Shown here in pieces: positions 1-64,000 of a stretch of 64,000 nucleotides of DNA. The position numbers were made by a program, and so were the translations under genes. Where the stretch lies: assembly GCA_963741065.1 (NCBI GenBank), contig CAVUGV010000018.1, positions 44,733-108,732 on the forward strand. Reading direction: 5' to 3'. This stretch comes from an uncultured Verrucomicrobiae bacterium. Lineage in GTDB: Bacteria > Verrucomicrobiota > Verrucomicrobiia > Chthoniobacterales > UBA10450. Numbering within the stretch: the stretch's first letter is position 1; every line of letters begins with the position of its first letter. The notes beneath the pieces are model-generated. The model saw only the letters and a list, made by a program, of their open reading frames with translations. It made no database searches and was not told where the DNA came from.

Positions 1-2
1 TC

Positions 3-107
3 GGATTGGGCCGGGACTACACAATTTTTGCGCTGCTGGACGGCAATGTGCGGTTCGATCGCGGCGGGCGGCGGGTAAATGTCGACCCTTTGGTGACCGG
101 GAAGTAA
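3..107 (+). CDS. rpmA: ribosomal protein L27, C-terminal fragment (5' end upstream of window)
   Basis: Frame 3 reads GLGRDYTIFALLDGNVRFDRGGRRVNVDPLVTGK-stop, matching the conserved L27 C-terminus (GRD.T.FA..DG.V.F). Confidence 0.75.
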   Translation, partial: GLGRDYTIFALLDGNVRFDRGGRRVNVDPLVTGK

Positions 108-164
108 CCGTTCTGATTCTGCTTCCCCATTCGGGCCAGCCTGCCGTATAAGCGTATTTCGCCG

Positions 165-770
165 ATGATGAGATACAACACCTTTATTCTTTTTGGCGCG
201 CCGGGAAGCGGCAAAGGCACCCAAGGCAAAACGCTTGGCACGATCCCGCGCTTGTATCACTGCGCTTGTGGCGACGTGTTCCGCTCCATCGACACTCGCA
301 CGAAAGTCGGGAAGGCATTCCTTGAGTACTCCAGCAAAGGTCAGCTCGTCCCCGATGACATCACGGTGGAACTTTGGCGACAGGCAATCGATTCGGCCGT
401 GGAAGCGCACAAGTTCAAGCCGGACATCGACACGCTGGTGTTGGACGGGATTCCACGGAACCTTGGCCAGGCCAGAATCATGGACGAAATGATCGACGTA
501 AAAAAGGTGTTTCATCTCGCCTGCCCAGACCGTGAGACGCTGTTTCACCGACTCAAGAAGCGCGCGTTGAAGGAGAACCGCCTCGATGACGCAAACGAAC
601 AGGTCATCCAACGACGTCTCGATATCTACGAGAAGGAATCGAGGCCGGTGCTTTCATATTATCCGCAAGAACTGGTTACCGTGGTTGACGCAACTCAGCC
701 GCCCGCCAAAGTTCTGCTCGAGATTCTACAGAGCGTGAACGACGGCGCGTATGAACCAGCAGCAGTTTGA
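165..770 (+). CDS. adk: adenylate kinase family nucleoside-monophosphate kinase
   Basis: 201-aa ORF with P-loop GAPGSGKGTQ, plus GQLVPDD, LDGIPR and RLDD motifs typical of Adk. Confidence 0.9.
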   Translation: MMRYNTFILFGAPGSGKGTQGKTLGTIPRLYHCACGDVFRSIDTRTKVGKAFLEYSSKGQLVPDDITVELWRQAIDSAVEAHKFKPDIDTLVLDGIPRNLGQARIMDEMIDVKKVFHLACPDRETLFHRLKKRALKENRLDDANEQVIQRRLDIYEKESRPVLSYYPQELVTVVDATQPPAKVLLEILQSVNDGAYEPAAV

Positions 771-999
771 AAATTTCACCGCTTCAAGTCTCTACTGCGA
801 AAAGTGCAGGGCCGCGATGCCCGTGCGCGAGCGGCTGCTCTTAGTTCTGCCTGACCGCGAAATTTTCGATTATCTCTGCACCGGGTGCGGATCATCGGTA
901 GGCCGGCGTGAGATCACGGCCGGAGAGAAAATGCTGGCGCAAGCGATGGCGCGGCGACGTCCGCGTCGCTCCGTCCCATTGCGGCAGCTGACGCCGTAG
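751..999 (+). CDS. small zinc-ribbon-like hypothetical protein
   Basis: 82-aa ORF with paired CxxC motifs (CEKC ... CTGC). Overlaps the adk stop by 20 nt. No family recognised. Confidence 0.4.
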   Translation: MNQQQFENFTASSLYCEKCRAAMPVRERLLLVLPDREIFDYLCTGCGSSVGRREITAGEKMLAQAMARRRPRRSVPLRQLTP

Positions 1000-1005
1000 T
1001 TCGAA

Positions 1006-1973
1006 ATGCGCATCGTTTTCATCGGCACTGGCGAGATCGGCGTGCCGACGCTGGAAGCGTTGCTGAAATCAGAACACGAGGTTGTGGCCGTGGTCACGCA
1101 ACCCGACAAGCCGGTCGGGCGCGCCCAGCAAATCGAGCCGCCGCCGATAAAGAAAGTATTAACAAGGAACGGCGGTTTCCAAACCGCCGTGGGCATTCGG
1201 CGGCTGGGAAGCCGCCGCTCCCTGAAATCTTGCAACCGGCAAAAATCAGAGACCAACAAGCGATCGAACAGATTCGCGCGTTGGTTCCAGATGTAATTGT
1301 GGTCATGGCCTACGGGCAAATCTTGCCCCGCGACGTTCTGGAAATTCCAAAGATTGCCTGCTTGAATCTGCATGCTTCCCTTCTGCCGCGCTGGCGCGGG
1401 GCGGCGCCAATTCAGGCAGCCGTCGCGGCGGGCGATCAAGAGACCGGCATCACCGTGATGTACATGAATGAAGGACTCGATACCGGCGACATCCTGTTGC
1501 AGCGTACGATCGACATTCTTCCGGCCGATACGGGTGGATTGTTGCACGACCGACTGGCGCAGATTGCGCCCGAAGCGCTGCTCGAATCTTTGCAAATGCT
1601 TGAAAAGAACAGCGCGCCGCGCATTGCGCAGGACAATGCGCAGGCTACGTCGGCTCCGAAATTGAAGCGTGAACATGGGCGAATCGATTGGTCGGAACCG
1701 GCGGAAGTAATCGAGCGAAAAATTCGCGCGTTTAATCCGTGGCCGGGTGCATTCATACAAACTCGGCGATCGAAATCTGAAAATATTTTCTGCATGCGTG
1801 GTGGATCTTAGCGGCCAGCCCGGAGAAATTTTGCGCAGCGAAAAAGAGCTGGTTATTGCGGCTGGTAAAGGCGCGCTTTCTCTGGGCGAAGTTCAACTTG
1901 AAGGAAAGCGGCGAATGAGCGCGGCGGAATTTCTCCGCGGACACGCTGCGATATTGCGCAGCGGATTGATTCC
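1006..1973 (+). CDS. fmt: methionyl-tRNA formyltransferase, frame-disrupted as read (two breaks, no own stop codon)
   Basis: Three consecutive frames give [31 protein letters not shown].., then [37 protein letters not shown].., then [26 protein letters not shown]. Colinear with E. coli Fmt. Breaks at 1174-1217 and about 1760. Confidence 0.85.
1174..1217. repeat. 44-nt double perfect hairpin (CGGCGG..CCGCCG type) inserted inside fmt
   Basis: CGGCGGTTT-CC-AAACCGCCG (1170-1189) and CGGCGGCT-GGGA-AGCCGCCG (1198-1217). Lies exactly between the last Fmt codon of frame 1 (GGC at 1171-1173) and the first of frame 3 (CTC at 1218). Confidence 0.8.
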
Positions 1974-2094
1974 GGCGAGCACAGGCTGCCAGCCTGTCAC
2001 ATCTCGGCAGCTTGCCGAGGCCGGGCAACTGCGATGGACGTTGCCGAATGTTGCCGGCAAGCTGCAGCACTGCAGGCTGGCAGCCTTGCTCCCC
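1974..2094 (+). repeat. family-A palindromic element, copy A1 (MITE/REP-like, about 121 nt)
   Basis: Termini GCGAGCACAGGCTGCCAGCCTGT ... GCAGGCTGGCAGCCTTGCTCCCC are inverted repeats. Internal CGGCAGCTTGCCG / CGGCAAGCTGC palindromes. Same architecture as 9282-9409 and 11652-11781. Confidence 0.85.
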
Positions 2095-2175
2095 AGACAG
2101 CAGAATGCCGTGCGATCCCATCGCATTTTGCTTTCCAAACATGTTCATCTTCTGTTTGATGTTGGTCTGGAGCCC

Positions 2176-2934
2176 ATGCAAAAGGAAACGCCGGCCTATA
2201 AACGCATTGTGCTTAAGCTCAGCGGTGAAGCGATGCAGGAGCGCGGTGGACGCGACAACATATCGCTCGCGGTTGTGCGTGAGATCGCTGAGCGAATAAA
2301 GGAAGTGCGCGATCTGGGGGTGCAAGTCTCCATCGTGATCGGTGGCGGAAACATCTGGCGCGGCCTGGTGGCGTCGCACCGCGGCATGGACCGCACGACT
2401 GCGGATTACATGGGCATGCTCGCTACGGTGATTAACGCGCTGGCATTGCGCAGTGCGCTTGATCAAATCGGGGTTCAGACGCGTGTGCAGACCGCCATCG
2501 ACATGAGAAACGTGGCCGAGCCGTTCATCCTCGGGCGCGCCATTCGACACCTGGAGCTGGGGCGCGTCGTGATTTTTGCCGCCGGCACCGGCAACCCTTA
2601 CTTTTCCACCGACACAACGGCAGCTCTGCGCGCGAGCGAGATTCGCGCCGATGTCATCTTAAAAGCAACCAAGGTTGACGGCGTCTATGATCGCGACCCG
2701 AAGACAGACGCAGGCGCGCGACGCTTCGACCGGCTCACCTTCAGCGAAGCGCTTGCGAAACGTTTGCAGATCATGGACTCGACGGCGTTCAGCCTTTGCA
2801 TGGACAACAAAATACCGATCGTGGTTTTCGACATGAACACGCCCAGCAACATCCGCGATGCCGTTCTGGGTCGTAAAGTTGGCACCGTGGTTTGCGATGA
2901 ACTTCCTTCAGACGTAAAAATTCAGACGCCATGA
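2176..2934 (+). CDS. pyrH: UMP kinase
   Basis: From ATG 2176: [20 protein letters not shown].., [22 protein letters not shown]. The ORF is open upstream through repeat A1 into fmt. Confidence 0.92.
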
Positions 2935-3491
2935 GCAGAGATGACATTCTTCTCGAAGCCGAGATGTCGATGGAAAAAAGCGTCGATTACATGGTGCACG
3001 AGTTTGCTGCCGTGCGCACTGGCAAAGCTTCTCCTGGCCTTGTGGAAAACGTCGATGTTCATGCTTACGGCTCGAACATGAAGCTTAAGCAACTTGCTTT
3101 GATCACCACACCCGAGCCGCGTTTGCTTGTTGTTCAACCGTTTGACGCTGGCACGGTCCCGGACATCGAGAGAGCGCTCAAGGAATCGAAGATCGGCATT
3201 ACGCCTGCGGTTGACGGCAAGATCATTCGGCTGCCCATCCCGGAGCTCTCAGAAGAACGTCGAAAGGAACTGGTGCGTTCGCTGGGCAAAATGGCCGAAG
3301 AAGCCCGTGTGCGTGTGCGCGCAAATCGGCACGCGGCGCTCGACGAAGCAAAGAAGCTGAAGGCCGCCGGTGAACTAACCGAGGACGGCTTGCGCGATGT
3401 TCAGAATGAAGTGCAAAAGCTCACCGATCGCTTCGTCAAATCCATCGACGATCATCTCAAGCACAAGGATGCCGAGGTCATGAAGGTGTGA
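2931..3491 (+). CDS. frr: ribosome recycling factor
   Basis: 186-aa ORF with full-length Frr-like sequence (..[31 protein letters not shown]..). ATGA overlap with pyrH. Confidence 0.95.
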
Positions 3492-3494
3492 CGT

Positions 3495-3527
3495 GAATGA
3501 CGAAATCCGAATGACGAATGTCGAATC
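3495..3527. repeat. tandem AATGACGAA-type word repeats (one arm only)
   Basis: gaatgacgaaatccgaatgacgaatgtcgaatc downstream of frr. Same word as the long hairpin at 39630-39767. Confidence 0.6.
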
Positions 3528-3572
3528 GGCACACCACTCAAGAAAACGACCGCTTATCCGAAAATAGCGTTT

Positions 3573-3944
3573 CTAGACGGCGAAACTTTCGCCGCAGGAG
3601 CAGTGGGCGACGGCGTTGGGATTGGTGACTTTGAACCCGCCTTTTTGCAGGTCTTCGCTGTAATCGAGCACCGAACCGCTAACGAAAAGCGCGCTCTTTG
3701 GATCGACAACCAGCCGAATGTTTTGGGTTGGCACGAGAATGTCCCGCTCCTTCGGGCCATCCACTAAATCCATCACGTATTGCAGGCCTGAGCAGCCGCC
3801 GCCCACCACCTTGAGGCGCAACGCGCCCTCTGGCTTGCCTTTTTCTTCAAGCAGTGACGCTAGCTTACGCGCAGCGTTTTCCGTCACGCTGATCAGGCGC
3901 TCATTGCCGATCTTGTAATTGAGCGGTGGAGATTCAGTGGTCAT
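3573..3944 (-). CDS. HesB/IscA-family iron-sulfur cluster insertion protein
   Basis: 123-aa ORF with GGGCSG motif and C-terminal CSCGESF, typical of IscA/ErpA. Confidence 0.85.
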   Translation of the reverse strand: MTTESPPLNYKIGNERLISVTENAARKLASLLEEKGKPEGALRLKVVGGGCSGLQYVMDLVDGPKERDILVPTQNIRLVVDPKSALFVSGSVLDYSEDLQKGGFKVTNPNAVAHCSCGESFAV

Positions 3945-4450
3945 GGTGTTGCGCTCTGCAGCAACTGAGCAACTTCGTTTTGCACGTTCTCCAGTTCGTC
4001 GAGGCGCAATTCAGGATCGGGCACGACGAACACGTCGCCCGTTGCGCCCTGTTCGTAAATGAGAACGCGGCTCCCGCCATCGCGGGATTCTGTCTTCACC
4101 TGTTTTAAGACGCGTTTGCGTTCGAGCATCGCGGCGAGGACGTAGCAGGCGTTTGCAAGGGGATTATCCGACGCCATCAAACGGCGGAAGAGTTGCTCCG
4201 CATTTTCTTTGGGCACGGGTTCGGCGGGCTTTGGCGGCAACGGTTCGTATCGCGATTTCCAAAATGAAAATGGCCGGATGTTTTCATTCCGGTTTTGCCA
4301 CGCCTCTTCGCTCAAATCCTCGCGCCGGTAGCCATTGGCGTCGTGATAGAGCAGCGTATAAAAATATTCGCCGGGAGTAAACGGCCGCTGCGTCGCGGCG
4401 CAGACGTCTGCGCGATGCTTAATCGCCCATTCGTTTGGCAGAGGGTTCAT
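3941..4450 (-). CDS. hypothetical protein
   Basis: Start taken at MNPLPNEW (ATG 4450), giving an ATGA overlap with the upstream lptF/G-like stop. The longer ORF to 4738 would overlap that gene. No family recognised. Confidence 0.5.
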   Translation of the reverse strand: MNPLPNEWAIKHRADVCAATQRPFTPGEYFYTLLYHDANGYRREDLSEEAWQNRNENIRPFSFWKSRYEPLPPKPAEPVPKENAEQLFRRLMASDNPLANACYVLAAMLERKRVLKQVKTESRDGGSRVLIYEQGATGDVFVVPDPELRLDELENVQNEVAQLLQSATP

Positions 4451-5586
4451 CGCGCAACTATACGCCGCGCGGTGAAAAGATGAAAGCTGGGCGGCTCGCG
4501 ATTGGAGGCCCGCAGATAGAGCAAGTAGAGGCCGATTACCGTGAAAATAATGTTCGGTGTCCACGCAGCGATCCATGCAGGAACGCGGGCTCCTTCGCCC
4601 AGTGCCAGAAAAAGGTGGACCAGAAAGTTCATGGTGAAGACAAGGAGGACTGCTGCGGCAACGCTTGATAGAACGCCACGGCGTGAATAGCCAATTCCAA
4701 GCGGCGCGGCGATACATACCACCACGAGGCACGTCCATGGTAGCGCGAGCCGATACTGCAAATGAGTGCGGAACGGCGCGAGCAGCGTCGCGGGAAAATC
4801 GGAATTGTAATGCAGATACTCCCGCAGCTCAGGCAAGCTCAGGAATTCCGCGCGTTCATTTGCGCTGCCCAGCCGGAACGGGGTTTCGCTCCAGTGCTCG
4901 ATTTTCAGTGAAGGATAAATCTGCTCGTCAACGATATTTCCCGCGTGATCGTAATGAACGACTTTCACATTCTCCAACTCCCAGTTTTTTGTCTCCGGGC
5001 TGTAATTCGCGCGGCTTGCGATATAATTTGTAACGATGTTGTCGTTGGCGTCCTGTTGCAGCACCTGCACGTTATTGAACGTATTGCTGCGCGGAAGGAA
5101 ATTCTGAATGAACCAGGTGCGCGAATCGGTTCGATTGCGGAAAATTTGCCCCTGAATGTAACGACCGGGACGCGACTGCGCTTCGGCGAGAAATGTTTTC
5201 CTCGCTAGTTCCGAGTGTGGCGCAAGCGAATAGTTAAGGGCCATGCTCGCCGCGACTGTGAGCAGCCCCATGCTAATCAACGGCAGCAAAACGCGGGGCA
5301 AACTTACGCCTGCCGTGAGCATGGAAACGATTTCATTCGCACGCGACATGCGACCGAGCGCAAAAAGAAGCGACAACAAGAGCGAGACCGGCAGCAGAAT
5401 GATGAAGACCTGCGGGAGCTGGGTGGCGTAATAGCGAATCACAAGCAGAAGACCTACGTGTTCGTCGATAAACGTCGAAATATTGTCGCTGACGTCGAAG
5501 ATCAGCCAGATCGAGATGAATCCGGCAATGCAGTAAAAGTAAACCTGCAGGAAATTGCGAATGACGTATCGATCGAGGATTCTCAT
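4447..5586 (-). CDS. LptF/LptG-family (YjgP/YjgQ) LPS export permease
   Basis: 379-aa ORF starting MRILDRYVIRNFL.. Multi-TM ends with a central periplasmic domain, as in LptF/LptG. Confidence 0.85.
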   Translation of the reverse strand: MRILDRYVIRNFLQVYFYCIAGFISIWLIFDVSDNISTFIDEHVGLLLVIRYYATQLPQVFIILLPVSLLLSLLFALGRMSRANEIVSMLTAGVSLPRVLLPLISMGLLTVAASMALNYSLAPHSELARKTFLAEAQSRPGRYIQGQIFRNRTDSRTWFIQNFLPRSNTFNNVQVLQQDANDNIVTNYIASRANYSPETKNWELENVKVVHYDHAGNIVDEQIYPSLKIEHWSETPFRLGSANERAEFLSLPELREYLHYNSDFPATLLAPFRTHLQYRLALPWTCLVVVCIAAPLGIGYSRRGVLSSVAAAVLLVFTMNFLVHLFLALGEGARVPAWIAAWTPNIIFTVIGLYLLYLRASNREPPSFHLFTARRIVAR

Positions 5587-5588
5587 TG

Positions 5589-5630
5589 CGATTTTCGAAT
5601 TTCAGCTCGCGATTTACGATTTACAATTGC
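5589..5630. repeat. CGATTTACGATTT-type word repeats
   Basis: cgattttcgaatttcagctcgcgatttacgatttacaattgc immediately upstream of the lptF/G-like start. Confidence 0.45.
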
Positions 5631-5651
5631 CATTTCGGCAACCAAGTGGTT

Positions 5652-5739
5652 GTCATTCCGAGCGAAGCGAGGAATTCTGAACAGTTGTTTTGCGCTGCGA
5701 CCAATAATATCAGAGATGTTTCGCTTCGCTCAACATGAC
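5652..5739. repeat. family-B inverted-repeat element, copy B1 (GTCATyCyGAGCGAAGyGAGG..)
   Basis: Left arm gtcattccgagcgaagcgaggaattc. Right arm gagatgtttcgcttcgctcaacatgac is its imperfect reverse complement. Lies in the divergent lptF/G-dinG intergenic region. Confidence 0.8.
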
Positions 5740-5789
5740 AGAGATGAGATGTCGAAGCAGAGAGCGGTTGAGACGCTGGGCTATTCCAA

Positions 5790-7773
5790 ATGATCGCGTT
5801 AAAAAACAACATCGGCAGCGAATTTGTTGAGCGTGTCCGTACATTCTTTTCTAAAGAGGGGCCGCTCTCCAAAGCGAAGAACTTTGAGTTTCGTCCGCAA
5901 CAGCAGGAAATGGCGGCGAGTGTCGCGAAAGCGCTGGAGGAAGAGCGCCATCTGGTGATTGAAGCGGGAACCGGCGTGGGCAAATCGCTCGCTTATCTCG
6001 CGCCGTCGATCCTTTTCGCACTCGAGCGGCACAAAAAGGCGATCGTTTCCACGCACACAATCAATCTTCAGGAACAACTGCTTTATAAAGACATTCCGAT
6101 TTTAAAAAAAATGCTGCCGGTCGAGTTTGAAGCAGCGTTAATGAAAGGCCGGCAAAATTATCTTTGCCCGCGCCGGCTCGAGCGCGCGTTGCAAAGCTGC
6201 GAAGGAACTTTTCACCGGCCCTGAGGAAAGCGAATTGCGACGCCTTGCCCAATGGGCAAGCACGACCCGTGACGGATCACTCAGCGATTTATCAGTGGAG
6301 CCCGATCCAAAAGTTTGGACGCAAGTTTGCAGCGAAGCGCACATCTGCACCCAGAAAACGTGCGGACAAAATCCGCGCTGTTTTTATCAGCAGGCGCGCA
6401 AACGTTTGCTCGCTGCGGACGTGATCGTGCTCAATCACACGTTGCTGTTCATCTTGCTCGGCTCGCCAGATGCACAGCAAGAACGCGAGAGCGGTTTTCT
6501 TTTTCCGAATGACTTCATCATCTTCGATGAAGCGCACACAGTCGAGCAGGTCGCATCCAAGCAGATCGGTATCGGCGTTTCGCAGTATGGACTGCGATCC
6601 ACGATCCAGCGGCTTTACAATTCGCGGACGCGCAAAGGACTGTTCACTGTAATGCGTGACGCGGAGGGCGTGCGACTCGCGGCGGAACTGATTGATGATG
6701 TTGAGAAATTTTTCGCGGCGGTCGAATCGAGAGCGAATTTTCGCAAAGGACGCGAGTTTCGCGTCCGCGATGTCGATTTTGTTCCGGACACAATCACTGG
6801 CCGGTTGACCGCGCTTCAGGCACGGATCGCCGAAGCGGTGAAACGCGCCGATGACGAAATTTTGAAAGCCGAGCTGCAGGAATACGGCCGGCGGATCCGC
6901 GACGCGCGGGACGGCATCGCCATTTTTCTCGAGCAAAGCGCGCCGGAACACGTTTATTGGGTCGAGCGCACCGGCAAAACGGAGCGGTTCCTCGCGCTCA
7001 ACGCTGCGCCGGTCGATCTTGCCCCGGTGCTACGGCGAATGCTCTTTCGAGACAACTGCTGTTGCGTGATGACCAGCGCCACGCTGGCCGTAGGCCGGCC
7101 CGATCTTGCCTATTTTCGTGAGCGCATCGGCGCGAGCGAGGCGGAACCGTTGCGGCTCGGCAGTCCCTTCAATTTTCAGCGGCAAATGAAAATGTTCGTC
7201 GTCCAAAAAATGCCCGACCCGCGCGACGCCGCTTATCAGAGAGAATTGGAGCGATGGATCGCGCATTTCGTTGAAAAGACCGATGGGTGCGCCTTTGTCC
7301 TTTTCACAAATTACCGCGACATGCAGCACGTCGCAGGCGCGATGCAGAAATTTTTTGTGGAGAAGGGCATGAATCTTCTGATGCAAGGAGCGGACGCGCC
7401 GCGGAGCAAGCTGCTTGAACAATTTAGATCAACGCCGCGTAGTGTACTCTTTGGCACCGATAGTTTTTGGGGCGGCGTGGATGTTCCGGGCGAAGCGCTT
7501 TCGAATGTGATTATCACACGGCTGCCATTTGCCGTGCCCGATCATCCGCTCGTTGAAGCGAAACTCGAGCTGATCGAGGAACGCGGCGGCGATCCATTCA
7601 CCGAATACTCCCTGCCGGAAGCGATCCTGAAACTCCGCCAGGGCGTAGGCCGCCTGATCCGAGCCAAAACTGACCGCGGCATCATCGTTATTCTCGACAA
7701 TCGCATCGTCTCCAGGCCCTACGGCCGCGCCTTCCTGCAGGCGCTGCCAAAATGTCCGGTGGAGATTGTCTAG
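5790..7773 (+). CDS. dinG: DinG/XPD-family ATP-dependent helicase (one frame break near 6195)
   Basis: Walker A AGTGVGKS, DEAH box FDEAHTVE, four-Cys cluster region (C..C..C..C at 6300-6400). Frames join as ..RALQ/AAKELFTGPEESELRRLAQW. Confidence 0.85.
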
Positions 7774-7778
7774 TAAAC

Positions 7779-7792
7779 TGTTCACTTGAACA
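7779..7792. promoter_or_regulatory. candidate LexA (SOS) box TGTTC-N4-GAACA
   Basis: TGTTCACTTGAACA is a perfect palindrome, 22 nt upstream of the imuB-like ORF start. It matches the LexA motif reported for Verrucomicrobia (recalled from the literature) and sits ahead of a classical SOS mutagenesis cassette. Confidence 0.6.
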
Positions 7793-7813
7793 TATAGAGG
7801 AATTTGTCGTAGA

Positions 7814-8800
7814 TTGCCTGCATGGAGGGACTCAATGCAGGCGCAGGAAATCTTCGAGATTCTCCACAAGTGGGGGATCCACACGCTTGGGCAGCTGGCG
7901 GCGTTGGATAAGGAGCAGCTGGAAGCGCGACTTGGCCCGGAAGCAAGCCGAATGTGGGAGCGCGCCAACGGGCGATCCATTCGAGTTCTCAAACTGGTTC
8001 GACCGCCGGAGTCGTTCGAGGAGAGCTTCGAATTCGAGCACGAGATCGAAACAGCCGAGCCGCTCCTTTTCATGCTCCGCCGTTTTCTGGAGCAGCTCAC
8101 GCTGCGGCTGACTGGAATCTATCTCGTAACAAAAGAACTGACGCTGCAAATTACGTTCGCGAATTCACGCCAAGACGAACCCGTCGTGGCGGGCAAACAG
8201 TTTTATGAGCGCGTTTTCAAAATTCCGCAGCCGACTAACGATGTCGATCTTCTCTTTCGCATGCTCCAGACGCACTTGGAGAATTTTCGATCGAAACATC
8301 CGATCGTGGCAGTCGCGCTGAGTGCGCAACCGATTAAACCCGCCAGCGAACAATTCGGATTATTTGAAACGACACTGCGCAATCCGCATCAACTATCGGA
8401 AACGCTCGCGCGTTTGACCGCCCTGCTTGGAAGCGAACGCGTCGGCACGCCAGTCATCGAGGAAACGCATCGGCCAGATGCATTTCGCATGGAACCGTTT
8501 TCGTGGGATGGGCTTCCAGCCCATTCAATCGGCAGGATGCCGATGCCACGTCCAGCTCTGCGAAGATTTCGGCCCGCAGTGTCTGCATCAGTTTTAGTGG
8601 ATGGAGACACCCGGGCGCATCTTTGCAGCGCAGAAATTTGCGGGAAAGTCATCGAGCAACATGGGCCGTATTTGATTTCTGGAAATTGGTGGGGCGAAAA
8701 ATCCTGGGCGCGCGCCGAATGGGATGTGCAGCTGCAGGATGGCGAGCTCGTTCGATGTCCACGAAACGGAGCGAACTTGGGAAATGGACGGCATCTATGA
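7814..8800 (+). CDS. imuB: ImuB-like protein lacking the N-terminal Y-family polymerase-like part
   Basis: 328-aa ORF. ..IHTLGQLAALDKEQLEARLGPEASRMWERANG.. resembles the HhH/little-finger region of ImuB. Directly precedes dnaE2. About 180 N-terminal residues expected from full-length ImuB are absent. Confidence 0.65.
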   Translation: MPAWRDSMQAQEIFEILHKWGIHTLGQLAALDKEQLEARLGPEASRMWERANGRSIRVLKLVRPPESFEESFEFEHEIETAEPLLFMLRRFLEQLTLRLTGIYLVTKELTLQITFANSRQDEPVVAGKQFYERVFKIPQPTNDVDLLFRMLQTHLENFRSKHPIVAVALSAQPIKPASEQFGLFETTLRNPHQLSETLARLTALLGSERVGTPVIEETHRPDAFRMEPFSWDGLPAHSIGRMPMPRPALRRFRPAVSASVLVDGDTRAHLCSAEICGKVIEQHGPYLISGNWWGEKSWARAEWDVQLQDGELVRCPRNGANLGNGRHL

Positions 8801-8831
8801 CTGGAGATCGAAGTCGTCTATGACGAGTCAT

Positions 8832-8859
8832 TTCGGCGGTCAAAGACCGCCGCTACAGC
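8832..8859. repeat. CGGCGG..CCGCCGCTACAG hairpin (REP-like)
   Basis: ttcggcggtcaaagaccgccgctacagc between imuB and dnaE2. Related to the hairpins at 1170-1217 and 12280-12310. Confidence 0.6.
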
Positions 8860-9281
8860 AAAATGCCGATTTGACGCTTCAATCGTTTCAATCGCTTTAA
8901 CTCGGAATCATGTCCTACATCGAGTTACACGCATGCAGCGCCTTTAGTTTTTTGCGCGGCGGCTCTTTCCCCGAGCAATTAGCTGAAGTCGCAGCGGAAT
9001 TGGAAATGCCGGCGATGGCGTTGCTTGATCGCAACGGCGTTTACGGCGCGCAACGATTTTCCGTCGCCGCGCGCGAGCACAACGTGCGCGCGATCATCGG
9101 CTGCGAATTGTCGATGGAAGACGGCAGCATTTTGCCGGTGCTGGTCGAAAATCGCACCGGTTACAAAAATTTGTGCGAACTACTCACCCAGGCGCATTTG
9201 CGCAGCGAAAAAGGAAAATGCGTGGTGCGTTGGGGTGAACTGCCGCAGTTCGCAGAAGGATTGGTAGCGCTTTTGGGATCG

Positions 9282-9409
9282 GGGAGCACAGGCTGCCAGC
9301 CTGTAGCTTCCGGCAGCTTGCCGGACGCCGGGTGCGAGGGCGTGCGCGTGATTCGAAGAGGTTTGCGGCAAGCTGCCGCAAACAACAGGCTGGCAGCCTG
9401 TGCTCCCCA
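9282..9409 (+). repeat. family-A palindromic element, copy A2, translated in frame inside dnaE2
   Basis: GGGGAGCACAGGCTGCCAGCCTGT ... ACAGGCTGGCAGCCTGTGCTCCCC are near-perfect terminal inverted repeats. The host ORF stays open and DnaE2-like on both sides. Confidence 0.85.
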
Positions 9410-11651
9410 GAACGCAGAAGATCGCGCGCGGTTTTTGATTGACGCGTTTGGCCGCGAAAATGTTTTCGTCGAAATTCAGCGGCATTTCATTCGCGGCGAG
9501 GAACGGGTCAATCGCGAACTGATCGATCTAGCGCGTGCACATCGATTGCCGCTTATCGCCACGAACGGCGTGCAATACGCGAAGCCGTACGGACGCGAAG
9601 TGCTGGATGTTTTCACCTGCATTCGCGAACACACGCATCTCGATGCTGCTGGCAAATTGCTGACGCAAAACGCCGAGCGCCATCTGAAGAGCGATCGCGA
9701 AATGCGAGCAATTTTCGCGGATTTGCCGGAAGCAATTGAAAATACATCGCGCCTGGCCGAGCGGCTCACGTTTTCGCTTGAGAATCTCGGTACGAATTTC
9801 CCGAATATCCCGTGCCGGCCGGACACAGCATGGATTCATTTTTGCGCACCATCGTCTGGTTCGGCGCGCAACAACGTTACGCCGCGATCAGCGCAAAAGT
9901 GAAACGCCAGCTCGAGGAAGAACTCGCGCTGATAACGCAAACTCGGGTTCCCCGGCTATTTCCTGATTGTCTGGGACATCGTCAATTTCTGTCGCGAACA
10001 CAACATCATGGTCCAGGGCCGCGGCAGCGCCGCCAACAGCGCAGTTTGTTATTGCCTCGGGATCACGCCGGTTGATCCGGTTGAAAATCATCTCGTCTTC
10101 GAACGATTCCTCAACGAGAGCCGCAAAGGCTGGCCGGATATCGATCTGGATCTTCCCAGCGGCGATCGGCGCGAAGCGGTGATCCAGGAAATTTATCGCC
10201 GCTACGGCAAACACGGCGCGGCGATGACCGCGAACGTGATCAGTTATCGCGGACGCAGCGCCGCGCGCGAGATCGGCAAAGCGCTGAATTTTTCGCCGAG
10301 TATTATCGATCGCTTTTCGCATCTGTTTGCGAACGGCGATTTTCCGCACACGACTCGAATTGGAATCACAGATCGAGCAGGCCGGTTTGCCAAAAATCAT
10401 CCGCGGATGCCGGCATTCATTCGACTGTATCACGCGATCTACGGCTTGCCGCGGCATCTCGGCCAGCATTCCGGCGGCATGATTATCTGTCAGAACAAAC
10501 TGAGCTCATTTGTGCCGCTGGAAAACGCCTCCATGCCGGGCCGCGTCGTCGCGCAATGGGACAAGGACGATTGCGAAGATCTCGGCATCGTGAAAGTCGA
10601 TCTGCTCGGGCTCGGGATGATGTCGGTGATGCAGGATGCGTTTGAGCTTTGCCGTGAACGCGGGCGACCTCTCGATCTGGCTCACATTCCAAAAGATGAC
10701 GCGGCGACTTTCGAGATCATGCAGCACGCCGACACGATCGGCGTTTTTCAAATCGAAAGCCGCGCGCAAATGGCGACGCTGCCGCGGATGAAACCGGAAT
10801 GTTTTTACGACGTCGTGATTGAGGTGGCGATCATTCGCCCGGGGCCAATCCAGGGCGACATGGTGCATCCTTATCTCGCGCGGCGCGCCGGCGAAAAGAG
10901 CCAATCACGTATTTCGACGAACGACTGAAGCCCGTGCTACAGCGCACTCTTGGCGTGCCGTTGTTTCAGGAACAAATGCTCAAGATCGCGATGGTCATGG
11001 CGGATTTTTCCGGCAACGAGGCCGAGGAGTTGCGACGCGCACTGAGTTTTCATCGTTCCGAGGAACGAATGCAAGAAAGTGAGCGTGAAATTGCGCGCGG
11101 CCATGGAGCGAAAAGGCGTCGCGCCGGACAAAATTGAGAAAATCATTCAATCGATCTCGTCGTTTGCGCTTTACGGGTTTCCCGAATCGCACGCGATCAG
11201 TTTCGCCATTCTCGCTTACGGCAGCGCGTATTTGAAAGTGCATCGCGCCGCCGGAATTTTACGCGAGCCTGTTGAACAATCAGCCGATGGGTTTTTACAC
11301 GCCGGCCACGATTGTGAAAGACGCGCAGCGGCATGGGCGTAAAGTGCAAGCCGGTTTGCGTCATGAAGATCGGACTGGCGCTGCAGCGTTGTTGACGACG
11401 ACACAGTTTCGACTGGGGTTTTGCGTCGTGAACGGATTGCGGCAGGAACACGCCGAAGAACTCGTCAGGCAACGGCAAGATCGACAATTTGAGTCGTTGG
11501 AAGATTTCAAGCGGCGAGTTCCTCTGTCGAAAGACGAATTGCGCACACTGGCAGAATTAGGCGCGCTGAATTGTTTTGCCGAACATCGCCGCGCGGCGAT
11601 GTGGAAAGTGGAAGAAACGCTGCATGATGATTTGCTCGATCGCACGACTCC

Positions 11652-11781
11652 GGGGAGCGCAGGCTGCCAGCCTGCAGTTTGCGGCAGCTTGCCGCAAACA
11701 TCTCGCACACGATGCGTGCAAACACCCTGAAGAGCGTTCCGCAAGCTGCTGGACGCGGCAGGCTAGCAGCCTGCGCTCCCC
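11652..11781 (+). repeat. family-A palindromic element, copy A3, inside dnaE2, with in-frame TGA and TAG
   Basis: GGGGAGCGCAGGCTGCCAGCCTGC ... GCAGGCTAGCAGCCTGCGCTCCCC. The flanking dnaE2 segments (11272.. and 11806..) share one frame. Stops at 11728-11730 and 11764-11766 lie inside the element. Confidence 0.85.
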
Positions 11782-12253
11782 AGAAAAGAATCGCCCCTCG
11801 CGCCAATGACCCTATCCGAGCGTGTGCGCGCAGATTACGAAACAATGAATCTGACGACCGGACCGCATCCGATGAAACTGTTGCGCGAAAGTTTGCCGAA
11901 TATTTGGCGCGCGATCGATCTTGTTCACGCGCGCCATGGCTCAACCATTCAGATCGCCGGCAACGTGATTTGCCGTCAGCGTCCCGGCACAGCGAAAGGA
12001 TTTGTTTTCATCAGCCTGGAAGACGAGACCGGCGTTTCAAATGCAATTGTCGAGCCAGATCTGTTCGAACAATTTCGGCTCGTCATTACCGAGGAAGCGT
12101 TTCTGCTCATCGAAGGCGAAGTGCAAAATTCAGACAACGTCGATTTTGATCAAAGCGCGCGACATCAGGCCGCTCGCACACCTGCCCGCAATGCTAGCGA
12201 TGCAGGCGGGCGAACAACTCGTCGGAAGCGAGTCGCACGATTTCCACTAATGT

Positions 12254-12310
12254 TGTAGCCGCTTCGCTGTGCGAAGCGTCGCGCTGCCGCCCACTAGGGC
12301 GGCGGCTACA
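12254..12310. terminator. compound hairpin between convergent dnaE2 and gnd (REP-like, probable bidirectional terminator)
   Basis: TGTAGCCGC ... GCGGCTACA outer stem enclosing cgcttcgc-tgtg-cgaagcg and gccgccc-acta-gggcggc hairpins. Confidence 0.5.
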
Positions 12311-12312
12311 GA

Positions 12313-13804
12313 TTACTCACCCGCGTGATGCGGCTGCGGCGTTTTGGGTTCGGTGGGTTTTTCGGCTGGTTTTTGATCGGACTCGATCCATTCGGTGTGA
12401 AAAACGCCGGGCTTATCGATGCGCTCGTAAGTGTGGGCGCCAAAGAAATCGCGTTGCGCCTGCAGGAGATTCGCCGGCAGACGCGCCGAGCGATAACTAT
12501 CGAAGTAAGCCAGCGACGCAGAAAACGCAGGGGCGGCCACGCCATGTTTGATAGCTGTCGATAACACGCAGACGCCAATTGGGCTGCGCTTTCTTGATGG
12601 CTCTCGTGAAATAGCGATCGAGCAGAAGATTGTGCAGTGCGGGGTCGCGCCGATATGCTTCGACGATCCGGTTGAGAAATTTCGCGCGAATGATGCAGCC
12701 GCCTCGCCAGATGGTGGCGATGTCGCTCAGGTTGAGGTTCCAGTTGTATTCGGTGCTTCCAGAACGCAGAAGCTCCATTCCCTGCGCGTAAGACACAATT
12801 TTCGACGCGTAAAGCGCGTCGCGCACTGCATCGACAAGACGCAGTGCGATCGCCTTTAAACTTCTCGAGCTTCGGTTGCGGCAGAATTTTCGACGCAGCC
12901 ACACGCTCTTCTTTTCGCGAGGAGATAACGCGCGCTTCAACGGCGGCGTTTATCGTTGAAATGACGACAGATTGCCGGATCGCGGATTGAAGTGTCCAGA
13001 TGCCGGTTCCTTTTTGGCCGGCTTTGTCGAGGATCATGTCGACCAGCGGCTTGCCGGTCTCGGGATCGATCTTTCGAAAAATTTGCGGATGTGATTTCGA
13101 TCAGGTAACTGTCGAGCTCGCCTTTATTCCATTCTGCAAAGATCTCGGCAAGTTGCGCGGCGTCCATCTCCAACGACGTCTTTGAGAATGGCATAGGCTT
13201 CGCAGATCAATTGGATATCGCCGTACTCGATGCCGTTGTGCACCATCTTGACGTAATGCCCGGCGCCATCCGGTCCCATGTATCGGCAACACGGCTCGCC
13301 ATCCACTTGCGCGGCGATCTTGCGGAAAATCGGCGCGATGATTTCCCATGACTCACGCGATCCTCCCGGCATGAGCGAAGGACCCTTAAGCGCGCCTTCT
13401 TCGCCGCCGGACACGCCCATGCCGACAAAATGAATTCCTTTGCCCTCTAATTCTTTGTCCGCGCCGCTGTGTGTCGGTGAAACAGCGAATTTCCTCCGTC
13501 GATGATGACATCGCCTTTTTCCAGCAGCGGCGCGAGTTGACCGATCACCGCGTCCACCGGCGCGCCGGCTTTCACCATGATCATCGCTATGCGCGGTTTC
13601 TTAAGCGCCGCCGACGAATTCCTCCATCGTGCGCGTTGGTTGAATGTTTTTTCCCTGGCCGCGGCCGGCAGCGAATTTCTCGGTGACTTCCGTGGTGCGA
13701 TTGAACACCGCGACAGAAAATCCCTTCGATTCCATGTTGAGGACGAGATTTTCGCCCATCACACCCAGGCCGATCAGGCCAATATCACATTGATTGGTTG
13801 TCAT
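12313..13804 (-). pseudogene. gnd: 6-phosphogluconate dehydrogenase (decarboxylating). As read: at least 6 frame changes
   Basis: [23 protein letters not shown].., [19 protein letters not shown].., [18 protein letters not shown].., DKAGQKGTG.W.., [10 protein letters not shown].., [14 protein letters not shown].. are all present but spread over six ORF fragments in different frames. Confidence 0.85.
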
Positions 13805-13865
13805 TTTAGTATCTTCTTTTCTGACTACTTCGGAGAAGACACCACTGTAACGAGCATTAGAGCGC

Positions 13866-14303
13866 ATGGCAAATCTCGTTTGCGAAGTTTTAGTGACTGA
13901 AGCGCCGCTTGAGGCGCCGCCGCAAAATCATCATGGCGATGCAGGAGCAACGGTCGATTTTTGGGGAGTGGTGCGGAGACTTGAAGATGGACGCGAAATC
14001 GAAGGGATCGACTATGAAGCGCATCGGGAAATGGCCGAGCATCAGTTGAGACAAATTGCCGAGCAGGCCGTGGAGAAATTTCGGCTTCAACTTGTTATCA
14101 TTCATCACCGAATCGGATTTATTGCCGTTGGGGAACCATCGCTTTTTGTGCGAGTGGCAAGTCCGCATCGCGGCGAAGCATTTCGAGCCAGTCAATGGAT
14201 AGTGGATGAGTTGAAGAAAAAAGTGCCGATTTGGAAGAAGACCACGATTTACAAGAGACAAACAGCCTCGCACGCGGCCTCGCAGGGCAGCGGCTACAGC
14301 AAG
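13866..14303 (+). CDS. moaE: molybdopterin synthase catalytic subunit MoaE (no stop before pgsA as read)
   Basis: ..GATVDFWGVVR..IEGIDYEAHREMAE..VIIHHRIGFIAVGEPSLFVRVASPHRGEAFRASQWIVDELKKKVPIWKK is colinear with E. coli MoaE. Confidence 0.8.
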
Positions 14304-14883
14304 ATGAACTGGGCGAACCGAATTACTTTGGGCCGCCTCGCGCTGACAGTTCTTTTCGTGGTCGCGGTCAATTCTTCCTGGCAATACGCGCGCACTGCCG
14401 CGCTTGTGATTTTTCTGATCGCAGGCCTGACCGATTTTGTCGATGGAGAAATCGCCCGGCGCTACGGGATCATCACGAATTTTGGCAAATTGATGGATCC
14501 GCTCGTGGACAAAATCATGGTGGCGGCGGCGTTCATTTCGCTCGTGCCTCTTAAAGCCGTGCCGGCATGGGCAGCTACGACGGTGGTGGCGCGAGATTTT
14601 TTGATCACCGGACTGCGTCTGATGGCCAGCGCCAAAGGCCGGATTCTTCCAGCGGAAAGTCTCGGTAAACAGAAAACCTCGTGGCAAATCATCACGATTA
14701 TTTTCTTTCTGGCGCTTCTTTCAATAGTCGAACTGCGATACGCGAGTGAAACATCGACATGGTGGGTGCGGGCCTGGAACGAAGCCGGTCCCGTGCTGGT
14801 GTGGATTACCGTGGCACTGACGATTTATTCCGGGTCTTGGCTTTACCTGGCGAAATCGGGAATTGATTGCGCCAGATCAATAG
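14304..14883 (+). CDS. pgsA: CDP-diacylglycerol--glycerol-3-phosphate 3-phosphatidyltransferase (frame break near 14838; as-read ORF runs to 15008)
   Basis: MNWANRITLGR.., CDP-alcohol phosphotransferase motif DFVDGEIAR..G..G..DP..DK. After a 1-nt shift the C-terminus reads TWRNRELIAPDQ-stop (TAG 14881-14883), identical to the duplicate at 17170-17205. Confidence 0.85.
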
Positions 14884-14894
14884 CGGGCAACGGG
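14882..14894 (+). repeat. 13-nt copy of the tRNA-Gly(UCC) 3' end (att-like core)
   Basis: AGCGGGCAACGGG matches 35383-35395 and 16985-16997. Abuts the inferred pgsA stop. Confidence 0.65.
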
Positions 14895-14924
14895 CAGGCG
14901 GCGTTGATAACGTCGATCGTCGGT

Positions 14925-16864
14925 TTAGCGCGCAGCGCGCGCGCGAGCGGCGGCGAGGTTGGCGCGGATGCTTTCGCTGTCGGGCGCGAGGCCTTGCGCG
15001 ATCTCTAATTCGCGAACCGCGTCGGCGTAGCGGCCGAGGTTGAACAGCGAGATGCCGAGATTTTCGTGCGCGGAAACAAGCGCGGGCGCGAGCCGCAGCG
15101 CGGCTTCGTAGTGCGGCAGAGCGTCGGCAAAACGGCCGATGTGGGCGAGAGTGTTGGCCCAGTTGTATTGGGCATCAGGAAGATTCGGGTCCGCGCGCAC
15201 TGCGGACGCGTACTGCGCTAGCGCGTCGTCGGTGCGGCCGAAAATGGTGAGGATGTTGGCAGCGTTGTTATGGGCGAGGGCGAAATCGGGACGAAGGCGG
15301 ATCGCAGCTTCGTAGCACGCGAGCGCCTCGGCATTGCGGCCTTGCTCATGACGCACGTCGCCGAGCCCATAATGCGCGTCGGCGAGTGTGGGGAGTTGTG
15401 CAAGCGCGAGCTCGAATTGCACGGCGGCTTCGTCGAGCCGGCCCGCAGCGGCCAGCGCGACGGCGTAGTTGTGGCGCACCTTGGGGTAGTTCGGCAGCAA
15501 ACGCACCGCAGTCTCGTAGGCAGCGAGCGCTTCGGGGACACGCCCGGCGTCAGAGAGCGCGCTGGCCAGTTCGCCGAACGGGCGCGGGCTTTCGGGCCGC
15601 TTTGCGATGTTGTCCTGCCAAATCGAAATGGCAGAGCGGTAGTCGATGTTGCGCCGCGCGGTCATCGCGCCCAAGGCAATCGCGATTGCAACGAATACGA
15701 CCACGCTGCGACGGCCGAGGACATGCCACACGCCAACGACGATGGCGGCGATGATCGCGGCGAGCGGCAAATACATCCGGTGTTCCGCGACGGTTTGTGT
15801 GGCAAGTGGCAACACGCTCGAAGTCGGCGCGAGCAGCAGAAAAAACCACGCGCCGAGAAAACCCCACGGCGGGCACCGGGCGAGCGCGATGAGCGTGGCA
15901 CCGAAGAGCGCGAGCAGCAGGGCGGCTTGCAGCCAGACCTCAGCGAGGGAACTGGTTGTCGCTATGCCGTAATCGAGCACCAGCGGCGCGGGCCAGAGTG
16001 CGAGTCGAATGTAATGGATGAGCGCACCGCATTGGGTGAGCAGATAGTGCCACGGCGTGATGCCGAGACCGAAACCGGCCGTCGCACCTCGATTGCCCGC
16101 TTGCATCACGAGCCAACCGAGTAACAGCCATGTCGCCGCGAGTCCGGCGTAGAACCATGGCCGCCGACGCAGCGCTTCGCGAAACGTCCCGGCGACAAAA
16201 GTGCGGTCGTGCAGCAGCACGAGCAACGGCGCGGCATACACTACTTCTTTCGTTGCCATGCCGAGCAGGCACATGACAACGGCGAGCGCGTGCCAGCGCA
16301 TGGGCGTAGGCGACTCCGCACCTCGAATCGACGCGTATAGCGTCAATAACAGGCACAACCCGGCAAGCGACTCAGCGCGTTGTGCAATGTAAGTTACCGA
16401 CTCAGTCTGGAGGGGGTGTAACATCCAAAGCGCGGCCAGCGCGAACGCGAGCGGCGTCGCGTCGGCCGCGAATTTCGCAGCGAGCGGTCGGGACCGCAAC
16501 GTCCGGCGCACGACGCCGAACAGCGCCAGCGCAGCCAGCGCGTGGATCGCGAGGTTGAGCACGTGATAGCCGCGGACGTCGGCGCCCCCGACGGCCCAAT
16601 TGAGCGCGAAGGAAAAATTGACGAGCGGCCGGCCATTCGCAGGCTGACCGGTGTGGGGCGGCGCGAGTACCATCAGGGAGCGCGAGCGTGCGGATCGTCG
16701 CGTTTTCGCACGATGGCCGGAAGATCATCGAAAATAAACGGCCCGCGAAAACTATTGGCCCATGCCGCGAGTGCAGCGGCAGTAAGTAGCGCAGCAGCGA
16801 CGAAGATTCCGGCGCGGCTAGAGTTCGGGGCCGGACGCACGATTTTGCCCTTGGCACGCACCAT
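14925..16864 (-). CDS. TPR-repeat membrane protein with TMTC/PMT-like (GT-C fold) N-terminal domain; two frame breaks near 16675-16720
   Basis: N-terminus ..AWANSFRGPFIFDDLPAI.., then about 10 TM segments, then a C-terminal run of TPR units (A..Y..A....P....A..NLG). Visibly more GC-rich than its neighbours. Confidence 0.75.
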
Positions 16865-16983
16865 GAATGACCTTTGTTAGGACCTCTCCTATGAATCGAA
16901 CAGCGAACACTGGCAAAGACTGATTTTTCGTTCTGACTGTTGCCTCCTGGCAGGCGTCTTTTGCTTCGTGTTCATAGATGAAC

Positions 16984-16999
16984 GAGCGGGCAACGGGAA
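16984..16999 (+). repeat. 16-nt copy of the tRNA-Gly(UCC) 3' end plus one flanking nt (att-like core)
   Basis: GAGCGGGCAACGGGAA matches 35382-35397. Fused directly to the pgsA 3' fragment. Confidence 0.65.
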
Positions 17000-17205
17000 A
17001 ACTTCGTGGCAAATCATCACGATTATTTTCTTTCTGGCGTTCCCTGCAAGTGTGGAACTGCGTTACGCCAATGAAACATTTACATGGTGGTACGGCCCTG
17101 GAGCGAAGCCGGTCCCGTGCTGTATGGATTACGATAGTGCTGACGATTTACTCTGGGTTTGGCGTCACCTGGCGCAATCGCGAACTGATCGCGCCCGACC
17201 AATAG
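16996..17205 (+). pseudogene. displaced, decayed duplicate of the pgsA 3' end
   Basis: About 210 nt aligning to 14672-14883. The first 43 nt have 1 mismatch, then roughly 75-80% identity with small indels. Encodes KTSWQIITIIFFLA.. and ..VWITIVLTIYSGFGVTWRNRELIAPDQ-stop in two frames. Confidence 0.75.
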
Positions 17206-19477
17206 CGGCGATCGAGCGTAGCGCATCTGCTGAAGGCCGCGAGAAATGCGAGGGCAGCGAGAATTGAAATCCACTTTCCAAGTGTAAGCACGTCACGGGC
17301 GTACTCGACTCGTAAATGGTGATGACCCGCCAGCAGCGGCACCGCTCGCAAGATGTAATTTGCCGGCAGCAATTTGTAATTTGTCTGAACGCTCCCGGGC
17401 AGGGCGATAGCTCGCCACGATGGTGTGAATGCATCCGTGATCAGCAAGATGGCCGGTTGTTCGGCGTCAGCTTCAATTTCCAGCGCGTCAGTCGAAGCGG
17501 CAACAATTCGCGCCGTGCCGGCGCTTTCGGCTGGCAAGGGTTTCGGTTCCGGTTCGGATTCCAAAATTACTTCGTGCGCGGGGTCAAACGTAGTTGATCG
17601 CAACACGTCGAAGATTGCATTGCGGTCAGCCAGGACACGGTAGCTGGAAACAAGGTGGAGGTGCGACATGGCGGGCTCTGGTGCATCGCCGATTTCCAAT
17701 TCATTTCCGCGTTGCCCCAAAACATAGCGCAGACGCAGCATGGCGAAGAGCGGATCGTAGCGGACGAACTTCACATACGACATCGCCTGGTCGGGATCCC
17801 CGCCCTGGCTCCAAGTCATGAACTCGGCGTAGCGCCGCACCACGGTCGCTTCGTATCCCCACATGTCTTGCGCGCCGATCAACATCGCGCTGTTCGGGTT
17901 CGCGACATTCAGGATGCGGTAATCGCCGGCGTGCTCCTCGAGAAAGCGCTTTTCATCCGGATTCACGATGGTAGCGCTGTCAAACGTGGCGCGCGCGCCG
18001 TGTGCAAAAATAAACATTTCCGCCGCGCCCAAAGCGATCGCGCCAAACAGCGCACGCGGCTCTCGCCTCGCGAAGGCCAGGATGATGCCAAGGAGCGCGC
18101 AAACTCCAGCGGCAAAAAACAGCGACATCGCCGCGAGATGCTGCGATTGGGCAATAAATTCCGTGTCCGCGTAGAGTTGGGGGAACAGGTACGATTGGCC
18201 ACTGGCGCGACTTGCGTTCATTAGTCTCGGCCAGAACCCAGTGCTTGCGGTCCACCATCCGGCGACGCCCAAGGCCGCGGCACATGCGAAAACGGCAGCG
18301 ATAAATGGAGTCTCGATTCTCTTTTGTTGGAACAACCGCTCGAGTCCGCTGGCCGCGAGCAGACAAAGAAACAGCGACGCTAGAAAACTAAACTTCGAAA
18401 TACTGCGGAAGCGATCAAAGCCGGGCACCCAGGTATAAAGAAAATCGAACAACGGTGTATAGGCGCCGACGGCCAATAAAAATGCAACGCAAACAACAAT
18501 CAGCGGGGGCCATTTCGTTCCGCGTTCGCACCGAATCGTCGCGTAGATGGCGAACGCCAGGCCTACTACGCCGATGAAAACTGACGTTTCCCACAGATAC
18601 CAGCGTCCCCAGTATCTCGCTATGTGGCCAAAAAAATCCGGCGCGACCAACGTCGCAAAGTTCTCCGGCGGGAGCGAGAGCATGGAGGCAAATTGAAAAG
18701 GCAGCCTGAAGCCGCGCGTGGTTTCGCGCGTTGTCTGGATGGCGGGCAGCAATTGCACGGCTGCAAGGAGAGCGCCGGCTGGATAGATACTCAGCAACGC
18801 CGCTGCGACTCGCCAATTCCAGTGGCCGATCAATCGCAATGCAGCGTAGAGCCCGGCAATGATTGCAGTGTAAAAGACGTACTGCGGAAATCCTGCCAAC
18901 GTCTGCATGGCGATAGCAAACATCCCAAGCAACGACCAACCCCGAAAGCTTTCGGGGCGCTGAGTTCTGAAAACGGCGTCGATCGAACAAAAGATCAGCG
19001 GCGACCACGTCATTGCGCTCAACTGAGGCAAATGGCCGGCAAAAACGTGGGAAAAAACGCGCCGCAAAACATAACCAGCGTGCCGGCAAAGAAACTGGCC
19101 GGAGCGGAAAGCCCCCGTTGTTTCATCCAAAAAAACATGAACGCGCCAATAGCGAAAACATGCAGCGCCACCGTCCAGTTGATCGCGACAGGGGTGGACA
19201 AAACCAGGAAGAGCCAATTCGGCGGATACAGCAGCGCGCCTTGCATCCCACCGAAATACGGAGCGCCGCTAAAGATATGGGGGTTCCACAACGCGAGATT
19301 TCCTTTGGTCAATTCGCGGAAACCGAATTCGCGCCATGCGAAGTATTGCAAGAACATATCGCTGCCGGGATGTCCAAGCACGCGTGTGCCGCCGGCGAAC
19401 AAAAGATCGGCAAACATGGCCAGCGCCATTGCGAGCAAGAGGATCAGCGAAACGATCGTGGAACGCCGGCTTTCCAT
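17148..19477 (-). CDS. YfhO-family polytopic membrane protein (putative glycosyltransferase); one frame break near 19050
   Basis: N-terminal fragment ..LALWNPHIFSGAPYFGGMQGALLYPPNWLFL.. is YfhO-like and continues into the 689-aa ORF (many TM segments, large C-terminal domain). The last roughly 19 codons are antisense to the pgsA fragment. Confidence 0.7.
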
Positions 19478-19726
19478 CAGGCGGAAATGGTGACCGCCAG
19501 AACTGGAAAAATCAAAGCTCTCGTGAATTTAAAAACGAAATGGATCGCAACATGACTGACCCGGTGCGCCAGCGCGCATAGGCTACGGCGGGAGCGAACT
19601 CAAAATAAGGATTATGCCAGATAGGCAGGCCGTCGCCGCCGTCTCGTTGCCAGATTAAACAGGCCTTGTTCTGCTTCGCAGGATCACGCTAGAATCGCTC
19701 GCTGGTGGGAGGTAGCCAAGGTTTAC

Positions 19727-22700
19727 ATGCCTATGAACGCAAGCGCGCTAATCACCCGATCAGTTCAACTGGCTGTCCGGCCGTTTGTCCTTCTCTGGGC
19801 GTTTCTCAAGAAGATCGCTCTCGCGGTCTTCGGCAGATTGCACTGGAGCCCGCCGCACTGGCTTACACGAAGCCGCGCTGCCACGTCCGATTTTCATCGC
19901 GCGCATCCCCGCATCACGGCGTCCGGGATCGTCACGATTTTTCTGTTGTTGTGCGGCGCAGCCTGGACATTGCATTGGTATCAACATCGGCCCATCCCGC
20001 ACAAAGTTACGGCGACGATCGCCTCTCCGTCGGTTACCAAGCTCGAGAAAGAACTCAAATATCCGCCGCTCTTTGTCCGGTTCAGCGAACCCGCGGCGCG
20101 TCTGGAGGATTTGAAGAAACCATCGCTGTCAGGCGTCCAGGCTCGAACCAAAGATCAATGGCGCGTGGTCATGGAACTCGGACAAGGAACTGGCTTTTCG
20201 GCCAACGCAAGACTGGCCGGCCGATCAAAAATTCAAAATCACTTTCGACAAGAAATTTTTCCCGCCGCAGGTTTTGATGGAGCGCCTTGCCTACGAGTTC
20301 CAGACGCCACCATTCGACGTCGCCATCAAAGAACTTCAGCTCTACCAGGACCCGGCCAATCCGACGCAACGCCAAATCACGGCTACGCTTGAACTCACCC
20401 ATGCGGTTGAGCCCGGCGAGTTAGATCGGCATATCCAGCTGCAGATGATCGGCGGATCGAACGTTTTTCCGCCGTCAGAGTCGTCGCCGCATTTCACGAT
20501 CAGCTATGGGTTGCACAACCGTCTGGCGTATCTGCGCAGCTCGAACGTGACTCTGCCAGAGCGGGAGGATTTCATGAAGCTCTACCTGAGCAAAGGCGTG
20601 CGCACATCGCAGGGCGGCGCGCAAACACGGAACTCCGCAGAGGATAAGGTGCGCATTCCATCACAGGAAACCGCGTTTCAGATCGATTCGATCACCGGCA
20701 CGATCGCGCGAAATAAGAATGGCGAGCCGGAGCAGGTGCTGATCTTAAGTACAACGGCCGATATCAGCAGTAGCGAGCTGGCCAAGGCTGTTCAAATACG
20801 TCTGCTGCCGAAACGCAACGCCGAAACGACTGAAGAAAGCGAAACCGAAGCGACCGGAGAAACCGATTCGCAAAGTCCCGACTCGGAAACGGCTGAGCAA
20901 AGTAACCAAAGCAGCCAGACCGGCGCATCGGGAGACGAGGAGGCGGAGGAGGGGGAAGAACCCGATCAAGCCTCAAAATGGCAGAGTCCTGCCGAGGTGC
21001 CGGACGATGTCCTCGAGCAAGCCAAACAAATCGAATTCACGGTTGTGCCTCTCGGAAAAGGCGCAAGATCGGCAACACGCTTTTAAGATACAGATCGAAT
21101 CGGAGGGCGAGCTTTACGTCCGCGTCCCGAAAGGCGTGCGCGCGCCTGGCGATTACCGATTGGCGGAAGACTACAACGCAGTCGTCGCCGTGCCGCAGTT
21201 GCCGCGCGAAGTGCAGATCGAAGGTCAAGGCGGCTTGCTCGCGTTGAGCGGTGAACGGAAATTGTCCATCCGTTCACGCGCTCTGGCGGCGATCGAATTC
21301 GAAATCGCGCGTGTTGCTACCACTCAGATCAATCACCTCGTCAGCCAGACCCAGGGCAAATTCGAGGACCCTGAATTTCGCGATTCACATTTATTCAATC
21401 AGGAAAATATCTCGCGTATCGGAATCGAGCACCAACCGATTGCGGTCGAAAACAAATGGAAAGCGAATTATTCGGCGTTCGATTTCTCCGAGCATCTTCG
21501 CAAGCCAGCCGATGGCGGAAGCGAGCGCGGGCTTTTCTTTCTGACCGCGCGCGGCTGGGACCCGGCGAAAAAGAAACCAATCAACTCAGCTACGGACAGC
21601 AGATTTCTTCTCATCACGGACATCGGAATTTTAACGAAGAAAAACACCGATGGCAGCAGCGACGTCTTTTTGATGTCGATCAAAAATGGCCAGCCGCTCG
21701 GCGGCGCGACGGTTGACATCCTGGGCAAGAACGGCGTGCCGATCCAGACGGCCAAAACGGCGGCGGATGGTCATTGCACTTTTCCATCCGTTGAAAAATC
21801 CGAGCGCGAAAAATTGCCGGTGGCGTTCGTGGCGCGCAATGGCGACGACGTCGCGTTCATGCCGTTCGCGCGCGAAGACCGCGTCCTGAATTTTTCGCGC
21901 TTTGAAATTGAAGGGGCGGAGAACATCGCCGCCGGAAGGTCTCGACGCGTTCGTTTTCACCGAGCGCGGTGTGTATCGGCCCGGGGACGAAATTCACATC
22001 GGGCTGGTGGTGAAGCAGCGAAGCTGGGGCGGCAATCTCAAAGGCTTGCCCATTGAAACCGAAGTGCATCGATGCGCGCGACCTGCGGGTCCAGACTAAG
22101 AAGCTCACCTTGCCGGAGACCGGGTTCACCGAACTGAGCTATCAAACCGCCAACGAATCGCCGACCGGCCTTTACACCGTCAATGTGTACCTGATCAAAA
22201 ATAACAAGCGCTCGAGTTTGCTCGGTTCCGCCACAGCTCAGGTGAAGGAATTTCTGCCCGACCGCATGAAAATCGAGACGCGGCTGTCCAAAGCTGCCCC
22301 GCGCGGCTGGATTCATCCCAGCGAAATGCATGCTTCCGTTGCCTTGGCCAACCTTTATGGCACGCCCGCAACCGATCGGCGTGTGACCGGCAAACTCGAA
22401 CTCGCACCGGCGGCATTTTCATTTCCGGAATTTCGCGACTTCACTTTTTTCGACCCGCTCTTTGACGAAAACAAAACTCGACAAGAGCAAACGGTCGATC
22501 TCGGCGAAACGAAAACCGACAGCGAAGGCCACGCCGATTTTGACCTGCAACTGGAACGGTTCGCCGACGCGACGTACGCGATGCGATTTATCGCTGAAGG
22601 CTTCGAAGGCGAAGGCGGAAGGAGCGTCATGGGCGACGTCGGCGCGCTGGTCTCTGCTCTGCCTTACGTGATCGGCTACAAAGCCGACGGCGACCTTCGT

Positions 22701-25655
22701 TACATCGACATGAAAAGACCGCGCGCGATCGACCTCGTCGCAGTCGATCCGCAACTCAATCGCATCGCCATCGAAAACGTCACTCTCAACCTCATCGTCC
22801 AGGAATACGTTTCCGTGCTGAAGAAACAGGAGAACGGCAATTACGCTTACGAGTCCGTCCTGAAAGAGCGGCCGGTGAAATCGGAAAAAATCTCGGTCGC
22901 GGCCAGTGGCTATCATTACGCGCTTCCCACCGATGAACCGGGCAATTATGTGATCGAGCTGCGCGACGATCAGAATCGCGCGTTAAGCAAGTTGCGTTTT
23001 TCGGTCGTGGGGCAAGCTGCGCATGGCCGGGGCTCTGGAGAAAAACGCCGAACTGGAAATTAAACTTAACGCCAAAGAGTACAATGCCGGGGATGAAATT
23101 GCAGTAAGCGTGACGGCGCCATACAGCGGCTACGGTCTGATCACGATCGAGCGGGAAAAGGTTTACGGTTACAGTTGGTTTCAAACCAACACCCCCAGCA
23201 GCATCCAGCACATTCATCTGCCTCAGGAGTTTGAGGGCAGCGGCTATATCAATGTCGCCTTTGTGCGGGCGCTCGATTCCAAGGAAATTTTTGTCAGCCC
23301 GCTCAGTTACGGCGTCGTCCCGTTCAAGGCCAATATCGAAAAACGCCGACTGAAGATCGACCTGCAAGCCGCAGCCAAAGCGAAGCCCGGCGAACCGTTG
23401 CACATCGGGTACAAAACCGACCGTCCCAGCAAGATTGTCATTTTCGCGGTCGATCAAGGAATTTTGCAGGTCACTAACTACAAGACGCCTGATCCGCTCG
23501 CTTATCTCTTTCGCAAGTGCGCGCTCGGCGTCGAGACGGCGCAGATTGTCGATCTTATCATTCCGGAATTTTCGTTGCTCCGTTCTCTCTCAGCTTTTGG
23601 CGGCGGCGAGGAAGGGGCACAGAGATTGAATCCGTTCAAGCGCGTCACGGAAAAACCGGTGGTGTTTTGGTCTGGCATCATCGATGCCGACGCCACTGCT
23701 CGTGAAGTTGTCTATGATGTGCCCGACTTTTTCGACGGCACACTCAAGATAATGGCGGTCGGTGTTTCGACCGAAACAACCGGCTCAGCCGAACGGGACG
23801 CACTCATTCGCGGGCCTTTTGTCATTACGCCGAGCGCGCCGGTGTTGACCGCTCCCGGCGACGAATTTGAGGCCGGCGTAACGGTCGCCAATAATGTGGA
23901 AGGTTCCGGCGCGGACGCGGAGATCGAGCTTCGCGTCGAGACGTCTGCGCAATTGTCGGTCTTGGGCGCGTCCACCCAAAAATTGCGAGTCGCCGAAGGG
24001 CGCGAGCAGAGCGCAAAACTGCGCTTCCACGTCAACGACGCGCTCGGCTCTGGCGAGATCAGATTTGTAGCCAGCCGAAATGGGATCGAGACACGCCGGC
24101 GCGCCACCCTGAGCGTGCGGCCACCCGTTCCGTATGCAACCGATGTTCGCAGCGGGAATTTCAAAAAAGGAAACGCGGATGTTCCGATTACGCGTGAGAT
24201 CTATTCCGAGTTCGCCAAACGCGAAGCTGCGGTTGCAGCCGTCCCGCTGGGTTTGGCGCACGGTCTTTACGCTTTTCTCAAGGATTTTCCCCACGGCTGC
24301 AGCGAGCAACTCACCAGCGGCGCATTCTGCCGGCTGCTGCTCTCGGACGAGGCCGATTTCGGGCTCAGTCGCGCAGAGGCAAATACACAGATCGAAAAAG
24401 TCTTTGGGATTCTGCGACGCCGGCAAAACGATCAAGGCGCGTTCGGTTATTGGGCGCCGGAAACTGACGAGAAGATCAGTTTCAATTCTGTTTACGTAAT
24501 GGATTTTCTGAGCGCGGCGAAAACAGCCGGCTTTGCTCCGCCAGCGGACATGTTCGCGAGCGGGTTGCGCTATTTGCAAAAGATGGTCGCGCGCGAACCC
24601 TCGACCCTGGCCGACGCGCGGACCATCGCCTACGGGATTTATGTACCTCACCCGCGAAGGCGTCGTCACCACCAATTACGTCCTTAATCTGCGCGATTAT
24701 CTCGACCAGCATCAGACCGATATATGGCAGAACGATGTCACCGGCGTTTATCTCGCGGGCGCGCTCAAACTTCTGCACAAGGACAAAGAGGCCGAAGATT
24801 TGATCGCCGCCTACAAGATTGGCGAGGCATCGGGCCGAGAGTACGACGACTTTTGCCAACCGCTCGGCGCAAACGCGCAATATATCGCCATACTCGCGCG
24901 CGCCTTTCCGGAGCGGTTGAAGAAAATTTCAGGAGGGGAATTCGAGCAAGTTCTCCAGCCGATCGGGCGCGGCCGAATTCAACACGCTCTCGGCCGCCTA
25001 CGCTGTTTCGGCGCTGAAATCGTACTCGCACATGATCGCGCAAAAGCTGCCCCAGCTCAGCATTATCGAAATTCACCGTGACAAGCGGGAAGTTGGCCTA
25101 ACGAGCGGCTCAAAGTTGCTGCAACGGACGGCATTTTCCAAAGACGCGATTGCGATTCGCTTCAAAAGCACCGGAACGCTCAGCGGTCCCGGCGCATTTT
25201 TCCAGGTCGTCGAAGCGGGATACGATCGACATGCGCCGGGACAACCGGTGACGGCCGGATTGGAAGTTCATCGCGAGTTACTGGACAAAAACGATAAGCC
25301 GGTGACGCAGACAAAACTCGGCGAACCGATTCATGTCCGGCTGTATGCGCGCACTGTGCGCGACCAACCGGTCACCAATGTTGCCATTGTCGATCTTCTT
25401 CCCGGCGGATTCGAAGTTGTCGGGTCATCCTTGCAACCGGGTGTTTCAACAATTTCCGGCGTCGATTATGTCGATGTGCGCGAAGATCGCGCTGTCTTCT
25501 ACGGAACCGTGTCCGGCAGCGCGCTCGAGATCAATTATCAGATCAAATCTACTAATCGCGGCGAGTTCACAGTGCCGCCCATTTTCGCCGAGGCGATGTA
25601 CGAGCGAAACATCAAAGGCCGCGGTATCGGGGGGAAGATCAGCGTGACGGAATAG
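19727..25655 (+). pseudogene. bacterial alpha-2-macroglobulin (YfhM-like) with thioester motif. As read: at least 6 frame changes
   Basis: Seven consecutive ORFs in frames 2,0,1,0,1,2,0 form one roughly 1970-aa MG-domain protein. Thioester GCSEQ at 24295-24309. N-terminal TM anchor. Followed by pbpC as in the classical pair. Confidence 0.8.
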
Positions 25656-25674
25656 CACTTGGAGCAACGCGAAA

Positions 25675-28046
25675 ATGAAAAACCGTGTCATCCCGAACGC
25701 AGTGAGGGACCTCTCAAGAGGACATGGGTTACACAAATTACTGTGTGTGATCCGCGCTTCGTGGGTGATGTCCCTCGCGTTGCTCGGGATGACCGTGTGG
25801 TTCGCCTGGCTGCTACTCCCGAAGCCGCCGTTGCTTGAGGGCATCTCATTTTCCCAATGCGTTCGTGATCGCAACGGAAAACTGCTGCGCGTCACGCTGA
25901 GCGGTGACCAGAAATTCCGCATCTGGACACCGCTGCGCGAGATTTCAACCGCATTGATCGATGCGACGCTGCGATTTGAAGACAAATATTACCGGCATCA
26001 CCCCGGAGTTAACCCGCTGGCATTACTGCGTTCGGCTTTGAATCTGCGACCAGGTCACGCACATAACGGAGCCTCCACCATTACGATGCAACTGGCTCGG
26101 TTGCGTTATCATCTGCGCACCCGCACCCTCAGCGGAAAGTTTGTTCAAATTGTTCGCGCGCTTGAACTGGAGCGGCATTACTCGAAGGACTGAAATTCTT
26201 GAAGCCTACCTCAATCTCGCGCCCTACGGGCGGAACATCGAAGGCGTGGGCGCGGCCAGTCAGATTTATTTTGGCAAGACTGCCGCGCATTTAACCAGGC
26301 CTGAATCAATTTCGCTGAGCGTCATTCCGCAAAGCCCGACCCGACGCGCGTTGTTTGTCGATCAGGATAACGGCGCGCTCAACGCCGCGTTATCGCGATT
26401 CGGCAGGCGAGACGCACGCCTGCCCTACAGCCAGGATGACTATGCTACTCTGGCGCGCGATTTTCGACCGCGCGCTTTAAGCGAACACAAACTTCTCGCC
26501 CCGCACTTTGTTCAGCAGGTGCTGGCGGCCGAGAAAGGCCGCGACGAAATCGTCACCACGCTCGATCTGGCAAAGCAGCAATTAATCGAGCGGCGGATCG
26601 CCGATTATGTTCGAACAAATCGCGGTCGCGGAATTCAGAATGCTGCCGCCCTGCTGGTCGATGCGCGCAACATGGATGTGCTGGCACAGGTCGGCTCGGC
26701 CGATTTCTTCAACGCTGACATACAAGGACAAGTGGACGGAACACGCGCGCCACGTTCACCCGGTTCCACTCTGAAACCGTTCGTCTATGCGCTCGCCCTC
26801 GAGCAGGGATTGATTCATCCATTGTCGATCCTGTCGGATGCGCCCCACAGTTTCGCGGACTACAATCCGGAAAATTTCGATCGCGAATTCGTCGGCCCCA
26901 TCCGCGCCAGTGACGCGCTCGCACGCAGTCGCAATCTTCCAGCGGTCGAACTCGCATCCCAGTTGCGTCATCCCACACTGTATGAATTCCTCCGGGGCGC
27001 GGGCATTAAATTGCCGCGCTCGGAACCGCTTTATGGATTGGCGCTTCCGCTGGGCGGGGCCGAAGTCACAATGGAAGACTTGGTGCGACTTTACGCTGCG
27101 CTGGCCAATAACGGAGAACTGCGTCCGCTTCGCCGCACATCGCGCGAGCTAATCGCGGCGCGGGGCCACTCGATCATGATGCCGGAAGCGGCGTTCCTGA
27201 CCCTGGAGATGCTTAACTTGCCACGACCCGAAATGGGCCGCGCTTATGCGGACCATGCCGCGCCGGTTTTTTGGAAAACGGGGACCTCCCATGGTTTTCG
27301 CGACGCATGGTCAATCGCCGTTTTCAATCACTATGTGCTCGCGGTTTGGATCGGAAATTTTGACGGCCGCGCCAATGGAACTTTTGTCGGGCGAATCGCC
27401 GCCGCTCCTCTCTTGTTTCAAATCATCGATAGTTTGCGCATGAGTTGGCCGGAACCGAACCAGCCGCATCTTCCGCCTCCGGGCGCAAATTTGAAACGTG
27501 TCTCTTTTTGCGCCGTCTCGGGCGATTTACCTGGGCCGTATTGCACTCAACAAGTCGAGGGATGGTTTATTCCCGGAATTTCTCCGATCAAACCCTGCGA
27601 TGTGCATCAGGAAGTGCTCGTCGATGCCATGAGCGGACTCCGCGTGGCGCAGGGATGACGGAACGCGCCAGCTCCGCCGTGAAGTCTATGAATTTTGGCC
27701 GACGGAGTTGTTGTCGATCTTTCGCCGGGCTGGAGTGCCGAGAAAATTGCCGCCGCCATTTTTGCCCGGAACGACTGCGGAATTCGTCGCGCGCAGTGGA
27801 AATGCGCCGCGAATCGTTTCGCCACCTGATGGGCAAAAGATTTTGCCGGCACCGGCCGGCGCAATACCCTTGCAAGCCAGGGCGGACGCTGATGTGCGCG
27901 AGATTTACTGGTTCGCGGGCAAAACCTTTATCGGCAGAGCCCCGCCGCAGGAAGTAATTTCATGGAAGGCGTCGGCAGGCCGATACGAATTGATCGCCTT
28001 GGACGACCATGGCCGCTCGGGCTCATCCGCGATTACGGTGCAATAG
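25675..28046 (+). CDS. pbpC: penicillin-binding protein 1C (transglycosylase/transpeptidase); two frame breaks (about 26150-26190, about 27655-27710); likely start ATG 25768
   Basis: GT51 motifs RFEDKYYRHHPGVNP, GASTITMQLARL, ILEAYLNLAPYG. Transpeptidase motifs STLKP, KTGTS. C-terminal PbpC-type domain (..IYWFAGKTFIG..). TM helix MSLALLGMTVWFAWLLL. Confidence 0.85.
25687..25793. repeat. family-B inverted-repeat element, copy B2, overlapping the pbpC start
   Basis: gtcatcccgaacgcagtgagggacctc ... gatgtccctcgcgttgctcgggatgac. The right arm contains ATG 25768 and the first TM codons of PbpC. Confidence 0.8.
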
Positions 28047-28171
28047 GAACACACATTTCAACGTCACCACTAACCTGAATACTGATCTCAAATTGAAGGA
28101 AGAAATCGGCCACATGATGGACTCGGTGCACCGGATGTCAGAGATAGAAGTCGAAAAGATAGAGAAGGAAT

Positions 28172-28627
28172 GTGAGAACATCGGAACTGAATTCATTCGC
28201 GTCTGACCGGGTGATTCGGAGGTGCGCTTGGTTAGCCGGAATTTTGGTTCTGTTGTTCTTTCCAAACGCTTTTGCACAGAGCGAGTTTTCGACATTTTGG
28301 AAAAAATTTGGATCCGCGGTAATCACTGGCGATAAAGCAACAGTTGCGGAGATGGCAAAATTCCCACTGTCGATGCCTGCCTTTCAAAAGGCCGTAAAGA
28401 ACAGGGCCGATTTTTTGCGCCGTTATAATGAAATTTTTAGAGGCGAGGCCAATGCCGCCCAATGTTTTGCAACCGCCGAACCGCGAAAAGAATCCGACCG
28501 GCGGTGTGAGATCTATTGTCCTTTTAAAGAAACTCCGGGCGACCGCGAGAACGCACCAATTCGCTTCGAGTTCGAATTGACCAAAAGCGGCTGGAAATTT
28601 GCCGGTCTCGACAACATTAATGAATGA
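28172..28627 (+). CDS. hypothetical secreted protein
   Basis: 151-aa ORF with a signal-like segment WLAGILVLLFFPNAFAQ. No family recognised. Start uncertain. Confidence 0.45.
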   Translation: MRTSELNSFASDRVIRRCAWLAGILVLLFFPNAFAQSEFSTFWKKFGSAVITGDKATVAEMAKFPLSMPAFQKAVKNRADFLRRYNEIFRGEANAAQCFATAEPRKESDRRCEIYCPFKETPGDRENAPIRFEFELTKSGWKFAGLDNINE

Positions 28628-28746
28628 CGCGCATTAACGCCAAAGATTCAGACACGAATTTGAAACTCGCTCGCTCCCGCGCTGCTCCGGGCTCGATCCG
28701 CTTCGGAACGATCCGCATTTCCAGAACGAGGTGTAAAAAACTGCGA

Positions 28747-29055
28747 ATGGCAAAATCCAAAAAGAACAACAACAAAGCGAAGCTCAACCTGACGGTGCGT
28801 GAGGAGCAACGAAACAAACTGGAGCAAATGGCATCTTTAGAGAGCCGTTCCGTCTCCAATCTTATCGAGGTTATGGCCGATGAACGCTGGGAGCGATTGG
28901 TCGAGCAGCAGGGCGTTGCTTACGCTAAAACCGTCGCGGAGGCGATGAACCTCAAACTCGAAATGGACAATCCAGCAGACCGCGAGAAATTGCGCCGAGC
29001 AGTTCTCGAGCTTGTCGCCGGGAGAAAAATGCCAAAGCAAAAACGGAATGGTTGA
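28747..29055 (+). CDS. ribbon-helix-helix (CopG/Arc-like) DNA-binding protein
   Basis: From ATG 28747: MAKSKKNNNKAKLNLTVREEQRNKLEQMASLESRSVSNLIEVM.., a basic tail plus beta-strand and two helices typical of RHH. Paralog at 34584-34900. Confidence 0.6.
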   Translation: MAKSKKNNNKAKLNLTVREEQRNKLEQMASLESRSVSNLIEVMADERWERLVEQQGVAYAKTVAEAMNLKLEMDNPADREKLRRAVLELVAGRKMPKQKRNG

Positions 29056-29084
29056 AATTCTCTCGTTCTCTTTCTGGCAAGCAT

Positions 29085-29272
29085 TTGCAGTTCGATTCAT
29101 CTCCGATGCGCTGCCATTCGGTCGCCTTTGGTATGCCGAACAAAACGCAGTCAGCAACGCAATCGACTACGCGAAGTTTCGCAGTCGGTCACACGATGCT
29201 GTGATTCGCGTTTACGATGAGGCGGGGAATGTGATTGAAAAGCACGAGCACAAGAGCGATTTCAAACAGTGG
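29085..29272 (+). pseudogene. 5'-truncated copy (a) of a small conserved hypothetical gene family (..ISDALPFGRLWY..HDAVIRVYD.AGNVIE.HEH..DFK.W)
   Basis: ISDALPFGRLWYAEQNAVSNAIDYAKFRSRSHDAVIRVYDEAGNVIEKHEHKSDFKQW. Lacks the N-terminal roughly 17 codons seen at 31472-31555. The stop is replaced by TCA. Confidence 0.5.
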
Positions 29273-29883
29273 TCAGGCGGAATTATCGCTTACTGTTCGG
29301 GCCTCTGGCCGGAGCCATTCTTGCTTTTGGCATAGCTGGCTTGGCCCTGCTGATTCCGGGGTATAGCCACGTGCGCCAGACGGTCAGCGAGATTGGAGAA
29401 ATTGGCTCGCCAGCCAGAGTTCCCTTCGCCATCATGTTATTTTGCGTTGCAGCCTGCATCTTGGTGTTCGCCTCGGCTGTTCGCGATATGTCAGTTGCGG
29501 CCCATCACTCCCGATTGGCCGCATACGTAATTGGGTTCATGGCGTTGCCGGCTGCAGGGATAGGACTGTTTGCCTACCCGCATCCACTTCATAACCTTTT
29601 CGGAATGTCGGAATTGATCGGATACCAAGCGCCACTCGTCTTGGCGCTCACATGGAGACGCGGCCCACGAGCGAAAACTCTCGTCGTGCTTTCATGGATA
29701 CTGTTTGCGCTCATATGGGGCGCAATCGCCTTGAACTTAAGCGCATTTGCCGCTCCAGTTTGGGCTTACGTGAAGCCTGTTCATGGCCTTGCACAAAGAG
29801 CACTCTTCGCCGCCTGGTTCGGCTGGTGTGCGGTAGTAGGTATATTACTGTTCCAGCGAAAGTGGCAGATCTCCGCCCAGTGA
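29269..29883 (+). CDS. DUF998-like integral membrane protein
   Basis: 204-aa ORF with six hydrophobic segments and an IPGYSHVRQTVSEIGE motif that I associate with DUF998. Confidence 0.55.
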   Translation: MVRRNYRLLFGPLAGAILAFGIAGLALLIPGYSHVRQTVSEIGEIGSPARVPFAIMLFCVAACILVFASAVRDMSVAAHHSRLAAYVIGFMALPAAGIGLFAYPHPLHNLFGMSELIGYQAPLVLALTWRRGPRAKTLVVLSWILFALIWGAIALNLSAFAAPVWAYVKPVHGLAQRALFAAWFGWCAVVGILLFQRKWQISAQ

Positions 29884-29994
29884 GATTACGGCAAGTTTCG
29901 CAGCCACTCACATGATGCAGTGATTCGGGTTTACGATTCAGCGGGCAACGTGATCGAGACGCACGAGCACGCGGGCGATTTCAAAGAGTGGTGA
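29884..29994 (+). pseudogene. 3' fragment (b) of the same small gene family
   Basis: DYGKFRSHSHDAVIRVYDSAGNVIETHEHAGDFKEW-stop. 108 nt parallel to 29165-29272. Begins immediately after the DUF998 stop codon. Confidence 0.55.
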
Positions 29995-30062
29995 GCCAAT
30001 CGTGTTTGGCATTTTGAGCCAAACAAAAAGTCCGCCCCCGCGGCCACGTGAGCAGAAAAATT

Positions 30063-30677
30063 TCATATTTGGATGGCCTTCAGTTTGGGGAGGCGAAGCG
30101 CCGCGAACTGCACGTGACATTCATTTGCGTTTTCGCTCTTTCTCTTTGCAGGGCAGTCGTGGCAGAGCAGCCTCTTCCACCAACTGCTGTTGTTGGATTT
30201 AGAAGTGAGGCCGGCGTAGCGAAAGATCGTTCGCCGGCTGCGAATATCGACGCAGATTGTGCGCTCATAGGTTTGAAAGAAATGCCGATTACGCCCGTGG
30301 ACGCAAAGCACCACGCGCTCGAGGTCGCGCGAGGGGAAATCAGCGGTCTTGCCGTGGAGCGAGCCGCCCTCATACATGACTTCGAGCGCTGTAAGGACCC
30401 TGCCCTCCTCGACATCGTCGAGTTTGACAGATTCATCTGGGAACTGGACTGGAATCGCCGTCATGTTGAAATCAACAAAAAGTGCTTAGCTGTTGCCCAC
30501 GGCATCTTGTCGCGGCAGTGCTTCAATTACGAAACACCGTTTCGTGCGGCCACGATCGCGAATTCCTTCAATTACCTCCCTGCTGATAACAACATTGCCG
30601 TCGGTGGCGTGAGCGATTATCCACGGACGTAGCATGTCGGTGAATTTCTCTGGTTTTTTCTTTCGTTTTTCGTTCAT
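30063..30677 (-). CDS. hypothetical protein interrupted by one in-frame TAA (30486-30488)
   Basis: ORFs 30486-30677 and 30063-30464 share a frame. MNEKRKKKPEKF.. looks like a genuine basic N-terminus. No family recognised. A 194-aa ORF on the opposite strand competes. Confidence 0.35.
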
Positions 30678-30721
30678 GATTTTTGTTCGTTCGTTTAACT
30701 TTTACTTTCTAAATTTGTCAT

Positions 30722-30901
30722 CTACGCGTTTTTGAAATCGACAAAAGGTGTCGCAGTCAAGAGCAGTTCCATCAGGCGCGCCTCGTAAGAATCACAGACG
30801 GGGGACTCGCCATTTGGCTGGACCCATTCGGGATGTTGAATCCGCAGATCGTCGTGAATCTGGTGCCGCAGCTCGGCGTAGGTGTGGATTTGGTCAGACA
30901 T
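30722..30901 (-). CDS. small hypothetical protein (59 aa)
   Basis: MSDQIHTYAELRHQIHDDLRIQHPEWVQPNGESPVCDSYEARLMELLL.. No family recognised. Confidence 0.35.
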   Translation of the reverse strand: MSDQIHTYAELRHQIHDDLRIQHPEWVQPNGESPVCDSYEARLMELLLTATPFVDFKNA

Positions 30902-30924
30902 GGCAATTTGCTTTGGTGAAAGGT

Positions 30925-31179
30925 TCAAGTGTGGCGCGGAACGGTTCCCACAGAGGGCTTGGCGGAATCGTCGACGAGCGTTCGTGCCGTGAGTGTGCGC
31001 CACCGCCGAGTGAGGCTACTCCAAAAGGGAGCTCGCACCTGCCTCCGATGTGCGGGACGCCGGGCCAACTCGATCACTTTGTGGCGCTGGCGTTGCAGCA
31101 AAACGGCCAGCAGTCCGCTTTGCGTAAGGGTCAGGTTTGATTTTGTCATAACGTAGTCTTTCCTGTTTTTCATAAGCAT
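30925..31179 (-). CDS. hypothetical protein, start uncertain
   Basis: Open frame with candidate starts at 31179 and 31149 (MTKSNLTLTQSGLLAVLLQRQRHKVIEL..). Weak evidence only. Confidence 0.3.
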   Translation of the reverse strand: MLMKNRKDYVMTKSNLTLTQSGLLAVLLQRQRHKVIELARRPAHRRQVRAPFWSSLTRRWRTLTARTLVDDSAKPSVGTVPRHT

Positions 31180-31471
31180 CTTCTTATTTGAGGTTGACTG
31201 CTCCAAATCCGCGCGGAACGAGGAACCTTCTTCGGGAGGCGCTTTGAAGAGCGGCCTCGCTTCGGAAGCCTCGGGGCTCCAGGTGAATCTGGAGATCGCG
31301 TTAGGCGGTGTCTCAGCGAAGGTTAAGCCTCTCAACCGGTCTTTTAGTCCGGCCAAAAGTACGTTGGGACGTCGGGTGACGTAATCAAAGCAAGTCTAGC
31401 AGTAGTCTCGAGACGCGCATATTGGACTTTAGTCCTATGTCTTTCTGGGGGCATCAAAGCTGTTTGTGAGC

Positions 31472-31555
31472 ATGGAGACTTACGAAGTCCGCCCTCGCAA
31501 AGATGATCGCGGCGTCGATCTGATTTCCGATGCGCTCCCATTCGGTCGGCTGTGG
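31472..31555 (+). pseudogene. 5' fragment (c) of the small gene family
   Basis: METYEVRPRKDDRGVDLISDALPFGRLW. Family similarity then ends abruptly (LHHPGVS..). Confidence 0.5.
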
Positions 31556-31682
31556 CTTCACCATCCGGGCGTATCGATTATGGTTTTCACATCTGGGAGA
31601 TTATCGAGGGGTCTAGCGCCCAGTTGGGGAACCAAACCTACGTGTCCGTCCGAAGTAACTAAGAGCCCCGCGCGTCGGACAC

Positions 31683-32048
31683 ATGGCACTGCGTATCCTT
31701 TTTGTCGAAGATCATAACTACAGCCGCCAAACAGTTTCGCGGCTACTAAGGCATTTCCATTATGACGTCGTCGCTGCGCCGGACTACCGAACCGCCAGTG
31801 CGCTTCTAGACAAATGGCAGTTCGATGTCCTCTTGAGCGACATTCGTTTGCCAGATGGGGATGGCTGCAATCTCGTAACGGTAGCTAAGTCTAAGCAACC
31901 GCTCGTCGCGATTGCGCTCACTGGTCTTGGAACTGGGGAGGATGAAGAGCGTGGTCTTTCGTGCGGCTTTGATCACTATTTCATTAAACCGTTAGATTTT
32001 TACCGACTGCGCGCGGTTCTCAGGGGAATCGCTTCGCGACATAGTTAG
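31683..32048 (+). CDS. orphan single-domain response regulator (CheY-like receiver)
   Basis: 121 aa. ILFVEDH.., phospho-acceptor context VLLSDIRLPDGDG, ..ALTG.., ..FIKP.. No kinase gene nearby. Confidence 0.8.
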   Translation: MALRILFVEDHNYSRQTVSRLLRHFHYDVVAAPDYRTASALLDKWQFDVLLSDIRLPDGDGCNLVTVAKSKQPLVAIALTGLGTGEDEERGLSCGFDHYFIKPLDFYRLRAVLRGIASRHS

Positions 32049-32229
32049 TGAAGCGGCGTCCGGTTGGTAAAACGCAAGAAACAGCCTTTCGGGGTTGTTC
32101 CCGGAGGGATGGCGTTAAAGCGCGAATATTGCCAGTCGAATGCGCGCAATGCCGCTTGGTGCCATTCGCTATCCAAGGCTGAGATCCAGTCCAAAGTTCC
32201 ATCCGGCTTTCTTGAGCTTGTCAGGGAAC

Positions 32230-32252
32230 AGCGGGCAACGGGAATCGAACCC
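32230..32252 (+). repeat. 23-nt direct copy of the tRNA-Gly(UCC) 3' end (att site of an integrated remnant)
   Basis: AGCGGGCAACGGGAATCGAACCC is identical to 35383-35405, covering the T-arm through the discriminator of the tRNA on the minus strand. Confidence 0.75.
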
Positions 32253-32404
32253 AATTTGAAGTCTTCGCGGCTTTGCGCAATTCCGCCACAAACATGCGCT
32301 AGGCTGCGTGTTAGAGGGGAAAATGCAAATCAGCGCGTTTGCACGATTCGCGCAGAATTACGCAGTTCGAGTGTCCGAATTTGTCCGAAAAGATTTAATG
32401 ATCC

Positions 32405-32785
32405 TTACCAATCTGCCGTGGCGGACAGCGATCTCGCGCCGTATTGGGTGGTGACCGTTGGCGACACTGGGGACACTGGGGGACAAGTGGTGACATTTCT
32501 TACAGAGCGCAAATCCGCCGGCAAAATGCTCCATTTGTAGCGGTAGTTCCATTGATAGAGCGTGCTTCGGGCGATTCCGGTACGCTTAGCGGCTTCAGTG
32601 TAGCCAATCTCGCCGACCAGCATGCGAACTTTCTCCCTGTCGACGGGCAACTTTTGTCTGCCTATCTGGCTGAGCATGGAAGATAGCATACCACAAACGG
32701 CTCTCCGAGTTGGATACAAGCACGCTTCCAATGCAGAGATAGATGAAGGGCTGCACTCTCTTACACGGGATACATATGGTACCAA
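32405..32785 (-). CDS. HTH protein (AlpA/excisionase-like or IS-derived), boundaries uncertain
   Basis: ..VRMLVGEIGYTEAAKRTGIARSTLYQWNYRY.. is a helix-turn-helix of the Xis/AlpA or transposase-N type. The C-terminal part looks non-coding (GGGGACACT tandem). Confidence 0.35.
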   Translation of the reverse strand: MVPYVSRVRECSPSSISALEACLYPTRRAVCGMLSSMLSQIGRQKLPVDREKVRMLVGEIGYTEAAKRTGIARSTLYQWNYRYKWSILPADLRSVRNVTTCPPVSPVSPTVTTQYGARSLSATADW

Positions 32786-33078
32786 GCCGAAGTCACTTAG
32801 TGCTTATTTCGCTTAACGCAGCCCCTTCCTCAATTCGATGTAACGGGCGAACGATCTGGATTGCCGACGCACATCGCGGCGACGGAAGGCGTTTCGTTGT
32901 GCACGCAGAGGAATTGTTGACCGCATTTTGGAACTCGAATCAGGAGTTCGATCCGGCAGAACACGCAGAGAACTGTGGAGCCCGTAAAATAACGCTCGAC
33001 AACTGTCGCGGATCGAGTAAAAGCCTCGTCGATTTCGTCATCCGACAGTTTCAACGTATTTTCGGCACGGCTGAATAA
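32743..33078 (+). CDS. hypothetical protein
   Basis: ..GRTIWIADAHRGDGRRFVVHAEELLTAF.. resembles a small conserved hypothetical I have seen in soil phyla. Start uncertain. Confidence 0.35.
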   Translation: MKGCTLLHGIHMVPSRSHLVLISLNAAPSSIRCNGRTIWIADAHRGDGRRFVVHAEELLTAFWNSNQEFDPAEHAENCGARKITLDNCRGSSKSLVDFVIRQFQRIFGTAE

Positions 33079-33241
33079 GCCGCAGGGGGCTGGACCTTCG
33101 CTGAGACACCGTTTAGCGCAATCTCCCCAGATCCAACTGGATCCCCGAGTCAGCCGAAGTGAGGTCACTGCTCCAAAGCGACCTCGGGAGGACGGTTGCT
33201 GATTCCACACGGAACTGGATTCCAGTCAGCCTCAACAAAAA

Positions 33242-34581
33242 ATGAAAAAACAGGCTAACCCGTCCATTAAGGCGCACCTGCTTTGGAGCGCATTGATCCT
33301 GCTCGCTCTTCTCGCGGTCTGCGCGATTCCATTCACGCTGGCGCAATCCAGCAGTCGCGGGACCAGCAACCAAAGCGTAGCCCAGGCGGCGGCCAAGCCG
33401 AATCTGTCCGCGATCGCGGAGCTGCCGCCTTTGACCAAGTCGATTTCTACGCGGGCGGTTTTAAATCCCGGCGCAGGCGGACCGCAGGCAGCACCGGCTG
33501 TTGATGGAGCGGTTAGGGCCCCCACACTGTCAAGCGGAGCCACCGGCGCGAATCCGGTCGTCCGTACGGGTGAGGTATGTCAGTTCCACGTGCTCATCGT
33601 GTATGCGGATCAACTAGGCCCGCCTACTCAGCTTCAGTCGGAAATCCAGGCCGAACCTAATGTGATCTCGGTTGACCTGTTTGCTGCAACAATCGGCACG
33701 CCCACTCTGGCTCAGCTTCAGCAATACCAGATCGTCGTGCCTTTCAGCGATTCTCCGTTTGCCGACGGAGATACGCTGGGTAACAACCTGGCCGACTACG
33801 TGGATGGCGGAGGCGTGGTCGTCCAGTACGGCTTTAGCTTCTTCGGCCCTGGGCAGGTGCAGGCCCGGCCGGGCGGCGATGGAACCATCTCGGGGTACGG
33901 TATTACTGGCCGATGGCTAAGTGGCAACTACAACCCGTACACCTACTCGACGAACGTGCAATACAATGCATTCTCGCTGGGCACGCATAACGCGGGGCAC
34001 CCGTTGATGGCTGGTGTCACCATGCTCAACAGCAACTATGCAAACATCATAACGCTTGCCGTTGGAGCGACAGAAGTAGCGCAGAACAACCTCGGCAACT
34101 CACTCGTGGCGTACCGGCCGGTGAGCGGCGGGCACACCACTGTGGGCGTCACAGCCTATGTCGGGTTCGCTGCGACGCAGAGCGGAGACTGGGGAAAGGT
34201 GATAGTCAATGCTGGCAACTGGCTGGCTAATTGCCAGGGAGGAAGTCCGACTCCAACGCCGACGGCAACTCACACTCCGACAGCTACCCCAACAGCTACT
34301 CACACGCCCACACCTATTCCAACAGCTACGTTCACGCCCACGCCGACTCCGACGGGAACTCACCCTCCGACAGCAACACCAACAGCTACTCACACGCCCA
34401 CGCCTACTCCAACAACTACAGCCACGCTACAGCTACAGCTACGCATACACCGACAGCTACGCCAACGGCAACGTCAACAGTTACAGCAACGGCGACGCCG
34501 ACACAAACGCCGAGACCAACCACGACACCGAGACAAATCCCGACGCCGAGGCTACGTCCGACACCGTCGCCTCGTCCGTAG
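33242..34581 (+). CDS. secreted protein with C-terminal Pro/Thr-rich tandem repeats (frame break near 34420)
   Basis: Signal peptide [35 protein letters not shown], a globular domain of about 300 aa, then (T/A)-H-T-P-T-(A/P)-T-P-T repeats continuing in a second frame to the stop at 34581. Confidence 0.6.
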
Positions 34582-34627
34582 CGCTAAATCCAAATAGAAC
34601 AAGAACAAAGCGAAGCTCAACCTGACG

Positions 34628-34900
34628 GTGCGTGAGGAGCAACGGAACAAACTGGAACAAATGGCGTCTTTAGAGAACCGTTCCGTCTCCAATCTCATCG
34701 AGGTTATGGCCGATGAACGCTGGGTCCGATTGGCCGATCCCGCAGGCAAGTTGTCAGAGGCACAAAAACAGGAGCTGGCAGAAACGATACTGGAAGCGCA
34801 CAAGGCACTTATTAAGGCGGACGGTAAAAATATTCGCCTCTGTGGGCCCGTTGTCGATTCCTTAAGCCAAGACCCTCATCGCGAGACAACTTCGAAATAA
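34628..34900 (+). CDS. RHH-domain paralog with damaged 5' end
   Basis: ..LNLTVREEQRNKLEQMASLENRSVSNLIEVMADERW.. 34584-34732 is roughly 90% identical by eye to 28751-28899. The ATG is lost and a TAG lies in the N-terminal tail. Only a GTG at 34628 remains. Confidence 0.5.
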   Translation: MREEQRNKLEQMASLENRSVSNLIEVMADERWVRLADPAGKLSEAQKQELAETILEAHKALIKADGKNIRLCGPVVDSLSQDPHRETTSK

Positions 34901-35049
34901 GCTGGTCTTTGCATGATGTGTCCGCGAGTCGACTAGATCAACCGCACGATTTGGCAACGACCAGGGGGTGAGCGTGTCGCGCTGAAACACGATAAAGACC
35001 CCCCGTAACCAATCGCGCAGGTAATGTTGTTAAAGACTTAGCAACCGTT

Positions 35050-35289
35050 TTAACTGGTGATCCTCCCGGAGAACGTGCGTTTGATCTCATGGACCTTGCG
35101 CAGTTCAGCGTCAGAGAATGGCGCAATGCGGTTTTGGGTCACCAGGATCTGCAGTTCATGCCGCGTGTAAATGCTCCACGACCCGGCGCCGGCTTCGACT
35201 AGGGCTTCTTTGGTGGCCTCGTCCTCGCAGAAGAAGATGATCTCGTCCAGGGCTTGAGAATGGACCACGACGAAGGGCAGATCGAGCAA
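35050..35289 (-). CDS. small hypothetical protein (79 aa)
   Basis: MLDLPFVVVHSQALDEIIFFCEDEATKEALVEAGAGSWSIYTRHELQILV.. No family recognised. Confidence 0.4.
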   Translation of the reverse strand: MLDLPFVVVHSQALDEIIFFCEDEATKEALVEAGAGSWSIYTRHELQILVTQNRIAPFSDAELRKVHEIKRTFSGRITS

Positions 35290-35382
35290 GGACAGGAGAG
35301 GTCGTTTGTATGCCCGGAGGGTATCGGCAAAGTCTGGCGAGCAACGTCAAAACAAGTTTGGTTCACCAATGAAATAGTAATG

Positions 35383-35453
35383 AGCGGGCAACGGGAATCG
35401 AACCCGCATGGCCAGCTTGGAAGGCTGGAACTTTACCATTAAGCTATGCCCGC
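35383..35453 (-). tRNA. tRNA-Gly (anticodon UCC), CCA not encoded
   Basis: Reverse complement GCGGGCATAGCTTAATGGTAAAGTTCCAGCCTTCCAAGCTGGCCATGCGGGTTCGATTCCCGTTGCCCGCT. 7-bp acceptor GCGGGCA/TGCCCGC, anticodon loop CTTCCAA, T-loop TTCGATT, 4-nt variable loop, discriminator U. Confidence 0.9.
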
Positions 35454-35645
35454 GCGAGTAAGCAGTGAACTCCGAAAGCCTTCGCGAGTGAACAGTGATC
35501 GGTGAAACGTGAACAGTCAACGCCAGAGCAGTCAACAATGAGAGCCCGCTAATTACGCGGATGCACGCGAAAGAATTATAGAAGAAGGCTCGCCTTTTAC
35601 TTTGATTCGCGTCAATCCGTGTGTTTCGCGGGCTTGAGGTTCTTT

Positions 35646-36900
35646 TTATTTCTCAAACGCGGCGGCAAGCAGTGTGGCATTGTGGCCGCCGAAACCGAAG
35701 GAATTGTTCAGAACGACGCGCACTTTCTTTTCGCGGGCGACGGTTGGCGTGTAATCGAGGTCGCATTCTTCGCCCGGATTTTCCAGATTGATCGTGGGCG
35801 GAATAACGGAATCGCGAATGGCGAGCGCGCACGCTGCCATCTCGACCCCACCCGCGCCGCCTAACAAATGGCCGGTCATCGATTTGGTGGAACTGATGGC
35901 GACTTTGTAAGCGTAATCCCCGAAGACCTGCTTGATGGCGCGAGTCTCGCAAATGTCACCGATGTCGGTAGAGGTAGCATGCGCATTGATATAATCCACC
36001 TGGTCCGCGAGATATGCAGGCGTGCTCGAGCGCCATTTGCATGGCGCGCGCTGCGCCTTCGCCGTTCGGCGGCGGCGCCGTCATGTGGTAAGCGTCGGCC
36101 GACACACCGTATCCCGTGATCTCACAGTAAATTTTCGCGCCACGCGCCTTGGCGTGCTCCAATTCCTCCACTACCACAACGCCTGCACCTTCGCTCATCA
36201 CAAAACCGTCGCGATCACGATCGAACGGCCGGGACGCACGCTCGGGCTCGTCGTTGCGGGTGCTGAGTGCTCTCATCGCCGAGAAGCCGGCAAGGCCAAT
36301 CTCGACGATGGACGCCTCCGAGCCGCCGGCGAGGAAGACGTCGGCATCACCAAATTTGATAATTCGCCAGGCTTCACCAATGGCGTTGTTCGATGTGGCG
36401 CAGGCGGTGACGATACACAAATTCGGGCCATGCAGGTCGAGCTCCATGGAAATGACGCCGCCGGCCATGTTGCTGATGAGCATCGGAATTGTGAACGGCG
36501 AGTTCCGCGACGGCCCTTTGGTCAGTAGAATCGTCAATTGATCCTGGAGAGTTTTCAGTCCGCCGATTCCGGTGCCAACGATCACCCCGAAACGGTCCCG
36601 ATGCTTCACGTTCGCTATATCAATCCCGCTATCCTCAATCGCCATTTTTGTTGCGGCCATTGAAAGCTGCGTGAATCGATCGGTCCGGCGGACGTCCTTC
36701 GGGTTTTTAAAGAACGGCTTCGGATCGAAATCGCGAACTTGCCCACCGATTTTGCAATCGTAAGCGGTGGTATCGAATGCATCGATTGCACGAATGCCGC
36801 TAACCCCGTTCTTCAGGTTGGACCAAAACGTCTCGACGTCACTGCCTAAAGGCGTAACGGCACCGAGACCAGTGATAACAACTCTGCGATCGTTGTTCAT
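35646..36900 (-). CDS. fabF: 3-oxoacyl-ACP synthase II (one frame break near 35960-36000)
   Basis: [19 protein letters not shown].., active-site context ..IVTACATS.., [16 protein letters not shown]. Confidence 0.9.
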
Positions 36901-36904
36901 TTAA

Positions 36905-37000
36905 CAATTTAGTGATTTAGCGATTCAAGCGTGGAACGGTTCAACGATGTGGCGCAAGGTCAATCGCTAAATCACTGAATCACTGAATCGCTAAATAATT
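36905..37000. repeat. inverted word repeats (AATCACTGAATCGCTAAAT type)
   Basis: tttagtgatttagcgattc ... gaatcgctaaatcactgaatcactgaatcgctaaat between the GuaB3-like gene and fabF. Confidence 0.6.
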
Positions 37001-38178
37001 TAGCTGGTTCCCATTCCGACGCTTTGAACGGTTTGGAAGAGTTTTCCTTCGGTCTTGATCGATGGCGCGATGATAATTTCCGTTTGCTGGAATTCGGCAA
37101 TACTTCGCGCGCCGACGTTACCCATGCAGGTGGTGACGGCACCGACCAGATTTTGGCTGCCGTCGTCAACTTCTGCAGGACCAAACAGGATTTGTTTTAG
37201 CGACCCGGTAGAACCTACCCTGATGCGGGTGCCTCGCGGAAGATTTGCATGTGGAGTGGCCATGCCCCAATGGTAGCCGCGCCCAGGCGCTTCGTGTGCT
37301 TTGGCGAACGCGCTGCCCACCATGACGGCGTCCGCGCCGCAGGCCAACGCCTTGCACACGTCACCGCCTCTGCTCATCCCGCCATCAGTGATGATTGGGA
37401 CGTAGCGATATGATTTCTTGAAGTAAGCGTCACGCGCCGCTGCGCAATCGACCGTTGCGGTGACCTGGGGAACACCGAGCCCAAGCACGCCGCGTGAAGT
37501 GCAAGCCGCTCCGGGACCGACGCCGACTAAAACCGCGGCCGGCCCGCACTCCATGATCTCAAGAGTCACGTCGTAGCCGACAGTGTTTCCAACGATGACC
37601 GGAATGCGCATGTCCCGGCAAAACTTTTCCAGATCAAGCGACTTGTACTCCGACGAAATATGCCGCACGGTCGAAACCGTGCTTTGCACCACGAAAACAT
37701 CCGCGCCAGCGTCTTGCGCAATCCTGCCAAATTCCGCGGCACGCTGGGGAATGGAACTGACCGCAGCCAATACACCGCCATCTTTGATCTGGCGCACACG
37801 CGCCGCGATTAGATCCGCCTGAATCGGTTCCTGGTAGATCCGTTGCAGCAGCGCGGTGATGTCGGATTTATTTGCATCGACGATTTTTTGCAGCACTTCC
37901 TGCGGGTTCTTGTAGCGCGTTTGCACTCCTTCGAGATTCAGGACGGCTAGTCCGCCCAACTGGTTCATGGCAACGGCGAAGCGCACATCGACGACTCCAT
38001 CCATGGCACTCGCGATGATTGGAATTTTCAATTCCAGCGGATCGGCCTGTTTGCGCGGCAAACGGAACGTGATATCGACCTCATTGGGGTTGATGGTCAC
38101 ACGCCCGGGTACAAGCGCGATTTCATCGAACCCGTAGGTCACACGCGCCTTGCGATTGCGGCCTATCCACATTCCCAT
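37000..38178 (-). CDS. IMP dehydrogenase-family protein without CBS pair (GuaB3 type)
   Basis: 392 aa. ..IPIIASAMDGV.., GVGPGAACTSRGVLGLGVPQ, ITDGGM..GGD..KALA.GAD.VM.G. Confidence 0.85.
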   Translation of the reverse strand: MGMWIGRNRKARVTYGFDEIALVPGRVTINPNEVDITFRLPRKQADPLELKIPIIASAMDGVVDVRFAVAMNQLGGLAVLNLEGVQTRYKNPQEVLQKIVDANKSDITALLQRIYQEPIQADLIAARVRQIKDGGVLAAVSSIPQRAAEFGRIAQDAGADVFVVQSTVSTVRHISSEYKSLDLEKFCRDMRIPVIVGNTVGYDVTLEIMECGPAAVLVGVGPGAACTSRGVLGLGVPQVTATVDCAAARDAYFKKSYRYVPIITDGGMSRGGDVCKALACGADAVMVGSAFAKAHEAPGRGYHWGMATPHANLPRGTRIRVGSTGSLKQILFGPAEVDDGSQNLVGAVTTCMGNVGARSIAEFQQTEIIIAPSIKTEGKLFQTVQSVGMGTS

Positions 38179-38179
38179 G

Positions 38180-38419
38180 TTAAATCTGCTCCATCTTAAA
38201 TCGTTCGTTTAGACTTCCACAATGCGGGCACCGGGGAAGCAGCGCGTCGGTTCGATCCTCAAATTCAAATGCGCAAATGACGCAGCGCAACCGGTGCTCG
38301 AGAGCCCGTCGTTCCCGCCGCCTCCGATTCCATTCTCCAACTATCCAGAACAGGAAAACCGCCGCAAGAAAAAGCAGCAGATAAATCGTGACAAGAGTGG
38401 CAAGACTAACGCGAATCAC
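38180..38419 (-). CDS. small membrane-anchored zinc-ribbon protein
   Basis: N-terminal TM helix, then CVIC ... CPHC. Confidence 0.45.
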   Translation of the reverse strand: MIRVSLATLVTIYLLLFLAAVFLFWIVGEWNRRRRERRALEHRLRCVICAFEFEDRTDALLPRCPHCGSLNERFKMEQI

Positions 38420-39213
38420 GGGGTGAAGCTGGCTGCTCGTGGCGACTGTGGGCGCGCGATGTCATTGCCCCATACAATTGTTGCGATTCCCCAAGCCAGA
38501 AACGAGTCGGGTTTGCCAGCGTTTGCGGTGTTTTGGGGAAAGCGGCAACGCGCAACATACAAGCTGGCTTGCTCGTCCAGCGCGGAGTCACCTGATGAAT
38601 TAATCGGAAAACAATAACGAACTTCTCCAAGCTTGCTCACGGCCACCCGGAACCGAATCGTTTCAGGCATCTCTTCATTGGATGCAGCAAAAGCTGGGTC
38701 TGGCAAGATCGGCGCGCCAAAAGCTTGAATCTCTTTGGAAAACGAAAGGGACGTTTTGGCAACCGTAACGGGAAGGGCGGGTTTCTGCCGGGCAAAGTGC
38801 ACCGCGCCTGGCGGCTGGCAACTCGGAATTCGCAAATCCCGCTCCAGCGGCGGAATATTCTTCAAAGTCGGCTCGACCGCGGAATAGGACGGCACGTGCT
38901 CAGCTTTTGGCAGTGCACGCAGCTTTGTTTCCTGCGGACGACGAGTTGTGAAAGCAAGCGCGGGATCTTCCGCATCGATCCAGCGAAGCAGCGTGCGACC
39001 TTCTTCGGAGGCGGGCGTGATCAACGCAACGCGGGCTGGCGGCGGCAGCAGCGCCACCGTTGGCGGATAAACAATTTGAAAAATGTAAAAACAGAGGGCA
39101 TGCGCGGCCAGAGAGATCGCCAGAAAGACTGTAATCGCTAGTTTTTCGCCGCGAGGCGAATCCCAGCTAAATATAAGCGGTTCGGCTGCGCTCTCGGAGA
39201 TGAGGCTGTTCAT
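38416..39213 (-). CDS. TonB-like energy transducer (weak)
   Basis: N-terminal TM, Pro-rich stretch (VYPPTVALLPPPA), C-terminal domain. Immediately downstream of exbB-exbD with a 4-nt overlap. Confidence 0.55.
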   Translation of the reverse strand: MNSLISESAAEPLIFSWDSPRGEKLAITVFLAISLAAHALCFYIFQIVYPPTVALLPPPARVALITPASEEGRTLLRWIDAEDPALAFTTRRPQETKLRALPKAEHVPSYSAVEPTLKNIPPLERDLRIPSCQPPGAVHFARQKPALPVTVAKTSLSFSKEIQAFGAPILPDPAFAASNEEMPETIRFRVAVSKLGEVRYCFPINSSGDSALDEQASLYVARCRFPQNTANAGKPDSFLAWGIATIVWGNDIARPQSPRAASFTP

Positions 39214-39614
39214 CGCGGTGGAGTCGCAGCCAACGCGACGGAAGTGATGCCGTGTTCAAGCGCAGAGTTTGCCACTTCGGCAACCGTTTCGTAGGAGGTA
39301 GAACGGTCCGCCTTGATGATAATCGATTCGTCCCTGCGCTTGGCTGCATCCAGTAACGGCCCGAGTTGCTCCATGGTTACTCGTTGGTCCTGGAAATAAA
39401 TGGCCGGAACTGCGCCGCCGGTGATGCTGATGATCTGCCGGCTGGTTTGCGGACCAAGCGTAAAGCGCGAGAAAGGCATCGAAACCGAGATGCCTTGTTG
39501 CAGGATGAAATTCGAACTGAGCAAGAGAAAGAAAACAAGCAGGAAAGCGACGTCCACCAGCGCGATAAGCACAAGCCAGGCAAAGTTGTAGCTCACTGTG
39601 CGGCTGAGTTTCAT
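39210..39614 (-). CDS. exbD: ExbD/TolR-family biopolymer transport protein
   Basis: 134 aa. Single TM with conserved Asp (LIALVDVAFLLVFF) and a periplasmic domain with ..IIIKADRSTSYETV.. Confidence 0.85.
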   Translation of the reverse strand: MKLSRTVSYNFAWLVLIALVDVAFLLVFFLLLSSNFILQQGISVSMPFSRFTLGPQTSRQIISITGGAVPAIYFQDQRVTMEQLGPLLDAAKRRDESIIIKADRSTSYETVAEVANSALEHGITSVALAATPPR

Positions 39615-39629
39615 GTGGACGCAGATTAA

Positions 39630-39767
39630 AGAATGACGAATTCCGAATGACTAATGATGAAATAATGACGAAGCTCGAATGACGAAAAACCGATGGTGGC
39701 CTTTACCTCTCTCTCTGCCTCGTCATTTGGATTTCCTTCGTCATTCGACATTCGTGCTTCGTCATTG
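39630..39767. repeat. long imperfect hairpin built from AATGACGAA words, between exbB and exbD
   Basis: Left arm gaatgacgaattccgaatgactaatgatgaaataatgacgaagctcgaatgacgaa. Right arm ctcgtcatttggatttccttcgtcattcgacattcgtgcttcgtcatt. Confidence 0.7.
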
Positions 39768-40523
39768 TTAGAGGTCTTGGCGTGCTTCAATCTCCCGTGC
39801 CATCTCTTCAGGTTGTTGAAAGCTGATGATGCCGCTGATCGGACGGCTTTCAGTTAACATGTGGACGATCTCGATCCCTGCGCGTTCCATATCATGAAGC
39901 ATCGTGTTTACGCGCGAAGAGAGATAGCTGTAAGCGACAAAAGTCGGAGTCGCTACGACCAGGCCGGCTGCGGTGGTCAGCAAACTCTTATACACCCCGC
40001 CGGAAAGCTCAGTCACTGTCGCATAACCACCGCTTGAAGCGATGGTCCCGAAGGCATCGATCATTCCTGCTACCGTCCCGAGTAATCCGAGCAATGGCGT
40101 CAGAAAAGCGATTGTAGCGAGCACGGCAAGAAACCGCTCCAGTTTTGGTACTTCGAGCTGGGCAGCTTCTTGCACGATATCGCGCAATTCCGCCCGTGGC
40201 GCATCGTGCCGGATAATCGCGGCGTGAATCACTCGCGCCACCGGCCCCGGTGTCCCGGCTGATTCATGCAGCGCCTCAGCGAAATTGCGACGCCGAATCA
40301 GGTTCGACAATCCCTTTAGAAATTCGCCGACATGAATACTGGCGCGGTGCAAGTAGAACAGGCGCTCGGCGAAGACAGCGATCGAGATGATACTGCAGCC
40401 CAGAATTGGCCACATTAACAATCCGCCTTTTTGGATGTAATCAATCACGCCGGTTTTTGTAACGCTCTTTCTCGACTGTGGCAAGCCAACAACCAAACGC
40501 ACAGCCTGCCGTGCGATACTCAA
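39768..40523 (-). CDS. exbB: MotA/TolQ/ExbB proton-channel protein
   Basis: 251 aa. ..LATIAFLTPLLGLLGTVAGMIDAF.. matches the family signature. Three TM segments. Confidence 0.85.
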   Translation of the reverse strand: MSIARQAVRLVVGLPQSRKSVTKTGVIDYIQKGGLLMWPILGCSIISIAVFAERLFYLHRASIHVGEFLKGLSNLIRRRNFAEALHESAGTPGPVARVIHAAIIRHDAPRAELRDIVQEAAQLEVPKLERFLAVLATIAFLTPLLGLLGTVAGMIDAFGTIASSGGYATVTELSGGVYKSLLTTAAGLVVATPTFVAYSYLSSRVNTMLHDMERAGIEIVHMLTESRPISGIISFQQPEEMAREIEARQDL

Positions 40524-40533
40524 ATGCGACTAT

Positions 40534-41049
40534 TTATCGCCGGGTTTTCTCGCGCGGTTTTGGCGAGGGAGAGCCGCGAACGATAGCGGCGCCTTTGCCA
40601 CCAACTAATTTGCCGGAAGCATCGAAGACGGAATAGCCAGTCTGCTTCCCGGAAGAGTCGTAGTTGTAAACGATCTTATGCAGAAGAGTGCTGTCCGGCG
40701 CGCTTTGGGTTTCCTCGAGGATGCGCCCGGCATTATCGTACTTGTAGCGGCTCTTGAGCCGAATGCGGCCGTCCGGTCCGGAAATTTCCGCGCTCGAGAA
40801 ACGCCCCGCGTCATCCAGTTCATAACGAATTGTCTCGCGCAGTTTGCCGTCCACATCCGTGGTCGTCGCCACCGCCTTATGCTGCGCGTTATCGAAGTTG
40901 TAAGTGGTGCGCGAGCCGTCCGGGTGCATTGTTACGGTTACCCGCACAGCGTCACTCTGAGCTTGCTCCGGTGACTGGCCAAATCCGATCGCTGTGCCGC
41001 AGACGAGGAGGGCGCAAGCAAACGCCAGCCCTAGCGGTAAAAATTTCAT
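40534..41049 (-). CDS. secreted hypothetical protein with YD-like repeats
   Basis: Signal peptide MKFLPLGLAFACALLVCGTAIG. Repeated Y.YD..GR motifs. Confidence 0.5.
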   Translation of the reverse strand: MKFLPLGLAFACALLVCGTAIGFGQSPEQAQSDAVRVTVTMHPDGSRTTYNFDNAQHKAVATTTDVDGKLRETIRYELDDAGRFSSAEISGPDGRIRLKSRYKYDNAGRILEETQSAPDSTLLHKIVYNYDSSGKQTGYSVFDASGKLVGGKGAAIVRGSPSPKPREKTRR

Positions 41050-41137
41050 GATCTGCGGAGCTTACGGTCAAGGCAATGCGGTGCAAGATAACGTTTATTA
41101 AGTGTCACCGGCGCGCGCGAGCTTGGCCCGAAGTAAA

Positions 41138-41176
41138 CCCTCACCCGTCCCTCTCCCTTTCGAAGGGAGAGGCGAC
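41138..41176. repeat. CCCTCACCC..TCCCTCTCCC..GGGAGAGG hairpin repeat
   Basis: ccctcacccgtccctctccctttcgaagggagaggcgac, a GC-rich hairpin word of a type common in intergenic DNA. Confidence 0.4.
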
Positions 41177-41245
41177 GCGTCGGTATGCCGCCTATTTTAT
41201 AGAGTCGGCCGTCGCAAATAAGCTGAAAATTTTTATTGACCACCT

Positions 41246-41280
41246 GGTGGGGAGGTGGTTAAAAGTGGGGTCAGGTGGAG
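41246..41280 (+). promoter_or_regulatory. candidate MraZ operator: four TGG(G/T/A)N boxes with 8/10/10-nt phasing, next to a TTGACC -35-like hexamer
   Basis: TGGGG 41248, TGGTT 41256, TGGGG 41266, TGGAG 41276. TTGACC at 41236. Located 30-60 nt upstream of mraZ. Confidence 0.5.
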
Positions 41281-41308
41281 CAAAATGGACGATTGCGCCA
41301 CTCGACCA

Positions 41309-41765
41309 ATGGACGCCGATTCCCCATCCGAACGCTTCTATGCCGGAGAGTTCCGGCATTCCATCGATGACAAGAATCGAATCACGATTCCCTCTCGTTG
41401 GCGACGCGATCGTCCTGAAGAATTCATTCTTTTGCCGGAGGCGACCCATCAATTTCTCCTCGTCATGTCGCCAAAGGAGTTTGCGAAAATGAGTTCGGCT
41501 GCGGAAACAAACCAGAGCGTTTCCGCGCGTGATCGCCGGGTTTTCCTGCGGCACCTGCATGCTCGCGCTCAGCACGCAGGCGCGGACCGGCAAGGCCGGC
41601 TGGTGTTGCCGGAAGATCTTTGCCGAAAGCTTGGATTGAAAGGCGAAGTTGCTCTCGTGGGCAGACCGGGGCCGCTTTGAGATTTGGAATTTGCAACGTT
41701 GGAAACGCGCGCACGAGGAGGAGACGGCTACTTACCAACACGTGGCGAAGGAAATCGGTTTATAA
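41309..41765 (+). CDS. mraZ: transcriptional regulator MraZ (frame break near 41655)
   Basis: ..FYAGEFRHSIDDKNRITIPSRWR.. and ..DRQGRLVLPEDLCRKLGL.. are the two SpoVT/AbrB-like MraZ repeats. The C-terminus GRFEIWNLQRWKRAHEEE..-stop appears after a 1-nt shift. Confidence 0.85.
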
Positions 41766-41769
41766 ACCA

Positions 41770-42726
41770 ATGGAAGCTCAAGAAGTTCTCGATATACCGT
41801 GGCTTAAGCTGCATGCATGGCTCGCCGTTGATCCGACTGCTGAAGAGGAACCCGAGGCGCAGCCAACGGAGGATTTTGTCTATCACCGTCCGGTCTTGCT
41901 AAGGGAAATACTGGGGTTCCTTAAACCGAAACCGGGTTTTCTCATTGTAGATGGAACATGCGGCGGTGGCGGCCACACCGAAGCGCTCTTGGAAAGTGGC
42001 GCCGATGTTTTGGCCTTGGATCAGGATCCTGATGCGGTCCAGCATGTAAGCGAGCGGCTGGCGCATTTCGGCCGGCGCCTCATCGTGCGCCAGGCGAATT
42101 TCCGGCACGCGAGCAGTGTTCTTGACGAGCTTGGCCTTGGCGCCATCGGCGGCGCGCTTCTTGATCTTGGTGTTTCGTCCCGCCAACTCGAAAATGCGCA
42201 GCGCGGTTTCAGCTTCGTTCGAAACGGTCCGCTCGATATGCGCATGGACCCGCGAACCAAGCTGACTGCTGCCAAGATTGTAAACGAGTACGGCGAAGAG
42301 GAATTGACTCGCCTGTTTCGTGAACTCGGTGAGGAGCCCGCCGCGCGCAGGATCTCGAGCTTGATCGTGAAGATGCGCAGGACTTCGCCCTTTCGCGAAA
42401 CTCTGCCGCTGGCGCGGGCGATCGAAAAGTTGGTCGGGCGGCATGGCCGTCATCATCCTGCCACCCAGGTTTTTCAGGCGCTGCGGATGGAAGTAAACGA
42501 TGAGCTTGGCGCGCTCGAGGAAGGCCTGCGCGTTTTAACTGCGCGACTTGCACACGGCGGGCGCATTGCCGTGATCACTTTTCACTCACTGGAGGATCGG
42601 ATCGTGAAGAACTTTTTTCGCGATCATAGTCAGGAATGGCTCGACAAGCCGGAGTGGCCCGAGCCGAAGCGCAATCCCGATTACGATCTTGAATTGGTTA
42701 CGCCGAAACCGGTGGAACCGAGCTGA
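41770..42726 (+). CDS. rsmH: 16S rRNA (cytosine1402-N4)-methyltransferase
   Basis: ..YHRPVLLREILGFL..DGTCGGGGHTEALL..DQDP.A.., FHSLEDRIVK. Confidence 0.92.
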   Translation: MEAQEVLDIPWLKLHAWLAVDPTAEEEPEAQPTEDFVYHRPVLLREILGFLKPKPGFLIVDGTCGGGGHTEALLESGADVLALDQDPDAVQHVSERLAHFGRRLIVRQANFRHASSVLDELGLGAIGGALLDLGVSSRQLENAQRGFSFVRNGPLDMRMDPRTKLTAAKIVNEYGEEELTRLFRELGEEPAARRISSLIVKMRRTSPFRETLPLARAIEKLVGRHGRHHPATQVFQALRMEVNDELGALEEGLRVLTARLAHGGRIAVITFHSLEDRIVKNFFRDHSQEWLDKPEWPEPKRNPDYDLELVTPKPVEPS

Positions 42727-42789
42727 TGACGAGCAACGCGCGAATCCCCGGTCGCGGAGCGCAAAGTTGCGCGTGGCCGAGAAATTTAA

Positions 42790-43152
42790 ATGAAGCGCTC
42801 ACGTCGAAAAAACTGTAATGCGGTAAACGCGGCCTCGCTTGCGCGCTGGATCGTGATGACTGCCTTTCTGGCGCTGGCCGGATTGAGCTACGTTTATTTG
42901 ACGCTGCAACTCTACCATCTGGGCGAGCGCAAAAAGGCGGTGGAGAACGAGCTTGTTAGTCTGCGCACTCAAAATGATATAGCCAGCGCGCAAATCGCGG
43001 CTTTGACCTCGCGCTCGGCGTTGCAACGCCGATTGAAAGAAGGCTACCTGAAAATGGTCCCGATTTCGGAGGCAAACATCGTGCGGCTGACTATTCCTCC
43101 CCGATCACGACGAAGACACGATCCAACCCGTAGTGAATCCCTCTGCCGCAAG
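42790..43152 (+). CDS. ftsL: FtsL-like cell division protein (no stop before ftsI as read)
   Basis: Basic N-terminus, one TM (WIVMTAFLALAGLSYVYL), then a coiled coil (LGERKKAVENELVSLRTQNDIASAQI). Canonical position between rsmH and ftsI. Confidence 0.6.
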
Positions 43153-45190
43153 ATGAATCCAAATAGCCGAAGTCGTTGCGTGCTGGTGTGCACTGGTTTT
43201 ATCGGACTCTTCAGCATCTTTTCATTTCGTCTGATTTATCTGCAGGCAATAAAGCACGATGAATACGCCGGCCTTGCTGCTGAAAAAAACGTTTACAAGC
43301 AAATCATCCATGCAGAGCGGGGCATGATTCTCGACGCGAACAACGAAGTCCTCGCGCACAACATTCCTGTGGAAACCGTGGTCGCCGATGCAACGCATTT
43401 TAACAACCGGCAAGCGATCGTTGCTCTCGTAAGCCACGAACTTGGCATCCCGTCCGGGGAGGTCGCGGAAAAATTAGACAGCGAGCGCCGTTATATCGTG
43501 ATCAAGCGTGAAGTGCCCGCGGCTACGGCAAACGCGCTGCGTCAGAAACTTCGCGCGGGCAATTTGCGCGGAATTTATTTCGAGCACGACGCCACGCGCA
43601 TCTATCCAAACGGCTCCATGCTTTGTCATGTCATCGGATTCACCGACTTCGATCGTCACGGCATCCAAGGCGTGGAAGCCTCGATGGAGTGAATACCTTC
43701 ACGGGCAGGACGGTTATCGTTTCATCGAGCACAACCGGGCCGGACAAGAGATCGTACCCTACCGGGGGCAGGAGCGCGCTCCGCGCGACGGCTACCAAGT
43801 CCATCTGACCGTCGATCTTGGTTTGCAGAATATCGTCGAGAATGAAATCGACGCCGCCATGGCGCAATATTCGCCGCAAAAAGCCACCATTATTCTGATG
43901 CGGCCGCAGACAGGGGAAATCCTGGCAATGGCCAATCGGCCGAATTTTGATTTGAACCTCCGCTCGGAGGCCCGGCCAGAGCAGATGAAAAACCGGGCGA
44001 TCATCGACATGATGGAGCCGGGTTCCACCTTCAAGATCGTCGCGGCCGCCGCCGCTCTCAATGAACGCAAGGTGCGGCCTGATTCGTCGATTTTTTGTGA
44101 GAACGGTCTCTGGAATTTCGGCGGCGCCGCTCTGCACGATCATCGCGCGTTTTCGAATTTAAGTGTCCGCGAGATTCTCATCAAATCGAGCAACATCGGC
44201 GCGGCCAAACTCGCCCTCACTGTGGGCGACCAAAAGTTTTACGAATACATTCGACGCTTCGGATTCGGCGAGCGCACGGGAATTGAACTGCCTGGCGAGA
44301 TCAACGGATTGATTCGGCCTCCGAAATCCTGGAGCAAAATCTCGATCACACGTATTCCGATGGGGCACGAGATCGGGGTGACGCCACTGCAAATGACGGT
44401 GGCAATGGCGACGATTGCCAACGGCGGCAAGTTGATCATGCCGCGCATGGTGAAATCGATCACTACATCGGAGGGCAAAAGCATCAGTTCACTTTCTCCG
44501 GTGGTGCTGCGTCAGGTTATTTCCTCTGAAACCGCCAAAGAAATTGGTGATGCGCTCCGAGGCGTCGTTAGCGACAGCGGCACAGCCGCCGCCGCGGCCG
44601 TGCCAGGTTTTACCATTGCTGGAAAAACCGGAACCGCGCAGAAAGTTAATCCCCGAGGCGGATATGAAGAGGGAAAGTACGTCGTTTCTTTCGCCGGCTA
44701 CCTTCCGGCCGAGCATCCTGAGTTTGTCGGTCTCGTGGTGCTCGATGATGCGCACACGAGCAAACCGGAGTTGAATTACGGCGGGCTGGTAGCAGGGCCG
44801 ATCTTTTCCCGTCTTGCGGAGAAGGCCGCCCGCTATCTTGATCTTGAGCCGCATGAGGAGATTCGCAAGGCGCTTCCTCGTGGAGCGCGTCGAAAAACCG
44901 CCGCCAGCAGAGCGAGCCCGCAAGACTGCGGCGGCGGAACGAATCGCCTTAACCAATGCCGCACGCCATTGAATGCCTCGCCGCGGCATGTTGAAACCTC
45001 ATGCAGCTCAAGACTCTCCTCGCAGCGACTCCAGTTCGCCAGGTCATCGGGCCACTTGATCGCCCAGTGGAAAACATCGCGTATGACTCGCGGCGAGTGC
45101 AAAGGAACAGCTTGTTCGCGGCATTGCGGGGCGAGAAAACCGATGGCCATCAATTCATTGGTCAAGCCATCGACAAAGGCGCGTCGGTGA
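43153..45190 (+). CDS. ftsI: peptidoglycan D,D-transpeptidase FtsI (PBP3); frame break at 43510-43690; 3' end uncertain (as-read ORF overlaps murE by 190 nt)
   Basis: TM plus dimerisation domain (..ERGMILDANNEVLA..), transpeptidase motifs STFK (about 44030), SSN (about 44190), KTGTA (about 44625). Confidence 0.85.
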
Positions 45191-46480
45191 TCGTTGCTGA
45201 ACGCGAAAACAACGATCCGCGCATCACCTGTCTGGTTGTTGAGAACACGCGCACCGCGCTTGCTGATCTTTCAGCAGCTTTTTACGGGCACCCGGCGCGG
45301 AAATTAAAACTGGCGGCGGTTACCGGCACGAATGGCAAAACCACGACAACGTTTCTCATCAAACATATCTGTGAAAGAGCGGGTTTGCGTTGCGGACTAA
45401 TCGGAACGGTGCGTTACGAGATTGGTGAGCGAATTCTGCCGGCCATCCGCACCACGCCAGAGTCGCTCGACCTGCAAGAGCTGCTGGCGCAGATCGCAAA
45501 TGCCGGCTGTAAGGCGGCTGCGATGGAAGTTTCTTCGCACGCGCTCGCGCAGGATCGCACGCGCGGCCTCGAATGGAACGTCGCCGTGTTTACAAATCTC
45601 ACCCAGGACCATCTCGATTTTCACGGGACAATGGAAAACTACTTCGATGCCAAGGCGAAGCTCTTCACTGGACTTGTGGGTCAGAAAAGAAAGCGCAAAC
45701 CCGTTGCAGTTGTGAACATTGATGACCGCTACGGCCAGCAACTCCTCAATAAAATCGATAAACGCGTGGCGGTTGTCACTTATGGCATGGGGACGCGCGC
45801 GGATTTCCGCGCTTCAAATTATCGCGCCGAGTTCAGCGGCACATCCTATCAGCTGGACGCTCATGGCAAGAGCTACCTCGTGCGTCTCCCATTAATTGGG
45901 CGCTTTAACGTGACCAACTCCGTCGCCGCGCTGGCCGCGGCCACCGCTCTCGGAATCAACTTGCGAAACGCGGTGTTTAGTCTCGCCAAGTCGCCGCAAG
46001 TACCGGGACGTCTGGAATTAGTTCCAGCCAGGCGGCAATTCCAAGTGTTCGTCGATTACGCGCACACGCCCGACGCGCTTGGGAATGTTCTCAAAACTCT
46101 GCGAGAGCTCGAGCCACAGCGATTGATTGCCGTTTTCGGCTGCGGCGGCGATCGCGACCGACAAAAGCGCCCGTTGATGGCTGAGATGGCAGATCGCCTC
46201 GCGGACTACTCCATCATCACGTCCGATAATCCACGCAAGGAAGATCCGGGCGACATCATCGCGGAGATCGAAAAAGGTTTTCGCTCGAATCGCTATGAAA
46301 AAATCGTCGATCGTACCCAGGCCATTGATCGCGCCGTTGCGCTCGCCCGACGCGCGCGACATTATATTGATTGCGGGCAAGGGACACGAAAATTATCAGG
46401 AGTTCGGCGATTACACGATCCCGTTTGACGACATTCAGGTCGCGCGTCGGGCGATTGAGGATCATCCAGTGGAGTTTTGA
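45001..46480 (+). CDS. murE: UDP-N-acetylmuramoyl-L-alanyl-D-glutamate--2,6-diaminopimelate ligase (frame break near 46350)
   Basis: ..[11 protein letters not shown].., ..TPDALGNVL.., DNPR, then ..[11 protein letters not shown].. in the second frame. Confidence 0.9.
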
Positions 46481-46494
46481 CTTTATCTGTCAGC

Positions 46495-47892
46495 ATGAAT
46501 CCGCTTCCGCTTTCTCAAATCGCCCAGTTTGCCGGGGCTTCACTCTCATCCGGAGATGGCAGCGTGATGATCGAGACAAGCTCAGCACCGATTCACGCAC
46601 GCTTAAGCCAGGCGAATTGTTCGTCGCGTTGCGTGGCGAAAATTTTGATGGTCACAATTTTGTTCAATCTGCCGCAAAAGCTGGCGCGGCTGGGGCGATC
46701 GTTGAGTCCAATTGGAGGGGGAAAGTTCCGGAGAACTTTCGCGCTGGTCCGGGCGAAAGACACTTTGCAGGCGTACCAGCAGCTCGCGGCCAACTACCGG
46801 AAATCGCTCGCGCTAAAAGTGGTCGGGATTACCGGAAGCAACGGCAAGACGAGCACGAAGGATTTTACTGCGTCAGTGCTCGCCCGCCGTTTTCAGGTCA
46901 CGAAAACGGAAGGAAATTTCAATAACCACGTTGGGCTGCCCCGAACTATCCTGGATGCCACGTCGCAAGACGAAGTCGCTGTCTGGGAGATTGGCATGAA
47001 TCACCCTGGTGAAGTTGCGGCGCTGTCGAAAATCGCCGCGCCTGATGTGGCCATCATCACCAACGTCGGTGTCGCACACATCGAGTTCATGGGTTCGCGC
47101 GAGGCAATTGCTGATGAGAAAGGCGCCCTTGTGGAAGCTGTTAGCGTTGGGGGAACAGTCATCCTGAATGCGGACGATCCTTTTAGCGCGCGCATCGCCG
47201 CGCGTGCGCGCGCCAAAGTCGTCCTGGCGGGCACAACTGACGGAACGATCCGCGCAGCCGAAATAAGCCAGAGCGAGGACGGAACGGAGTTCACTATTCT
47301 CGAGGGCGCGCATCGCTGCCGCGCACAGTTGCCCGTGCCCGGCCTGCACATGGTGCAGAATGCGTTGCTCGCAGTCGCCGCTGGACGTGTCTTCGGTGTC
47401 TCCCTGGAGGAATGTGCTGCCGGTCTCGCTGCCGCGCCGCTGGCCAAAGCGCGTTTGCAGATCAAGAAGATCGGTGGCGTTGAGTTCATTGACGACAGCT
47501 ACAACGCAAATCCTGATTCCATGAAGGCGGCCTTGCGCACCTTGGCGGAACTGCCCGCTGAGGGGAAACGCATTGCTATTTTTGGGGAAATGAGGGAACT
47601 CGGCTCCGAATCGGAGCGCGGCCATCGCGAGGTGGGAGAAATCGCGGCCACGTTAAAAATCGATCAGCTGATCGCGATCGGAAATATGGCGGCGGAAATC
47701 GCTCACGGCGCCAAGGATGCCGGACTCAAAAATACCGCAATCGTAGAATCGACCGCAGAAGCCGCTCAGTTGTTAGGTGAAATCGCTGCGCCGGGCGATC
47801 TCGTGCTGGTAAAAGGCAGCCGCCTGGCTCGGACCGAGCGCGTGATTGAAGCATTCCGCAATTCGCAATCCGCATTCGTCAGTTCGCCATGA
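46495..47892 (+). CDS. murF: UDP-N-acetylmuramoyl-tripeptide--D-alanyl-D-alanine ligase (two frame breaks, about 46575 and about 46740)
   Basis: ..STDSRTLKPGELFVALRGENFDGHNF.. lies in an alternate frame between two segments of the main frame. GITGSNGKTSTK. ..DDSYNANPDSM.. Confidence 0.88.
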   Translation: MNPLPLSQIAQFAGASLSSGDGSVMIETSSAPIHARLSQANCSSRCVAKILMVTILFNLPQKLARLGRSLSPIGGGKFRRTFALVRAKDTLQAYQQLAANYRKSLALKVVGITGSNGKTSTKDFTASVLARRFQVTKTEGNFNNHVGLPRTILDATSQDEVAVWEIGMNHPGEVAALSKIAAPDVAIITNVGVAHIEFMGSREAIADEKGALVEAVSVGGTVILNADDPFSARIAARARAKVVLAGTTDGTIRAAEISQSEDGTEFTILEGAHRCRAQLPVPGLHMVQNALLAVAAGRVFGVSLEECAAGLAAAPLAKARLQIKKIGGVEFIDDSYNANPDSMKAALRTLAELPAEGKRIAIFGEMRELGSESERGHREVGEIAATLKIDQLIAIGNMAAEIAHGAKDAGLKNTAIVESTAEAAQLLGEIAAPGDLVLVKGSRLARTERVIEAFRNSQSAFVSSP

Positions 47893-48989
47893 TGTACTAC
47901 CTCCATCGCCTGAGCGATCAGTTCATTGGGTTTAATGTTTTCCTTTATGTCACTTTCCGAGCTATCGCCGCCGCGGTCACGGCATTCCTCGGCACGTTGG
48001 TTTTTGGAAACCTTATCATCGGAAAACTGACTGCGCTGAAGGTGGGACAACCAATTCGCGAAGCGGCTGAAGTTCACCGCCTCGCCGAGCTTCATGGCGT
48101 TAAACAGGGCACGCCTACGATGGGAGGCGTGCTCATTATCGGAGCCGTTTTTGTGTCGAGTCTTTTCTGGGCCCGTCTCGATAATCGCTTCGTCTGGTTG
48201 GCGCTGTTCAGCATGGTCTATCTCGGGGCGCTCGGTTTCGCGGACGACTATCTCAAGGTGACGAAGAAGAAATCCGAAGGGATCAGCGGCCGGATCAAAC
48301 TCCTTTTTCAAATCTCGCTCGCGGCAATCGTCACTGCCCTTTTCCTCACGAATCCATTGTTGGAAGTGCAGGCGCGCTCTCTGTACGTGCCGTTCGTTAA
48401 AGCGCCGGTCATTGTGAACATGAGCTGGTTTACATTTGTTTTTTTTGCGCTCGTTATCGTGGGTTCATCGAACGCGGTGAACCTCACTGATGGATTGGAT
48501 GGCTTGGCGATCGGTTGCACCATTCCAGTGGCATTCGCATACGCATTGCTTTCTTACGCAGCCGGCAATTTCCGGATCGCGGAATACTTGCAGGTGCCTT
48601 TTTATCCGTTCGCCGCGGAGTTGACGGTAGTTTGCTCGGGCCTTATCGGCGCGGGCCTCGGTTTTCTCTGGTTTAACTGCTATCCAGCCAAAGTTTTTAT
48701 GGGCGATACCGGATCGCTGGCCATCGGCGGGATGCTGGGCGTCGTCGCGATCTGCTGCAAACAGGAACTGCTTTTGGTCGTGGTCGGCGGCGTGTTCGTG
48801 ATCGAAGCCGTCTCAGTGATTTTGCAGGTGTTGAGTTTCAAACTCACGGGCAAGCGATTTTTTGTCATGTCGCCACTGCATCATCATTTCGAACTAACGG
48901 GCTGGAAGGAGAGCACCGTGATCGTTCGGTTCTGGATTCTGTCAATCATCTTCGCCCTGCTCGGCTTGGCGACACTGAAACTGAGATGA
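47889..48989 (+). CDS. mraY: phospho-N-acetylmuramoyl-pentapeptide transferase
   Basis: Intact 366-aa ORF. ..KQGTPTMGG.., NAVNLTDGLDGLA, ..MGDTGSLA.GG.., PLHHHFE. Confidence 0.95.
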   Translation: MMYYLHRLSDQFIGFNVFLYVTFRAIAAAVTAFLGTLVFGNLIIGKLTALKVGQPIREAAEVHRLAELHGVKQGTPTMGGVLIIGAVFVSSLFWARLDNRFVWLALFSMVYLGALGFADDYLKVTKKKSEGISGRIKLLFQISLAAIVTALFLTNPLLEVQARSLYVPFVKAPVIVNMSWFTFVFFALVIVGSSNAVNLTDGLDGLAIGCTIPVAFAYALLSYAAGNFRIAEYLQVPFYPFAAELTVVCSGLIGAGLGFLWFNCYPAKVFMGDTGSLAIGGMLGVVAICCKQELLLVVVGGVFVIEAVSVILQVLSFKLTGKRFFVMSPLHHHFELTGWKESTVIVRFWILSIIFALLGLATLKLR

Positions 48990-50329
48990 AAAACGCGCGC
49001 TACGAAAATCAAAATATCGCCGTTCTTGGTGCGGGCCTGAGCGGGAGCGCTGCGGCGCTTCTGCTCAGATCGGAGGGCGCACAGGTTACGGTGCTCGATA
49101 GCGCCGAGGAGAAGAACTTACTTAAATCGACCATAGACAATCTGCGGGCACAGGGTGTGCGCGTGATTTGCGGGGCGACAGCGGATAAAGATTCGTCCGC
49201 GTATCAGATGACCATTTTAAGTCCCGGCATCGATCCGGCTTCCCCACTGGTGCGCAATTTTCTTTCGCGCGGGATTGAAGTAATCAGCGAACTCGAGCTG
49301 GGCTGGCGGTCGTGTGAGACTCCGGTCATCGCCGTTACGGGCACGAACGGCAAAACGACAACGACGGAATTGTTGGCTCAAATGTTGAATGCCTGCGGCC
49401 AGCGAACGATTGCTTGCGGGAACATTGGCAAACCGCTTTCCGAAGTGGCGCGGGAAAGGCAGCCATTCGATGTGCTAACGGTTGAGGTGAGCTCGTTCCA
49501 ACTGGAAGCGATCGAAACCTTTCATCCATCCATCAGCCTCTGGCTGAACTTCGCTCCTGACCATCTCGACCGTTATCGCTCCGTGCCTGATTATCGCGCG
49601 GCCAAGCTGCGCATTTTCGAAAATCAAACCGAGACCGACGTGGCAGTCGTAAACGGGATCGAAAAATTTCCCGCGATTTGCCCGCGCAAGATCACTTTTA
49701 GCGCGTACTCCAATCAAGCGGATTTCCAACTTTCTGATGGTGCGATTGTTTACCAAAACCAAGCCGTCCTCCGTTTGTCAGACACGAAACTTCGTGGGCT
49801 GCATAACATCGAGAACTTGATGGCGACGCTCGCTGCTGGCATGGCGCGCGGACTCTCGTTCAAGGAAATAGTCCCGTCCCTCTGTAAGTATGAGCCCCGG
49901 CCGCATCGTTGCGAATTTGTCCGCGAAGTCAGCGGCGTCGAATATGTGAACGACTCGAAGGCGACAAACCTCGACGCGGTGGACAAAGCGCTGCGTGCGC
50001 AAAATAAGCCGGTCATCCTCATCGCTGGCGGCAAGGACAAAGGTTTTAGCTTTGATCCGCTTCGCTCTCTAGTGAAGGAGAAGGTCAGATCGACGATTTT
50101 AATCGGCGACATGGCCGACAGCATCAGGCGTTCCTGGAGCGGCGCGGTCGAGTGCGAAATCGCAAACTCGCTTGCGGACGCAGTCGAGCGCGCACATGCC
50201 AGCGCAAAACACGGGGAAGTGGTCCTGTTTTCCCCGGGCACATCGTCGTTCGACATGTTCAAAAGCTACGCCGATCGAGGCGACCAATTTCGCGCGCTCG
50301 TGCAGGCATTGCCTCAAACAGACCGATGA
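48986..50329 (+). CDS. murD: UDP-N-acetylmuramoylalanine--D-glutamate ligase
   Basis: Intact 447-aa [19 protein letters not shown], ..NDSKATN.. Confidence 0.95.
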   Translation: MKNARYENQNIAVLGAGLSGSAAALLLRSEGAQVTVLDSAEEKNLLKSTIDNLRAQGVRVICGATADKDSSAYQMTILSPGIDPASPLVRNFLSRGIEVISELELGWRSCETPVIAVTGTNGKTTTTELLAQMLNACGQRTIACGNIGKPLSEVARERQPFDVLTVEVSSFQLEAIETFHPSISLWLNFAPDHLDRYRSVPDYRAAKLRIFENQTETDVAVVNGIEKFPAICPRKITFSAYSNQADFQLSDGAIVYQNQAVLRLSDTKLRGLHNIENLMATLAAGMARGLSFKEIVPSLCKYEPRPHRCEFVREVSGVEYVNDSKATNLDAVDKALRAQNKPVILIAGGKDKGFSFDPLRSLVKEKVRSTILIGDMADSIRRSWSGAVECEIANSLADAVERAHASAKHGEVVLFSPGTSSFDMFKSYADRGDQFRALVQALPQTDR

Positions 50330-50916
50330 AAATCCTCCGGCTCTTCAGACATAAAAAACTCGCGGCTGCAACCGCACGCCGCGCCTCGGCTGCATCTGCG
50401 GGAATGGATTTCGGAGACATCCCCGAGCCAAACATGAAACTGTCGCGGGCGTTGCTCATAGTGTTGCTATTGCACGTGGTTGCCGTGTCGGGAATCATCG
50501 CGTTCAACGCAATCAAGACGCGAGAGAGTTCATTTGTACCCGGAATTCCAGCGAACACGGAAAACAGGACGGCGGGCACAGCGGGAACGCCAGTTCACGC
50601 GGACGGTGCCAAACCGCGCGATGGGGTGGCACGACAGGAAAGCGCGCCACCCCACGATGCAAAGCCTTCACATTCGCCTTCGAAAGACGAACACCCAAAG
50701 GCGCCCTCCTTCGCCAAGGCTACGGCGGACAAGCCTCCGTCTTCGGGAAAAACTTACATCGTAAAAAAAGGCGATAATCCCGTCACAATCGCAAAGAGAT
50801 TGAAGGTCTCTTACGATGATCTGCTGGCTCTGAACCACATTGAAGATCCCCACAAATTGCAGATCGGCCAAAGGCTTTTGATCCCGACGACAAACCAAAA
50901 GAAGAACAAGAAATGA
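50326..50916 (+). CDS. membrane-anchored LysM-domain protein
   Basis: ATGA overlap with murD. TM LSRALLIVLLLHVVAVSGIIAF, low-complexity linker, C-terminal LysM YIVKKGDNPVTIAKRLKVSYDDLLALNHIEDPHKLQIGQRLLIP. Confidence 0.7.
   Translation: MKILRLFRHKKLAAATARRASAASAGMDFGDIPEPNMKLSRALLIVLLLHVVAVSGIIAFNAIKTRESSFVPGIPANTENRTAGTAGTPVHADGAKPRDGVARQESAPPHDAKPSHSPSKDEHPKAPSFAKATADKPPSSGKTYIVKKGDNPVTIAKRLKVSYDDLLALNHIEDPHKLQIGQRLLIPTTNQKKNKK
50708..50738 (+). repeat. family-D short GC-rich repeat (CCTTCGCCAAGGCTACGGCGG..), copy D1, inside the LysM gene
   Basis: ccttcgccaaggctacggcggacaagcctcc, translated SFAKATADKPP. Confidence 0.7.
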
Positions 50917-50926
50917 AAATCGGTGT

Positions 50927-52081
50927 GTGAATCCAATTATGCATCGTAAGAGCGCCTATATCCTTTTCCTTGCAGTGCTGGCACTGCTGGTCATTGGGAT
51001 CGTCATGCTTTTTAGCACAAGCGCTTTTGCGCACGACAGTCACGGCGACGTTTATTTCTTCATTAAACGGCAGGCGATTTGGGTTGGGATTGGATTCGTA
51101 GTCTGCATCTTCGGCGCGCTGATCGACTATCACTTCTGGCGGCGGACATGGTGGCTTTGGTTCGCGTTGGCACTGGCGGCTCTGGCGCTTTGCTATGTTC
51201 CGCACATCGGAATGCGCCTCAATGGATCGCGCCGCTGGGTCGGCTGGGGCCCGGTCACTTTCCAGCCATCGGAACTGGCAAAGTTGGCCGCAATCTTTTT
51301 TCTCGCCGCCTGGTTTGCGCGATATGAACAACCGCACAGCAACGTGCTCTTTGGACTGATTCTTCCGCTCGCGATCATCAGCCTGCCGGCTGGGCTTGTG
51401 CTGGGCGAAGTCGATCTGGGCACAACGGCTTTGATCGGTACAACGGCGTTCGTCGTGATGTTCATTGCTGGCGCTAATCCTCTATGGCTCGGTGCTGTGT
51501 CGTTCGCCGGCCTGAGCGCTCTTCTCATTGTCGCTACCCAAATCTCCGAGCGAATGGGACGGCTCTCCGCTTTTCTTCATCCGGAGAATTTCAAAGAAGA
51601 TGCTGGCTTGCAGCAAATGCAGGCGTTGATCGCCTGGGGCAGCGGCGGAATGGAAGGCCTTGGCCTGGGCAACGGGCGCCAGAAGATGCTTTATCTGCCC
51701 TACGCGCACACTGATTTTATTTTTCCAATTATCGGTGAAGAGCTGGGGCTGCGGTTCAGCCTCCTCGTGGTTTTTTTATTCGTGGTGATAATTGTTTGCG
51801 GCATCATGATTGCGCTGCACGCGAAGGATCGTTTCGGATTGCTCCTCGGCTGCGGCGTTGTTTCGCTCCTTGCGTTACAGGCCGCAGTCAACATAGGCGT
51901 GACCACGTCGCTGCTGCCGAATAAGGGGTTGCCGCTGCCTTTTATCAGCTACGGCGGTTCGAATCTGGTCGCGTGCATGTTCGGCATCGGTTTGTTGCTG
52001 AACATCTATCGGCAGGGCATTCTAGAACCGCCGCAAAAGCGACACGCCACGATGCACGCTAGGTTAACACTGCGGATTTAG
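50927..52081 (+). CDS. ftsW: FtsW/RodA/SpoVE-family peptidoglycan polymerase
   Basis: Intact 384-aa ORF, about 10 TM. ..FQPSELAK.., ..LPYAHTDFIF..IGEELG.., ..GLPLPFISYGGS.. Confidence 0.9.
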   Translation: MNPIMHRKSAYILFLAVLALLVIGIVMLFSTSAFAHDSHGDVYFFIKRQAIWVGIGFVVCIFGALIDYHFWRRTWWLWFALALAALALCYVPHIGMRLNGSRRWVGWGPVTFQPSELAKLAAIFFLAAWFARYEQPHSNVLFGLILPLAIISLPAGLVLGEVDLGTTALIGTTAFVVMFIAGANPLWLGAVSFAGLSALLIVATQISERMGRLSAFLHPENFKEDAGLQQMQALIAWGSGGMEGLGLGNGRQKMLYLPYAHTDFIFPIIGEELGLRFSLLVVFLFVVIIVCGIMIALHAKDRFGLLLGCGVVSLLALQAAVNIGVTTSLLPNKGLPLPFISYGGSNLVACMFGIGLLLNIYRQGILEPPQKRHATMHARLTLRI

Positions 52082-52140
52082 ATGAGACTGATGAATCCTA
52101 TAAAGCCTGTGCGACAACCAAAAATCGAAAACCAACTTTC

Positions 52141-53238
52141 ATGAATGCAGTGATTGCATGCGGAGGAACCGGCGGCCATCTTTTCCCCGGCATCGCTGTG
52201 GCGGAAGTGCTGCACGATCGCGGCCACGAAGTGATGCTGCTCATTTCCGAGAAGGATATTGACGCTCTGGCGCTTTCGGGTCGCACAAATTTTCGAGTCG
52301 AAAAACTACCCAGCATTGGGCTGCCTTCGGCATTTTCTCCAGCATTCTTCGGATTCATTCGCCGCTTTTACGAAAGCTTGTCACTTTGCCGGTCTCTTTA
52401 CCGTAAATTCAAGCCTCAGGTAGTCCTCGGCATGGGCGGATTCACTTCCACTGCGCCGGTGCTGGCGGGACGGATACGCGGAATTGCCACCTTCATTCAC
52501 GAATCAAACGCCATTCCCGGAAAGGCAAACCGACTGACAGCGCGGGTAGTGAATGCCGTCATGCTCGGCTTCAAGGAATGCGCGCCCTTTTTTCCAAAAA
52601 CGCACACGGAAGTCACCGGCACGCCGGTCCGGACCGAACTGGTGCGTTTGGATCGGAAAGTTGCGCGCCAAAAACTTGGGCTACACGAAGATCTTCCGAC
52701 GTTGCTTGTGATGGGAGGCAGCCAGGGTGCGAGCGGAATTAATCAGGCGCTGATCAAATCGCTGCCATTCCTGCAAGGTGTGCCGCTCCAGGTGATCCAT
52801 CTTTCCGGCGCGCGCGATGAACGGTTGGTCGCAGATAACTATCGCCGCGAAAATATCCCCGCTTACGTCGCCGCTTTTCATCATCGGATGGAAGAAGTGT
52901 ACAGCGCCGCCGATCTCGTTGTCGCGCGAGCAGGCGCGGCCAGCTTGGCTGAGTTCGCAGCTTTTTCATTGCCCGGCATCCTGATTCCGTTTCCCTACGC
53001 CACCAATGATCATCAAACGCGTAACGCAGAAATTTATGCTCGCGCTCAGGCAGCGATTCTCCTCAAGGAGTCAGAGGTCTCTGGCGAATTGCTCGCACGT
53101 AAGATTCGCGAGTTGATCCAGGATCCGCAACTGATTCAGCAAATGGCTGCCAATTGTTCGCGTCTGGCGCCAAAAGATGCAGCTGGGCGCGTAGCAACGA
53201 CGATGGAGAAATACACGAGTCATGAACCCCGCGTTTAA
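52141..53238 (+). CDS. murG: undecaprenyldiphospho-muramoylpentapeptide beta-N-acetylglucosaminyltransferase
   Basis: Intact 365-aa ORF. ..ACGGTGGHLFPG.AVA.., ..GGSQGA.., ..RAGA.S..E.. Confidence 0.93.
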   Translation: MNAVIACGGTGGHLFPGIAVAEVLHDRGHEVMLLISEKDIDALALSGRTNFRVEKLPSIGLPSAFSPAFFGFIRRFYESLSLCRSLYRKFKPQVVLGMGGFTSTAPVLAGRIRGIATFIHESNAIPGKANRLTARVVNAVMLGFKECAPFFPKTHTEVTGTPVRTELVRLDRKVARQKLGLHEDLPTLLVMGGSQGASGINQALIKSLPFLQGVPLQVIHLSGARDERLVADNYRRENIPAYVAAFHHRMEEVYSAADLVVARAGAASLAEFAAFSLPGILIPFPYATNDHQTRNAEIYARAQAAILLKESEVSGELLARKIRELIQDPQLIQQMAANCSRLAPKDAAGRVATTMEKYTSHEPRV

Positions 53239-55552
53239 AGAATGCAGTGCGCCCGCCGATCGCGTCCCACCGCTCGACTTGTCGCACTTTCTGACGCGTG
53301 AACAGCACCGGATCCATCTTATTGGCGTGGCCGGAAGCGGCATGAGTGGCCTCGCTGGGCTTCTGATCGAGCTTGGGCACGCCGTGAGCGGCTCGGACAA
53401 GGCCACTAGTACGGAGACGGAGCGATTGCAGCGGCTAGGCCTGCGGTTTCATGAGCAGCATCGTCCGGAGCATGCGGGCGCCGCCGATCTTGTCGTTTGT
53501 TCCTCCGCAATCAAAGGCGACAATCCGATTCTTGTGGCCAGCCGCGATTCCGGTAAACCGGTCGTGCGTCGCGCGGAAGCTCTGGCTGCAATCATGAGTG
53601 CAAAGCGCGGGGTTGTTATCGCCGGAATGCACGGCAAAACGACTACCTCAGCTATGACTGCACACGTGTTGCGAGAAGGCGGACTCCATCCATCGCATTA
53701 TGTCGGCGCCGAAATTCCGCTTCTCGGAACGAACGCACACTGGGATTGGCGCGGCGAATATTTTGTTGCTGAGGGAGACGAAAGCGACGGCACCCTGCGC
53801 TGCTTTCGTCCCGAGCACTCACTTATTCTGAATATCGAGGAAGAGCACCTGGATTTTTATGCCGATCTGGCTGCGATTGAAAATGTCTTTGGGCAACTCA
53901 TCGATCAAACGAGCGGAACAGTCTTCTACAACATTGACGATCCCAACACGGCTCGATTGTGTGTGAAACGCAACAGCGCTGTCTCTTACGGATTTTCGGA
54001 GAATGCCCGTTATCGCGGCATCAATGTCGAGCTGCGGGACTTCGGCTCGGTTTTTTGCGTTTATCGGCGCGGCCAAAAACTCGGCCAAGCGACCCTTAAT
54101 GTTCCCGGAGAACACAACGTGCACAATGCCCTTGGCGTGATCGCACTCGCCTCCGAGCTTGGAATTCCATTTGAGAAGATTGCGGCTTCCCTCCGTAAAT
54201 TCGAGCACGCGCGGCGCCGGTTTGAGATCAAGTATGAGAGCGATCGTTTTTTGCTTGTTGACGATTACGCGCATCACCCCAGTGAAATTCGCGCTACGTT
54301 GAGGACCGCGCGAGGCACTGGTCGCAAACGGGTGCTGGCCATATTTCAACCTCATCGCTATTCCCGCACGAAAGCGCTGCGCAGCGAGTTTGGCTGTGCC
54401 TTTGATGAGGCTGATCGCGTGGTGGTCACAGATGTTTATCCTGCGAGCGAACCGCCGATCCCTGGAATCAGCGGGCAGACGATTGTCGATGAAATGGTGA
54501 AACACGGTCATCGTGCTGCGAGTTACCAGCCGCGGTTCGAGCACGTGCATTGGGGTATCGGCAACGCGCTCGATGCCGGCGATCTCGTGTTGAGTCTCGG
54601 TGCGGGCAACATTCACGAGCAATTGTCGATCCTGGCTGCGGATCTGGTGATTGCCGAAAAGTTAAAGGCGATTGTCGGCGAAGAAGGCGACGTCCGCCTT
54701 TACGAGCCGCTCTCGAAACACACGACGCTGCGCGTAGGCGGCCCAGCGCAATTTTGGGTCGAGCCGCGAGACGAAAAGGCTTTTTCGGACTTAATTCGGT
54801 TTTGCCGGGATGAAAACCTGCCGCTTTTCGCAATGGGTCGCGGATCGAATCTTCTTGTACGCGACGGTGGCATCCGTGGTGTGGTTGTTCATCCATGCGG
54901 CGGCGATTTCGACAAGATCGAGGTCAACAGCTCCGAAATCACCGCAGGCGCAGGTGTAAAGTTGAGGGAAGTTGCTTATGCGGCGCGCGCGGCAAATCTC
55001 GGCGGACTCGAATGGATGGAAGGAATCCCGGGCGTAATCGGTGGTGGGTTGCGCATGAACGCCGGCGCGATGGGCGCTCAAACTTTCGAGAGCGTGACGC
55101 GCATTCGCTATCTCGACGCCGAAGGCAATCCGCACGCCAGGAATCGAGATCAGCTTGAGGTCTTTTACCGGCGGTTTCCGTTGCTGGAAAATAATTTTGC
55201 GATTTCGGCGACATTCCGCGCGCAGCCGGCCGAGCGTGCAGCGATTGATGGTCGCTTGCGCGAATCGCAGGAGAAACGGCGCACCACTCAGCCAATCGCC
55301 AAGAGTGCAGGCTGTATTTTTAAGAACCCCGGCAGTATTCCGGCAGGAAAACTGGTGGATGAACTGGGGCTGAAGAATTCGCGTGTCGGAAATGCGCGCG
55401 TGTCGGAGGTGCACGGCAATTTCATCGTGAACGATGGCGGCGCGACCGCAGCGGAAATGCTTCAATTGATCGACAAGATACAAAGCGCGGCGCGGGCAAA
55501 ACGTGGGATCGAGTTGGAGACTGAAGTGGAAATTGTCGGGGAGCCTGGATGA
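53222..55552 (+). CDS. murC: fused UDP-N-acetylmuramate--L-alanine ligase / UDP-N-acetylenolpyruvoylglucosamine reductase (MurC-MurB)
   Basis: Single intact 776-aa ORF. MurC part (IGVAGSGMSGLA.., GMHGKTTT, ..DDYAHHP.EI..) to about residue 470. MurB part from ..LSKHTTLRVGGPA.., ..GRGSNLL.., ..AGCIFKNP... Confidence 0.9.
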   Translation: MNPAFKECSAPADRVPPLDLSHFLTREQHRIHLIGVAGSGMSGLAGLLIELGHAVSGSDKATSTETERLQRLGLRFHEQHRPEHAGAADLVVCSSAIKGDNPILVASRDSGKPVVRRAEALAAIMSAKRGVVIAGMHGKTTTSAMTAHVLREGGLHPSHYVGAEIPLLGTNAHWDWRGEYFVAEGDESDGTLRCFRPEHSLILNIEEEHLDFYADLAAIENVFGQLIDQTSGTVFYNIDDPNTARLCVKRNSAVSYGFSENARYRGINVELRDFGSVFCVYRRGQKLGQATLNVPGEHNVHNALGVIALASELGIPFEKIAASLRKFEHARRRFEIKYESDRFLLVDDYAHHPSEIRATLRTARGTGRKRVLAIFQPHRYSRTKALRSEFGCAFDEADRVVVTDVYPASEPPIPGISGQTIVDEMVKHGHRAASYQPRFEHVHWGIGNALDAGDLVLSLGAGNIHEQLSILAADLVIAEKLKAIVGEEGDVRLYEPLSKHTTLRVGGPAQFWVEPRDEKAFSDLIRFCRDENLPLFAMGRGSNLLVRDGGIRGVVVHPCGGDFDKIEVNSSEITAGAGVKLREVAYAARAANLGGLEWMEGIPGVIGGGLRMNAGAMGAQTFESVTRIRYLDAEGNPHARNRDQLEVFYRRFPLLENNFAISATFRAQPAERAAIDGRLRESQEKRRTTQPIAKSAGCIFKNPGSIPAGKLVDELGLKNSRVGNARVSEVHGNFIVNDGGATAAEMLQLIDKIQSAARAKRGIELETEVEIVGEPG

Positions 55553-55553
55553 T

Positions 55554-56514
55554 ATGAAAGATCTGCCAAGAAAAATTGCGGTTCTCATGGGAGGCCCCGG
55601 CTCCGAACGCGAGGTTTCACTTGCCACTGGGCGAGGGGTATCGAAGGCGCTTCGCTCGTTAGGCGCGGAGGTGGCGGAAATCGATGTGCGGGACAAGGAC
55701 TTCCAATTACCCAGCGATGTCGATCTTGCGTTCATTACGATTCACGGAACTTTCGGCGAAGACGGCCAGCTCCAGAGAATTCTGGAACGCCACGGCATCG
55801 CTTATACGGGTGAGGGAGTAAATGGAAGCGAGATCGCTTTCGACAAAATTCGGACAAAAGAAAAATTTCGGGAACATGGAGTAAGGACTCCTCTCTGGGA
55901 AGTAATTCATCCCGGTCAGCGCCCAACGTTTCCGTTGCCGATCGTCGTCAAGGCCCCACGGCAGGGATCAACGGTGGGCGTCGTGATCGTGAAAAGTGAA
56001 GGCGAAATCGAATCCGCGATTAGTGAAGCCGCAAAGTATGGCCGCGAATTGTTGATAGAAAAATTTGTGATCCGGTCGGGAATTGACCATAGGTATCCTC
56101 GGTGACCAAGCCTTGCCCATTCTCGAAATAATTCCCAAGGGCGGCTTTTACGATTTCAACAACAAGTATCCGTTTCTCAATCCGCAGGCGGGCGGCGGAG
56201 CAGAGCATGTTTGCCCGGCGAAGATCGACGCCGCAAAAACAAAAGAGATTCAGGAACTGGCGCTCCGCGCATTTCGCGCAGCGGGTCTGCAGGTGTACGC
56301 GCGCGTAGACGCAATTTTGTCTGAGAACGGGGAGCCGTTTATTCTGGAGATCAATACCATCCCTGGAATGACCGAGGCCAGCCTCCTGCCCGAGGCCGCG
56401 GCTGCAGCCGGGATCAGCTACGTCGATCTTTGCGCCCGCATTATCGCGCTCTCCCGCCTTCGCCAAGGCTACGGCGGGCAAGCTCGCGCCAGAACAGAAG
56501 GGAGCGGGAGATGA
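55554..56514 (+). CDS. ddl: D-alanine--D-alanine ligase (frame break near 56075-56100; C-terminal tail built on repeat D2)
   Basis: ..IAVLMGGPGSEREVSL.., ..HGTFGEDGQLQ.., ..VVKAPRQGSTVGV.., then GRELTIGILGDQALP.., ..ILEINTIPGMT..S..P in the second frame. Confidence 0.88.
56454..56483 (+). repeat. family-D repeat, copy D2, at the ddl 3' end
   Basis: ccgccttcgccaaggctacggcgggcaagc, translated RLRQGYGGQA. Lies beyond the point where Ddl homologs normally end. Confidence 0.7.
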
Positions 56515-57608
56515 GTCTTGGCCAAAGGAAATCCCGATCGCGCAACCGACGAGTGTCCAATGTCCGCCAGCGGCGTCAGCAGCACTTGCTCGACGTGAAG
56601 GTCCGTTCCCGCAGAGTGATACAGCATCGCATTCGAAGAGCCATGGGCGTGCTCTCCAGAGTAATTTTGCTCGCGGCGGTGCTCGGTGCCGTTTACGCGG
56701 GTGCGCGCGAAGCTGTAAGACGCCTCTTCTTTGAGAATCCGGATTATCAACTCAAGACAATTGAATTGCAGACTGACGGCACCTTGCAGCGTGAGCAGGT
56801 TTTGAAAGAAGCCGATCTGCGTGAAGGCGAAAATATTTTCAAGGTAAACCTGGCGCGCGTTCACGATCGGATACAGCAGCTTCCTCAGACCGACGAAGTC
56901 CAGGTGGTGCGAAAATTGCCGGGCGAAATCGATATTCGTGTGGTGGAACGAAAGCCCGTCGCCTGGATCACTAGCGAAAAAGAAATTTCCGATCCGTTTG
57001 CGTCGGATGCTGCTTTTTTGGTGGACGCGCGGGGCGCTTTGATGAAACAAAAGAAGTTGTTGCCGGAATATTTGGGATTGCCGCTCATTTTGGGATGCTC
57101 GAGCGAAGCGCTCGAGGCCGGAAAAGTTGTCGAATCCTCCGAGGCAAAAACAGCGCTGGAGTTGCTTCGTCTAAGCACGCGCAGCTCTTTGCAAATGCGC
57201 TTTCAGATTCGAGAGATCGATGTCTCGAAAGGTTATTGCCTGCTGGTAACGGACAAGAATCACGCGCGCGTGACGTTCGGGTTTAATGATCTGGACACGC
57301 AATTACGGCGACTGGAACATTTTCTTGTTTATTGTGATGACTCAAAGCAGGAACTCGGGACTGTAAACTTGCTTGTGCAACGGAATATTCCCGTCACTTT
57401 CGCTCAGCGTCCGGCAACTGTCATTAACGATACGATCGAGCCCGCTGTGGAGCCGCGCATCATGAAGGCAATCCCTGTGCACGCCCCCGAGACCCGCCTT
57501 AGCCAAGGCTCCGGCGGGCAGGAACCTGTGCCGTCAGCTCCGAAAACCCGCGCTGATTCAGGCGTTCCTCCCAAGGCAATTCCCAGCCACCAAAAGAAAA
57601 CGGATTAA
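56511..57608 (+). CDS. ftsQ: cell division protein FtsQ (POTRA domain)
   Basis: ATGA overlap with ddl. Basic N-terminus, TM VLSRVILLAAVLGAVYAG, POTRA-like ..IELQTDGTLQREQVL..., FtsQ-type domain. Canonical position. Confidence 0.75.
   Translation: MSLGQRKSRSRNRRVSNVRQRRQQHLLDVKVRSRRVIQHRIRRAMGVLSRVILLAAVLGAVYAGAREAVRRLFFENPDYQLKTIELQTDGTLQREQVLKEADLREGENIFKVNLARVHDRIQQLPQTDEVQVVRKLPGEIDIRVVERKPVAWITSEKEISDPFASDAAFLVDARGALMKQKKLLPEYLGLPLILGCSSEALEAGKVVESSEAKTALELLRLSTRSSLQMRFQIREIDVSKGYCLLVTDKNHARVTFGFNDLDTQLRRLEHFLVYCDDSKQELGTVNLLVQRNIPVTFAQRPATVINDTIEPAVEPRIMKAIPVHAPETRLSQGSGGQEPVPSAPKTRADSGVPPKAIPSHQKKTD
57493..57522 (+). repeat. family-D repeat, diverged copy D3, in the ftsQ C-terminal tail
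   Basis: cccgccttagccaaggctccggcgggcagg, translated RLSQGSGGQE. Confidence 0.6.
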
Positions 57609-57613
57609 CAACG

Positions 57614-58822
57614 ATGGCGAGCAACAATTTGATGGTCGGTCTTGAGATTGGCACCTCCAAAATCTGCGTGGTCGTCGGGGAAAGCCGCACAGATGGCACT
57701 CTCAAAATTCTCGGTGTCGGCCAGACGCCGTCGCGCGGCGTGCGTAAGGGCGAGATTGTTGATTTTGAAACCGCGATGAAATGCGTGCACGAAGCAGTGG
57801 TCGATGCCGAGCAGAAAAGCGACGTGATGATCCGCAGTGTTTACGTTTCTGTCGCCGGGTCGCATCTGCAAAGTTTCAATAATCGCGGATGCGTGATGCT
57901 GCCCGAGGATCGCGATGAAATTGATGAGCAGGATGTCGAGGACGTGAAAATTAATGCGCGCGAGGTGAGTATTCCGGCGCAAAACGCGTTCCTGCATTCC
58001 ATCATTCAACATTACCATGTGGGTGGACAGAACGGCGTGCTGAACCCGATTGGCATGTTGGGTCAAAAATTGGAAGCCGATTTTCATATCATCCACGGCG
58101 TGCGCACGCGTATTCAAAATACCATCCGCTGCGTGAAAGAGCTGCCGCTGGACGTGGAGGACGTTGTTTTTGGCGGACTCGCTTCCGCGCAGGTGGTGCT
58201 CACCCAGCATGAAAAGGATCTTGGCGCGCTAGTGATCGATATTGGCGGCGGGACGACGGATTACGTGTTGTATGCCGACGGCGCAGTGAAACAAAGCGGT
58301 TGCCTGGCCGTGGGCGGCGACCACATCACAAACGATATCTCCATGGGGCTGCGCATCCCGATGGCGCGCGCGGAGAAATTAAAGATTGAAGAGGGCAGTT
58401 GCATCCTCGGCAATTGTTTGCCTGGCGAAATGATTTTGTTAAAGGACGATTCAGGGTTCGCTGGAAAAGAGATCGATCGGGAAACGCTGAACACGATCAT
58501 TCACCTGCGTATGCGCGAAGGCCTCGAGCTGCTCAAGCGCAGGCTCGAAGAGCAGCCGTATCTCAACTATCTCGGAGCCGGCATTTTCATTACTGGCGGT
58601 TGCAGCCTTCTTAACGGTATCGACCATCTAGTAGAGGAAATTTTCGAAATACCTGCGCACCTGGCGCACGCGCAGACAACATGGGGCGTAACGTCCGCAG
58701 TGGAGGATCCCCAGTTCTCGACGGCGATCGGCCTGGTCAAGTTCGCACAAGTGATGCAAACGGATCGGCCGCGGCGGGGATTCGGCCGGATGATCGGAAG
58801 ATTTTTCAGCGGAATGCGATGA
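57614..58822 (+). CDS. ftsA: cell division protein FtsA
   Basis: Intact 402-aa ORF. ..VGLEIGTSKICVVVGE.., ..VIDIGGGTTD.., ..ITGG... Confidence 0.93.
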   Translation: MASNNLMVGLEIGTSKICVVVGESRTDGTLKILGVGQTPSRGVRKGEIVDFETAMKCVHEAVVDAEQKSDVMIRSVYVSVAGSHLQSFNNRGCVMLPEDRDEIDEQDVEDVKINAREVSIPAQNAFLHSIIQHYHVGGQNGVLNPIGMLGQKLEADFHIIHGVRTRIQNTIRCVKELPLDVEDVVFGGLASAQVVLTQHEKDLGALVIDIGGGTTDYVLYADGAVKQSGCLAVGGDHITNDISMGLRIPMARAEKLKIEEGSCILGNCLPGEMILLKDDSGFAGKEIDRETLNTIIHLRMREGLELLKRRLEEQPYLNYLGAGIFITGGCSLLNGIDHLVEEIFEIPAHLAHAQTTWGVTSAVEDPQFSTAIGLVKFAQVMQTDRPRRGFGRMIGRFFSGMR

Positions 58823-59334
58823 CAATGAAGCACCAAGCTCCAACATCCAAGCACCAGAGAATTTCCAAGCAGCAAGCTGGGAAAGCCCCAAAGCGGCGTA
58901 ATGTAACCTTCAAGTACCCGGCAGTGTCGGACAGCACACTAGTTTTGAATGAGGCTCCAAACGGAAAAGAAGCCTCGAAGCATCCATTTGACTTGGAAGA
59001 GCGCACGGCGCGATTCGGCGAAGCAATCGTCCGCTTCTCGAAAAGGATTCCACGTAACCCCACAAATGATCGCTTAATTGATCAGTTGGTTGGGTGTGGA
59101 ACGAGTATTGGTGGAAACTACTGCGAAGCCAACGAGAGCGTTTCGAAAAAGGATTTTCGCCACATGATTTCTCGTTGCGTAAAGGAATCGAAGGAAACGA
59201 AATTCTTTCTTCGAATGCTTGCCGCTGCCGAACCGCAGCTTGCCGACGAAGCGCGCGACCATTATCGCGAGGCAAAGGAGTTGCATCTGATTTTCGCGAG
59301 CATTTTTCGGAAAACTAAGGGCCAGGCTTCATGA
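58819..59334 (+). CDS. four-helix-bundle protein (TIGR02436 / 23S rRNA intervening-sequence protein family); true start probably downstream
   Basis: Core ..FDLEERTARFGEAIVRFSKRIPRNPTNDRLIDQLVGCGTSIGGNYCEANESVSKKDFRHMISRCVKESKETKFFLRML.. fits the family pattern (..QL.R...SI..N..EA......DF......KE..ET..WL). Confidence 0.7.
   Translation: MTMKHQAPTSKHQRISKQQAGKAPKRRNVTFKYPAVSDSTLVLNEAPNGKEASKHPFDLEERTARFGEAIVRFSKRIPRNPTNDRLIDQLVGCGTSIGGNYCEANESVSKKDFRHMISRCVKESKETKFFLRMLAAAEPQLADEARDHYREAKELHLIFASIFRKTKGQAS
58831..58868. repeat. left 38-nt terminal inverted repeat of the four-helix-bundle cassette
   Basis: caccaagctccaacatccaagcaccagagaatttccaa. 31 of 38 positions match the reverse complement of 59356-59393. 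Confidence 0.75.
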
Positions 59335-59355
59335 GTGTGGCCACTGATTTGAGAT

Positions 59356-59393
59356 TTGGAGATTCTCTGGATGTTGGAATTTGGAGGTTGGTG
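59356..59393. repeat. right 38-nt terminal inverted repeat of the four-helix-bundle cassette
   Basis: ttggagattctctggatgttggaatttggaggttggtg. Ends 7 nt before the ftsZ start. Confidence 0.75.
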
Positions 59394-59400
59394 ATTAAAT

Positions 59401-60804
59401 ATGATTCAACTCAGTAAAAATTACAGTCTACCAGACCGCATGGCGGAATTTATTCCGGTAAAAGTTGTGAGCGTCGGTGGTGCCGGTTTAAACGCGCTCG
59501 ATCGAATCGTGCTCGACGGCTTGGAGAAAGCCGGCGTAGTTGCGATCAATACCGATGTGCAGTCCCTCACGAGTTCCGTGGCGCCGCACAAAGTGCAGCT
59601 GGGCCGTAATGTGACGCGCGGTTTGGGCGCGGGCGGCGACCCGGAGCTTGGTTATCAAGCCGCTGTAGAATCGACTGACGAAATTCGCGAAGCGCTCTCG
59701 GATGCAAATGTGATTTTCATTTGTGCAGGGCTGGGTGGCGGCACCGGTTCAGGCGCGGCGCCCTATGTCGCGCAACTGGCGCGTGAAGCCGGCGCGCTTG
59801 TGATCGCCTTTGTCACTCTTCCATTCACATTTGAGGGGAAACGGCGCAATGCGCAGGCACGAGAGGCGCTCGCACGGCTCAACGAGGTTGCCCACTCAGT
59901 GATTTGCTTCGAGAACGACCGAATGGGCGACATGATCGCGCCACACGCTGGAATTCATCAGGCGTTCGCGACGGCCGATATCACGATCAGTCAGAGCGTT
60001 CGCTCGATTGTGAACCTGATCCAGCGGCCGGGACTCATTCGCATCGGCTTCGATGATTTGCTCGCGGCATTGCGCGCTCACAATGGCCGTTGCTTGTTTG
60101 GCTACGGTGAAGCCGATTCAGACAATCGCGCGCACGACGCGCTCACGCAGGCGCTCAAAAATCCGTTGATGGATCGTGGCCGAATGCTGGCTGACGCCAC
60201 ACACGTTCTCGTGCAGGTGGCGGGTGGGCCGGGGCTCACACTCTCTGAAGTCGAAATCCTCATGCAGGAACTCGGCCGTCACGTGAGCGAGCAAACACAA
60301 ATTCTCTTTGGCGCCGCTGTGGACGGACGGCTGGGAGACCGGTTGAGCGTGACCATCATCAGCTCGCTCGCTGCGGAAGAGGATTTGATTTCACAATCCG
60401 CCGACTCGGGGACCTTCAGTAACGTGGCCACGCATCCGCCAGCCCAGGAGCAGCACCAACATCCCGCGCCACAGATTTATATCGAACCAGAACCAGTGGC
60501 GATGGAACCTGCGCCTCCGGAGGAAAGCATTTCGTTTGAAGAACCGGTGGCGACCGCGGAAGCGATACCGGCGTCTGGATTCGTGCCGAGTGAACCAGAG
60601 CCACTGGCAGTTAAGCCACAGAAAAAGACGGTCCCGCACAAGGAAGAAAAAGCACCGTCCGAAAAGTCTGCGCAGGCGAAGCAGGAAGTTTTGCAATTCG
60701 AGCCGGTCACGCGTGGCCGCTTTGAAAAAAGCGAGCCAACCATCGTCGAGGGCGAAGATCTCGACGTTCCGACTTATCTGCGAAAGAATATCAAAGTGAA
60801 GTGA
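59401..60804 (+). CDS. ftsZ: cell division GTPase FtsZ
   Basis: Intact 467-aa ORF. ..VGGAGLNA.., tubulin signature GLGGGTGSGAAP, long Pro/Glu-rich linker, C-terminal DLDVPTYLRK peptide. Confidence 0.95.
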   Translation: MIQLSKNYSLPDRMAEFIPVKVVSVGGAGLNALDRIVLDGLEKAGVVAINTDVQSLTSSVAPHKVQLGRNVTRGLGAGGDPELGYQAAVESTDEIREALSDANVIFICAGLGGGTGSGAAPYVAQLAREAGALVIAFVTLPFTFEGKRRNAQAREALARLNEVAHSVICFENDRMGDMIAPHAGIHQAFATADITISQSVRSIVNLIQRPGLIRIGFDDLLAALRAHNGRCLFGYGEADSDNRAHDALTQALKNPLMDRGRMLADATHVLVQVAGGPGLTLSEVEILMQELGRHVSEQTQILFGAAVDGRLGDRLSVTIISSLAAEEDLISQSADSGTFSNVATHPPAQEQHQHPAPQIYIEPEPVAMEPAPPEESISFEEPVATAEAIPASGFVPSEPEPLAVKPQKKTVPHKEEKAPSEKSAQAKQEVLQFEPVTRGRFEKSEPTIVEGEDLDVPTYLRKNIKVK

Positions 60805-60850
60805 TTTTTTGCGCCCAGGCGCGTTGACCGCGGCAGACGCAGGAAGTGCG

Positions 60851-60862
60851 CTTCGGCCGAAG
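60851..60862. terminator. short perfect hairpin between convergent ftsZ and the M20 gene
   Basis: cttcggccgaag palindrome. No clear U-tract, so weak. Confidence 0.3.
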
Positions 60863-60864
60863 GG

Positions 60865-62207
60865 TCACTTCTTCATCAATTCCAGCACCGCTGTCGTCAT
60901 TCCGACGATGCCTGTGCGAATGGTGGGCTCGGGGACGGGGGCAAACTTGCTGGAGTGCAGACTCGGCAGCGATACGCCGGTTTTCTTCGACTCGGCCACT
61001 TTTCCCGGATCGACTGCGCCGACAGTGAACATGAGCGCCGGAATCGAGTGATCGGGCAAACTGTATTCGGAAAAATCTTCAGCGCCCATGCTTGGATCTT
61101 TCTGCACGACATTGTCGTTGCCCAGCGCCGTTTTGAGCGACGCGGCCACGCGTTTGGTCAGATCCGGATTGTTGTATGTGGCAGGGTCGAATTCCGCCTG
61201 AAGCACATGGACCTCGGGCAATTTGTCTGTCGGAACACCGAACGCGGTTGCGCAATCTTTGGCGATCCGCGCAATCGCGGCCAGTACCTTTTCGCGCACT
61301 TCCTTTTTATAGGTGCGCACCGTTAACTGCATCTTCACTTCGTCGGGGATGATGTTGTGCTTGGCGCCTCCGTGAATCGAACCCACCGTGACTACGACCG
61401 GATCGACGGGGTTATTCTCGCGCGAGGCGATCGTTTGCCAGGCATTGATGATCTGCGCAGAGAGGACAATCGGATCCTTTGTCGTCTCTGGATGCGCACC
61501 GTGTCCGCCGATGCCGTGCACAGTTACGTCAACTGAATCGACATTGGCAAAAGCGTACCCCTCAGTGATGCCGATCTTGCCAGTCGCGATTTCAGCGTCG
61601 TCGTGCAACGCCAACGCGTAATCAGGCTTTGGCCAGCGCGTGTACAGGCCGTCTTTCAACATCGCACGCGCGCCCCCGATAGCCTCCTCTGCCGGCTGGC
61701 CGATGAAAATGATGGTGCCATGCCATTGGTCCTTGAGCTTCGCGAGAGCGCGCGCGGTGCCGATGAGGGTGGACATGTGAATGTCGTGCCCGCACGCGTG
61801 CGCGACTGATACTTCTTTGCCCTCGTCGTTTTTGGTCGTCACGGTGCTCGCGTAGGGCAAGCCTGTTTCTTCGTGCACCGGCAACGCATCCAGATCGCTC
61901 CGCACCAGCACGGTCGGCCCGGCGCCATTCTTCATCACGCCGACAACACCGAAGCAGGTCAGGCCCGGCTTGTCGTATTTGCCGACGTGCTCGGTGACGT
62001 CGCAACCGGCGGCTTTCAGTTCCTTCGCTACGATCGCAGACGAACGCTCCTCGTGTCCCGAGAGTTCGGGATGCGTGTGGAAGTCTTTGTAAATCGGCAG
62101 CAGCGACGGCAGTTCCGCATCGGCAAGGGATTGCGGCGTTTGCTGCGCACAAAGAAGCAACGCCGGCAAGATGGAGAACAACGAGATCAGACAACGAGCG
62201 AATTTTC
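60865..62207 (-). CDS. M20-family amidohydrolase/peptidase (secreted); frame break near 62170 in the signal peptide
   Basis: ..FHTHPELSGHE.., HACGHDIH, ..IGQPAEE.., ..HGG.. ATG 62207 (MKIRSLSDLVV..) joins to ..FSILPALLLCAQQ after a 1-nt shift. Confidence 0.85.
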
Positions 62208-62213
62208 ATGCCT

Positions 62214-62299
62214 GTCATGCTGAGCGAAGTCGAAGCATCTCTCAATTTAATTCCGCGGCAAATGAGAGTAAGAGATTCCTCGACTTCGCTCGGAATGAC
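62214..62299. repeat. family-B inverted-repeat element, copy B3
   Basis: gtcatgctgagcgaagtcgaagcatctc ... gagattcctcgacttcgctcggaatgac, in the divergent M20-polB intergenic region. Confidence 0.8.
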
Positions 62300-62317
62300 A
62301 CAAAAGTTTGTTGACCG

Positions 62318-64000
62318 ATGGAATTCGAGAAAAACACGCTGCTCTTTGGCGCTGATCCGACCTCGCGCATCGTCGCCATTGAGCTTGGCGAAACCGGGAC
62401 GGTGCGCGTTTATCGCCGGGAAAAAGATGGATCGACAATCGCCGACGTCGAGCCGTTCCATCCCTTTGTCTGGGCCGACAGCGACGTTGTCGATCTCGGC
62501 ATTGAAGCCGAGAAACTTCGCGGCGATCTGAAGTATGGCTGGCTGATCACCGTCGATAGCTGGAAGGAACTCATCGCGTTGCGGAACGGATTGAAGAATG
62601 CCGGGCGCGACTTCTTCGCGTTCACGGATCCGGTGCAGCATTACCTCACAGCCACAGGGCGCACATTATTCAAAGATCTGCCGTTTGAAGAATTGAAACG
62701 AATGCAGATCGAAGTGCTGCAATACGTGGCATCGGCTTCCAGCCGATCCGCTGAGGATCATCGGCAAGATGCCGATCCACGGCTGACAACGACACATCAT
62801 GAGCATTGCAATCTCGGACAACAGCGGCTGGGAAGAATTGCTCATTGTCGATCCAAACAACGTTGAGGAATCCGAACGAAAAGCGCTAAAGCGGCTTACT
62901 GCGCTTATCAAAGAACGCGATCCGGATGTGATCGAAGGTCATGATTTGTTTCGGATTCATCTGCCTTATCTCGTAGCCCGCTCAAAGAAACTGAAAACCA
63001 AGCTCGATTGGGGACGTACCCGCCTTCGCCAAGGCTACGGCGCGGCAGAAGGCGGCGGATTTTTGCGATCGCGGCCATCGCGACTTCAAATCGCGGAGAA
63101 GACCATCGATTATCCGAAGTTCACAATCGGTGGCCGGCATTTCGTTGATACGTTTTTGCTCGCGCAATTCTACGACGTCGGAATGCGTTCTCTTGCCGGT
63201 TTCGAACGGACGGGTGTCGCACGGCATTTCGATCTCTGTGACGACGAACAAATCTCAGCGCTTACAGGCAAAGAACTGGAGCGCGCGTATCTTGAGAATT
63301 CAGAAACGTTCCGGCGACGCGCGTTATGCGGCGTTCGAGAAGCGCGTGCCTTATCAGACCTGCTCAGTGCGAGCTACTTCATCCAGGCGCAAATTTTTCC
63401 GTACAATTACCAGGACGTCATTGTGCGCGGCAACGCCACGCGCATTAACGCGCTTTTCCTGCGCGAATATTTCCGGCAACGCCATTCCATTCCCGAGCTG
63501 CCGATGCCGCGCGCGTTCGAAGGCGGCTACACCGACATCTTCTTCACCGGCGTGGCGCGCAACGTCTGGCACTGCGACATCGCCTCGCTATATCCATCGG
63601 TGATGTTGCAGTTCGCGTGCTTCCCCGCAACGGATCAACTGCAAATTTTCAGGCATCTGCTTACTGACGTGCGCACCTTTCGACTCGAAGCGAAGGCGGA
63701 AATGCGGGCCGAACAAGATCCCGCCAAACAGCATCATCTCCAGGCGTTGCAAAACACGTTCAAGATTTTGCTTAACAGTTTCTATGGTTACCTCGGATTC
63801 GCACAGGGACATTTCGCTGATTTCGACGCAGCTGCGCGCGTCACCCAGATCGGGCGCGATCTGCTGAAGAAGATGATCGAATGGCTTAATGCTCACGGCG
63901 CGCAAGTGGTCGAGGTCGATACCGACGGAATTTATTTCGTGCCACCGGTAGACGTGGCATCGGCTTCCAGCCGATCTTCCTGAAGATCAGCGGCAAGACG
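62318..64000 (+). CDS. family-B DNA polymerase (PolB), 3' end beyond window; frame break near 62795; two palindromic inserts
   Basis: Motif A DIASLYPSVM, motif B KILLNSFYGYLG, motif C VVEVDTDGIYF. ExoI region reads RMQIE[insert]TTT. Confidence 0.85.
62726..62785 (+). repeat. family-C palindromic element, copy C1, in frame inside polB
   Basis: gtggcatcggcttccagccgatccgctgaggatcatcggcaagatgccgatccacggctg, translated VASASSRSAEDHRQDADPRL. Confidence 0.75.
63019..63055 (+). repeat. family-D repeat, copy D4, inside polB
   Basis: cccgccttcgccaaggctacggcgcggcagaaggcgg, translated RLRQGYGAAEGG. Outer CCGCCTTC/GAAGGCGG stem. Confidence 0.7.
63954..64000 (+). repeat. family-C palindromic element, copy C2 (cut by window end), inside polB just after motif C
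   Basis: gtggcatcggcttccagccgatcttcctgaagatcagcggcaagacg. The first 23 nt are identical to C1. Carries an in-frame TGA at 63981-63983. Confidence 0.7.

Follow-up and report, generated by a model that had tools for sequence, protein, structure and literature searches.

Genomic islands that target tRNA genes are reportedly inserted by tyrosine integrases crossing over in the T-loop/acceptor region, as Williams is said to have described in 2002 (Nucleic Acids Res 30:866). In streptococci, accretion of ICEs and IMEs, with integrase-less CIMEs, leads to tandem arrays with direct att repeats. The model used here has been put forward for the islands of Prochlorococcus, which are seeded at tRNA genes and grow by repeated integration that pushes older material outward (Hackl et al., bioRxiv 10.1101/2020.12.28.424599). 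In those tycheposon-seeded islands partial tRNAs are scattered and most of the DNA is not intact element; it was proposed for them, not directly shown, that elements excising imprecisely take adjoining host DNA with them (bioRxiv 10.1101/2020.12.28.424599).

In the soil bacterium Candidatus Udaeobacter, we analyzed a window (the whole stretch of DNA studied, 64 kb) in which the interval from pgsA to tRNA-Gly holds 20.5 kb of accessory genes. We conclude, with a probability of about 0.85, that positions 14882-35382 are a tRNA-seeded genomic island formed by repeated insertion of small cassettes at the tRNA 3′ end. Islands of this kind are already known, and the pgsA/tRNA-Gly locus displays their scars clearly. 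Candidatus Udaeobacter is uncultured, is described as having a reduced genome and is among the most abundant bacteria of soil. Gene exchange in this group is poorly known, and a full-text search for “Udaeobacter” and “genomic island” returned only two papers, whose titles and abstracts mention neither term. The features of the locus are listed below; L-numbers in the text are labels of comparison loci from other genomes or contigs.

14304-14883, + strand: pgsA, the chromosomal left border (Pfam PF01066)
14882-14894, + strand: core copy 1, 13 nt exact, outer attachment-site scar of the TPR cassette
14895-16983, - strand: TPR cassette, one TMTC-like membrane and TPR gene (Pfam TPR families)
16984-16999, + strand: core copy 2, a hybrid joint of the flanking G and 15 nt of the tRNA 3′ end
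17000-17210, + strand: pgsA′ pseudogene, a 211-bp copy of the pgsA 3′ end (sequence alignment)
17148-19553, - strand: YfhO-like membrane protein unit, frameshifted in the window (weak Pfam hit)
19727-28046, + strand: alpha-2-macroglobulin-like gene (at least 6 ORF pieces) and PbpC-like transglycosylase/transpeptidase (ORF translations, Transgly family)
28172-29995, + strand: small-gene stretch, 51.6% GC (ORFs, with Pfam/PHROGs on the larger ones)
within 28172-29995, + strand: secreted 151-aa ORF
28624-29055, + strand: RHH/Arc-like gene
29012-29335, + strand: small ORF “ISDALPFGRLW...VIRVYDxAGNVIExHEH”
29269-29883, + strand: DUF998
29884-29995, + strand: partial second copy of the small ORF, containing an 11-nt core-like match
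29996-32229, strand not applicable: cassette C, unknown ORFs
31466-31717, in cassette C: third partial copy of the small ORF
31683-32048, in cassette C: lone response-regulator receiver gene
32230-32391 (end approximate), + strand: core copy 3 (23 nt exact, 32230-32252) and an end module of ~140 nt, at the outer end of cassette D
32253-35382, no strand: cassette D, apparently the newest insert (ORFs, Pfam/PHROGs)
32405-32785, - strand, in cassette D: ORF with a weak HTH
in cassette D: 111-aa ORF
33242-34597, in cassette D: secreted Pro/Thr-repeat protein, 451 aa
34628-34900, in cassette D: RHH/Arc-like gene
35050-35289, - strand, in cassette D: 79-aa ORF
35383-35453, - strand: intact tRNA-Gly(UCC), the integration target (Rfam; ARAGORN gives 35382-35453)

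The interval is bordered on one side by an intact tRNA and on the other by sequence directly repeating the 3′ terminus of that tRNA. The 23-mer AGCGGGCAACGGGAATCGAACCC has exactly two exact occurrences, at 32230-32252 and within the tRNA at 35383-35405 (expected 0.00 in shuffles). The 16-nt GAGCGGGCAACGGGAA matches exactly at 16984-16999, and 15 of its nucleotides count as tRNA sequence because the first G equals the tRNA-flanking base; the 13-nt AGCGGGCAACGGG matches exactly at 14882-14894. The same-orientation copies of 23, 16 and 13 nt that a sequence-only reading had noticed are thus all exact and in place. All partial copies are on the + strand, the first base of each is the complement of the tRNA discriminator, and there are no further core copies elsewhere in the 64 kb. 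When up to one mismatch is allowed, five matches are found against 0.17 expected, a number reached in 0 of 100 shuffles.

The descending lengths had been attributed to erosion with age, an interpretation that does not hold. Twenty-three nucleotides is the native core length of one recurrent element type, with identical 23-nt copies in five other loci (L024, L049, L067 and twice in L069), and the 16-mer ends at a recombination joint with pgsA DNA. Erosion is seen only in the 13-mer, which was originally the 15-nt core AGCGGGCAACGGGAA and now carries one substitution, A14C; all 15 nt are kept in L055 and L003, and different single changes are present in L001 and L079. Partial cores of 10 to 28 nt recur at the pgsA end and within inserts in many loci.

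Related genomes have the same flanking genes, and in some of them the target is unoccupied. In 11 of 80 GTDB species loci from Udaeobacter, and also in L012 to L016, the genes pgsA, tRNA-Gly and fabF are contiguous in this order, with 2 nt shared between the stop codon of pgsA and the 3′ end of the tRNA. The gap between pgsA and the tRNA is 461 to 9484 nt in 38 other loci and exceeds 10 kb in 8. Beyond the tRNA, the window has fabF and an IMPDH-like gene, as do all relatives. The short pgsA-to-tRNA interval predicted for relatives is therefore present, and the fetched loci contradict the opposite expectation of a whole interval conserved as core synteny. The left border gene, pgsA, encodes CDP-diacylglycerol-glycerol-3-phosphate 3-phosphatidyltransferase, and its stop codon TAG (14881-14883; TGA in L001) overlaps core copy 1 by 2 nt. 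As pgsA is essential for lipid synthesis and its stop lies partly within the target, every insertion must also preserve the pgsA stop codon. The window sequence contains indel errors; its pgsA has a 1-nt insertion near 14836-14840 that puts the last 16 codons out of frame, with the +1 frame reading GLGFTWRNRELIAPDQ*, and its homologs are 192 aa long and end in APDQ.

The units between the two borders occur separately in other loci, and at least three direct-orientation att copies delimit them in the window. The TPR cassette (64.0% GC against a background of 56%) carries a TMTC-like gene of 645 aa when intact, frameshifted in the window, and its right end resembles a conserved family of element ends in alignment. 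It is the sole insert in L079, where the order is pgsA, core, TPR and intact tRNA, and in L055 it is followed by a module-type element. The YfhO-like gene adjoins real pgsA directly, with no TPR, in L019 and L028; L047 also has no TPR, and a 485-nt insert and a degenerate core separate its pgsA from YfhO. The a2M-PbpC unit, whose names come from reading ORF translations and from the Transgly family match, was found among the fetched loci only in L022 and L023, collinear with the window, and L022 has a core and module copy at 16820-16971, ahead of it. The relatives with empty sites, the blocks that occur singly and the integrases at the same tRNA (see below) uphold the proposal that the tRNA 3′ end received insertions one after another. 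The division into three blocks proves too coarse, as the middle block is a composite: besides the pgsA fragment and the YfhO unit, it contains the a2M-PbpC unit, several small genes and one more cassette. An att copy does not mark every boundary: the window has no core at the breakpoint after YfhO (19553) or at the start of the a2M block, which suggests that processes other than insertion at the tRNA shaped some of the island.

Cassette D lies exactly between the 23-nt core and the intact tRNA. The last 22 nt of cassette C abut the intact tRNA in L001 as well, and positions 17821-17865 of L001 match window positions 32208-32252 (97.8%), which points to cassette D as the latest insert. This 3.1-kb segment had been described as lower in GC, which is not the case: its GC content is 55.9%, equal to the background, as it is for the YfhO and a2M-PbpC units, and the low-GC stretch lies at 28.0-32.2 kb. 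Over 155 nt, the DNA of its RHH/Arc-like gene shares 93% identity with the copy at 28750-28904. The end module terminates in GTCCGAA-N4-GTCCGAA. Core and module together were found in 14 copies (1 in the window and 13 in 12 GTDB loci), and the joint between them is present in 57 metagenome contigs. The module gave no Rfam hit, no covariation support and no supported hairpin.

No recombinase was detected in the window with an integrase-family HMM run on six frames of the 64 kb, or by Pfam/PHROGs in the larger ORFs of 28.1-35.3 kb; integration in this lineage is therefore no more than inferred. At the same tRNA, a recombinase gene is present in the relatives L158, L159, L160 and L026. L158 has the order IMPDH-like gene, fabF, tRNA-Gly, 84 nt and a tyrosine integrase, and the same adjacency of tRNA and integrase is seen in L159 and L160. 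At the pgsA locus of L026, 113 nt separate the integrase from a core of 27 nt; in L112 and L120 the integrase is 77 nt from a copy of core and module, and L099 holds a complete 5.9-kb element with 30-nt direct repeats. The integrases at this tRNA in relatives belong to one tyrosine integrase family, of which only L026, among 95 fetched pgsA loci, has a member within 10 kb of pgsA. Two loci (L096 and L097) combine the integrase with HTH_17, a DnaB/AAA_25 helicase and a heavy-metal ATPase; no helicase was found in the window or L026. Most cassettes are integrase-less. The sequence-only reading was right that no integrase survives in the window; its corollary that the islands are fossils is unproven, and conserved element ends are kept. 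Such cassettes could be moved by an integrase encoded elsewhere.

We propose that the ancestral state was a convergent pair of pgsA and tRNA-Gly(UCC), with the pgsA stop overlapping the tRNA 3′ end by 2 nt. Small integrative elements, each bringing its own version of the tRNA 3′ end as a core (15, 23 or 27 to 30 nt long), would have recombined with the tRNA by means of a tyrosine integrase. Each event would have rebuilt the tRNA, left a partial copy on the pgsA side and pushed earlier inserts outward. The order that we infer, oldest first, is the TPR cassette, the pgsA′ and YfhO unit, the a2M-PbpC and small-gene material, cassette C and cassette D. The YfhO unit would have come from a donor with YfhO adjoining pgsA, by an imprecise excision like that of specialized transduction, and the excised unit with pgsA′ would then have re-entered a tRNA already flanked by the TPR cassette. 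Integrase genes would subsequently have been lost from every cassette in the window, and deletions and homologous exchange would have reshaped the interior.

A reading of the short copies as products of chance, as members of a dispersed repeat unrelated to the tRNA or as remains of duplicated tRNA genes has next to no probability, as the comparative joints already refute it. One match does behave as a chance reading would have it: an extra 11-nt match at 29940-29950 lies within the coding sequence ...VYDSAGNVIETHEH of the partial small-ORF copy, the same 11-mer recurs in L025 within 12635-12746, which matches window positions 29884-29995, and we take it as a codon coincidence rather than a scar. 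For the copies themselves, the shuffles expect only 0 to 0.17 matches, as had been anticipated from their lengths, and the copies start at the tRNA 3′ terminus, at cassette boundaries that base-by-base alignment shows to be joints with the intact tRNA in relatives. The partial copies all stop short of the tRNA 5′ half, and ARAGORN and Rfam detected a single tRNA. A somewhat improbable alternative is that homologous recombination between conserved flanks (pgsA/moaE/gnd and tRNA/fabF) brought in or exchanged the composite island in one piece, together with the scars inside it, and that the site-specific insertions happened in other genomes. The flanks are 93-96% identical to L001, the TPR-pgsA′-YfhO composite is collinear at 92-95% with L001, L009, L010, L022 and L023, the window has no integrase, and closely related strains differ by replacement of the whole segment between 19664 and the tRNA. 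Because the composite is common to these five loci, most of the array was probably inherited or exchanged as a block and not built in this genome. However, the scars and empty sites still require site-specific insertion somewhere, so block exchange complements serial insertion rather than replacing it, and the position of cassette D is what direct insertion predicts.

The origin of pgsA′ bears on the imprecise-excision step. This fragment directly follows the 16-mer, spans the codons from K-T-S-W-Q to the stop, and begins where core copy 2, after its GGGAA, passes into sequence from inside pgsA. At its other end, CAAT|AGCGG, the 5-nt core remnant (17206-17210) is the outer scar of the YfhO unit. 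The duplicate and the 16-mer joint might have formed in place, with no circular element carrying host flank: the tRNA end (..GGGAA) and a similar pgsA-internal site (..CAGAA) may have been joined by replication slippage or by illegitimate recombination, or linear donor DNA may have entered by homology-facilitated illegitimate recombination. The microhomology GAA/AA at the joint and the match of the pgsA-internal site to the core at about 8 of 15 positions agree with such routes, and a circular intermediate was not observed. We nevertheless consider an origin in place unlikely. The pgsA′ sequence is 92% identical to the pgsA′ of L001, L009, L010 and L022 and 87.5% to that of L023, and among real pgsA genes it is closer to those of L028 (89.4%), L047 (88.7%) and L019 (87.5%) than to the resident pgsA of any composite-carrying genome (83.7% for that of the window), a margin that is modest, at 21 to 25 versus 32 mismatches in about 215 nt. 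Its AGCGG joint with YfhO is the same as the joint of real pgsA with YfhO in L019. An in-place tandem duplication would also have doubled the TPR gene, which is single-copy. The affinity of pgsA′ to the pgsA of genomes in which YfhO abuts pgsA fits capture by imprecise excision, and the best reading of pgsA′, fused to its 15 nt of tRNA, is that of host flank which travelled with the YfhO unit.

Taken further, and only tentatively, since we think it more doubtful than probable, the locus may be a cassette platform on which integrase-less units of one or a few genes are still moved in trans and imprecise excision feeds ordinary chromosomal genes into the pool. The ends of a unit may be the 23-nt core and ~140-nt module on one side and conserved ends of 45 to 75 nt on the other, and the mover may be a tyrosine integrase specific for tRNA-Gly that only a minority of the elements carry. 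In that case pgsA′ may be the scar of an imprecise excision, with YfhO and a2M-PbpC as examples of genes fed in, and the locus would be the equivalent, in soil, of the tycheposon system, in an uncultured bacterium that is abundant worldwide. As a hotspot with defined borders, the locus can be followed from genome to genome, being empty in some species and holding 0.5 to >20 kb of varied cargo in others. Its integrase family is identified and its element ends are conserved, so that strain-level gene flux becomes traceable in metagenomes. The fusion of a pgsA fragment to a tRNA core is unusually clean sequence evidence for host-flank capture by a small integrative element.

Compared with streptococcal ICEs and IMEs, the Udaeobacter array differs in having no conjugation or mobilization genes among the scanned ORFs; like CIMEs, its integrase-less members keep their element ends, and a related integrase in trans could move them. 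The hallmarks of an integron cassette array are lacking: no integrase was detected in the window, its repeats consist of tRNA 3′ ends, and no hairpin is supported. The likeness to integrons, namely mostly single-gene, promoter-poor cassettes with a recurring recombination site at one chromosomal platform, is a resemblance only: the recurring site is a tRNA 3′ end and not an attC hairpin, new units enter at the tRNA end, and no IntI-type integrase or attI lies beside the array. As in tRNA-targeted islands, an intact tRNA rebuilt by the element's copy faces a 3′-end direct repeat at the other border, relatives have empty sites, and in an occupied relative (L158) the tRNA has a tyrosine integrase beside it. 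Unlike in those islands, no cassette in the window keeps an integrase, the units are very small (2 to 3 kb, often with one cargo gene), and the target overlaps the pgsA stop codon. The locus shares with tycheposon islands the seeding at a tRNA, the outward push, the scattered partial tRNAs and DNA that is mostly not intact element, but it belongs to a soil member of the Verrucomicrobiota, a phylum and habitat other than those of Prochlorococcus, and the tycheposon feature of a replication module is seen in only one related element (L096, DnaB/AAA_25). Where host-flank capture was a proposal for tycheposons, the Udaeobacter pgsA′ looks like its direct scar.

The interval between pgsA and tRNA-Gly(UCC) is a genomic island of a well-known kind, seeded by the tRNA and accreted in tandem. 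Its tRNA, the only one in the window, has a 3′ end that reads AGCGGGCAACGGGAATCGAACCC on the plus strand. This 23-mer occurs exactly twice in the window, once in the tRNA and once inside the island (shuffle expectation, 0.00), and two shorter exact copies lie closer to pgsA. The partial copies (hereafter, cores) are on one strand and share their first base, the complement of the tRNA discriminator. Copies of the tRNA end are confined to 14.8-35.4 kb of the window.

Features of the island
14882-35382: island, containing in order the TPR cassette, pgsA′ with YfhO, genes for an alpha-2-macroglobulin-like protein (a2M) and PbpC, small genes, cassette C and cassette D
14882-14894: 13-nt core, AGCGGGCAACGGG
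16984-16999: 16-nt core, GAGCGGGCAACGGGAA
17000-17210: pgsA′, a 211-bp pseudogene copy of the 3′ end of pgsA
32230-32252: 23-nt core
32253-35382: cassette D
35382-35453 (ARAGORN) or 35383-35453 (Rfam), minus strand: intact tRNA-Gly(UCC)

The sequence-only reading had reported the tRNA and the three cores, and ARAGORN, Rfam, exact matches and shuffles bear them out. With one mismatch permitted, the window contains five matches to the tRNA end versus 0.17 expected. The fifth, at 29940, consists of 11 exact bases and falls within the coding sequence (...VYDSAGNVIETHEH) of an incomplete small-ORF copy; the 11-mer recurs in a related locus (L025) within 12635-12746, the stretch that matches window 29884-29995. 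Given this coding context and recurrence, we rejected it as a fifth scar. It does not coincide with the break between the N- and C-terminal halves of the small ORF, and we take it to be a coding coincidence. A lone 11-nt match to the T-loop region of the tRNA (GAATCGAACCC; 61374-61384), with no tRNA or other similarity nearby, is probably due to chance.

The left border of the island is pgsA. PgsA is 192 aa long with the C terminus ...APDQ. Homologs 90-97% identical to it are from soil metagenomes and MAGs labeled Verrucomicrobia or Candidatus Udaeobacter. The window's pgsA has a 1-nt insertion near 14836-14840; its +1 frame ends in GLGFTWRNRELIAPDQ, followed by TAG at 14881-14883, and therefore the stop codon overlaps the 13-mer by 2 nt. 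The empty site, predicted as pgsA adjoining the tRNA in relatives, was found in five loci (L012-L016; PgsA 94% identical to that of the window). There, pgsA and the intact tRNA are contiguous and overlap by 2 nt (...GATCAATAGCGGGCAACGGGAATCGAACCCGCATGG...), and fabF and an IMPDH-like gene follow, as in the window.

To describe this hot spot across the genus, one genome per species was scanned, which yielded 80 Udaeobacter-type loci. The distance from pgsA to the tRNA is −2 or −1 nt (empty site) at 11 loci, 24 nt at one, 461 to 9484 nt at 38 and over 10 kb at eight, the interval being interrupted by contig ends at the remaining loci; in the window, it is 20,498 nt from the pgsA stop. Many loci have partial copies of the tRNA end of 10-28 nt, both at the pgsA end and within inserts. 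The cargo is diverse, including TPR, Kelch, peptidase M14, glycosyltransferase, transglycosylase and kinase families; in a Pfam search of 121 representative insert ORFs, which was uninformative on integrases, TPR and Kelch predominate among the matches listed. The pgsA gene of L001-L005 ends in TGA (CAATGAGCGGG) and that of the window in TAG (CAATAGCGGG; L001 10570-10583 versus window 14875-14890). The additional G in L001-L005 agrees with the ...AATG found just before the tRNA or core at most occupied sites. This pattern suggests that element-target identity reaches 3-4 nt past the tRNA end and that the pgsA stop codon must be recreated at each insertion.

When the window's insert was compared with all loci by Blast, its units proved to occur separately in relatives. 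The TPR cassette is the sole insert in L079 (window 14885-16999 corresponds to L079 10581-12693 at 93%), where the match continues into the intact tRNA, and in L055 it is followed by a core and a conserved module. Homologs of the TPR protein are 85-96% identical in Udaeobacter and 73% or less in the next best matches, a search from which no donor lineage could be named. The YfhO unit lies immediately after the real pgsA in L019 and L028, and L072 matches the same segment at lower identity (82-91%). L047 has no TPR cassette, and a 485-nt insert and a degenerate core separate its pgsA from YfhO. The window's composite is common to L001, L009, L010, L022 and L023, the last two of which additionally share a2M. 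L001, the closest long relative (flanks 93-96%), is collinear until 19664, beyond which 2.5 kb of unrelated DNA leads to its tRNA. The 22 nt to the left of the window's 23-mer match the 22 nt adjoining the intact tRNA in L001; therefore, cassette D was the last to enter the tRNA. The middle section, previously read as one block, is instead a composite. Some of its internal breakpoints lack tRNA repeats, which means that the island was remodeled by deletion and homologous exchange as well; inspection of the YfhO/a2M boundary revealed no hidden core copy.

The joints of the TPR cassette explain the shorter cores. In its original form, the left joint reads CAAT/AGCGGGCAACGGGAA/GGCGGCG, with a 15-nt core that is whole in L055 and L003 and carries a different single substitution in each of the window, L001 and L079. 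Thus, the window's 13-mer is a 15-nt core with one substitution. The right joint reads ...GTTCATAGGTGAATG/AGCGGGCAACGGGAA/, and the downstream sequence depends on the genome: L079 has the remainder of the tRNA there, L055 the module, and the window, L001, L009, L022 and L023 a sequence from within pgsA (AACTTCGTGGCAAATC...). Because 15 tRNA bases are fused to pgsA DNA, the 16-mer is not an eroded scar. The 23/16/13-nt gradient, which had been attributed to erosion with age, is mostly a matter of native cores that differ in length and of one recombination joint, with erosion limited to a single substitution.

The pgsA′ fragment is 84-91% identical to 14672-14886, with three 1-nt indels, and its terminus (CAAT/AGCGG/CGATC) is the joint of the real pgsA to YfhO in L019. 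It is 92% identical to the pgsA′ copies of L001, L009, L010 and L022 and 87.5% identical to that of L023; its identity to real pgsA genes is 89.4% for L028, 88.7% for L047, 87.5% for L019 and 83.7% for the window's own. On these sequence comparisons, the simplest history of pgsA′ would be one of imprecise excision. A YfhO-bearing unit would have resided beside pgsA in a donor genome and would have been excised via a pgsA-internal site (GGTAAACAGAAAACC, ..AACAGAA/AAC; ~8/15 matches to the core) rather than via the true outer site, taking along 211 bp of pgsA; it would then have entered, through the 15-nt core, a tRNA already flanked by the TPR cassette. Alternatively, the fragment may have arisen by illegitimate recombination, either in situ or involving linear donor DNA; we favor imprecise excision as the simpler of these histories.

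The ends of the elements are conserved. Cassette D has the right end ...CACCAATGAAATAGTAATG, and the 23-nt core at its left side begins a conserved stretch (AGCGGGCAACGGGAATCGAACCCAATTTGAAG...) in which a module of ~140 nt, conserved at 73-93%, follows the core and terminates in the direct repeat GTCCGAA-N4-GTCCGAA. Thirteen further copies of core plus module were found in 12 species loci; their left flanks are mutually unrelated, two being the pgsA end itself. The core-module joint is present in 57 metagenome contigs, two of which (L112 and L120) have an integrase of the family described below 77 nt to its left, as expected for a module-type element inserted beside an older integrase-bearing one. 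The tRNA-proximal ends also group into conserved families, one of which the right end of the TPR cassette resembles. The integrase-less cassettes are therefore trimmed elements and not random DNA. As a structured RNA, the module found no Rfam match, and RNAalifold (13 copies, both strands) gave weak energy with a positive (unfavorable) covariation term; we infer that it is protein-binding or regulatory DNA of the element. A 277-aa HTH protein beside the module of L024 is not conserved in cassette D.

An HMM of 120 family members detected no integrase in six frames of the 64 kb, and in the larger ORFs of 28.1-35.3 kb the matches to Pfam and PHROGs were limited to RHH/Arc-like, weak HTH, DUF998 and receiver domains, with no recombinase among them. 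The HMM superseded a regular-expression search for box II of the tyrosine recombinases, whose lack of matches on insert ORFs was a false negative: it missed the tyrosine integrase of L026 (PF00589, E = 1.4e−20), which lies at a pgsA locus, 113 nt from a 27-nt core. This integrase family has >1,285 members in soil metagenomes. Among loci carrying it, L099 represents a complete element of 5.9 kb, with direct repeats of tRNA-Gly(UCC) 30 nt long, and L096 and L097 additionally encode an HTH_17 protein, a DnaB/AAA_25 helicase and metal-ATPase cargo. The gene order in L158 is ExbBD, IMPDH-like (94.6% to the window), fabF (91.9%), tRNA-Gly, 84 nt and integrase; the integrase is at the chromosomal site that the tRNA-Gly occupies in the window. 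L159 and L160 have the same tRNA-integrase adjacency. Searches of IMG/VR viral contigs, started from one protein of the family and from an alignment, returned no relatives, so a phage origin of the family is unsupported.

GC content deviates in two stretches only, the TPR cassette (64.0%) and 28.0-32.2 kb (51.6-53.4%). The proposed difference in composition among blocks therefore holds for the TPR cassette but not for the 3.1-kb islet described as lower in GC (cassette D), which at 55.9% equals the background. Several other repeats occur in the island. A small ORF family (...RGVDLISDALPFGRLWY...SHDAVIRVYDEAGNVIEKHEHKSDFKQW), without matches in Pfam or PHROG, has one full and two partial copies (29012-29335, 29884-29995 and 31466-31717) and related pieces within inserts of L006, L018, L025 and L069; these repeats may drive rearrangements inside the island. 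A 155-nt direct repeat (93%; 28750-28904 and 34583-34737) covers the starts of two RHH/Arc-like genes (28624-29055 and 34628-34900). This gene also occurs in L049, close to the tRNA-proximal end of a module-type element, and such elements may conserve it as a regulator. A 39-nt inverted repeat (85% complementarity; 31291-31329 and 33088-33126), with similar segments in L034 and L073, flanks the 23-nt core and module, and tandem 12/30-nt repeats at 34247-34532 encode the Pro/Thr-rich tail (TPTPTATH...) of a 451-aa secreted protein of cassette D.

Between 9400 and 37000, many conserved genes (DnaE2-like, gnd, YfhO, a2M in at least six pieces, PbpC, fabF and the pgsA C terminus) are fragmented into ORFs that overlap in different frames, for example, at 11679-12258, 12306-13037, 17148-19477, 19727-25655, 25675-28046 and 35956-36900. 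They are intact in relatives and similarly split in L001 (another assembly, with "contig_" names); long-read indel error seems a better explanation for the splits than mass pseudogenization. Upstream of the island, a cluster of LptF/G, helicase, ImuB-like (IMS_C) and DnaE2-like error-prone polymerase genes (4278-11637) is conserved and collinear with relatives.

A close parallel is provided by the tycheposon islands of Prochlorococcus, in whose model repeated integration displaces older elements outward, partial tRNAs are scattered in islands and imprecise excision is proposed to capture flanking DNA (bioRxiv 10.1101/2020.12.28.424599). Outward displacement and scattered partial tRNAs are common to both systems, as would be flank capture. 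What is new lies in the host group, in an integration target overlapping the stop codon of pgsA, in the integrase family and the end modules identified here, and in pgsA′ as a scar.

Follow-up and report, generated by a model that had tools for sequence, protein, structure and literature searches.

A gene-bearing hairpin repeat between ftsA and ftsZ of a soil Verrucomicrobium, a probable selfish passenger from a widespread element family

In a soil Verrucomicrobium, the spacer between ftsA and ftsZ is filled by an open reading frame (ORF) of the PF05635/TIGR02436 family that is enclosed by an inverted repeat. We consider it reasonably likely that this 572-bp unit is the long form of a verrucomicrobial hairpin repeat that was inserted at the ftsA–ftsZ junction, forms a putative RNase III-type stem, and persists there as a tolerated, probably selfish passenger. 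All positions refer to the window, that is, the whole stretch of 64,000 nt that was analysed, and the parts of the locus are listed in Table 1. The construction of the arms from 7-nt units, the existence of a family of ORF-less hairpins, and the second role of the right arm as a conserved ftsZ leader had escaped the first-pass annotation of this DNA.

Table 1. Features of the ftsA–ftsZ region and their positions in the window.
Feature	Position	Strand	Basis or remark
ftsA, upstream cistron	57614–58822	+	PF14450 and PF02491 matches, ORF list
Whole cassette (start codon, left arm, ORF, right arm), 572 nt	58825–59396	+	
Left arm, C/A-rich, inside the ORF	58828–58873	+	Contains the repeat of the first-pass annotation, 58831–58868
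Four-helix-bundle ORF, 169 aa from ATG 58825 or 171 aa from ATG 58819	58825–59334	+	
PF05635/TIGR02436 four-helix-bundle domain	58999–59316	+	HMM matches, 2RLD match, AF2 model, codon-position differences
Right arm, G/T-rich	59351–59396	+	Contains the repeat of the first-pass annotation, 59356–59393
ftsZ leader, within and just past the right arm	59383–59400	+	Still conserved in relatives without a remaining cassette
ftsZ, downstream cistron	59401–60804	+	PF00091 and PF12327 matches

Organization of the ftsA–ftsZ locus

The stop codon of ftsA (TGA, 58820–58822) overlaps an ATG at 58819, and this ATGA stop/start overlap is kept in 4/4 copies of the cassette at the fts site. The left arm is composed of the heptads AAGCACC, AAGCTCC, AACATCC and AAGCACC, the tetranucleotide AGAG, and the heptads AATTTCC and AAGCAGC, and encodes the peptide KHQAPTSKHQRISKQ. 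The right arm reads GAGATTT, GGAGATT, CTCT, GGATGTT, GGAATTT, GGAGGTT and GGTGATT, the complement of the left-arm heptads, and in its 7-nt register ends 4 nt 5' of the ftsZ ATG. The ftsZ leader includes the Shine-Dalgarno-like (SD-like) motifs GGAGG (59383–59387) and GGTGA (59390–59394), which are followed by AAAT. No terminator-like or promoter-like site was found on the + strand inside the cassette, which is therefore probably transcribed within the dcw mRNA. An intrinsic terminator was ruled out because the stem is not followed by a U-tract.

Fold and start codon of the encoded protein

The ORF belongs to the family to which it had been assigned in the first-pass annotation, with scores of 54.1 bits for TIGR02436 (cut-off 24) and 38.6 bits for PF05635 (cut-off 33.8). 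The profile match places the domain at residues 61–166 in the 171-aa reading, and residues 1–54 are predicted to be disordered. A phmmer search against the PDB retrieved 2RLD with E = 2.5e-8. The AF2 model of the monomer displays four helices, comprising residues 57–74, 79–101, 108–135 and 137–167, with pLDDT values above 90, and a Foldseek search with the model returned 2RLD as the best match (TM-score 0.86, target-normalised), then 2GSC (0.81) and then the Avd structure 4DWL. Codon-position differences in the domain were 0.20/0.13/0.58 and, judged from these sequence comparisons, the cassette ORF is under purifying selection.

The left repeat had previously been regarded as part of an annotated N-terminal extension, with the true start probably downstream of 58868. 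This assignment fails, as both the reading frame and the start codons favour a beginning of the ORF outside the left arm. In 37 of 46 loci the arm shares the reading frame of the domain, despite linker lengths between 94 and 187 nt (p = 7e-11). Among 50 aligned ORFs, 34 have a start codon exactly 3 nt 5' of the first heptad, which is ATG in 23 of the 34, and none of the downstream columns of this alignment contains a conserved ATG. The ORF thus most likely begins with ATG 58825 or 58819, at the outer boundary of the left arm. With the gene starting there, the left arm would be translated as a disordered N-terminal tail.

Pairing and covariation of the arms

The inverted repeat reported by the first-pass annotation is real and able to pair. 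The segments 58831–58868 and 59356–59393 form 31 Watson-Crick pairs over 38 positions, plus one G:U pair, and a repeat search lengthens the inverted repeat to 50 nt at 76%. Its score of 21 compares with 7.7 ± 1.1 for shuffled sequences, and was reached in 0 of 1000 dinucleotide-preserving shuffles. Folding of the arms, which had been suggested as a check, gave a minimum free energy structure of 58810–59410 in which the two arms are paired (z = −6.3); the arm duplex taken alone amounts to about −53 kcal/mol. Within the 64 kb the heptad pattern occurs only at the two arms, against a chance expectation of 0.01 matches.

The arms were further compared between loci by means of ungapped inverted-repeat scores, used in place of RNAduplex energies. 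The latter, computed with 240-nt flanks, did not discriminate (−137 kcal/mol for self and −120 kcal/mol for cross-locus pairs), and the antisense strand was slightly more stable. Arms from the same locus match each other better than arms from different loci (score 24.9 versus 15.7), as is the case for 68 of 78 loci. The variable heptad positions covary, with z = 3–5 per column, and the overall match was reached in 0/500 shuffles. Among the mismatches of the arms, G:U pairs on the sense strand are not in excess of their antisense equivalents (84 versus 96, p = 0.41), so that selection on RNA rather than on DNA is not demonstrated by these data.

A widespread family of heptad hairpins

Flanks were examined at the best 80 loci of the 476 relatives found, and nearly all of these loci display flanking inverted repeats of 25–59 nt. 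Copies of the family at other sites thus share the pairing-competent flanks that the first-pass annotation had led us to look for, in nearly all of 78 loci. The arms of the family are built of 7-nt units, namely four AANNNCC units, AGAG, and a further three or four units. Certain heptad classes (AATGACG/CGTCATT) do not resemble an SD. Cassettes that bear the gene lie between co-oriented genes, at no fewer than 10 distinct sites. In 70 of 75 loci the upstream gene runs in the same direction as the cassette; the left arm begins a median of 4 nt past the upstream stop, and the right arm ends a median of 6 nt short of the downstream start. The neighbours at the other loci look metabolic, with the genes named by eye.

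Arms with an exact motif are present at no fewer than 119 loci, with several in one genome; about 90 of these loci lack the ORF. These ORF-less hairpins are 95–190 nt long and far commoner than the gene-bearing form; they lie near stop codons, not tight against the downstream start. The arms occur with other cargo too, and about 200 independent loci display this architecture. On this comparative evidence, the hairpin elements are a widespread, undescribed family across Verrucomicrobiota, lodged between the genes of operons. Searches of the literature on TIGR02436, S23p, four-helix-bundle proteins and verrucomicrobial MITE/REPIN elements did not find these cassettes or hairpins described. The arms of long and short forms are marginally more similar within a genome (0.886) than between genomes (0.860, p = 0.045), an excess that points to no clear master-copy relationship between the two forms. 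Dozens of spurious ORFs in Verrucomicrobiota cross these arms.

At the preA–ALDH site, the arms are still complementary throughout the phylum, and the divergence of the protein (0.22) is close to that of its neighbours (0.24; Mantel r = 0.33). Outside the phylum, PF05635 ORFs in a Saprospiraceae MAG are flanked by heptad arms, and heptad arms are located 5' of a PF05635 ORF in a cyanobacterial MAG, in which the 3' side is missing from the sequence. A scan for (GACAGAT)n found a PF05635-like ORF beside the repeats in 2 of 120 among the matches listed, which are mostly unrelated loci and do not include the Coxiella IVS locus. The S23p/TIGR02436 family as a whole is large, with 5,331 hits.

Presence and decay of the cassette in relatives

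A comparison of ftsA–ftsZ spacers, proposed in the first-pass annotation, revealed that the cassette is present in some relatives and absent from others, being carried by only 4 of 81 Ca. Udaeobacter loci. The carriers are the window, L081, L082 and L058, the last of which is on the same contig as L083. The nearest relatives of the window (FtsZ identity 91–94%) have spacers of 16–18 nt or other, unrelated hairpin elements. The fts copies constitute one clade, which includes a copy at another genomic site (L096) and is nested within the preA–ALDH copies. Taken together, the sequence comparisons identify the cassette as an insertion at ftsA–ftsZ.

A remnant of the right arm was found in 12 spacers without the ORF, 0–5 nt from the ftsZ ATG, and similarity to the left arm is retained in only three ORF-less spacers. 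Because the remnants occupy as few as two clades, they may derive from few independent deletions. The last 30 nt of the right arm are 80% identical across lineages, compared with 63–65% at third codon positions of ftsZ, and the leader is more conserved than these positions in 57 of 66 pairs. Relatives whose spacers are short have a weak ftsZ SD or none.

Comparison with 23S rRNA intervening sequences and other elements

Intervening sequences (IVSs) of 23S rRNA that bear S23p are found in Coxiella burnetii, Leptospira and Brucella. The Coxiella IVS is bounded by a 28-bp terminal stem in which RNase III cleavage has been mapped, and has tandem heptamer repeats directly 5' of the S23p start, with the start region inside the stem (PMC4990558). 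The layout described here, an ORF within pairing inverted repeats, is that of a 23S IVS, as the first-pass annotation had recognised. Heptamers by the ORF start are a further likeness to the Coxiella IVS (PMC4990558). The two kinds of element have in common a cargo of the PF05635 family, terminal inverted repeats that form a long stem around the ORF, and the occurrence of ORF-bearing and ORF-less forms; the tandem heptamers in the 5' arm by the ORF start of the Coxiella IVS correspond to positions 58828–58873 of the window. By contrast, IVSs reside in helix 25 or 45 of 23S rRNA, whereas the cassette is located in the stop-to-start gap of a protein-coding operon, and no Rfam rRNA match was found in 58000–60000. 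The ORF of the Coxiella IVS is reportedly decaying, while the one studied here appears to be under purifying selection. Moreover, one arm of the cassette would be translated and the other is the leader of the next gene.

ERIC/IRU sequences of enterobacteria are comparable dispersed inverted-repeat elements. The Correia hairpins are bound by RNase III, which either cleaves or protects them, and in this way alter the expression of adjacent genes (PMC2649163). The Correia elements of Neisseria resemble the present family in being dispersed units of 100–160 bp with terminal inverted repeats, beside genes and co-transcribed with them, but their sequence is dissimilar, they have no ORF, and they duplicate a TA target, whereas the arms here consist of 7-nt units and no target-site duplication is seen. 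REPs lie no more than ~20 bp from the 3' end of an ORF, mostly where the neighbouring genes are unidirectional or convergent, and sometimes supply the stop codon; they consist of a 20–40 bp stem-loop with a GTAG or CGTC tag and are associated with a RAYT transposase (PMC3733652). The likeness to REP/REPIN elements lies in dispersed palindromes near 3' ends of ORFs that sometimes donate a stop codon. The arms of the present family are instead 45–60 nt of AANNNCC units without the GTAG tag, and a four-helix-bundle gene is found in place of a Y1 transposase.

PF05635 resembles Avd (PMC10053308). The predicted model shares fold and superfamily with Avd, 4DWL and 8UBE being among its fold matches, whereas sequence identity is only 16–19%, and the DGR Avd adjoins a reverse transcriptase and template/variable repeats rather than ftsA and ftsZ. 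We rejected an identification as integron attC site or retron msr/msd, given that the ORF adjoins ftsA and ftsZ in place of an integrase or reverse transcriptase and has an arm on either side. A search of Rfam retrieved no family, only sub-threshold matches to miRNA-precursor hairpins, and PADLOC gave no hit. In the coat–replicase region of phage MS2, a long-range stem with upstream translated sequence masks the downstream ribosome-binding site, and RNase III sites between the cistrons of the early genes of phage T7 separate their mRNAs. The analogy with these two systems is functional only and concerns the role proposed for the cassette.

Proposed mechanism and alternative explanations

The insertion would date back to an ancestor of some Ca. 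Udaeobacter lineages, and the element would have survived intact in this genome. In the dcw mRNA, its arms would pair into a stem of ~40 bp (~−53 kcal/mol) that juxtaposes the ftsA stop and the ftsZ start, and occludes both the start codon of the cassette and the ribosome-binding region of ftsZ. Ribosomes that continue past ftsA into the ORF of the cassette would open the stem; when closed, it would be a textbook RNase III substrate, the cleavage of which would split the ftsZ mRNA from the ftsQA mRNA, as for IVSs. We infer transcription through the cassette, formation of the stem in vivo, its cleavage by RNase III and the gating of ftsZ translation from the arrangement of the parts. The stem is apparently not required for ftsZ expression, as the right-arm remnant precedes ftsZ in relatives that have neither left arm nor ORF, and translational gating cannot be general because the ORF-less hairpins are not tight against the downstream start. 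Such a design would do little harm to the operon, and the element would consequently behave as a tolerated, probably selfish passenger.

That the element is selfish purely at the level of DNA, similar to MITEs or REPINs, is a somewhat unlikely alternative. The arms would then be end-recognition sites or single-stranded DNA hairpins for a trans-acting enzyme, the four-helix-bundle gene would serve as cargo or provide an accessory factor, and any effect on the dcw RNA would be incidental. Arms that recur within a genome in numerous ORF-less hairpins, and around other cargo as well, agree with this explanation, as do the absence of a sense-strand G:U bias, a hairpin that reads identically on both strands, the occupation of at least 10 sites with an fts copy derived from the preA–ALDH lineage, and the frequent internal deletion at the fts site, which is expected for unstable palindromic DNA. 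The ends of the elements argue against it, since no target-site duplication was detected: the longest direct repeat at the ends of 64 elements has a mean of 2.0 nt versus 2.7 nt in a shifted control, and none was seen at the four fts junctions. No transposase was found beside any copy in the flanking-ORF clusters, which were inspected and named by eye. Also at odds with a DNA-level explanation are the conserved strand-specific features, namely the start 3 nt before the first heptad, the reading frame through the arm and the position of the arm end 0–10 nt 5' of the next start codon, and also the preA–ALDH arms, which stay complementary across the phylum with a protein that diverges about like its neighbours.

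It is quite improbable that the cassette is instead a domesticated regulatory module, kept for the benefit of a stem and a protein that tune the ftsA:ftsZ ratio or the stability of the ftsZ mRNA. The conservation of the right arm as ftsZ leader above synonymous sites, purifying selection on the protein domain, and the ATGA overlap with ftsA in all four fts copies would be expected of such a module, but most lineages, among them the nearest relatives with 91–94% FtsZ identity, have lost the cassette, which also occupies unrelated operons, and nothing links the protein to cell division. That the repeat is a chance feature around an over-extended ORF call, and no biological unit at all, has practically no likelihood. 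Only the low complexity of the C/A- and G/T-rich arms speaks for it, and it is refuted by the 0/1000 shuffles, by a heptad pattern that occurs only twice in 64 kb, and by the ~200 independent loci.

Significance for the S23p family

To our knowledge, the S23p/TIGR02436 family has no known function outside the DGR Avd, and we are aware of no answer to the origin and mobility of 23S IVSs, questions that have stood for more than 30 years. A broader reading, tentative and rather doubtful at present, is that PF05635 pentamers are the trans-acting partners of a pan-bacterial class of heptad hairpins that comprises IVSs, operon cassettes and ORF-less derivatives. Recognition of the 7-nt units, in RNA or in single-stranded DNA, would fall to the Avd-like protein, which would then protect, process or mobilise the elements, possibly via an RNA intermediate, comparable to Avd and the reverse transcriptase in DGRs. 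The relation between protein and element would parallel that of RAYT and REPIN, with a non-enzymatic nucleic-acid-binding protein.

Of importance for annotation, it is the repeat that encodes the 'N-terminal extension' of the ORF. A gene-in-hairpin unit with heptamer arms also inhabits the intercistronic gaps of ordinary operons, here before ftsZ, and has a large ORF-less progeny. The 23S IVSs would thus be one habitat of a broader class of elements.

Architecture of the ftsA-ftsZ cassette

The dcw cluster of the window belongs to a Ca. Udaeobacter-like bacterium (Verrucomicrobiota, Chthoniobacterales), the top FtsZ matches being Udaeobacter MAGs with 91-94% identity. The ftsA-ftsZ spacer is occupied by a cassette consisting of one ORF, fhb, and two flanking arms, and the coordinates are collected in the table together with other ORFs and repeats of the window. 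The TIGR02436-like assignment of the ORF in the first-pass annotation is borne out by scores of 38.6 bits for PF05635 (curated cut-off 33.8) and 54.1 bits for TIGR02436 (curated cut-off 24).

Features of the window at the cassette and elsewhere
Feature	Position	Strand	Remarks
ftsA	end 58822	+	ORF list, profile matches
PF05635/TIGR02436 ORF (fhb)	58819/58825-59334	+	domain = residues 61-166
ftsZ	start 59401	+	ORF list, profile matches
Left arm with start codon	58825-58873		ATG / AAGCACC AAGCTCC AACATCC AAGCACC / AGAG / AATTTCC AAGCAGC
Right arm, reverse complement	59396-59351		AATCACC AACCTCC AAATTCC AACATCC / AGAG / AATCTCC AAATCTC
ORF-less short form	39629-39769 (approx.)		AATGACG/CGTCATT class
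ORFs flanking the short form	39768-40523; 39210-39614	-	
GTCATCC...GAGGGACCTC-type hairpin repeats	25687-25793; 62213-62300		
GGGGAGCACAGGCTGCCAGCCTG... hairpin repeat, two copies	9281-9408; 11649-11784		arms 43-44 nt, 93% and 84% complementary
ddl, two overlapping ORFs	55503-56105; 56083-56514		apparent frameshift or assembly error
Family-B DNA polymerase-like gene (by eye), two overlapping ORFs	62318-62866; 62799-63983		peptide ASASSRS near the end of both
murC-murB fusion in appearance	53222-55552		single 776-aa ORF

Both arms are periodic and built of 7-nt units (heptads). The terminal 38-mers reported previously match at 31 of 38 positions, and a repeat search extends the inverted repeat to 50 nt. 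None of 1000 dinucleotide-preserving shuffles attains the observed inverted-repeat score. In the minimum-free-energy RNA fold of 58810-59410 the arm stem closes the cassette (z = -6.3), and the arm duplex by itself amounts to about -53 kcal/mol. The degenerate pattern CCAANNNCCAANNNCCAGAGAANNNCCAA matches just the two arms in the 64-kb window (chance expectation 0.01). The right arm, which contains Shine-Dalgarno-like GGAGG and GGTGA, stops 4 nt short of the ftsZ ATG. On its + strand the cassette has neither a terminator-like nor a promoter-like site. The feature is thus real and was correctly identified at first pass except for its start codon, and it is wider in scope than was then supposed.

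Start of the ORF and coding constraint

A start downstream of 58868 had been proposed, but the comparative frame and start-codon data speak against it; the ORF most likely begins at ATG 58825, or at 58819. The distance from CCAGAGAA of the arm to the conserved FDLEER codon ranges from 94 to 187 nt in 46 loci and equals 1 mod 3 in 37 of them (p = 7e-11), so that the arm is in frame with the domain. Of 50 aligned ORFs, 34 have a start codon exactly 3 nt 5' of their first heptad (ATG in 23 of the 34), and no downstream column holds more than three ATG codons. The next-best candidate is a Leu/Val column with TTG or GTG in 24/50 (TTG at 58945 in the window). The ATGA overlap with the ftsA stop is kept in all four fts copies.

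With this start, the left arm would be translated as a disordered tail. AF2 predicts disorder for residues 1-54 and a set of four helices for residues 57-167, with 2RLD, 2GSC and DGR Avd as the top fold matches. Differences at codon positions 1/2/3 are 0.20/0.13/0.58 in the domain, which is clearly coding, 0.52/0.45/0.66 in the weakly coding linker, and 0.29/0.34/0.34 in the arm, which is constrained as nucleotide sequence.

Gene-bearing cassettes at other sites

A search with the ORF against one genome per species returned 476 relatives, and the best 80, nearly all from Verrucomicrobiota, were examined. In the wider set of loci compared, records labelled Nitrospirota, Alphaproteobacteria, Acidiferrales or Bifidobacteriaceae (L026, L036, L086, L123) include contigs resembling Udaeobacter or other Verrucomicrobia, probably through binning contamination. 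Among the best 80, ftsA or ftsZ is nearby at the fts loci only, and at least 10 distinct genomic contexts occur. With neighbour-gene names assigned by eye from translations, about 37-44 copies lie between genes for a preA-like dihydropyrimidine dehydrogenase subunit and an mmsA-like aldehyde dehydrogenase (ALDH), or 33 when only flanks of >60% identity are counted. Further copies lie at preT-like/preA-like and preA-like/dihydropyrimidinase-like junctions, between DUF1553- and DUF1501-type genes, 3' of a small lipoprotein-like gene, and at sites met once only. The preT-like/preA-like, preA-like/ALDH and preA-like/dihydropyrimidinase-like sites are three junctions of an apparent pyrimidine-catabolism cluster that hold the same cassette across Verrucomicrobiota (loci L084-L143; e.g. 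L101 1495-2050, L090, L110). In 70 of 75 loci the upstream neighbour shares the orientation of the cassette.

An inverted repeat of 25-59 nt flanks almost all of the best 80 relatives (for example, 56/59 matches in L128, 53/56 in L112 and 36/36 in L104), and the scheme of four heptads, AGAG and more heptads is common to all. Units vary among AAGCTCC, AAGCACC, AACATCC and AAACCCC, with AATGACG, AATGACC and AATGACT accompanying more distant proteins. The mean arm match score is 24.9 within a locus, 15.7 between loci and 7.8 for shuffled arms. In a CCAGAGAA-anchored alignment, covariation between the two arms is seen at the variable positions of the four outer heptads (z = 3-5 per column), and overall arm identity is 0.712 versus 0.658, the observed value being reached by 0 of 500 shuffles.

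At the preA-ALDH site the protein diverges by 0.22 and its neighbours by 0.24, and their distances are modestly correlated (Mantel r = 0.33, 0/2000 permutations). These data suggest largely vertical inheritance with arm complementarity kept. The fts copies and L096, a copy at another site, form one clade nested among the Chthoniobacterales preA-ALDH copies; hence, the fts insertion is secondary.

Insertion and decay in the ftsA-ftsZ spacer

The spacer was recovered from 81 related loci. Apart from the window, only L081, L082 and L058 (the last on the same contig as L083) have the complete cassette. Identities of these three to the window's proteins are, in that order, 86%, 77% and 72% for fhb, and 84%, 86% and 75% for FtsZ. 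The nearest relatives of the window (FtsZ 91-94%) are without it, and in two of them (L005, L006) the spacer is 16-18 nt. A GTCATCC...GAGGGACCTC-type hairpin of ~210 nt fills the spacer of four more of these relatives, L001, L002, L004 and L007. A GC-rich GGTAGGG-type hairpin of ~88 nt (GGTAGGGCGCGACCGCCGGGCGCGCC...GGACGGCCCGGCGGGCCGTCCCTACC), with its 3' end 2 nt from the ftsZ ATG, is found in another of them, L003, and also in L053, L008 and about 20 other spacers. This spacer is a hot spot, with hairpins from at least three families unrelated to one another.

A right-arm remnant whose 3' end lies 0-5 nt ahead of the ftsZ ATG is recognisable in 12 ORF-less spacers (e.g. L019, ...CTGGATGTTGGAATTTGGAGGTTGGTGATTAAAAC); left-arm similarity is retained in just three, and L080 carries a heptad hairpin without the ORF. 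The last 30 nt 5' of ftsZ are 80% identical across lineages, compared with 63-65% for ftsZ third codon positions, and in 57 of 66 pairs conservation is higher in the leader. We read this as a cassette that the ancestor of a large clade of Udaeobacter already carried and that was later lost, whether by repeated deletion or by a single early one; the remnants belong to as few as two clades. The 3' arm would persist because it is now the ftsZ leader.

Arms without the gene

At least 119 loci matched an exact 22-mer taken from the middle of the arm, nearly all of them in Verrucomicrobiota-labelled MAGs and often several per genome. The ORF is enclosed in only about 10 and other cargo in a few; about 90 form hairpins 95-190 nt long whose loops measure 15-130 nt. 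The hairpins show the same layout (four heptads, AGAG, three or four heptads), have minimum free energies of -60 to -100 kcal/mol, and are intergenic, typically 0-30 nt 3' of a stop codon by crude gene calls. No corresponding Rfam family was found. The window's own short form abuts the stop of the minus-strand ORF 39768-40523, and ~15 nt separate its other end from the start of the minus-strand ORF 39210-39614.

Comparison with known elements

The nearest known system is the S23p-bearing 23S rRNA intervening sequence (IVS). The Coxiella IVS has a 28-bp terminal stem with mapped RNase III cuts inside and three tandem GACAGAT heptamers just 5' of the ORF start, and cleavage removes the Shine-Dalgarno sequence (PMC4990558). 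The defining location of that class is rRNA, whereas the cassette sits in an mRNA operon; it is therefore classed as an IVS-type element of mRNA operons. The nearest functional analogue of the ORF-less forms is the Correia element, whose transcribed hairpins are acted on by RNase III (PMC2649163). REP/REPINs are alike in their position beside stop codons but different in structure (PMC3733652), and Avd shares the fold in a different genomic context. A Saprospiraceae MAG (L296 1440-2160, - strand) carries a PF05635-like ORF flanked by AATGACG/GATGACA units and, on the opposite side, by TGTCATC x7, and a cyanobacterial MAG (L363 7560-8000) has a heptad arm 5' of such an ORF, the locus ending before the 3' side. 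Heptad arms and PF05635 genes would accordingly seem to be associated in more than one phylum. No published description of the cassettes or hairpins was found in a search reaching few subscription journals.

RNA-level and DNA-level interpretations

In 46 anchored loci the median gap is 4 nt from the upstream stop to the first heptad (-1 or -2 in nine loci, where ATGA supplies the stop) and 6 nt between the arm's final base and the next start codon, implying that the cassette substitutes for the entire intercistronic spacer. The stem foot would place the upstream stop beside the downstream start. The commonest right-arm unit, GGAGCTT, is Shine-Dalgarno-like and the left-arm unit anti-SD-like; other unit classes are neither. 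The sequence comparisons establish the anatomy, the family, insertion and decay, arm covariation, the start-codon position and leader conservation; beyond these, we propose that the cassette is transcribed together with the dcw genes and that the stem would form unless held open by ribosomes passing from ftsA into the ORF. Once closed, it would hide both the start of the cassette and the leader of ftsZ, and it may be an IVS-like RNase III substrate, whose cleavage would separate ftsZ mRNA from ftsQA mRNA.

A selfish hairpin acting at the DNA level remains a serious rival, since the arms show no sense-strand G:U excess, the ORF-less forms do not lie close up to the next start codon, and the stem appears dispensable where the right arm alone survives, all of which count against an RNA-level role. 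Such a hairpin would leave the conserved strand-specific features to be explained, however, and neither a target-site duplication nor, among the flanking genes inspected, a transposase was seen. The finding connects both the long-standing IVS puzzle and a large protein family of unknown function with a class of elements that can be tested, one copy of which stands directly before ftsZ.

Follow-up and report, generated by a model that had tools for sequence, protein, structure and literature searches.

A REP dimer probably translated in a loop of an already exonuclease-degenerate B-family DNA polymerase of Candidatus Udaeobacter

Near the end of a 64,000-nucleotide stretch of DNA from an uncultured verrucomicrobial bacterium, a gene for a B-family DNA polymerase (polB) carries a palindromic element close to the ExoI motif of its exonuclease domain, and its reading frame is broken just behind that element. 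The locus raises the question of whether the element has disabled proofreading, as the initial annotation proposed. The stretch, referred to below as the window, corresponds to positions 44733–108732 of contig C18 in a 3.2-Mb genome assembly (G000) that consists of 52 contigs and is 77% complete. The reading that we favour, with a probability of about 0.8, is that the element is a REP dimer translated in a tolerant loop of PolB, that the exonuclease was already degenerate, and that the frame breaks are indel errors of the assembly consensus. The features are collected in Table 1.

Table 1. Features of polB and its repeats, in window coordinates, and of the Y1 transposase genes of the same genome, in contig coordinates
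Feature	Position	Strand	Remarks
polB	start 62318	+	end about 630 nt beyond the window
polB, 5' piece	62318–62866	+	frame 0; native to about 62776, out of frame beyond
polB, middle part	62793–63947	+	frame 1; HIMSIAIS to DTDGIYFVPP
ExoI-equivalent triplet Q130-I-E132	62705–62713	+	D-I-E in canonical relatives
Family-C copy 1	62726–62780	+	55-nt inverted dimer of the GTGG-tagged hairpin unit, in frame as VASASSRSAEDHRQDAD
Deletion 1	62776/62777	+	T missing, GAT[T]CCAC; relative to all other carriers
Deletion 2	about 62793	+	C missing, GAC[C]AC; relative to other carriers and orthologs
ExoII-equivalent GHDLFRIHLP	62937–62966	+	Asn to Asp, catalytic Asp to His
Third insert, 36 nt	63020–63055	+	GTAG-type REP, from a family of 79 copies in the genome; adds RLRQGYGAAEGG, 12 residues, in frame
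ExoIII-equivalent FRRRALCGVRE	63309–63341	+	Tyr to Arg, catalytic Asp to Gly
Polymerase motifs A, B and C	63573–63938	+	canonical; A 63573–63599, B 63762–63791, C 63915–63938
Family-C copy 2	63954–64000	+	57 nt, 10 nt of it beyond the window end; lies after motif C
Insertion	63979/63980	+	extra C, creates TGA 63981–63983 in copy 2
Compensating deletion	about 26 nt beyond the window	+	T missing, GCGC[T]GGC
Intact single-domain Y1 (IS200/RAYT-like) gene	C26: 205564–205902		
Intact single-domain Y1 (IS200/RAYT-like) gene	C35: 24128–24466		
Intact single-domain Y1 (IS200/RAYT-like) gene	C10: 2713–3051		
Intact single-domain Y1 (IS200/RAYT-like) gene	C28: 102682–103026		
Intact single-domain Y1 (IS200/RAYT-like) gene	C36: 150591–150935		

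As assembled, polB lies in three pieces: one in frame 0, one in frame 1, and a stretch 3' of the in-frame TGA, behind which 200 more codons are open in the same frame. The frame 1 piece spans 62799–63983, in a frame that is open from 62787, and overlaps the end of the frame 0 piece. Pfam detected the domains DNA_pol_B and DNA_pol_B_exo1 in the pieces, and homologs with at least 90% identity carry the names Candidatus Udaeobacter, Chthoniobacterales or Verrucomicrobia. Purifying selection on the gene is strong, with a pairwise dN/dS of about 0.05. Polymerase motifs A, B and C, which the initial annotation had described as intact, are all canonical. The comparator chosen there, E. coli DNA polymerase II, turns out to be remote: in the NCBIfam equivalog test the best Pol II model scores 88 bits, where the cut-off is 570, and in a structure comparison that included PolB of Pyrococcus abyssi the best matches are archaeal-type PolB. 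A ‘GWN’ ExoII motif is the signature of the PolII-like clade, group G1 (PMC7544198); ExoII of the Udaeobacter proteins reads EGH(N/D), without GWN. With the score far under the cut-off and no GWN, an identity as E. coli-type DNA polymerase II was rejected.

The position of the element relative to ExoI is given by ortholog alignments. When a full-length ortholog is aligned with Pyrococcus abyssi PolB, Q-L-E-V-L falls on D-I-E-T-L, the loop following ExoI falls on YHEGEEFGKGP, and the next strand, HVMSIALSD, falls on IIMISYAD. Genomes from two further families in the order to which Udaeobacter belongs (G029 and G036) read DIETF in the ExoI column and keep both NxxxFD and YxxxD; L037 and L039, whose longest ORF is in the wrong frame, were left out of this order-level comparison. 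Both comparisons support the earlier assignment of Gln to the first acidic position of ExoI. They do not support the claim that the palindrome sits inside the motif, as the first nucleotide of the element lies five codons past the ExoI Glu, in a loop of variable length. The residues VLQY, encoded in the 12 nt before the element, are native, because orthologs read Q-x-E-V-L at this point: Q-(I/L/V)-E-V-L was found in 19 of 19 genus orthologs in a first set, and Q-x-E-V-L in 68 of 70 species. On the other side, ‘TTTHH’ comes from reading out of frame a stretch that is (D/N)DHIMS in the orthologs, and the same applies to the five nucleotides 3' of the element. What had been taken for a 72-nt insert parting IE from TTT is thus an element of 55 nt preceded by native sequence.

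The palindrome itself is well founded. Its 21-nt core, GGCATCGGCTTCCAGCCGATC, lies at 62728, at 63956 and, with three mismatches, at 8527, making three occurrences in the window where 0.01 are expected, and copy 1 folds as single-stranded DNA with −19.6 kcal/mol (z = −4.8). The unit of this repeat family, which we call family C, is a 22-nt hairpin, GTGGCATYGGC-WTCYW-GCCRAT, with a stem of 6–7 bp. Units are mostly paired in inverted orientation across a spacer of 1–12 nt, and most of those that appear to be single have a more diverged partner. The complete element is 45–57 nt long, runs from GTGGC to GCCAC, and folds as a single long hairpin. A genome-wide census, which had been suggested together with the palindrome, gave 37 units at no more than one mismatch, compared to 0–11 in 30 congeners and 0 for a reversed-pattern control; family C has therefore expanded in the lineage of G000. 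At up to three mismatches there are 47 units at 36 loci, among them 11 clean dimers, six of which lie deep within stop-free ORFs of 336–1183 codons. Like REPs and REPINs, family C is a stem-loop palindrome with tens of dispersed copies and inverted pairing, while its tag is GTGG(C) and not the GTAG (or CGTC) by which REPs are recognised. Family C has the architecture of a REP dimer, or REPIN.

A different inverted-repeat element lies directly upstream of polB at 62213–62300, with translations such as FLDFARND. It has many matches of 26–32 nt at 97–100% identity in all four congeners searched, and judged by these matches it is a very abundant genus-wide repeat.

We then consider the state of the exonuclease across the genus, for which motifs were surveyed in about 70 Udaeobacter species. 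Gln takes the place of the catalytic ExoI Asp in 68 of 70 species, so that it is not a lesion of G000. In ExoIII, the Tyr has become Arg and the catalytic Asp has become Gly in essentially all species surveyed. The ExoII Asp is retained in about half of the species, and elsewhere is His, Tyr, Asn or Gln. Set against the DEDDy pattern (D-x-E, N-x(2-3)-F/Y-D and Y-x(3)-D), the focal protein departs from it throughout, reading Q-I-E, D-LFR-I-H and R-ALC-G. The proofreading site thus looks catalytically dead, as the initial annotation held, but the part assigned to the insertion falls away, the motif losses being genus-wide. Because the Gln and the ExoIII losses extend across the genus, the death of the exonuclease would predate the insertion and be unrelated to it. 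The loss is also recent and lineage-specific, because the two other families of the order keep all three motifs. Within Udaeobacter the decay is, by the motif survey, stepwise and ongoing. We note that the retained ExoII Asp, for example in HNLFRFDLP, is present in about half of the species (L042–L121) despite the loss of ExoI and ExoIII.

The loop after ExoI (site 1) varies from 4 to 27 residues across 63 species, the minimal form being (A/S)NDE in two of them. A GTAG- or GTGG-tagged hairpin is present in 33 of the 63 loops, and the commonest filler is a single GTAG REP translated as SVAG-GDPG. Family C occupies site 1 in four species (G000, L042, L055, which is the same as G011, and L087), and in the last three it is in frame within an intact polB. 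These copies are regarded as orthologous because they share spacer sequence. Independent insertion in G000 and G011 was considered and rejected in view of the shared spacers, although the protein tree does not group the two as sisters.

A second loop behaves in a similar way. The loop after motif C (site 2, following DTDGIYFVPP) is 11 residues long in 38 of the 68 species and 27–41 residues long in the other 30, and tagged hairpins are found in 22 of the 30 long loops and in none of the 38 short ones. The long loops typically hold GTAG...CTAC dimers belonging to several families, and family C is found here in G000 and L042. The third insert in the focal gene, of the GTAG type, is absent from all homologs examined. 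A GTAG is also present at 63946–63953, 2 nt 5' of family-C copy 2 (CCG-GTAG-AC-GTGGC...), and several congeners have a GTAG REP dimer exactly at this place; the GTAG may be left over from a previous occupant of this loop. An AlphaFold prediction for L042 PolB with both inserts in frame, made from a low-diversity alignment of 53 sequences, has a mean pLDDT of 48.7 and a pTM of 0.30, too poor for judging whether the loops are exposed.

We propose that a REPIN-like mobile repeat inserted in an ancestor into a predicted surface loop behind the ExoI β-strand, where its translation would give a further loop of about 19 residues, in the manner of an RPE. Family C also occupies a second tolerant loop past motif C, and a GTAG-type REP a third. 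Across the genus, the PolB loops would act as insertion hot spots, filled by REP families that differ by species. The insert is not the cause of the loss of proofreading, because the exonuclease site was already degenerate genus-wide, and the real polB is most likely an intact ORF of about 770 residues. The specific idea that fixed loops of the Udaeobacter polymerase, those after ExoI and after motif C, are true REP insertion hot spots, recolonised repeatedly by different families, strikes us as rather unlikely. If true, it would point to insertion that is site-directed, with a REP already in place serving, for instance, as the target or its neighbour, or else to selection for a variable loop, and such selection would be acting on an exonuclease-dead, strongly conserved PolB of very abundant soil bacteria.

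The nearest relative, at a dS of 0.32, is L042 (DATEZD010000213.1), a MEGAHIT-style short-read assembly. Its polB is an intact frame of 766 codons that reads through family C at site 1 and at site 2. Compared with L042 and the other carriers, the G000 gene has four 1-nt indels (Table 1), of which the two deletions at site 1 together shift the frame from 0 to 2 to 1. The 1-nt frame break annotated at about 62795 is therefore present in the assembly, but it is best described as two 1-nt deletions relative to the carriers and not as a single event. A single-indel model for site 1, with an extra base near 62790 (...DPRLTT/HIMS), is allowed by parsimony; it was rejected because the other carriers all read GAT-T-CCAC and the orthologs all read GA(T/C)-CAC.

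Similar lesions occur elsewhere in the assembly. Compared with three intact relatives, ddl (at about 56070), murE (about 46335) and a gene for an ftsI-type PBP (about 43690) each have one frameshift. On contig C30 (103741–111642), rpoC is spread over three frames and rpoB is split in three, with two TGA codons inside it, which amounts to at least four lesions in 7.9 kb, a density equal to that in polB. Overall, the G000 assembly has roughly one frame-breaking indel per 2–6 kb. The dN/dS on the focal gene's own branch is 0.07–0.09, compared to 0.10–0.13 in the intact sister, and the terminal branch of G000 in the PolB protein tree is not long. Exact-product look-ups for the two broken polB ORFs gave no match, and neither did a metagenome pattern scan over the junction that allowed either state at both deletion sites. 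Because essential genes are frameshifted as well, the own-branch dN/dS is not raised, the terminal branch is not long, and the nearest relative carries both elements in frame, we conclude that errors in the assembly consensus are the most likely source of the polB frame breaks and of the TGA in copy 2. A counter-point is that none of the four polB indels is further than about 30 nt from the two elements, a clustering that could reflect real slippage driven by the hairpins. Frameshifts in this genome should not be taken as biology without reads.

That clustering is the main argument for regarding the G000 polB as a real and recent pseudogene, in which slippage promoted by the hairpins produced the frameshifts and the premature stop. 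Hairpins are known hot spots of slippage, all four indels are in or beside the two palindromes, and two of the four are length changes in short homopolymers, which occur in vivo too. We nevertheless consider a pseudogene improbable, since its own-branch dN/dS does not exceed the value of the intact sister, and four neutral indels without any relaxation in substitutions are unlikely; moreover rpoB, rpoC, ddl, murE and ftsI carry like lesions at similar density, and the sister lineage keeps both elements in frame. It is very improbable that the breaks are both real and functional, with the hairpin serving as a phase-variable switch or as a site of programmed frameshifting in an error-prone polymerase. 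This proposal draws on the co-location of indels and hairpin in a polymerase without proofreading motifs, but the repeat tract typical of a contingency locus is missing, the in-frame TGA of copy 2 would end translation anyway, a broken frame is seen in none of 53 full-length loci of relatives, and frameshifts throughout the assembly are the simpler explanation.

We give next to no credence to the original proposal that a 72-nt insert splits ExoI between IE and TTT and, with the change from Asp to Gln, disables proofreading in G000 specifically. The change to Gln is real, and the element is just five codons away from the ExoI Glu. Ortholog alignments refute the split, however, in that Q-x-E-V-L belongs to the native sequence across the genus; ‘TTT’ lies outside the frame of the conserved DHIMS, and ExoIII is lost in essentially all species whether the insert is present or absent. 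A translated REP dimer in a PolB that had already lost its exonuclease, combined with consensus errors, is thus the reading that we carry forward.

REPINs are reportedly inverted pairs of REPs that are mobilised by RAYT (Y1) transposases. Family C resembles them in having two inverted units, a short spacer, a single long hairpin and an expansion within a lineage. A further likeness is that G000 has five or more intact Y1 transposase genes (PF01797); unlike the case for REPINs, none of these is flanked by family C. Typical REPINs also lie outside genes, but about half of the clean family-C copies are intragenic. In the flanks of six Y1 genes in G000, no family-C unit was found within 500 nt. 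A linkage of family C to a RAYT was accordingly rejected, these flanks carrying other repeats. Two of the Y1 genes adjoin other REP-like repeats, such as CCAGCGCTGAAAGCGCGATTCACT. With the genome 77% complete, the RAYT gene cognate to family C may be missing from the assembly. A Y1 transposase would be the means by which family C moves.

Some REPs are intragenic and encode about 20–30 residues, often in genes for replication or repair, those of DNA polymerases among them (Di Nocera, De Gregorio & Rocco 2013, BMC Genomics 14:522, PMC3733652), and the genome with most intragenic GTAG REPs is that of another verrucomicrobium, Opitutus terrae (PMC3733652). Like those repeats, family C is a short tagged palindrome, occurs mostly as inverted dimers, is multicopy and is partly intragenic; the 36-nt third insert and most of the site-1 and site-2 inserts in congeners share the GTAG tag as well. 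Family C differs from them in its GTGG tag, theirs being GTAG or CGTC (PMC3733652). Its host gene is also different, a B-family polymerase of Ca. Udaeobacter, and the loops in this case are refilled by differing families. In Rickettsia, palindromic mobile elements (RPE) are described as lying in frame in housekeeping genes, where they are translated as additional surface segments and the protein is preserved (Ogata et al. 2000, summarised in PMC10969869). Family C is comparable: L042, L055 and L087 carry it in frame within an intact PolB, and six copies lie in long ORFs. It is set apart by size and host, being 45–57 nt long and in a verrucomicrobial host, unlike RPE, which are about 100–150 bp and confined to Rickettsia. 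The translated intragenic REP in PolB is hence an instance of an already known phenomenon, that of intragenic, RPE-like repeats.

A degenerate exonuclease is likewise known from other B-family polymerases: it is described for the archaeal group B2 and the bacterial group G2 (Kazlauskas et al. 2020, PMC7544198), and Pol α and Pol ζ of eukaryotes are further examples. Unlike archaeal B2, the Udaeobacter protein retains both Asp residues of motif C (DTDG), and in two further families of its order all three exonuclease motifs are kept. We describe PolB as a conserved, exonuclease-dead polymerase with presumably translated selfish repeats, rather than as a freshly crippled proofreader. The genus Ca. 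Udaeobacter keeps the polymerase motifs under strong purifying selection beside a degenerate exonuclease, and the conservation of such a PolB hints at a specialised role in repair or translesion synthesis. The two loops, filled by different REP families in different species, provide a natural data set on the tolerance of a polymerase to 8–30 extra residues, and their occupancy across species also shows the turnover of intragenic REPs.

Two further observations concern the cell wall genes of the window. A member of the 79-copy GTAG-type REP family also lies at 56440–56505; it gives Ddl its C-terminal tail (...LRQGYGGQA...), immediately ahead of ftsQ. At 53222–55552, in a single ORF of 776 codons, the domains of MurC (Mur ligase N, M and C) precede those of MurB (FAD_binding_4 and MurB_C). 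Matching single murC-murB ORFs of 792–819 codons are present in three congeners, and the fusion seems to be conserved in Udaeobacter.
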